Assembly: GCA_964255285.1 (NCBI GenBank)
Contig: CAXUUL010000095.1
Span: forward strand, 1-33,163
Direction: 5' to 3'
Source of the DNA: Ionaspis alba
Lineage: Eukaryota
Length of the DNA stretch: 33,163 bases
Shown here: positions 1-33,163 of the stretch, in pieces
Numbering within the stretch: the stretch's first letter is position 1
How the letters are laid out: every line of letters starts with the position of its first letter
Notes under the pieces: model-generated
What the model saw: the letters and a program-made list of their open reading frames with translations, nothing else
Databases searched by the model: none
Told to the model about the DNA's origin: nothing
Position numbers and translations under genes: made by a program

Positions 1-432
1 ATGATAGGAACGCGATGCGTAGGAATTCAATAACGTGGTAAGCCCTGGAGGGAGTTGTACAGATTCTGACCGATTTCACCTTGGGCATCGCTGGTAGGAC
101 TCATTGAAGATGGCCAACGTTCATACACATTGTGGAGCAGAAGTGCGCAATCGTTATCAAATGAACTCTTCTATTCCTGTCTTTCACAAAGAGCAAGACC
201 TTCATGGTTCGTAGGTTGCTGTCAAGCAACAAAACGTAGGCTTAGCTCCACCGCCTTCCAAACTCCTCGTTCTGGTGCGCCCATCATGTTTCGGTGTACT
301 GGCTCCACCTGGCTCTCCAGGATACATTCCCAGTCCCTACCGATGATCCGAGCCTAGATATGCGATATCGTGATCTATTCTAAGGTCAGACTTTGACCTC
401 GAGGTTCCATCGAGATCCCATTCCGGACCAAA

Positions 433-1411
433 TCAGGAGATCTTCGCCAAATTTCCTCGACGTAAAGCTGTCGATTGGTGCTTGGAACGGCTCTTGGCAT
501 TCTGTCGCTCTGCATGCTCTTGAGCTTTCTTATAGAAGATGCTGCCGTCGTAGACTGCTCGGATATCTTCCTTGCGCATGACGCCATCTTCTGGCCAGAG
601 TAAGAGATAGGTCGCAGTCCCTAAGCCATATCAGATTGTATTCTGTAACGGCTATTGCCAGACGACGTGTGAAGACATACATTCCAAGAAACTTGCAGTC
701 CAACCAAAGAAGTCAAAGACCATACGTTGACCTTTCCAGAGGTCCATCAGATCTCCCCAGCTCAGCCCTCCCTTGTTACCTCTATCGTACTTGGTGAAGA
801 TCTCCTCGAAGTTTTGAGGTCTGTAACGACCCTCGTTGTCATAGGTCATGGTGTCACTGCCATGCTTGTCCTTATAGAGACGAGCCATGTAGATGCGAAA
901 GAAGGGATCCGGGAGTATAGTGGGGCATGTGGGATACGATAAGCCGACATGGATCAGATAAGTAGCGATGGTGGACAAGAGGAATCCCCAGCCATATTCG
1001 CGACAACCGATGTAGGTATCCTGGGGCCAGATGATGCCGTCGTGGTCTCGATCCCAGTAGTCCACATGCTGCATAACGATCTATAGTGGAGATTGAGCTA
1101 AAAGTAAGCAGCTTCTGGAGCACGTATCTTACAGTTTGATCCTGATGGCGTCGGGCATAATCATCTTCTGTTGTGCCATTCGGAGACTCCTTTGAGGGAG
1201 CTATGGTTGCTCTAGCTGTGCCAGGCTCGGTGAGGCGGTCGCCCTTCTTAGGAATATAGGGCGGGCGCTGTTCTGTGACAGCCTGCTCCTGGATGGATGT
1301 CTTGAACGAGACTTGATGAGATCCATTGGTCATTTTGGTGAGCTGACTGTTATCTTCTGAACCCTCGTTGCCGCCACCGATCAAGGTACCGTTCTCCTGC
1401 TGATTATCCAT
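433..1411 (-). CDS. Caleosin / peroxygenase family protein (lipid-droplet, EF-hand, heme); 3 exons 1411-1133, 1080-681, 620-433
   Basis: Spliced translation has QHVDYWDRDHDGIIWPQDTY (His plus EF-hand), a hydrophobic proline-knot region (LSYPTCPTILPDPFFRIY), HGSDT, FEEIFTKYD and C-terminal LLWPEDGVMRKEDIRAVYDGSIF. GT-AG introns at 1132-1081 and 680-621. Stop TGA at 435-433. Confidence 0.9.
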
Positions 1412-2186
1412 GGTTTTGTGCGTGGAAATGAATGAAGGACTGATAATGAAGAATGGACATGGAAGAAAACGGCAGCAAGAAGAGCACTATGTATTGACGA
1501 AATGACGTTGATGCACATCTTTGACATGTGAAGAACTTGCAACGCGTAATTGTAAAATGTCGTCATGCTGAACTGTAAGAGTCTTCTCACAATTCCGATA
1601 TTGTAACTAGCAAAGCACGAGGAACAACATCTATGTCACGCATCAGTCACAATACGTGCAGAATTCTGGATGATATGTTGCAGTCGATCGCTCGGAGAAT
1701 ATCCGCCTTCAAAGGGTGTTGGCAGGGTCCAGCCAGTTATGGTCAACTAGCTATCCTTGGCTAATGAGGGCAAGCCACTCGCCGAATAGAGCAACAACCT
1801 GAATGAAAAGCTAGTATAGATCCGCCAAATGTGTAGTAAAACTGTGTTTGGATAGTATCTCCATATAACAGAAGTCCTGCCCCAAGCCTAATGGAACTTT
1901 GCACGCGGCACTATGACTCGACGAAGCTCTGGAGGTCAAATCCCTATACCAAAGCTGTGGAAGTGGCAGCCTCATTGACATGAAAAAAGAGTATGATTTA
2001 TCGTAAACCGGCTCCAATGCTCATCTAAACACCTCATCAATGCTTCGCTCCTGATCGTGTATCATAGACGTCGCAGCATGCTCTACCCGACGCTGGTCTA
2101 AAGCAAAAGACGATGCAGGCTCCGTATGTCTCCCGCCACCTCCTCGTGAAAGCTTCCCTCATGAATGTCGTTTCCGCAAATCCCAA

Positions 2187-2989
2187 TCACTTCATCACCC
2201 TATCATAATTCTCGCCCCTTACAACTCCGCCACCCATCGACGACCGCACATTCCGCTTGAAACCTTCTCTATTCGATCGCAAATCCTCCGCAGCCTCCTT
2301 ATTGAGTGGATCCGAGGCATTGGGCTCAAGGAATAGAAACTACCCCGTAACAGATCAGTATCAGCGACGTATCCCCTTCTCCCCGTTTCGCCATTCCAAC
2401 CGTCAGGGGAGAGCAAGAACTAACCTGCAACCCCACAATAACCGCATTCAGGTTCAGCACCGGTTTCCAGTCCTCCCTCAAAATATTCAAACACACGTTC
2501 CCCTCGAGATCGATATTAGGGTGATAGATCTTTTGCACGCATTTTACTTTCGGTGGGTCGTGCGGGAAATTCTGGTTGATGGCGAAGTTGAAGGTGAATG
2601 TGCCGCCTTTGTACATGCCTTCGTCGGGGTCGATCGTTAGGGTGAAGTTGAGTATGTCGTCGGGATTGGGGAAGTTAGTGCGCATTGTGCTGCCAAGGGA
2701 GAGCTCCGAGAGATCTGTAGACAGGGCGCGGAAGTCAGCGCGAGTAGTCTTGACAATAGAAGGTAGTAGACCTGGGAAGTTGTGAAGCCCAGATATCGCG
2801 GAGTACACACCTTTCTGTACTCGTAGTTGGGCGGCCGTAACTTTCTTCTTCTTTGCGGCGCCACCATCTGCATTCGCCGCCTTCTGCTGTTCTTGTTTCT
2901 GTGTAACCACTATCAGCACTGCGAAACGAAGATCTAAAGGCCGATAGAGAGCCAGCGAGATGTCGTACCATAGACCATATTTTCAACAT
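2187..2989 (-). CDS. ubc12: NEDD8-conjugating enzyme Ubc12 (E2), 4 exons
   Basis: N-terminus MLKIWSM|KQEQQK...KKKKVTAAQLRVQKD, UBC core with HPNIDLEGNVCLNILREDWKPVL (catalytic Cys), last exon FLFLEPNASDPLNKEAAEDLRSNREGFKRNV...YDRVMK*. GT-AG introns join the ORF pieces. Confidence 0.95.
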
Positions 2990-3897
2990 TTTGTCCTCTT
3001 GTGCCGCTGAGGTCTTAATGGGTCGTCCCGCTGTTTGGGCTGCCCTTTGGTACTTTGGCTAGAGAAAAGTGCAAATCAGGAAAAGAAAAGCTTGCTGGTT
3101 ATTACTTGAGTCGCTAGTACTTAAAGGTGAGTCGAAAGAAAAATGAGATATAGAAAAGTGGTACTGTGAAGCCTGGCAGTTGGTAAGTGAGTGATCGCAT
3201 GCCTACTACGGAAGGTTCCGCCTGGGCGACACAATTTCTGTTTATGTAATCAAATAGCCTTGGCACTTACCGAGCCCTGGAAATTCACATCATTGATTGG
3301 TTTAAATGACGTTCCATCTACGTGAGAGTCTCCCTGCTCCAGGTTATCCGTCTTTGCTTTGCTCACTTTTCCGGAGTAACTTTCAGTCACAGCCTACCTT
3401 CGGCAGCTGACTTCGGATCCCGTTAACAAATCTTCTGCAAGCGCTTCCTTCGACTAAGAGTCTGGTGTCCCAGTACTCCAATGCCTTCCGGTTCCATGAA
3501 CGTCCCATACCCAATAGGGTGATTATAGGACTTTGCACTTTCGCACTGGCACAATCATTTTTGAGACCGAGGACCCTGGAGAGCTTGTACATTCGCGACC
3601 GCAAGAGCGCTCAGAAGCATTCAGGTTGTCAATGACTTCTCAGGAAGAACCACCGTGATACCGAAAATTCATGCATTAACAATCTAGCAACAGAACGCCC
3701 CACGTAAATCCAGCCTTTTTGACAGAGCCGGATTGTAACCAATCGAAAAGAAGTCATTGTACAGGTGATGATAAATGGACAAGCTCGTTTCGGTGCAGGT
3801 ATGACCAGCACTACCAACTTCAGTCCCCCGTGAAAATCATCCTTCTCTGCACTATCCTTACATGTGTACGTCCCCGTGAGCAGGAAGATTGTTCCAT

Positions 3898-6800
3898 CTA
3901 TCTTCGGGCGAAACAGCACATAATACCCGACTTGCCCAAGAACCACGCACATCCCGCAAAGCGGATGAGCGAAAGCACGGCCAGGGCATAAAGGAGAGCA
4001 GAAAAGAAGTATGCGGTTCTGACGGTTGATTGTGACTACAAATTTGTTAGTTGGGTAAGTAGGGATTGAGTGGTCCAGGACTATGCGTACATTGAGAGCG
4101 AACCCATCGAAAGATTCACTAGTGATACCCACAGCGAGGAGAGCATTCGAAAAAATCCAAGCGGTTACGAGCTTAGTCCTGAAACTCTTATAGGAATCCT
4201 CTAGAGTCTTCTTTTCCTCCACCTTAGGCTCAACATAAGGTGTCAGAGCACGCTTCACGGTAACTTCGAAAGCACTGTCGATGTCGGCTTGGGGCTTGTC
4301 CGGCTCCTCGATCACAGCAGTCTTGCCATCGCCCGACTTGGTGGTCTGCGCGGATGGTAGAGCTTCTGCCTTGTCAGATCCTTTAGTTCCCCATGAAACG
4401 TCATGCCAATTGCTGAAAGCGTAGACATTGAGGATATTGACATAGGACGACATGATGAGGAGGTACTGAGGGAACGAAGTAAACATGTGCCAGGGATCCA
4501 GGTACATGAACGATGCCACAAAGTAGAGTCCAAAGGTTGAGGCAAGCGCAACGAGGATAATTCCAGAGCTCCCAGGCGCAAAGAAAGTTTGAAAGAATTT
4601 CGATGCCCCGTCGTTGAAATCAATTTTCGTTGTTTGGCTTCCGGGCAGGAAGGCCGACGCAACAAGGTACATTGCCAAGATGATCAAATAGAGTTGGATG
4701 AACCCAAAGACAACGAAGGAAGTCACATAAGTCCATTTGGAGCTAACGGCCGGTCAGCAAAAAGATCTAGAGAGGGAAAGAATCCAACCATACCCTTTTG
4801 GTCTGTTTCCCAGGGCAAGGATAAATTGAAGAAGCACGAAGGCCAGGTACAGATACTTGAGGGCCGTGTTAAAATTTGGCGTTACAGTGTCCCCAAAGGG
4901 CCAAGCGTGTTTGTTCTGACTCGCATCCACGTGTCCAACCAGATCCATGATCACAGAGGTTGTAAGCCAATAAGCAGCTTGTTTAGGAGTTAGTATTGAT
5001 TTTTCAGAAGTATGACTTAGGGGGTTGGATTTGGGGGGTATGTACCTAACGAGAACCATGCCAACACAACGGAGAAGATGTTGTAGATCAACTGGATATG
5101 AAAGAAGAACATTCGAAGGATGTTGTGACCGGATTTGTACATTCTCGAGAAATGAATCAATGAGTAAATGGTGGCAGCGAAGGAACCGTTGAGCCATCTT
5201 CGTCGCTGACCAATGAACTCTGCAGCACCTTCAGGAACGTCGGTCTCACCCTTGGAAGCTTTCACATAGGTCAGATGCCATTTGGAACCAGCTTTTGCGA
5301 CCAATTCGAAACACAAGATACGATCCTCAGCCAAGAACATGTTCTTCTTGAAAATGTTCATTCCCTCGATACCCTTCTTTCCCAGCTGCTTGGAAAGTGT
5401 ATGGTCTCCGTGGAAGTACTGCTCCAAAGGTCTTCCCATGATGGCTCGGAACCGGTATGCGGAGAAGGCTCCGGGCAACACACTGACATAACCAAACGAA
5501 CTCTCCAACGGTTTGTCCAGGATATTACTGATCTTGTATTCGAAGTTCTGCGCAGCCACAAGCGGATTGAGCAGATTCTTCCATCCCTTTCCCAACATAG
5601 CGTGGATTTCTCCACACGCCCCACCAAGATCTTTGTCGTTGTAGAAAGCTTCCCAAAGAGCCAAGAGAGATTTTGTACCGGGCTTCGTCCCGGCATCAAG
5701 AAGAATGCAGACCTCTGGATTTAAGATTCGTCCGAAAGCATTGAAGAGCCATCTATGGGAGTTGATTTTCTTGCTGTTCTTCTGTTTGAGACAAAATATC
5801 ATTTGCACCGGGGGAAGTGTACTTGGACCATCGTCGTGCGGACGAATGAGCTGTTGGTTTGGAGTTACGGAAAGCTGCGTGGTGTATTCGAACTGTAACA
5901 GGATGAGCACGCGACTGTGTTTGCGGTGGCGGGGTGTACTTACAATGTGTGCAGTGGTTTCCTTGCCATCGACATCCTTCTTCATCACACCATCTTGGAA
6001 AATACCAATGGTAGCGAGGACATCAAGGGTATCTTTGTCACAAGGATCAATTCCATCGAAAACCAAGCAGACCACAATTTTCTGCCAAGCAGGGCCGCCC
6101 TTGTTCCAGAACTCCGATCTCTTCAAATTAACAATGTCTCGAATGTTTTGCATGACGCCGTGTAAGGTACGTGCGGTGAGAACCTTGTCTTCGTTGTAAT
6201 AGGTGATGGCAATTAGAAGCTCGGTGTGTCTGTTGTACATAGCTGGTCGTAGATTATAGCCATTCTTCAACGTATACTCATTAGGGTCACAAGTGGCAGC
6301 AGTATCTAGAGAAAGTCAATTCAGGATCTCTGGAGTATTTTGCACCGAGGGAGTCTATACATCTCATGTGCGTGAATTCCTCGCTGCCACCTTCGAGGTC
6401 GTTCCGATATTTTGCCTGTACAGCATTTTGGATCGCGCTGGGCACCGGATAATCAACACTCAAGACCGAACCCTGGACGAGCTTGACTTTTCGTGTTGCA
6501 TATCGCTTCAGGGTGGTCGCTGCTGGTGCTTGTCGTTGTCGCCATCCTTCGGTCGAGCTGGTCTCACTTCTTGAGTATGGAGATGGAGCGCGGCCAGGAA
6601 CACCGAACGCCGCTCCCGGATCGTCTAGAGTGGTGCCAGAGAAGCCACCATGCCCACCACTATAGGGATCGTGATATGATGGGACGTTGGAGGCAGCATC
6701 AGCATCGTACGTCTCGGTCAGATTGTACGACGCTGGCCGTTGATTCCCGGGCGGTGTGCCCAAACGGTTGTGTTCGTCGAATGGCCCGTTGAAAGGACCA

Positions 6801-6979
6801 CCTTGATTGTGATGAAGTAGGGCACTTTGGGCTTCATCTTCATGATATTGCTAGTTGAGAGATCATAGTGAGCAATGGTCTGTGGAGGTGATGGTGAAAA
6901 CACATACACTGGGCAGATCGTGCAACTGGTGGTCGTCGTGGAAGCCGCCCGGTCCTCCTCCTGGCCCTTGGTAGGCCAT
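3898..6979 (-). CDS. chsB: Chitin synthase, class III (ChsB/Chs-1 type), multi-exon
   Basis: Start [23 protein letters not shown]. Class III hallmark [32 protein letters not shown]. Catalytic motifs [35 protein letters not shown]. Transmembrane C-terminus ending GIMCCFARR* (TAG 3900-3898). Confidence 0.93.
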
Positions 6980-9038
6980 TATGGACAAGGTTTATGAGAG
7001 TCAAGTCGAAGCAGTAACAAAGTTGCCAACAGAGAAGTGACTCTTGATGAAGTGATGATGAGCCTCGAAATGGATGAAATTATGAGCGTGGAGGTTGGAA
7101 GCGGAGGAGCGCGAAGAAGTCTATTAGCTGGCTGACAGCCGTGGGGTCAGGGGTTTTTGGCGGGCGGCCGACGGAGAAAATAGTTTGCAGGCTAACGAGC
7201 GAAGCCTTCAATCCCAAGCCCAGTCAGATTTTAACGGATCTGGGGAGCCAAAAACAGCAAAGCAAAGATGCTGTTGTTGGAAGAAACTGGAGTAAGCTGA
7301 ATGTGTGGAGTAGAGAAGAAGTCGCCTCCCAGGGTGGCTTGTACGAGCCCTGAAGGACCTCTCCTTATGCTAGTCCGGACTGGGACGATGAGGCAGTACG
7401 AGTAGCAATGAGCCTTCATGAAAGAATCCTCCGTAGTTGGGAAGGGACAGGAGGAAGGCTGTTCCACCGAAATTCACAGACGAGAGCCGTTGCAATCTAC
7501 AGTAGCAGCCACATGGGCACAAGTTTGATGATAATCAGGGCTCGCAGTGGCCAGTGATTCAAGGTGGGAAAAGGAGCATGTCAACCTTGTCACCGCGCGT
7601 TTCATTGTCTCGAAATTGTCGGCGACCGCGCAGGCCGAGTGGATGGGGTGCAGGTCTATTTTGAGACAGTTTCACCATTCCCGCTTCAGCTCTAGTGTAT
7701 TTTTGGCCTTTGCCGCGGAGGAAGTGAGCCGCAGAGCCACAGAGCCACAGAGCCTACAAGGCTTTCTCGAATAATCCGAGCATGACTTCTATATCTTCAA
7801 ATACCCAAATTGGAACACCACAAAGATCTCATCATGGTCACCATGATCATCAGCAGCACGAGTTGAGAGCATGTGCCTGGCCGTAAATGAAAGGCAGTCT
7901 CATGTAACGACTGGACCCGTGCTGGCTGCATGGGGGCGCTTTCAGCTCCATTTTTTCAGCTCATGGTCAAGATTCATGCGTGATCGATGGTCAAATCTCT
8001 GTCATGGCTTCGTTATATTCCTCGCCAGAAGCTGGGTAAATTACGGTTTAGCGGTGCTCAATTTGGCTGATTAGAAGTGTTGATTGTTGCCCACTCTGTA
8101 CAATCTATACGTTAAAAAGTGCTTTTAACGTCGAGGATAGCGACCATGTCACCAAGCTAATGAGCTCTCAGCGCAGTGCTTTTTCTGCTGTCCTATGTTC
8201 ACCGCGGAGGTTCACTTTTCTATACTCGCTGTCCTTATTCGAACGTTATACAAGCCATTGAGCAAATTTGGTCATCACTTGGACATTTGTCTCCCATTTC
8301 CCTCCTCTTCGCTTTCGATTTTCTGCCAGGCGCATTTTCAATTGAGGATCCATTCAGATACGAATCGCAATGACCGTTCACATATAGTCTTACCATGTTT
8401 GTTGGCCTACACCAGGCACTAAAGTCATGATGCGGACATCCATTCCCTATATTCTCAAAGTGCAGGTGGTGCAAGTGTTCCACATGGTCTGTGGGTGCTC
8501 CACGCACCTGCCTTCCTCTTCCAAGATTGCACACTTGAGAACCGAGTGTGTAGAAGCATGTCCTCTAGCGATCCTGTGACCAGGACTTTTCGAGGTTGTT
8601 AGGGAGCACAGCCAACCACACCGTCAACATATACTCGATTTGGCAACAGGATAATTGAACGACAGAGCATTGAGTTGTGATAGGCGCCTAGGCATCTCCT
8701 TGACCCAGTCCATGGCTCTTTCAATACGAGCAATGCAATCCTAGATCGATGTACCAATATTCCATCGCACGGCACAACCTCGCTTCTAACGGTCCAGGCC
8801 GTCACCGTTAGATGCACGAAAGATCGAACTACATCCGCTAATGCTAAATTAGTCGCCAAGTCCTCAAAATCACCAATAGCTGCACGACTTTGGCGAGACG
8901 ACCGTTATACAAGCCCAAGGCGGCCGCCAAGGTCTTTACTACTGTCACGTTGTTGCGATTTGGTTTGCGCATTTAGTCGCACATCATTTCTACATGTCGG
9001 TTTCTCGATATCTCCAGTTTTCGTCAAGAAATCCATAA

Positions 9039-9527
9039 ATTCCCCGCGCGCCTCCTCACACTGCCTTCAAAGTTCGATCAGCTCAACTCGAATCTCGCTG
9101 CCTCCTCCCAGAACCTGGCCAGCCTGAGCCAATCTATCACCCACCTGCAACGCGCACTCCCACTCCAACTCCCACTGTGGCACCGAGCACGCCCATCTCT
9201 GCCAAAGCAATCGTTTACCCCGTCTCCAGCTGCGCCTATTCTCCAAGCCAGGTCTATACATTCGCCTACGATCAATGCATCGACTTCGGTAGCGCCAAAG
9301 CCAGTTTCCGTTTTGGAGAGACGACCGGCACGCAATCTTGCTACTTCCATGCTTTCTCGGGGAGTAATTGTCAAGGGTATACGCGCTTCTGGGCAGCGGC
9401 GGGCTCGAACAGCGGTCCTATGGTTGATCAAGAGTACTGTAACACTCCAACTGCTGGAGTGTTCTACAGCGCACGTCTAGCGTGCTCGACCGGGCCATCA
9501 ATGGATAATGGACAGTATTGGACCTGA
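9039..9527 (+). other. Orphan open frame: Pro/Thr linker plus small 6-Cys domain; looks like a secreted protein but start is unresolved (possible gene relic)
   Basis: Open frame 9039-9527 reads ...LESRCLLPEPGQPEPIYHPPATRTPTPTPTVAPSTP followed by a ~95-aa domain with 6 Cys (SSC, DQC, QSC, SNC, EYC, LAC). An in-frame ATG at 8994 is cut off by TAA at 9036. No signal-peptide exon found. Confidence 0.45.
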
Positions 9528-10529
9528 TAAGTCAAGTTGCTTTCGGATCTTGGTGTTCGAGGGTAATGGAGACTGGACATTCATAGTCCACAACGTTAAG
9601 AGCTTCAATGGTTCGGACTGGATCATGTATTGAACGAATTGCATTAGAAAGTACATAGGTCATGAAATATACACGCGTCTCGTTTCTGACAAGCAAGGAG
9701 ATGTTCCCCTTTTCTCCACCCACGTGAGACTTGAGAAATCGTCTTTGCGTCTGCAATCTATATTCTGTCAATCTTCAATCCAGTGCTGTAACTGCGCGAG
9801 GGCGTCCAGAATGGCTGCTCCTAAGTCGAATGCAGGGATAATGTCTAAATCACTGCACTCTTCCGAGCCGAAGATGACCCCACGTATCATGATTCCACTG
9901 TAATAACTCAGTCTCGGTTATTACTTCGGTAGGACACGTCTCAAGAACTCCACGGCATTCCACAGTCTTCTAGATATAGAGGCGATGAAAGGGGTTTGAC
10001 AATCGAGAACTATGCTCTGTATAACCTTTATCTCTTCCCCGACACGTCCTTATATTGTATCCAAGTCCCTCCACCTAGGTTCACCAGCGAGGCTTTACCA
10101 TTATTATTTTAGACTTGGTACGTATGACCTCTTGTTACAATCGTGGACGGTCAGATCGGAAGCTTCTTCGAGGGTAGAAACTGAACAAACCTGTATTCAA
10201 TCTCAATGTATTACCTGTGTACTTCAAAGTTTTGACTCGTCTTAGCCTCCCTATACAGCAGGAGGTTATCGGAGGACACCATGCGGAGGTACGAGTCGTC
10301 GTCCTCTTCCAATATCCGGGGTCCGAATCGCAAAAAAATTGATCGAAGGGCCCCGGAAACCGCTCAGTCGGGTAAGGTCCGGATTCGAGAAGCACCAGGA
10401 CCAAAACAGTTTGACGATCCTATTATTGACAAGTTTAAGAGCATGATTTATCTTTGGCTGGCTGACCACACGCTGAAACATCTTCTGATTCCGACAGATT
10501 GAGAAGTTGTGCCTGCAATAATAATAATA

Positions 10530-12298
10530 ATGGATTTATTGCACACGAAAGGCCTCGCACAAGTCGAGCAACTTCTTCAACCGAGCTTACCTAAGCAAAT
10601 CGTCGTTGCCCTTGGGCTCGGTGTGAGTATCACGTGCCCCGTATGCGATGTTCTTGCTGCATCTCACATCCTCCAGTACCTCGTCTACAGACTCATTGTT
10701 GCTGTGTCCAACCACATCCACCATCCCCTATACAAGTTTCCCGGTCCGCCAATCGCAGCATGGAGCAATGCTCTCCATTCGTTTTACTTTCTCAGCGGCC
10801 GCCAACCCTACAAAATCCTTGCGCTGCATATGAAATACGGACCTATTGTACGTACCGCGCCCAATGAATTGTCGTTTACCAGCGTCGGTAGCTGGAAAGA
10901 CATCTATGGCTTTCGTCAAGGGCACTTGCCATTCATCAAAAGCGAGTTTTATGATGGCGGCTCCTTTGCCGATCAAGCACATAGCATTGTGAGCGAACGA
11001 GATCCAACGGTGCATGCAAGGATGAGGAAATATCTGAGCCATGCTTTCAGCGACCGGAGTTTGAAAGAGCAGGAAGATCTTGTTGCCGAGGTTGTGGATT
11101 TGTTCATTCAACAGATTGGCATGCATGGGAACTGTGACGAGGGAACAGATATGGTGATGTGGTTCAATCTGACCACGTTTGATATCATTGGGAGTTTGGC
11201 ATTTGGAGAGACTTTTGGGGGCTTAGAATCTGGTATATCTGCCTTGAAGATCTGCTTTCTATTATTCGCAGGACCCTTATTAATCCGAATGCAGGCAAAT
11301 TTCACTTTTGGATTGGTCTTGTCACCGCTGCTCTTCGCCAGGGCGCTCTGGCCGACTTCTTCAATCGCTTTCCGTTGTTCCGAAAAGTGTTCCTCACGAT
11401 AATGCCGCAAGCAATGGATCGACTGATTCAAGATACGCGGGCCCACGAAGCCCATACTATGAAGCTTGTGGAAAAGTAAGTCGTTGCTTCATCATTTGAG
11501 CGACAACCTCCTCCTAACTAATTGTCGGCAACAGACGCATATCCAAACCTAGTGCTCGTGGCGACTTTCTAACCCGCGTACTCGAGAACCGCGACGCCGA
11601 TCAAATCTCGGACGTGCAAATCGCCGCCCACGCATCCGACTTTGTGACGGCCGGCAGCGAAACGACAGCCACCTGTCTATCATGCATAACATACTACCTC
11701 GTTCGCGACGCTTCCATCATGTCGAAACTGCAAACCGAGATCCGCACAGCCTTCTCCTCCTACGACCAGATCGACGCCACCTCCACCATCCCCCTCAAGT
11801 ACCTGCATGCCGTCGCCCTCGAGGGAATGAGAATCTACGCACCTCTCCCTTTCGCCCTACCCCGTGTCGTGCCTGAAGGCGGCGACACCGTGGAGGGGCA
11901 CTTTCTTCCTGCAGGGGTGGGACCACTCCTCGCCCTCATGTCCTTCCATCCTTATGCTAATGCGGGCGATCTCCTAGACCATTGTCTCCACCAACCCTGT
12001 CGCCGCCTCCCTCTCCCCGGCCAACTTCTCGCGCCCACTCGTCTTCGACCCCGAGCGTTGGCTCGGTCTCAACGAGAAGGATCTTTTGGCCGCCGCGCAG
12101 CCTTTCTCACTGGGGCCGAGGGGCTGTCTGGGCCGGAGTTTGGCGTGGATCGAGCTGCGCACAATTCTGGCTAAACTGTTTTGGACATACGACTTGCAGT
12201 TGCTGGATCCCGGGCTGGATTGGCATCGGGACAGCAGGATGCAGACCCTTTGGAAAAAGCCTGTGTTGAGGACTAAGGTCACTCCGAGGGTGGGCTGA
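10530..12298 (+). CDS. Cytochrome P450 (Tri11/CYP65-like), 5 exons
   Basis: N-terminal anchor, HPLYKFPGP, PNELSF...SWKDIYG, TFDIIGSLAFGE, I-helix AGSETT, K-helix EGMR, FDPERW, heme motif FSLGPRGCLG. First intron 10623-10676 is in-frame. Stop TGA at 12296-12298. Confidence 0.92.
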
Positions 12299-12529
12299 AG
12301 GGATCGACGAGTTCGAATCGGGTGGGATTGGAATAAGATTGCCACGTGTTGTGGACATGTTGCGGTTATAGAAATTCATTGTTGATAGACGCCTCCTCTA
12401 CGAGTACCATGATCCAATTCTATATTTATTACAATCATTCAAGCGAATTAGAAACAATGGAATTAATGTGTGGGCGACCACTTTGCATTGTATCTTTCTA
12501 GAGATGCAAATAGAGATCTTCGAAAACGT

Positions 12530-13714
12530 TTAAGCCTCCCCGAATTTACTGCCTGTTAACTTTTCGCTCAACTTCCATAGCCGATCGGCACTAGCAGGGT
12601 CCGTGGCATAACTGACGGGCAATTAGTTATGTTTTGAACAAGTGCGGAAAGGTTCGTATACTCTGGTAGATCATCTTGAGCAACACAATCACGGACGCAA
12701 GCACCAGACTGCTTGGTCAGCGTAGGGTCCAAAGCGGCCACGAGAATCGAAGCACAGCCTTGCTGTAAAGATTTGCCGGACTCGGACTGAAATGGTTTCC
12801 CTTGAACAGCTTCTTAGATCAATTAAATCAAAGAAAAGCGTGATTGGCCATACCCAGGACTTTCTCGCGTTCTTGAGTCAGCTTCCATGCTGCACCAAAT
12901 GACGCCGAATCGGCGTGTCTTGTGAGATTGGTCGGAAGGACTGTATTCCTATGAGCAAGATGACGAGGTACGGGGGATCAGGTGATAGCTATATACCACC
13001 AGGATGAGCAGCAAACGCAGAGATGCCGTAGTCCTTGAACCTTTGCGTGAGGCCAACTCCGAAGAGAACGTTTGCGGTTTTGGATTGCCCGTAGCCTTTC
13101 CACGGATGATAGGCCTTGCCGTCCTCAAAATTCCAATCGTCGAACCTGACTTCGGAGAGGGTGTACGCTGTACTTGTGACACTCACCACTCTCCCTTGAC
13201 CTCCGACTCTTAACAGATCCATCAGTAGACCCGTGAGCAGGAAGTGTCCCACATGGTTGGTCCCGAACTGTGCCTCGATACCTTCCTTCGTTTTCTGCAT
13301 CTCAGGCAGCGCCATGATGGCGGCATTGTTGATCAAGACATCCAATTTCTTCGTATGTTCATGGATCTCCGTTGACGCTGCCTTGATCGATGCTTGATCC
13401 GCGAGATCTAACTTCACAAACTGTACTTTGGTTTTAGGAGATGATCTTGCGATCTCGGCGATGACGGATTCAATTTTGCTGAGGTCACGTCCGAGGAGGA
13501 AGAGCTGCCTGGGTTTTCCCGCGGCGAGAGAGAGCGCGATTTCGGCGCCCAGCCCGCCGGAACTGGGACCAGTAATAGCGACTAGTCGGGGGGAACTGAG
13601 CTAGAGGCAAAGCCGAGCTGGTGGACGGAAGGACTCACTTGATTTTCCAAATACCTGCTCCGCGAAAGTGGCCACAACTTCTCTTCCTGTGGTTGAGAAG
13701 GAAAATCGGACCAT
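12530..13714 (-). CDS. Short-chain dehydrogenase/reductase (retinol-DH/WWOX-like, Prx1-like), 5 exons
   Basis: MVRFSFSTTGREVV start, TGPSSGGLG Rossmann motif, LINNAAIMA, FGTNHVGHFLLT, catalytic YGQSK, HPG, C-terminal ADRLWKLSEKL. Stop TAA at 12532-12530. Confidence 0.9.
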
Positions 13715-13916
13715 GTTTACGAGGTCGAAATGTTCAAGTGAAGGGTAGTCTTGAGGCGAACTGAGTGTATTTCGAGCTCGAGCTTCGCGTATGAGACGGC
13801 AGGACTGGTTCACTGGATCAACAAAACCTGGAAGCACGAAGGAGATTAGAGGGAAGAGGAAGATGACTGCTGTGATCTCTGATGTTCGGATGTGCATAGA
13901 TGACGATGACAACAGT

Positions 13917-13928
13917 CGGAATGTTCGA
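13917..13928. promoter_or_regulatory. Candidate Zn2Cys6 site CGGAATGTTCGA in the divergent SDR/P450 promoter
   Basis: Variant of the CGG-N6-CCG motif seen at 20776 and 22655. About 200 and 235 bp upstream of the two divergent ATGs. Confidence 0.25.
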
Positions 13929-14163
13929 ATTTGACAGTTGTGGGTTTGCCCGGGTGGACCCTTTAATGTCGAAAACACAATGCTGTGTACGATCAGTCAT
14001 CCGGGCTCACCCTTTTGGGAAAGCTCTTGGAACAAGATAATGTAGGTACATGCTCCCGGTTTTCGTGTCTATCTATCCTTTGCACTCTCGAAACTTATTT
14101 TACCGGTTGCTTTCCCTACGGTGGTGGCGTCTATCAATATTGCGTGAAGCCTAAGACTTTATC

Positions 14164-16126
14164 ATGCTTCCTCTTTCATTGCTCATCCCGATTCTTCTCA
14201 GCTGTTATCTTGCCTACAAGCTTTTCTGCCTGCGCAGGAATGTGCATCTTGCAAAGGCTACTGGCCTTCCTTATACCTACAGTCCACATCTAGAGTTCGA
14301 AACGATCGCTTATATCACTACCCCGATCTTGCGTTACGTCTTTGCTCGACATCTGTTGAAAGGAAACGGATGGCCAAAATGGGCTCGGTTCATGATCAAA
14401 GATTGGCCCTACGAGGACAAGTTCCGGGCACATCAAGAGTTTGGTGAAGTGTTCCTGGTGGCAGCACCAAATGGGTTGATATGCTATAGTGCAGATTCAA
14501 CCATGGCCATGGATGTCTGTACAAGACGGAAGGAGTTCACGAAGCCTAGGGTAAGTTCTGCCTGTCGTTCTTTTTCTCGGAGAGAAGTTAATCAACAATG
14601 CAGGACAAATATCGTGTGTTCTGACCTTCATTGACCCATGAGAGAAGAGAGGCTGATGTTCAAACACAGAAATGATCGAACCTTTCGGACCCAATGTTGT
14701 CACAAGCGAAGGAGATCTCTGGCGATTTCACGTCCGCGTTACTGCTCCGCCTTTTGGAGAATCGAACAATCACTTAGTCTGGAATGAAACTTTCCGACAA
14801 CTTGAGTTTCTCACGTCGTCCTGGTCGAAAAGTGGATCTGGTGATCTCAAGAACGATATCTACCTACTCACCCTTAACATCATCGTGGCTGCAGGCTTCG
14901 GTCAGCAACTAGATTGGACGGAAGACAGTAAAACGATTCCGAAAGGACACAACATGGGCTTTCTCGCGTCCGTTACAGGCACCGTCACTTATATTGTCCA
15001 TATCCTACTAATGCCCAAATGGTTGCTGAGGCGTTCGCCGTGGAAAAAGGGCTATGAATCGCACGCCGAGTTCGAAAAGTATATGAGGGAACTAATCACT
15101 GCAGATAAGGAAAAGGTCTCACGAGATGTCGAATATGAAGGCGGTCAGAAGGGGAATCTTCTGACTGCTGTGCTCAAAGCGTCCGCGGAAGAAGCGAAGA
15201 AGAATGGGCAGGCGAAGTCGAGGAAGACCTCTTTCGATGATGATGAAGTCCTGGGGAATGCTTTCATGTTCCTATTAGCCGGTAGGTCACCTTCAATATT
15301 GCGCAGATTTTCCAATTGAGACGGTGTTTTTAGGATACGATACAACTGCGAATTCAATTATTTACGGTGCCATAACTTTGGCTCTCTACGACAAGATACA
15401 AGATCAGATGGTAGAAGAGGTCGATCGTATCTACAAAGAGGCAGAGCAAGAAGGACGAACCGAGCTTGACTACGTGGAAGATTACCCCAAGTTTCGATAT
15501 GTGGTTGCATTTATGGTGTGTGCGCTCTTGACTTTTGACTTGTGGCCCAGTGTGCTGACTAGATGTCGTAGTACGAGATCCTGCGAGTCTTCCCCATCGT
15601 TGTACACATGACAAAGATGGTCCTCCAAGAGCAACGCATCGTGACACAGCACGACACGGTAAGCAACAACAACAATGCTTCGGGCAATCTCCTTCCCAAG
15701 GACTGTCGAGTCTACCTAAGCAGTACGGGCACCCACTACAACGAGCGCCACTGGAAGCACCCCCACGTGATCGAGCCCTCCCGTTGGATGAGCGAGTCCC
15801 CCAATCTTTGGGATCCCACCCTTCCCGCGACCCAAAATCCCCCGATTCTCGACTCGGCTGCGCGCATCCCGTCTCACACGAAAGGCACCTTCCTCACATT
15901 CTCCGAAGGTGCGCGAGCGTGCCTGGGCCGCAAATTTGCCCTGGTGGAATATGTGGCGTTCTTTGCGGGCATCCTCCGTAAGTACAGGTTTCAGCTGGGG
16001 GCGAATGAGGACCCGGCGAAGGTGGAGCGTGTCTTGAGGCTCCGGTGTGCAGGCGCAATCACTTTGGCTCCGGCGGAAGATGTGAAGCTATTTCTGGTGC
16101 CTCGTAGCAGGCCATCTTGTTCATAG
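14164..16126 (+). CDS. Cytochrome P450 with a 10-nt micro-exon (14604-14613)
   Basis: Signal anchor MLPLSLLIPILLSCYLAY, KPR|DKYQ|MIEPFGPNVVTSEGDLW, I-helix FLLAGYDTTA, EILR, EPSRW, heme motif FSEGARACLG. Stop at 16126. Confidence 0.92.
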
Positions 16127-16836
16127 GAGTTCTCTGAGATAAGACTCAAATGACCACTTTCACTCGAACTTAGGGCCATGGGATAATAAATAATAAGCGA
16201 GACTAGACTATCCCAGCCTGCCAAGAACTCAATGCCAAACCATCGGGCAATATCGATATGTGATCCCGCTCAGCATGTTCAGTAATCCTCTGCCGATGGT
16301 TGACCTGAACGGTGATGCCGGGCATCAACCTCAAGCAGCCTGTTTCCGCATCTCAAAAGGGGAATGACGCGGGGAGCGGCATGAGCCTAAACAGGAAAAG
16401 CCGCATCGCAGGCGATCGTCTCCGGTCCCTGCATTCCTTAGTGGGGCCAGCCGCATGGCAGGGCAGCACGAGGCAAGGGGTGATGCAGGGACGATGATGA
16501 GGCAACGCGCGTGGGGGGATGTTAGGCGGGATGTCGGGTAGGGATTCCGCCCGGAACGACAGCTTGTAGACATGATCGTCAGGAAATATGGGGATTTCAC
16601 AGATATGTCAGCAGCAAGTTTGTGCAACCTTCTGTCAGGAGAAGGCTCATGCCCATCCTATTATGGCAATCACTTCAGACCCTGGATTCGTCATCAGACA
16701 AGGTGTACCTCTTCCACGTCTCTTTCCAACTTAAGACTTTCACTGCCCTCTGACTCTAAGATTGTGCATCTGCCGAATAACAGCACATTCTTCTACGAAC
16801 AATCCGATACCGTCTTCATCAAACAAATAGCCTACA

Positions 16837-18013
16837 ATGTCCTCCCTCACTAGTACTACTACCGGTGGAGAAGTTGTCAAGTATTTCTCTTCCGAGATCA
16901 AGGGCAAGACATGTACGCCTCTACCCTCTACTAACTAACCCGACTGAGTTCTTTCCACTAATTCACCAAAACCAGTCGTCATAACAGGTACCTCAGAAGG
17001 TGGACTCGGAGCCCAGACTGCACTCTCCCTCGCCCATGCTCAACCTGCCGAAATCCTCCTCCTAGGTCGCACTGAGTCCAAAGTTCAGCCCGTGATCTCC
17101 CAACTCGCCGAGATCAGCCCCTCCATCAAGACATGCTTTATTCCCATTGATCTCGCAGACCTGTCGTCAGTTCGCGCCGCGGCCAAATCGATCAACAGCA
17201 AAGTCTCCAAGATCGATGTTTTGATCAATAATGCGGGCATTATGGCCGTCAAAGAGTACACCAAGACCAAGGACGGCTTCGAAAGCCAGTTCGGGGCTAA
17301 TCATATTGGGCACTTTCTATTGACCAATCTCTTGGTCGAGAAGATTGCCAATGGCGGCCGGATCATCAATCTTACCAGCATGGGATACGAGTCCGAGGAG
17401 ATACGTTTTGACGATTACAACTTCCAGGTAAGTTAGAGATTCCCTCTCAGAGAATCACCACCGTGGAGCTTTGGTCTGACAAAAGGACTCGCAGGACGGC
17501 AAAACCTACAACCCTTGGCTTGCGTATGGACAGTCCAAAACCGCCAACATCCTCTTTGGCGTGGCTCTGACCAAGAAGCTCAAGAGCAAATCCATCAGCG
17601 CTTTTGCTGTGCACCCAGGTCGTAAGTTGGAATCCGCATACCCTCCTGATCCTCTTTCCGCATGGCCCGCGCGGTCCAAACACAATACTAACCGTCCATC
17701 GGCTACAGTCATTCTCGGCACCAACCTCCTCGCAAACGTGACCCCAGACATGTTCGCCGACGGGTTCAAAGTTGCGACGGAGAAAAACGACGGGAAACCG
17801 GTCGAGATGGAAGCAGGCAAGACGCTCGAAGCAGGCTGTTCCACCACCTTGGTTGCCGCTTTGGACCCTGCGATCGTGGACAAGTCCGGCGGTCTGCTGA
17901 CTGATTGCGGCATCACGAAGAAGCCGGTCAAGGCATATGCGCAGGATCCGGAGAAGGCGGATAGGTTGTGGGAACTTAGCGAGAAGTTGGTTGGGCAGAC
18001 CTTTAACTACTAA
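16837..18013 (+). CDS. Short-chain dehydrogenase/reductase (retinol-DH/WWOX-like, Prx1-like), 4 exons
   Basis: MSSLTSTTTGGEVVKYFSSEIKGKT start, ITGTSEGGLG, LINNAGIMA, FGANHIGHFLLT, YGQSK, HPG, ADRLWELSEKLVGQTFNY*. Confidence 0.9.
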
Positions 18014-18749
18014 GGAATTGGTCCGAGTTAGGTGGCGCCGAGAGTGATTGGCGAGCAGTGAGAATCTCTGATCAACTACATAGTACTCGTCACAGTTGGT
18101 GCTGTGTTTGTGACTGCTGTAAGCGAGAAAATATATCACGTGATTCCTTCTTGCCTTACTTCTTGCCTAACACGCTGAAGATCTACAATCACACACACTG
18201 GATTTTAAGGGGGTGGACACTTGGATGATCATCCTATGAACCACCAAGAGGCCACCACACTAGGCTTGGTTGTCAGTTCCCAAAAAAAAAACCCCCAATT
18301 CCGTCAACGCGGTTGGCAAGTGGCTATCTTGCAAGCAGTGTACCTGGATGGTGGTGGTACGCCAGAAACTAACCACTAGTTGACTAGGAAAGCAATCAGT
18401 CTATTTGACCTTGATCATATCATATGCCAAACTCGTGAACAACTGCCAATCTTTTCATTAGTACGAGATGAGAAATACACAATGCTTTCTTTTTCTCATC
18501 ATAATGTGAGGAGTCTACACAGTCTGAAGTCTTTTTCTATATTTCCCTAGAACGTCGTATCACCACTAACCTATCCTTCGTCACCTGTAGCACATCCAGC
18601 CGCCTCTTCGCATATACCAAAGAAACCCACCATATTTTCCACCTCCGCAATAGTCCCAGGAAGGAGCTGCCTCTACCACCTCAACTTCACAGTCAATACT
18701 ATCCTCCCCACACTGCCTCCAAAACGCTACAGATCCATCCGAGTCTGAC

Positions 18750-20625
18750 TCATTTCCTTCGTTTAAAACACACCTTAGCCTCATGGTCCGGCAGATACTG
18801 CGTCTCAAACAAGCGGCTAGCCGGTCTCTCCTTCGTTCCGTCCGGGAACTTCATATCATACTGCGTCAAAAGATGGACCATGATAGCCTTGATCTCATTT
18901 GCGGCAAAGAAGCGACCCGGACAAGCGTGGCGGCCGTATCCAAAGGACATGCTCGCCGGATTGGAGGACGAGTACTGCGCTTTCCCCGCTGCGGCAGTTT
19001 GCTCAGGGGACGGCTTGGCGGAGGTGGGCGAGGTCCGGCCGTCGCGGATCTTGGCAAAGCGGAACCCTTGGAATGTGTCGGGGGAGGGATAGAGGCTTGG
19101 ATCCATGGAGATGGCTTGGGTTGGTATGCCGATGGTCGTGTTGGCGGGGATGACGAAGCCGTCGCTAAGCTTGTAATCGCAAGTGACGACGCGCTCGAAG
19201 GTAACTATTAATTAGTGAAAGGTGTCAGTGGGTCGATCCTGGAGGTATTGCTCGGATGAAAATGCTCCCTTGGAGGGGGGAGGGATGTTATACTTAGTAG
19301 TAAGGGATTGAAGCGCTGGCTCTCTTTCATAATGCTGTCCAGCTTCGTCAACTTCACAAACGCAGACTTCTGTACCTGCTCATCCTTGCCCATCACCGAC
19401 GCGATTTCTTCCCGCAGCGGCGCAATGTATTCAGGCCGAGCGCAGAGGTCGAAAATCAATTGACTCGGCGCCGCCGCGCTGGTGTGGATTGCTGCAAAGC
19501 TGACTTTCAACAAGATGCCAGCAATGAATTTCTTGTCCTGTTCGGACCCTTTGGCATGATCGCTCATCCAGGAAAGTAGGTCTAACGCTTTCTCTCCGTC
19601 CCGTTCCCGCTGTTCGAGCAGAGGGATTGCGGCTTTTTCGGCAGCCGCATAGTGCTTTTTGATGTTCCGGATTGCGGGGATGAAGTGCTTCGCGACTGGC
19701 CGAAGAATGTGGGGATACTGCTTGATAGTCTGAGCCCCGATGAAGCCGTCAATGGCAAAAGCGATGGACGCATCCACCCATTCTTGATTGCGGCTGAGCA
19801 CTGTTCCGCCGAACATGCGGCTAGATACGCGGGCCACAATTTGCGTCAGAACGTGTACAACGTTGATCTCTGTCCAATCGTCGCAGGGAGGGAAGGTGGC
19901 TGCGAAAGCATCACGGATTTCTTCTTGGACGGCGGGCATTACGTCAAGGAGGTGCTGGTTTAGCTGAGCCTTGACAACACGCGGATGCAGAGTAGATCTG
20001 CTTCCCATCGTAGTGTATTTGCCCTCGAACATCTGCGCCGCATTAGATTCGACTAGACCTCCGCTTTGAGGACCTGAGTGGGACAGACCTCGATGAAAGT
20101 GGCAACAAAATCCACCTTGTCGATCGGTGCTGATTTGAGATCTTCGAGATATTTGACAGGAAGCATCAGGCGCTCTCCCAGGCGACTGGGCACGTAGAAC
20201 GGAGTTCCACCATTCTATTTGAAACACTCAGCCACGGAAGATAGATGGAGGTCAAAGAACTGAATCATTGCCTTCTGATATCCTTCCAAGAGCATGTCCT
20301 TTCCATCATGAACAAACCTCTTTCGGTTCTTCAAGACATTTGCTTCATCATCGCCACCAACAACAGGAATACCAGGAACAAGCCGCTGCCTTTTCTTAGG
20401 CGTCCCAAAGAGGACAAACAAAATAAGAACGAACGAGAAAGCCAGGACGATTTTTCCTCGGCCACGAGAAAGTTCTTCTCCATATTCAAAAAGCTTCAAC
20501 AACGTCGGAGGTCTCACGGTCAAAATCTTCGATGAACCGTCTTCCAATATGCTGCCTTTGGCGGTAAGGCTGGCAACAGCGAGAAGGATGAGCGGAATAC
20601 GAGCCACTCCGAGATGGTACTCCAT
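18750..20625 (-). CDS. Cytochrome P450 (ent-kaurene oxidase-like, CYP503/CYP512/CYP68 clan); needs a GC-AG intron at 20271-20215
   Basis: Hydrophobic N-terminus, IPVVGG, IVARVSSRMFGG, I-helix FAAIHTS, DSIMKESQR, FQGFRF, heme motif FGYGRHACPGRFFA. Ends FKRRK*. Confidence 0.92.
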
Positions 20626-20775
20626 GGTAAGGTTATAGTGTGATACCAAAGTGGTCGGAATTGGATTCGGTGCATTTTGCCCTGACCGTGCGAGTAAATG
20701 TATATATGTATATTGCCCGGTCTTGTGTGCTGCGGAACTTCTTGTTCAAGTAAAGCCCTGCAGTAATGGTTGACA

Positions 20776-20787
20776 CGGAGTGTTCCG
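20776..20787. promoter_or_regulatory. Candidate Zn2Cys6 site CGGAGTGTTCCG (CGG-N6-CCG), overlapping the palindrome TGTTCCGGAACA
   Basis: About 150 bp upstream of the P450 ATG at 20625. An 11/12 match occurs in reverse orientation at 22655-22666. Confidence 0.3.
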
Positions 20788-21363
20788 GAACATGTGCAAA
20801 AGCCCCAGATTGGTAATCGTATCGAACAGTAACGCAATTCAGCATACGTCGATTTCGTATTCGAAATGTTCGAACATAAAGTGGATCAAATATTCCTGCT
20901 GCGAGGTAGCTGAGGAGTTCGTGCGCTCTACATCTGGTATGGTTAATTTCGAAACCGGAGTAATTTTTGATTGCGGAGCAGTTTGGTATGATTAGCATAC
21001 TCGTATTATATCTTTAAAAACGAATGTTGTCCCACCGGAGCAAACTTTCATCTCGGAGCCAATAGAAATGACCGGCTCCATCGCAACTGACGTCGAATTG
21101 TATTGGTGCTGGTGCAAATTATTGGGCATGGCGGCCGCTCTCCACCACCGCTCGTGATACCCGGTTTCCAGCATGCACGAGGGTGGCGCACTGTGAGCTA
21201 CTTGCTACGACTACATGCATTTCATGAGATTAGACGACGTCAAGGGAATCTCGTCCACATTATGGAGAAAGATTCGTATTCGTCGTTCGTAACTCTATTG
21301 CCCAATCTCATCTATGGTCCTTGCTTCTTCCGAAAGCACACACACCCTTAGACATCCCCGACC

Positions 21364-22509
21364 TCAAACCCCAGTCGCACTGTTGTAGCGGGGAGTAGTC
21401 TGGCTCCATCGCTCGTTCCCGCTCATCTGATATTTTAAGCCTTCCATGTACTGCGCAGTAGCAACGCTACAGCCCTCCTCACTCGCCATGCGTGCGGCGC
21501 AGAGCTCGTCGTGCACGAGCTCCCACTCGCGGATCATATTCCAAAGTACTCGTTTGGTGGCTGCCACGTTGAGATTGGTTTCGTCCCCTAGGACCTGGAC
21601 CGCCGAGCAGAGCGCCGCTCCCTCACTATGGCCCATTTGGGAAGCGAGGAGTTCTTTTTCCCAGCTGTAAACGTCGTTGACGACGGAGATGTGCTTGCTA
21701 CAGTTCTCTTCGATGGCTCTCGTGCTCGCTAGTTCCGCCGTGCTGAGATTGAGACCCATGCTGAAGCGCATCAGCGCCGAGAGCAAGGCTTTGCCCACAT
21801 CTTTTTCGCGGTAGGTAAGATACTCGCCCAGCGCGCCGATTGTCAGCCGCGAACGGTCAGTCTGCGCACGCATGAAGGTAAAGGTGGGCTCCAGGACCTC
21901 GTCCGCAAGTGCTTTGTCGTGTGCTCGCATGGATTCCCAGAGATCATAAATTATGTATTCCGCTGGGACCGAGCGATCTGGGAGCATGTGGCCGCGAGAA
22001 ATGGGTATGAGACGTTCATTGTAGGCTTCACCTTCGGTGAATGACATGTCTTCCAGCACATCTGAAGTCATACATTATTAGCATTATGAGCTTTTTTGGA
22101 TTGGAAATAGAAGAAGCGAACCATCAATGAGAAAAAGGACTGTGAGAAGCCTGCAGGCAAAATGGATACGGTCACCCTGTGCCTTGGGAAAGTAATAGCA
22201 GGTCACTTTGGAGAATCCAGCGGCGAGAAACTTCTTCCTAGCGTTACCATTGGGGAATGGCCAATGATCAAGGAAGTAACTGTCGACTTCTCTGGAGATT
22301 TCCTGCTCAAGAGGATGGCAGAGCGGTTGCCAACGGGATTGAGGAAGACTCCATTTCACTGGAGCTGAAAAGGTTGGAACTGTTCCAAACCCGTGAACTG
22401 ATTCTTTGGTCAACTCAGTACGTCATTGCCCGATAAATGTAGCGCTATTACCTGGCTTTGATGAAAGGTGAAAGCTGCTCGGAAGGCTTGATTCAACGAC
22501 GGCAGCCAT
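21364..22509 (-). CDS. ari1: Aristolochene synthase-like sesquiterpene cyclase (Ari1/Prx2 family), 3 exons
   Basis: LCHP...EVDSYFLDHWPFP, KVTCYYFP, RIHFACRLLTVLFLID|DVLE (Asp-rich motif split by intron 22121-22062), GEAYNERLIPISRG, YDLWESMRAHD, FMRAQTD, YREKDVGKALLSALMRFSMGL, NSE motif NDVYSWEKE, YQMSGNERWSQTTPRY. These segments closely match Penicillium roqueforti aristolochene synthase as I recall it. Confidence 0.93.
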
Positions 22510-22654
22510 GGCTTCGATGTGAAACAAATATAACAACAGAGTAGATCTTATTTGGAAGACCTCGTTAGTAATTAAGTTGGCTCTTTGATCCACCGATGAC
22601 TGATAAAGATGAATAAAAGTGGTCGAGGAAGCAAGCTAATAACGCCATTCAAAG

Positions 22655-22666
22655 CGGAACACTCCA
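22655..22666. promoter_or_regulatory. Candidate Zn2Cys6 site CGGAACACTCCA (reverse complement TGGAGTGTTCCG)
   Basis: About 146 bp upstream of the cyclase ATG. Near-identical to 20776-20787. Confidence 0.3.
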
Positions 22667-22702
22667 GTACGGGATCCATCACGACGGACAGGCTCCCAAA
22701 CC

Positions 22703-22912
22703 CTAGGCCCGGATATCTGTGACTGCTAGATTTGGCGGCACATGATGTACGGCTCGANNNNNNNNNNNNNNNNNNNNNNNNNNNNNNNNNNNNNNNNNNN
22801 NNNNNNNNNNNNNNNNNNNNNNNNNNNNNNNNNNNNNNNNNNNNNNNNNNNNNNNNNCTAGGCCCGGATATCTGTGACTGCTAGATTTGGCGGCACATGA
22901 TGTACGGCTCGA
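22703..22912. repeat. 55-bp direct duplication flanking a 100-N scaffold gap (assembly artefact)
   Basis: 22703-22757 is identical to 22858-22912; Ns at 22758-22857. Confidence 0.9.
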
Positions 22913-23668
22913 ATAGAGGAACCTCCAGAAGTGGCTCCGGTGGACGGTAAGAATTACCATAGCCTTCGATGTGAATCAGTGACGCCATTCTCCCGTGTAC
23001 GCCGCCCATGTCATGAATACCGTCAGCCATAGCCTGCGGGTCTCAGAAGGCCAATCCTATCGATCACCGGCACATGTGAGAAACACTGGCAAAATCCCAT
23101 AGCCGGAGACGAGAACCAGTATTATAATTAGGGCGTTATGACACGAAGGAAGCGGAGCAGCACCTACATCCAGCATGGATGTGTGGTCTGGAAGAGTGGT
23201 AAGATGACTCTGTGGTAGCATCCGAAAAAAATCTCGATGATGATCTGTCATCCGTCGCGTAGAGCGATGATTATCAAAACCGAAAATTACAGCGGCTATC
23301 TCCCCTTCCGGCATGTCCGGATCTCGGCCGCTCGGTTAGGGCTCGTAATATTACGACTATGTTCTTTAGGGTTTCCGGCATGCTTCATCGCTGCCTCGAC
23401 ACGTGTAGGTACCAATCCCTGATCCACCCCTGCTGATCGGAGAATTATGAGCAGAGGAGGTATTTCCGCCGATGAGCCAGCCATCTCTAGATACTAAGCT
23501 CAGGCAAAAAAGCCCCCAAAGACGGCAGAGAGCATAGTGGAATTATACAAAAGGGAAGTCTTATAAGACCATGAGACCACCGTCCAGTTATTTCTTTCCT
23601 CTCATTTCAGCTGTTTTCCTGCTGCGTATATTTCTCTCTTGATCAAACAATTTGTTTTTCTTGTCACC

Positions 23669-25375
23669 ATGTTCAATACACTGTCGTTGTTGTACATATC
23701 CTCGGCAGCTGTATGGATCGCTTGTGCCTCCCCACTCACTCAGATGCAGACGCGGACGATCCAGGGCTGCAGCAAACTTGCGTCAACCTATCCCAAGCTG
23801 ACCTTTCAAGCAGATTCACCGGTTTACACCAATGAATCCACTCGTATGCGCACTCTGCGTCTTCCTGCAATCATGCTTCCTTGCTAACGAGTCCCTGCGT
23901 TCAGGTTTTTGGTCCGAGACTGCCCTTTTGACTCCATCATGCGTCTTTACCCCATACTCCGCCGAAGATGTTGCCGGTGCTGTTAAGATCCTAGTCGCGA
24001 CGGGCACCCAATTCGCCGTCCGAAGTGGTGGGCATATGCCAATCGCGGGCGCTGCATCCATCGACAAGGGTGTTTTGATTGGTATGACCAATCTCAACAC
24101 ACTCAGTCTCGTGGACGATAAGAAGGTTGCCCAGATTGGCCCTGGCCAAACCTGGGGAGTAGTATATGATTGGATTTCAGCATATGGTCTGGGGGTCGTG
24201 GGTGGGCGATATGGACCTGTTGGCGTTTCCGGTTTGCTCTTGGGTGGTGGTATCAATTTCTTTGGCTCACGTAGGGGATGGTCGATGAACAGCGTGGTCA
24301 ACTACCAAGTTGTTCTGGCAAATCATTCCATTGTGAATGTAAATGCTACGTCATTGCCTGATCTCTTCTGGGCAATCAAGGGAGGGGCCAATAACTTCGG
24401 CATTGTCACTCGTTTCGACTGCCAAACTTTCCCGGTCACTAACGTTTACGGTGGGCTCGTCGCCTATGACACTCCTTCTATGCCAAAATATGTTGAAGCG
24501 ATCGCAAACTTCGTTGCTCCAGGCGGCGGGTCTGAGGATCCGGATGCCGCCATTATTCCCTCAATCGCGATCACTCCCGCCACAAAATCTGTAACTGGGC
24601 TGGCAGTTGTCTTCCATCATGGTGCAGATCCAAATCCAAAGAGTTTGCAGGACTTTACAAGCATTCCTGCAGTCAGCGGCAAGCTCGAAGAACTGTCGAG
24701 CTTCTCCTCTTTTACCGATGAGACCAATATTGCCGCTTTCGGTAACCGCAGCTCTCGGTATAGTTTCCCCATCGGAAAGAAACATTGAATTACATGTTTT
24801 AACCATATTTACTAGGGAACTGTTCTGGGTGACTTCCGTCAAATCCAACCCGCAGTCGATAAAGCTACTCAACGACACCTTGGTTTCTATGGCATTGTCG
24901 GGCGAGCTGAGTCACGTTCCCGGCCTATCATTGGGAATGTCGATCCAACCCGTTACCACAGCCTGGCTCACAGCGGCAAAGAAATCGGGAGGTGATGCCA
25001 TTGACTTAGACCCTGCAAATGGCCCTTTCCTCTCTGCTCTAATTTATTCGCAGTGGGATAATGTCGCAGATGATGAAATGGTCGTCAATTTCTCCAAGAA
25101 AACTACCGCTGCTATAGACACGAAGTCTAAAGCTGCAGGTCTTTTCTATCCGTTCATCTACCTGAACGATGCCGGTGGAACTGGGGGTTACGAAAATGTG
25201 TTCCAATACTACGGTGGTGGAAAGAGTTTACCAAAGATGAGGAAAATCGCCCAAAAATATGGTAGGTGCTCGTGATGCTCAATACCGGATCTCAGGAACT
25301 GATATTCAAGCAGATCCGAACGCCGTTTTTCAGAATCTGCTGCCTGGAGGCTTTAAGATTGGGTTGGGTCACTAA
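23669..25375 (+). CDS. Secreted-type FAD-linked oxidase (VAO/berberine-bridge-like, Prx3-like), 4 exons
   Basis: Signal peptide MFNTLSLLYISSAAVWIACA, PSCVFTP, FAVRSGGH (covalent-FAD His), VGVSGLLLGGG, DLFWAIKGGANNFGIVTRF, YLNDA, KYDPNAVFQNLLPGGFKI. Stop TAA at 25373-25375. Confidence 0.92.
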
Positions 25376-25856
25376 CCTGTCAAAACCTTCTCCTACTCAG
25401 CTTTCCACCTTTCTTGGTGATTGGTGCAGGGCCCACATTCATTTCCAATTTCTTACCGACTTCTTGAATGCATATCTTATAGACTTTTTTTTTATACACA
25501 TGCGTTGCTCAGGCACAAGTTTAGTTTCACCATAGATTATTGATAAATCGCCACACCTTGTCATAAGCTTTCTCCTCAAAAGATTGACCTTGACGTTTGA
25601 ATCTAGTGATGCCTGAAACCCTTGAATTCCTCTCTAATTTGGGAGACTCCGAGACCAAATGGAGTAATCTCCGGCTCCGTCCCATCTCTGTACGTTCGAA
25701 ACCAGACGCGCATATTTCTATATGCAAGGCCAATCTTCAATCTCTTTGTGCTACACTTCCCATAGTCTCTTGCTTTTTCGAGTCCGCTATCCTCACGTGG
25801 ACAAACACATACAACACCGCACCCTATCCATATTTCCATCCGCTGTATTCAACGAA

Positions 25857-26939
25857 ATGACAGACCTCCAGATCACGGACGCTGACATTCCCCTTCTTGA
25901 GGGCAAAATAGCGATAGTCACCGGTAAACCCTTTGCCCTCCACCAATTCCCCACTCTAACAACCCACCCATCAGGTGGAAGTTCCGGCATCGGCCTCGCC
26001 ACCACCATCCTCCTCGCCACCAAACGCTGTCGAGTCTTCATCCTCGACCTCAAACCCCCTTCTCCTGACACTCCTCTTCCCCCCAACTGCACCTTCGTCC
26101 GCACAGATGTAACCCGCTGGGGGGACCTAGTCAGCGCCTTTCAAGCCGCGGGGGAAGTCGACATCGCGATCGCGAACGCCGGCATCAGCGAAACAACAAA
26201 CACCTTCGGGCCGGCACCAACCCCTCTGCCAGCCGGCGTCGCGCTGCCCGAGCCCAGCTACCCCGTTCTGGACATCAACCTGCGCGCCGTGCTTAACGTC
26301 GTCAAGCTCGCGCTGCACTACTTCCGGACGCAAGGCCCGCGGCGTGCTGGCAGCATTGTCATCACGGCGTCCGCGACGGCGTACGCGCCCGAGCAGTCGC
26401 TGCCCGTGTACTCGGCCGCGAAGCTGGCGCTCATCGGGCTCGTGCGCAGCTTGCGGGCGAGTTTGTGGAAAGAGAATATCAGCATCAATGCTGTCGCTCC
26501 GGCGGCGACAATGACGGAGCTGCTGCCGCGGGAGCTGGCGGCGCCGTTGATGGCGGCGGGGCTGCCGGTCAGTACGGCGGCTTTTGTGGGGAGAGCGATT
26601 GTGTGGAGTGCGGTTGGGCGGCAGGAGAGGATGGTAGAGGCTTATGGGAAGGATGAGGTGGGTGAGGTGGAGAGAGCGGGGAGGTGGAATGGGAGGGTTG
26701 TGGTTACCTTGGGGGAGAGGTATACGGAGGTTGAGGAGGCTATTGCAGGGCTCAGGGAGAAGTGGTTTGGTGCGGAGAATGCGAGGTTGACAAGGTCGCA
26801 GCAAGCGGCGACGGATTTTAGGGGAAAGGGGTTGCTGAATGAGGAGGTGAAGGGAATGGGGAATGGGTATGGGAAGATGCCTAATGGAGGAGATAAGAAG
26901 CTGGCTTATGGTGGAGTGCATGCCACGAATGGTATATAG
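25857..26939 (+). CDS. Classical short-chain dehydrogenase/reductase (Prx4-like), one in-frame intron
   Basis: MTDLQITDADIPLLEGKIAIVTG|GSSGIG, IANAGI, INL, catalytic YSAAK, INAVAP. Intron GTAAAC...TCAG at about 25924-25974. Confidence 0.9.
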   Translation: MTDLQITDADIPLLEGKIAIVTGKPFALHQFPTLTTHPSGGSSGIGLATTILLATKRCRVFILDLKPPSPDTPLPPNCTFVRTDVTRWGDLVSAFQAAGEVDIAIANAGISETTNTFGPAPTPLPAGVALPEPSYPVLDINLRAVLNVVKLALHYFRTQGPRRAGSIVITASATAYAPEQSLPVYSAAKLALIGLVRSLRASLWKENISINAVAPAATMTELLPRELAAPLMAAGLPVSTAAFVGRAIVWSAVGRQERMVEAYGKDEVGEVERAGRWNGRVVVTLGERYTEVEEAIAGLREKWFGAENARLTRSQQAATDFRGKGLLNEEVKGMGNGYGKMPNGGDKKLAYGGVHATNGI

Positions 26940-27263
26940 AGTCTCTATGAGGATTCAGTTTTACCACTTCATCTCATCTGAATTCTGGCTGGAGTGGAGA
27001 CGCAAACTCTCATCAGGCTGATCGCTGACGTTCATTCAACGAGGTCATGGCTGAAAGCTGTAGTACATACTGTCAAGGCCCGTGCGAAAGAGAGGCTCAT
27101 TGATTCTATCATCTAACCTTTGGAAGCTAGGTACGCGGCACAGGAGTATCGTGTATTGTGTTGAATTTGAAAAGAAAGTTGCACGGTCGAAGCATCCAAG
27201 GTTCCAAAATGCACGACGTGCATTTCGACGCCAAGATATGTATCAAACAAAACCCGTCACAAC

Positions 27264-29255
27264 CTAGCGTTTTTCCAACCTGTCCATCATCCTAGTGAAT
27301 AACTTGGGTTTCCACCACATAACATGCATGTGACTTTTGCCTTCCCAGTCAATGTTCTTGTCAANNNNNNNNNNNNNNNNNNNNNNNNNNNNNNNNNNNN
27401 NNNNNNNNNNNNNNNNNNNNNNNNNNNNNNNNNNNNNNNNNNNNNNNNNNNNNNNNNNNNNNNNTTCCACCACATAACATGCATGTGACTTTTGCCTTCC
27501 CAGTCAATGTTCTTGTCAACGAGATCGAGATCGTACCTGTACAGCATTTTAGCGAGAATAAGCGACATTTCGATGTAGGCGAAGTTCTGTCCCAGGCACC
27601 CCCGCGGCCCGAGCGAGAACGGTTGGCTGGCTTCTTTGTTGTCCTTGCACTCGGGGTCCAGCCAGCGATTCGGCTTGAAGAGAAACGGGTCATGGAAATT
27701 GGCCGCGTCGTGCGTCACCGTCCACGCGGAAGTGTAGACTTCGGCACCAGCGGGGATATACACACCGTCGATGAGGCTACCGGGACTGATGCGTGGGAAG
27801 CCCTGAGATCCGGGTGGGTAGATGCGGAGGCCTTCGGAAATGACGGATTGGAGGTACGGGAGTTGTTGCGTCGCGGCGGCGGTGATATTGCTGGAGGAAG
27901 AGAAGGCTCCGCGGATCTCGGCGCAAAGTGTTGAATAGGTAGCAGGAGTCGTGAGCAGGTAATATGTTACGGCTGCGAGAAAGGTGGAGACAGTTTCGCC
28001 GCCAGCAATGCTGCAAGCGATCAATATCGTATCGCAATAAAAGTATGGATGGAAGAGATGACGGGTAAGTGGCAGATTACGGAGGCGTGGACGACATACA
28101 TAAGGGTAGAAGAATGAGCTGTGAGTTCTTCTTTGGATACCTCACCAGAATCAACTTTCTCAACGATATTGGTGAGGAAGTCCTTCCGATCTGCCTTGGA
28201 CTTGAGCCGCCTATTCGAGTCAGCTGCCGCTTGTAAAGGCAGAGAGGAATGTTAAGAATGCTCACTTCTCCACCTGTTGTTTGCTGAAGCCACTGTGCTT
28301 GTTCCGGACCGCAACGGTCCAGCGAGGAAGGATGAACTTCCCAAGCGTGACGAGAAGGGGATACCGGCGGAGGTTGTCGACCAAGGTAATGAAAAACAGA
28401 TGCTCAAGAATCAGAGCCGGCCAAAAATGCGGCTCCGCCTTCTCCACACAATGGAATGATTCACCAAAGGCCATTTCGCCTAGGATGTCAAAGGAAACCA
28501 TTTCATACCACTCCGTCATGTCGAGACCTCTTTCCCCTTTGCCAAGAACACCGATCTTTTCGACGAATTCGTCGACGCACTTCTGTACTATGTCCTCCTG
28601 CTCTTTCAAAGCCTTGCTGGAGAAGGAACGTGAGAGGAGTTTTCTCATACGGCCATGGATCTTAGGATTCCGCTCGGAGCCAATGCACAAAGTGTCGTAG
28701 CCTGAACCATATATTTCGTAGAACTCGGATTTGACGAAAGTTGGTTTGCCAGAGGTAGCGTGGCCATAGATGTCTTTCCAGCTTGAAGCCGACGCAAAGG
28801 AGAGCTCATTTGGAGAGATGCGAACGATTGGACCATGTCGTTGGTGCTGCTGATCGATCGAAACATGGAAACGACCACTCATGGAATGACCAATTCGCCA
28901 TAGCTACGAGGATTTAGCTTTAAGCCTCGGCTGTACGGGATATATCTCGAAAGGATGTCTGTCTAGGTGTAGAGAGCAAACACAGAGATCGGAATACCAA
29001 AGAGCTCCTGGCTAGTAACGGTCCCGGAAACTTTGCAAGTGGATGAAGGCATAGGTTATAGATCGTGGAACCAGCTACGTATACTAATGCCTTTGACAAA
29101 GTCAGTACAAGTCAGAAGAGAGGAGGCCGGGGTGAAGCCTTAGAGATTGCACATATTATTGGCTCCTCAAAACTTACCAAGGCAACGGCAAATGTAGCAA
29201 TGATGAATTTCCAGCTCAATGTCGTGAACAGCTGCACACCCTGCAATAACGGCAT
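27264..29255 (-). CDS. Cytochrome P450 (Tri11/CYP65-like); 3' end interrupted only by an artefactual gap
   Basis: Anchor MPLLQGVQLFTTLSWKFIIATFAVAL, HPLAKFPGP, PNELSF...SWKDIYG, I-helix IIAGGETV, EGLR, FKPNRW, heme motif FSLGPRGCLG. Collapsing the 55-bp duplication gives ...HVMWWKPKLFTRMMDRLEKR*. Confidence 0.9.
27310..27519. repeat. 55-bp direct duplication flanking a 100-N scaffold gap (assembly artefact)
   Basis: 27310-27364 is identical to 27465-27519; Ns at 27365-27464. Confidence 0.9.
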
Positions 29256-29691
29256 TTTGATTAAAGCCTTGGAAAAAGCCGGAAAATATGATTTCGATCC
29301 ACGCCTCCCATGATTAGCCGTTACTTATATCGGCACACCATATCACTGCCATGCCTTCCAAAAGCTCCGATGGTACGGAGCCGGAGGAAGGGTCGGGACT
29401 GTTGAGGCCACGCCTCTCATATCAGGATCAACACGGTCAGTCCGGAACGAGTAATATTTCGGAGAGGAAGGTGACGGTTTATTGCCTTGGCCGTACCTGA
29501 GCCAAAGGAGGGGCGTGCTTTTGCTGTTCTCCCATTCGAGTTTTCGATTCCGCAGATTACAAATACTGGCCGTATTGCGCTGCGAAGACCAGGTAGGCGA
29601 GCGTGTTGAGGATTAAAGCACTACTTTTGGGCGCATGCCTGGGTTGCCCTGCATTGTCCTGACGCGTTGGCATCTACCAGGACTTTCTTGT

Positions 29692-29791
29692 NNNNNNNNN
29701 NNNNNNNNNNNNNNNNNNNNNNNNNNNNNNNNNNNNNNNNNNNNNNNNNNNNNNNNNNNNNNNNNNNNNNNNNNNNNNNNNNNNNNNNNNN
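29692..29791. other. 100-N scaffold gap in the divergent P450/TF intergenic region
   Basis: Run of 100 Ns with no duplicated flanks. Confidence 0.95.
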
Positions 29792-30825
29792 TAAAGCGGG
29801 CCGGTCCAGGGGCTACATACATTGGTGGCCGCTGCGGTTGTAGCAGGGGCCAAGCCATCATTCTCCTGCTGTCAGCACACCCACCCGTTGGATCTAGCAC
29901 GTGGTAGCCAATCGTTCCCGACACGGGAGGCACCGCCCCCACGCTGCGGCTCTTCAAGGGATGAGATTGAACTTTCCCTCTCCTGCCAGGGATCGACTTG
30001 TCCATCCTTCATAAGCTCCTCCCTCATGGAGGAGAAAGAGCTTCCGATCAGTGGATCTGGCATCCGACCCGAGGCTTCGAGCTCATTATGGGGTGTCAAC
30101 CACACTACCAAACGAACAGGCATGAACGATTATCACGAATGAGCATGATTTCGATAATCTCATACCTGGAAATCGAGGGACAGTCGGCCAAGAGTCTGAT
30201 TGAAATGTCCGCCCCTCTACCTTTGAAGCCTTAATCTTGTAGATCTATTGATCGAATCGTCTGACCAGCATCTGTCATGTCTGATCGGCTCACCGCAACG
30301 GAATCCGGCTATATCGGTCGATTGAGGTGTTTGCTCCTTATAAGAAGCGCGATCGAGGCTCTACGGACTGTGGTATCGCTGCAGTCAGCGATCCTTCGAA
30401 AACTATGGCCACTGTGCAGGGAGAACTCTTGCATAGCTGATAAACCACTTATGAGGCTCCAGCCTGACTTGTGATAGAGCCCTAGTGGACCGTCAGCAGA
30501 TAAGGCGAATACGTTTGCCCCTCGAATTCTTGATGTCGTCGACTATTCCAGGGATGCTCAGGATCGGATCAGCGTTATCAGTCTGAAGATCTACCCGAGG
30601 CCATACGAATCCCTTTCAATCTTTTCTACGGATGCTCCACTGTTGAATGCAAAGATCCTGTAGGGTTACAACACTAAAATCACGGCTGATTCTGGCGTAT
30701 GCTGGCAATACTTAGGGTGGTAATCTATTTTCTTCAGTCTTGATATCCTTGGTGCAGAGCGTTTCAATGTCCACCCTTATCTACCACATTCATATACTCT
30801 CTCTTCACATCATCACAACATCACC

Positions 30826-32073
30826 ATGTTTGCGACTCTTCGCTGTAGCAAGACGGTAAGTGACCAGGACTCTATGTCGATCGAGCATACCTCTCATCCG
30901 GGACTGCCAGGCCATGGTCAACAACACGTGGCATGTACCACCTGTCGGGTTAAGAAGGTACGTGGATGGTGGTCCAGGTACTCCGTACATTCGAGATTGA
31001 TTTTGCTGCTTAGGCAAAATGTACCGGCGACAAGCCTGCCTGTGACCGTTGCAAATCCAAAGGCATCGAATGCGTTTTTGTGGAACCAGTGCACACGGGG
31101 CACTCGAGACGTCGNNNNNNNNNNNNNNNNNNNNNNNNNNNNNNNNNNNNNNNNNNNNNNNNNNNNNNNNNNNNNNNNNNNNNNNNNNNNNNNNNNNNNN
31201 NNNNNNNNNNNNNNGGGATCGCGCCTTCCGACATATCTTCGCATTTGTCGCTACACGAAAGGTTTTATTCTCATGACTCGAACCTCAGTCTTAACAATTC
31301 CCAGGCAGTGGACCTTTTAGATTTTGATGGAGACAGCATTACAGGCCCACGTATGTCCCTACCCCTAATCCAGTCATCTCGTTCAATCATGTTAACAGTT
31401 CATCCTAGTAGCGGCCGATCTCAACGATCCCTTCCCCATGTTCGATTCGGAGACATTCAATACCCCAAGGACAGACTCCTCCCAGTCGCTCACAATGCCA
31501 TCAACATCGTCGCAGACCTGCCGCTGTATGCAGACCGCGCTGGGCGTGCTCGAGAACCTGGAAGTCACCAACACTACAGATAACAATCTCTACACCTACG
31601 ACCACACGCTCTTCTTCCAAAAGCGTGCCGTGACGGAGTGTTGCACAATGCTCAAATGCAAAGACTGCAACGCCAGCTCGGCTTTCATCATGCTACTCGT
31701 CATCATCTGCGAAAAAATGATGTTCATGTTTGAGCGACTACTCCAAGGGGTGCGTCAGCCATCGGAGCAGCAGCAAAATGCCCAATCATCATTGTCTCCT
31801 ACTCTGGTTACGTCCAAGCCTGGCGAAAGCCCTATCCCTGGAGGCGGACCGGGCATATCACTAGGAGTGTATAAAGTCGATTTGGCCGAAGAGCGATGCA
31901 GTCTGATTCGGGTCCTCATTCTTTTTCAGATAAAGAATCTAGAAGGTTTATTGACGCAATTGATTAGCATTGCGACCATGTGGAATTGGACGTCGCAGAT
32001 GTCAAATTTACAAACTCTCACAAAGCGCTCTAGAGATATAGCTTCACTTGTTAGAGTAATCAACTCAGGCTAG
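30826..32073 (+). CDS. Zn(II)2Cys6 cluster transcription factor with an AflR-like C-terminal domain; contains a 100-N gap (31115-31214)
   Basis: Splicing 30958-31013 gives ACTTCRVKKAKCTGDKPACDRCKSKGIEC (Cx2Cx6Cx6Cx2Cx6C). The C-terminal CRCMQTALGVLENL...CCTMLKCKDC...MLLVIICEKM is typical of pathway-specific regulators. Confidence 0.88.
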
Positions 32074-32136
32074 ACAGTAAAACTGGACAGGCCGAGAGTG
32101 CGAGGGGCAGGATTGAAGAATAAGACGCAAGAGCTA

Positions 32137-33134
32137 CTACATGGCCATCTCAGCCTGCAATTTCCGCAACTCCTCTTCCTCGTCTTCCTCTTCGGCAGGC
32201 ACGACTTTCGATTTCCCTTTCACTACGCGAACAGTCAGTACAGCTCCACCCACCAACTCACCCCTTCACGCCAAACAAGACAGGCAAGCACTCACAAGCT
32301 CCATTTGGACCCGTAGGCAAGACCGGCACAGTGCCCGTACTCAACATCGTCTTATCCAGCTCCTCCTGCTCCAAGCCTGCGAGCTCATCCTCCAGCTCTC
32401 CTTCATCGATCGGCTCGCCTGCTTGTGGACCAGTAGCGATGGCGTTGCCGATTTCGTCGGCAAGGGCTTTTTGTTCGCCGAGACCTTCCCTACATTGCAG
32501 AACCCCCATTAGTGCTTGTTCGCACCAGATAGCAGACAAAGAGAGCGACAGCGTGAAGATGGGGTCCTGTGAGGGTAAGAACGTACATTATCTGATCGAC
32601 CTTTTCGATGGTCAGAGAGCCGTGGATTTCTTTCATGGCTTTGCTGGCATTGTTCATGGCGAGGAGGGTTTCCTGGTTGATGTTCGCGGATTCGATAGAA
32701 TAGATCTGGTTCTCGAGCATGGTGATTTGGGCGGCGGTCTGTTCAAGGGAGTGCTCGTGAGCCTTTTTGCGCTTCAGTGCTGTCCGGGCAGCTGTTCAAT
32801 TCCCAAATATAGATTAGCCAACCACCCTAATTATTCCTCTACTATCTCCCTTCCTTAAGATTCAGCCCCTTGAAAGCTTCCCCACAACACAAGGTTCCAC
32901 CCTGGTCGTGAATGTAGTGGAGGAAATGCCATAGCGAGAGCCACGAGATTACCCACCAGTCTTATTCGTCGAGATATTCTTCCTCGCAATATTCTCCTGC
33001 TCCGCCATCTGGTTCTCCAAATGCTTCTCTCGTTTCTGCAGCATGTCAAGCTGCTGCCGTAAGTCGAGGATGGCCTTTTTGGGTGCATCTTTTCTCTTCT
33101 GGCCACCGCTGCCCCCGAACCATGTCCCCCACAT
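32137..33134 (-). CDS. snf7: ESCRT-III subunit Snf7/Vps32, 4 exons
   Basis: MWGTWFGG...KDAPKKAILDLRQQLDMLQKREKHLE, ARTALKRKK, LENQIYSIESANINQETL, IDEGELEDELAGLEQEELD, C-terminal EEDEEEELRKLQAEMAM*. Confidence 0.95.
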
Positions 33135-33163
33135 CTTTGGGTCCTGCTCTGTGACTGCTGTCG

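Follow-up and report, generated by a model that had tools for sequence, protein, structure and literature searches.

The window that we analysed (33163 nt, the whole of its scaffold) carries ten genes within ~10530-32073, encoding a terpene cyclase, four P450s, three SDRs, one FAD oxidase and one Zn2Cys6 regulator (Table 1). An earlier note on this DNA had given the same counts, and Pfam, run over all 180 stop-to-stop ORFs of at least 70 aa in the window, agrees, with p450 matches at four separate loci and adh_short matches at three. Each of the ten genes shows long open exons, no in-frame stops are needed in the exon cores, and the haem cysteine motif is intact in all four P450s; the gene models are approximate, above all at the 3' end of SDR#1 and in the 5' part of P450#3. 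Housekeeping genes flank the cluster, and the left flank also holds genes for a caleosin and a ubiquitin-conjugating enzyme. A housekeeping exon places the DNA in the Ascomycota, but no more finely than that.

Table 1. Genes and N-runs of the window, with the spans of the Pfam matches.
Feature	Position	Strand	Pfam match	Remarks
Chitin synthase, left housekeeping flank	3632..6850	-	Chitin_synth_1, E 3.4e-64	
P450#1, paralogue of ORF9/Emp9 family, distinct clade	10530..12298	+	p450 on three ORFs, 10503-12295 (+)	haem motif at 12104; exon cores (tblastn) ~10530-11250, 11303-11476, 11530-11920, 11978-12298
SDR#1, classical SDR, paralogue of SDR#2	12460..13714 (low coordinate approximate)	-	adh_short, 12992-13600 (-), E 7.8e-25	rough model
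P450#2, ORF6/Emp6 family	14050..16126 (start 14050 or ~14202)	+	p450, 14657-16123 (+)	haem motif at 15899
SDR#2	16837..18013 (start approximate)	+	adh_short, 16948-17433 (+), E 4.6e-23	second exon 17486-18013
P450#3, adjoins cyclase	18750..20675	-	p450, 18753-20227 (-)	haem motif at 18944
Cyclase, aristolochene-synthase homologue (Emp2/Ari1-like)	21364..22509	-	Terpene_syn_C_2, 21367-22074 (-)	332 aa, three exons
N-run, artefactual	22758..22857	.		flanks overlap by identical 55 bp; X1 contig skips 155 bases
BBE/VAO-type FAD-linked oxidase (Emp3/prx3/HrL4-like)	23669..25275 (both ends approximate)	+	FAD_binding_4, 23802-24785 (+), E 2.5e-20	
SDR#3, Emp4-like	25857..26939	+	adh_short, 25668-26936 (+), E 4.6e-25	
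P450#4, ORF9/Emp9 clade	27264..29255	-	p450, 27290-28903 (-), E 5.5e-43	spans artefactual N-run 27365-27464
N-run inside P450#4, artefactual	27365..27464	.		identical 55-bp flanks; X1 contig skips 155 bases
N-run, P450#4-regulator intergenic region	29692..29791	.		X1 contig bridges; real missing sequence 17 bases
AflR-like Zn2Cys6 regulator	30874..32073	+	Zn_clus and AflR, 31014-32070 (+)	contains N-run 31115-31214
N-run inside regulator gene	31115..31214	.		unbridged; loose ends 30 and 43 letters
Snf7-family (ESCRT-III) gene, right housekeeping flank	32261..32795	-	Snf7 on two ORFs	

Four N-runs of 100 interrupt the window. Two of them are assembly artefacts, because their flanks are identical and contigs of run X1 skip the duplicated stretch, as the earlier note had implied when it counted two true gaps of unknown size. 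One of these true gaps does persist inside the regulator gene, whereas the intergenic one is closed. With the gaps either bridged or trivial, the scaffold is nearly complete and the cluster effectively complete within it, as had been claimed.

The cyclase carries both metal-binding motifs (LIDDVLED and VVNDVYSWEKE) and matches the solved aristolochene synthase of P. roqueforti (1DGP/1DI1) with E 3.8e-102, that of A. terreus with E 6.4e-93 and that of A. flavus at 58-59% identity over 230 aa, which bears out the proposal that this is an aristolochene/eremophilane locus. In a tree of 85 rows, P450#4 falls into a clade of 50 rows (support 100) together with P. roqueforti ORF9 (P0215, 63% identity), A. 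flavus AFLA_007466 and C. militaris EGX94777, and it is probably the C8 hydroxylase of aristolochene. SDR#3, which adjoins it, is interrupted at 25924-25974 by a 51-nt intron, visible in the sequence itself, whose removal restores the IVTGGSSGIG motif; its product shares 45-56% identity with the SDR portions of database models in which an SDR is joined to an Emp9-type P450 (P0121, P0235) and is the candidate C8 alcohol dehydrogenase. Emp2/9/4 are presented in the available text of PMC13736955 as a conserved route to 7-epi-neopetasone, and C8 hydroxylation followed by dehydrogenation is attributed to IsaC and IsaB in the accessible part of PMC13647387. We propose that the cyclase would convert farnesyl diphosphate to aristolochene and, together with P450#4 and SDR#3, would constitute this conserved route.

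The other P450s are predicted to decorate different parts of the skeleton. The best relatives of P450#2 are 54-55% identical and mostly come from MAGs of lichen fungi; identity to P0297, whose 90% cluster includes P. roqueforti ORF6 and P. chrysogenum prx9, is 39-53% by exon, and the tree places P450#2 outside the PR-toxin ORF6 clade. Prt6 carries out C1 hydroxylation and C1,2 desaturation, according to the accessible text of PMC13736955, and P450#2, as an Emp6-family member, may oxidise the A ring at C1-C3; no Emp15-type C3 hydroxylase was recognised in the cluster. P450#3 is 75-76% identical to Xylaria curta proteins, and a member of its family, A. flavus KAF7623741, sits between KAF7623740 (an Emp9-clade P450) and KAF7623744 (aristolochene synthase). 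Among the 120 matches listed, its closest named relatives are from X. curta, Hypoxylon, Colletotrichum and Macrophomina, in whose clusters Emp13 is a key enzyme according to the available portion of PMC13736955, and none is from P. roqueforti or P. chrysogenum. In the tree of its own family P450#3 sits unresolved at the base, outside a tight clade of 11 rows (support 100), nine of them Hypoxylaceae. The taxon pattern and the gene neighbourhood suggest that this family is Emp13 (C6,7-desaturase/epoxidase), and P450#3 might then desaturate or epoxidise C6-C7. The sequence of a P450 does not reveal its regiochemistry, as stated in the same part of PMC13736955.

P450#1 falls into a clade of 14 rows (support 100) in the 85-row tree, apart from the Emp9 clade. 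Of the 10 metagenome loci of at least 7 kb, 6 have a relative from this clade close to an aristolochene-synthase homologue, and in L006 and L010 that relative directly adjoins the FAD oxidase. Again on taxon pattern and neighbourhood, P450#1 is a putative side-chain (C12/C13) oxidase of the HrL3/Emp11 type; the clade could also have another role, since in L013 and in a fused Monosporascus model the Emp4-like SDR adjoins a P450#1-type gene and not one of the P450#4 type. The FAD oxidase has a signal-peptide-like N-terminus and, among solved structures, is related to FAD-linked oxidases, for instance EncM and 6-hydroxy-D-nicotine oxidase (E about 1e-24). HrL3 (a P450) and HrL4 (an FAD enzyme) form a side-chain acid, according to the part of PMC10686045 available; P450#1 and the Emp3-like oxidase could convert the isopropenyl side chain to the alcohol and on to the aldehyde or acid. 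SDR#1 and SDR#2, which are paralogues (51% identity over 158 aa; best solved relative of SDR#1, 3RD5, E 3.4e-26), may perform keto or enone reductions, and the AflR-like regulator, whose zinc cluster is split by an intron in the same layout as in the L006 and L010 regulators, would turn the cluster on.

None of the 180 ORFs of the window matches the Transferase/AATase, PKS, MFS/ABC or 2OG-Fe(II) families in Pfam, and the best of three acyltransferase queries reaches E 0.74 against the window, the same queries finding L013 and L001 as positive controls. In Circinaria (P0276), A. nanangensis (P0283) and metagenome locus L013, the Emp6-like gene has an acyltransferase gene immediately upstream; the corresponding slot upstream of P450#2 is empty. 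The absence of acyltransferase, PKS and transporter genes reported earlier thus stands for this scaffold, although an acyltransferase, a transporter or an Emp7-like gene may lie elsewhere in the genome. In our analysis, 10530-32073 is a genuine, essentially complete fungal cluster for oxidised aristolochene-derived (eremophilane) sesquiterpenes without an acyl-transfer gene. As there is neither acyltransferase nor PKS, a free, multiply oxidised eremophilane of mixed A/B type, chemically near phomenone, phomadecalin and xylarenone, is the expected product; the free, highly oxygenated eremophilane predicted in the earlier note seems a reasonable product class. Overall, we regard a ten-gene non-acylated cluster with such a product as the likely reading.

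The membership of P450#2 in the ORF6/Emp6 family, the acyltransferases beside Emp6-like genes in the three relatives just named, and the order cyclase, FAD oxidase, SDR, P450, which resembles P. roqueforti ORF2 to ORF5 (as far as PMC10144355 is available), could instead point to a PR-toxin-type (group A) cluster whose acetyltransferase (Emp8) and isomerase (Emp7) have been lost or lie elsewhere, and which would make eremofortin-like deacetyl compounds or have them acetylated by an unlinked enzyme. We consider this unlikely: the scaffold has no acyltransferase and its gaps cannot conceal one, P450#2 is not part of the PR-toxin ORF6 clade, P450#3 lacks P. roqueforti and P. chrysogenum proteins among its listed matches, and L006 has the same set with no acyltransferase in the 20.7 kb fetched. 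It is somewhat less probable still that the cluster is silent or decaying and yields no end product. The jan cluster of P. janthinellum was silent until its regulator was overexpressed (PMC12335561, in the text accessible), but the open exons, the four haem motifs, both cyclase metal motifs and the splicing of SDR#3 to a correct cofactor motif argue against decay here. Least probable, in our view, is a hypoxylan-type (group D) cluster whose aromatase (Emp13D) would be P450#3 and whose product, an aromatised nor-eremophilane, would carry an oxidised or reduced side chain; the gene set appears to parallel that of H. rickii (available part of PMC10686045), but P450#3 lies outside the Hypoxylaceae-rich clade that presumably represents Emp13D, and the hypoxylan cluster, as described there, has no Emp6-like P450. 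We retain the free, multiply oxidised eremophilane as the predicted product. A one-to-one match of all ten genes to a characterised cluster, named beforehand as refuting, was not found, so that an undescribed compound is possible.

The ten-gene cluster combines known parts in a new way, within a family that papers of 2023-2026 have already classified, with 371 fungal clusters for eremophilanes sorted into groups defined by their enzymes (PMC13736955, as far as available). An acyl-transfer step is likewise absent from the sporogen AO-1 and jan clusters, and none is described for the hypoxylan A and peribysin clusters in the accessible accounts. With the PR-toxin cluster of P. roqueforti and P. 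chrysogenum (ORF1-11, prx) the window shares aristolochene synthase, ORF9-clade and ORF6-family P450s, FAD oxidase, SDRs and regulator, a total of four P450s, and the local gene order discussed above. Unlike that cluster, it has neither an acetyltransferase (ORF8) nor a recognisable ORF7-type gene and has a third SDR; P450#2 is just 39-53% identical to ORF6 by exon and of another clade, and the matches listed for P450#3 and P450#1 include no P. roqueforti counterpart.

The Hypoxylon rickii hypoxylan A cluster (hrTc-hrL8), in the available part of PMC10686045, likewise has a cyclase with adjoining P450, a regulator, an extra SDR, a side-chain P450 accompanied by an FAD dehydrogenase, and the common P450 next to the common SDR, with no mention there of an acyltransferase; the window differs in adding an Emp6-family P450 and a second extra SDR, and in a P450#3 outside the presumed aromatase clade, the gene correspondence being drawn from neighbourhood. 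By its description in the accessible text of PMC12335561, the jan cluster (phomenone B, farfugin A) resembles ours in its cyclase, C8 P450 and SDR, C13-oxidising and C6,7-epoxidising P450s, FAD enzyme, Zn-finger regulator and lack of an acyl-transfer gene, but it has three P450s and one SDR, the window having an Emp6-family P450 and two SDRs in addition. The peribysin (pma) cluster of Periconia macrospinosa has the Emp2/9/4 core, Emp13 and Emp11 P450s and three reductases and yields free oxidised eremophilanes; an Emp6-like P450 and an FAD oxidase, both present in the window, go unmentioned for it in the available portion of PMC13736955.

The sporogen AO-1/deoxyphomenone clusters (A. oryzae, A. 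flavus, Hansfordia pulvinata, Isaria felina) share the cyclase, Emp9-clade P450 and SDR, the A. flavus locus also has a P450 of the P450#3 family, and the genes listed for the A. oryzae and H. pulvinata clusters include none for acyl transfer. Unlike the window, these clusters are smaller, with three P450s, one SDR and an MFS or ABC transporter (which the window lacks), and have neither FAD oxidase nor Emp6-like P450. Finally, the uncharacterised metagenome contig L006 differs from the window in gene order, in best aligned segments that are about 36-65% identical, and in an aldo-keto reductase in place of the second SDR#1-type gene, but it unites all four P450 types with the FAD oxidase, the cyclase, SDR#1-like and SDR#3-like genes and a Zn2Cys6 regulator whose zinc cluster is split in the same way.

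The window is a complete scaffold of 33,163 bp, and a Pfam scan of all 180 of its stop-to-stop ORFs of at least 70 aa recovered the inventory that the earlier note had read from the sequence: an aristolochene-synthase-like cyclase, four P450s, three SDRs, a FAD oxidase and a Zn2Cys6 regulator. None of these ORFs matched an acyltransferase, PKS, MFS/ABC transporter or 2OG oxygenase family, and three acyltransferase queries gave a best tblastn E of 0.74 across the whole window, so that the lack of acyltransferase, PKS and transporter reported in that note is borne out. The positive controls for this search, two related metagenome loci (L013 and L001), were recovered. On the left the cluster is flanked by genes for a caleosin, a ubiquitin-conjugating enzyme and a chitin synthase, and on the right by a Snf7-family gene (all by Pfam). 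An Atlas search with the chitin synthase exon pointed to Ascomycota and to no narrower group. The 3.6 kb between the chitin synthase and P450#1 (6900-10530) gave zero Pfam match. An ORF at 9039-9527 (+) has several cysteines and a Pro/Thr-rich N-terminal part, and an Atlas search returned no recognisable family for it (best score 0.81). The automatic spliced gene models are approximate. For P450#1, the central part of P450#4 and the SDR#1 3' end, where the greedy models ran on through introns, exon cores from tblastn were taken instead.

Domain matches of the cluster genes and runs of N in the window
Feature	Match	Position	Strand	Source
P450#1	p450 domain	10503-12295	+	Pfam
SDR#1	adh_short	12992-13600	-	Pfam
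P450#2	p450 domain	14657-16123	+	Pfam
SDR#2	adh_short	16948-17433	+	Pfam
P450#3	p450 domain	18753-20227	-	Pfam
Cyclase	Terpene_syn_C_2	21367-22074	-	Pfam
FAD oxidase	FAD_binding_4	23802-24785	+	Pfam
SDR#3	adh_short	25668-26936	+	Pfam
P450#4	p450 domain	27290-28903	-	Pfam
Regulator	Zn_clus + AflR	31014-32070	+	Pfam
First gap	100 N	22758-22857		
Second gap	100 N	27365-27464		
Third gap	100 N	29692-29791		
Fourth gap	100 N	31115-31214		

The four runs of 100 N raised the possibility that an acyltransferase lies hidden in a gap. The first and second gaps are assembly artefacts: their 55-bp flanks are identical, and contigs of sequencing run X1 cross them by skipping exactly 155 bases. An X1 contig also spans the third, where 17 letters separate both sides. 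The fourth, within the regulator gene between the zinc cluster and the AflR-like domain, has no bridging contig; loose ends of 30 and 43 letters enter it. A hidden acyltransferase is thus ruled out, the gaps being too small, artefactual or inside the regulator. None of the four can conceal a gene, and the cluster is complete within the limits of the scaffold, as had been claimed. The X1 contigs also carry several single-base indels and substitutions at 29477-29809 and other places, at about half the summed depth (~66/130), which suggests that the source data come from two haplotypes or strains; these may be the reason why the scaffold breaks at these points. A second run of the same study, X2, yielded short contigs at a depth of 1-4, and 32 of the 42 aligned to the window are at least 99% identical to it, which argues that the same or a near-identical organism was present there at low abundance.

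PMC13736955, in which 371 clusters are mapped and 215 classified, describes Emp2/9/4 as common to almost all fungal eremophilane clusters and as producing 7-epi-neopetasone. Each of these three enzyme types has a candidate in the window. The large exon of the cyclase matches the solved aristolochene synthase of P. roqueforti (1DGP/1DI1; E 3.8e-102) and that of A. terreus (E 6.4e-93), and over 230 aa the enzyme shares 58-59% identity with A. flavus proteins named as aristolochene synthases. Its model (three exons, 332 aa, with LIDDVLED and VVNDVYSWEKE) holds the class I metal-binding motifs DDVLE and NDVYSWEKE, as in an Emp2 enzyme. Similarly diverged cyclases, IsaA and HrTc, are described as making aristolochene in PMC13647387 and PMC10686045, respectively, and aristolochene is probably also the product of the window cyclase.

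The haem Cys motif is intact in all four P450s. With the C-terminal exon of P450#4 as query, 298 of 1060 candidates proved to be relatives at E <= 0.001, and 6 among the 120 relatives listed are named 'orf9' or 'orf9b'. The enzyme is 63% identical to P0215, the UniProt 'Cytochrome P450 monooxygenase ORF9' of P. roqueforti FM164, and an 85-row tree places it in a clade of 50 rows (support 100) with ORF9, A. flavus AFLA_007466, C. militaris EGX94777 and X. hypoxylon, the nearest rows being the lichen-forming Caloplaca and Letrouitia. By this kinship P450#4 is of the Emp9 type, that of the common C8 oxidase. Two A. flavus entries, P0186 and P0192, were considered as paralogues and rejected, since they are one locus in the tree. 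SDR#3 has a 51-nt intron (25924-25974), whose splicing yields IVTGGSSGIG. Database models that fuse an SDR to an Emp9-type P450 share 45-56% identity with it in their SDR halves, and in the window it stands tail to tail with P450#4. H. rickii HrL7 and HrL8 are likewise neighbours, judged by their numbering. From the fused-model likeness and the adjacency to P450#4 we read SDR#3 as a putative Emp4-type C8 dehydrogenase.

Of 2057 candidates, only 29 are relatives of P450#2 at E <= 0.001, and the best of these are 54-55% identical and mostly from lichen-fungus MAGs. By exon it is 39-53% identical to P0297, a protein whose 90% cluster (37 members) includes P. roqueforti ORF6 (CDM31319.1) and P. 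chrysogenum prx9. A 32-row tree groups P450#2 with L006, Elsinoe, Circinaria, Elasticomyces and A. nanangensis (11 rows, support 99), the PR-toxin ORF6 clade being separate and sister to it; P450#2 is thus an Emp6 P450 at the family level only. As a separate observation, the 90% clusters of both P0215 (ORF9) and P0297 (ORF6) span Penicillium, Dendryphion nanum, Stachybotrys chartarum and Monosporascus, and that of ORF6 additionally Drepanopeziza brunnea and Ustulina deusta. Genes so alike across distinct fungal lineages point to horizontal transfer of the PR-toxin cluster.

Of 3691 candidates, 515 are relatives of P450#3 at E <= 0.001; the closest non-self matches are a JGI protein and one of Xylaria curta (75-76% identical). 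Members of its family are A. flavus KAF7623741, the P450 adjoining AoL4, with KAF7623740 (Emp9 clade) on one side and KAF7623744 (aristolochene synthase) on the other, and C. militaris EGX94783, six genes away from EGX94777. Among the 120 relatives listed, many come from Xylaria curta, Hypoxylon, Colletotrichum and Macrophomina, and the carriers of the PR-toxin genes, P. roqueforti, P. chrysogenum, Dendryphion and Stachybotrys, are absent. Emp13 is a key enzyme in the clusters of the former four, according to PMC13736955. Based on this taxon pattern and on the A. flavus and C. militaris gene neighbourhoods, we infer that P450#3 belongs to the Emp13 family (C6,7 desaturation/epoxidation).

P450#1 is a paralogue of P450#4 (exon-level identity 38-53%) and falls apart from it in its own clade of 14 rows (support 100), which includes one part of a fused Monosporascus gene model, Ustulina, Hypomontagnella and P450s near aristolochene-synthase homologues in six metagenome loci (L006, L008, L010, L013, L019 and L028). 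A search of 1.84 billion representatives found 155 proteins at E <= 1e-30, the best match being a 171-aa fragment, 83% identical. In L013 and Monosporascus it is the #1-type P450, not the #4 type, that adjoins the Emp4-like SDR, which makes the role of P450#1 less certain than those of the others. SDR#1 and SDR#2 are paralogues. Together with P450#1 and P450#2, respectively, they form two P450-plus-SDR pairs in 10530-18013; the paired SDRs are 51% identical, whereas the two P450s are of different families. The FAD enzyme is a BBE/VAO-type oxidase, and the zinc cluster of the regulator is split by an intron, as in the cyclase-adjoining regulators of L006 and L010.

According to PMC13736955, a few P450s separate the clusters into groups A (Emp6/7/8), B (Emp13/15), C, BC, D and X. 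P450#2 is a family-level counterpart of the Emp6 of group A, whose set includes Emp7 (ORF7, a 186-aa isomerase); the Emp8 acetyltransferase (PF02458) of that set has no counterpart, there being no Transferase match in the 180 ORFs. Groups C and BC are marked there by Emp6C/PKS/C-P450, and neither a PKS domain nor an HXXXD acyltransferase was matched in the same ORFs; group X is marked by Emp13/X-aKG with a 2OG-Fe(II) oxygenase of its own, and the window has zero 2OG-FeII_Oxy match, in a scan that finds one in locus L020. For group B, P450#3 may be the Emp13 enzyme, and none of the four P450s is assignable to the Emp15 type (C3 hydroxylase). Group D is marked by the Emp13D aromatase, and 12 of its 14 members are described as more than 75% identical to HrL1. 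In a 67-row tree the branching position of P450#3 lacks resolution, and it falls outside a tight 11-row clade (support 100) with nine rows from Hypoxylaceae, putatively that of the Emp13D aromatases.

Metagenome contigs scanned with the cyclase exon gave 28 loci, 10 of them at least 7 kb long, which were annotated by tblastn with the window exons and by Pfam on 82 of their ORFs. Locus L006 carries the window's gene set, with P450#3-like, FAD oxidase, P450#1-like, SDR#1-like, cyclase, Zn2Cys6 regulator, aldo-keto reductase, P450#2-like, SDR#3-like and P450#4-like, and no acyltransferase was found in the 20.7 kb examined. Locus L013 has P450#1-, #2- and #3-like genes, a FAD oxidase, two SDR types, one extra P450 and, directly upstream of the P450#2-like gene, a 471-aa PF02458 acyltransferase; in the window, SDR#1 and a promoter region lie upstream of P450#2. 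Of the 28 loci, L013 and the short L001 are the two in which an acyltransferase was found, and the gene models of Circinaria P0276 and A. nanangensis P0283 each fuse one to an Emp6-like P450. Within the set of 10 long loci, P450#1-like genes and the FAD oxidase are each found in six, P450#4-like in four, P450#3-like (at least 46%) in three and P450#2-like in two. A tblastx comparison of seven window intergenic stretches with the 28 loci found nothing at E 1e-4 and no conserved coding signal. In L008 (7370-10826) only a P450#1-type gene stands beside the cyclase homologue, with nothing else of the window's gene set within 10 kb either side, and this may be a minimal two-gene cluster; the same pair occurs on a short contig, L019 (6-2965). 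Public annotations merge neighbouring cluster genes into single long proteins (P0121, P0125, P0136, P0182, P0235, P0276, P0283), such as three P450s and an SDR in one Monosporascus model or an acyltransferase and a P450 in others, and so incidentally disclose gene neighbourhoods.

Regarding the product, the portions of PMC13736955 consulted state that P450 regiochemistry is not predictable from sequence. The enzyme families suggest a free eremophilane that would be oxidised on ring A, at C6-C7, at C8 and on the side chain. It is possible, if rather doubtful, that the cluster and L006, as second member, form an unnamed eremophilane group, joining Emp6 A-ring, Emp13 C6,7 and side-chain aldehyde/acid oxidation with no acyl transfer, and leading to an undescribed free scaffold in a lineage without a characterised eremophilane pathway. 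Lichen-forming fungi supply the closest relatives of P450#4 and are among the sources of those of P450#2. The earlier reading of a complete eremophilane cluster without acylation genes stands, and the high interest attached to it was overstated. Were it expressed, the cluster would extend the eremophilane framework by one enzyme combination, an Emp6-family and an Emp13-family P450 paired without PKS or acyltransferase, and would provide two paralogous SDRs, so far uncharacterised, and a P450 clade found repeatedly beside aristolochene synthases. This could serve natural-product chemists in combinatorial biosynthesis, and opens no new question.

Compared with known systems, the window unites the Emp2/9/4 core, an Emp6-family P450 without Emp8, a putative Emp13-family P450 without recognisable Emp15 and, by analogy with HrL3/HrL4 in PMC10686045, a putative side-chain module of P450#1 and the FAD oxidase; an exact match to any of the six named groups is therefore lacking. 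Even the predicted chemistry is already anticipated, since an Emp6-like enzyme is invoked for the type B phomadecalins in PMC13736955. The cluster is composed wholly of known parts, and their combination is not unique, because L006 shows the same set; the two extra reductases of the window are likewise paralleled in the peribysin cluster.
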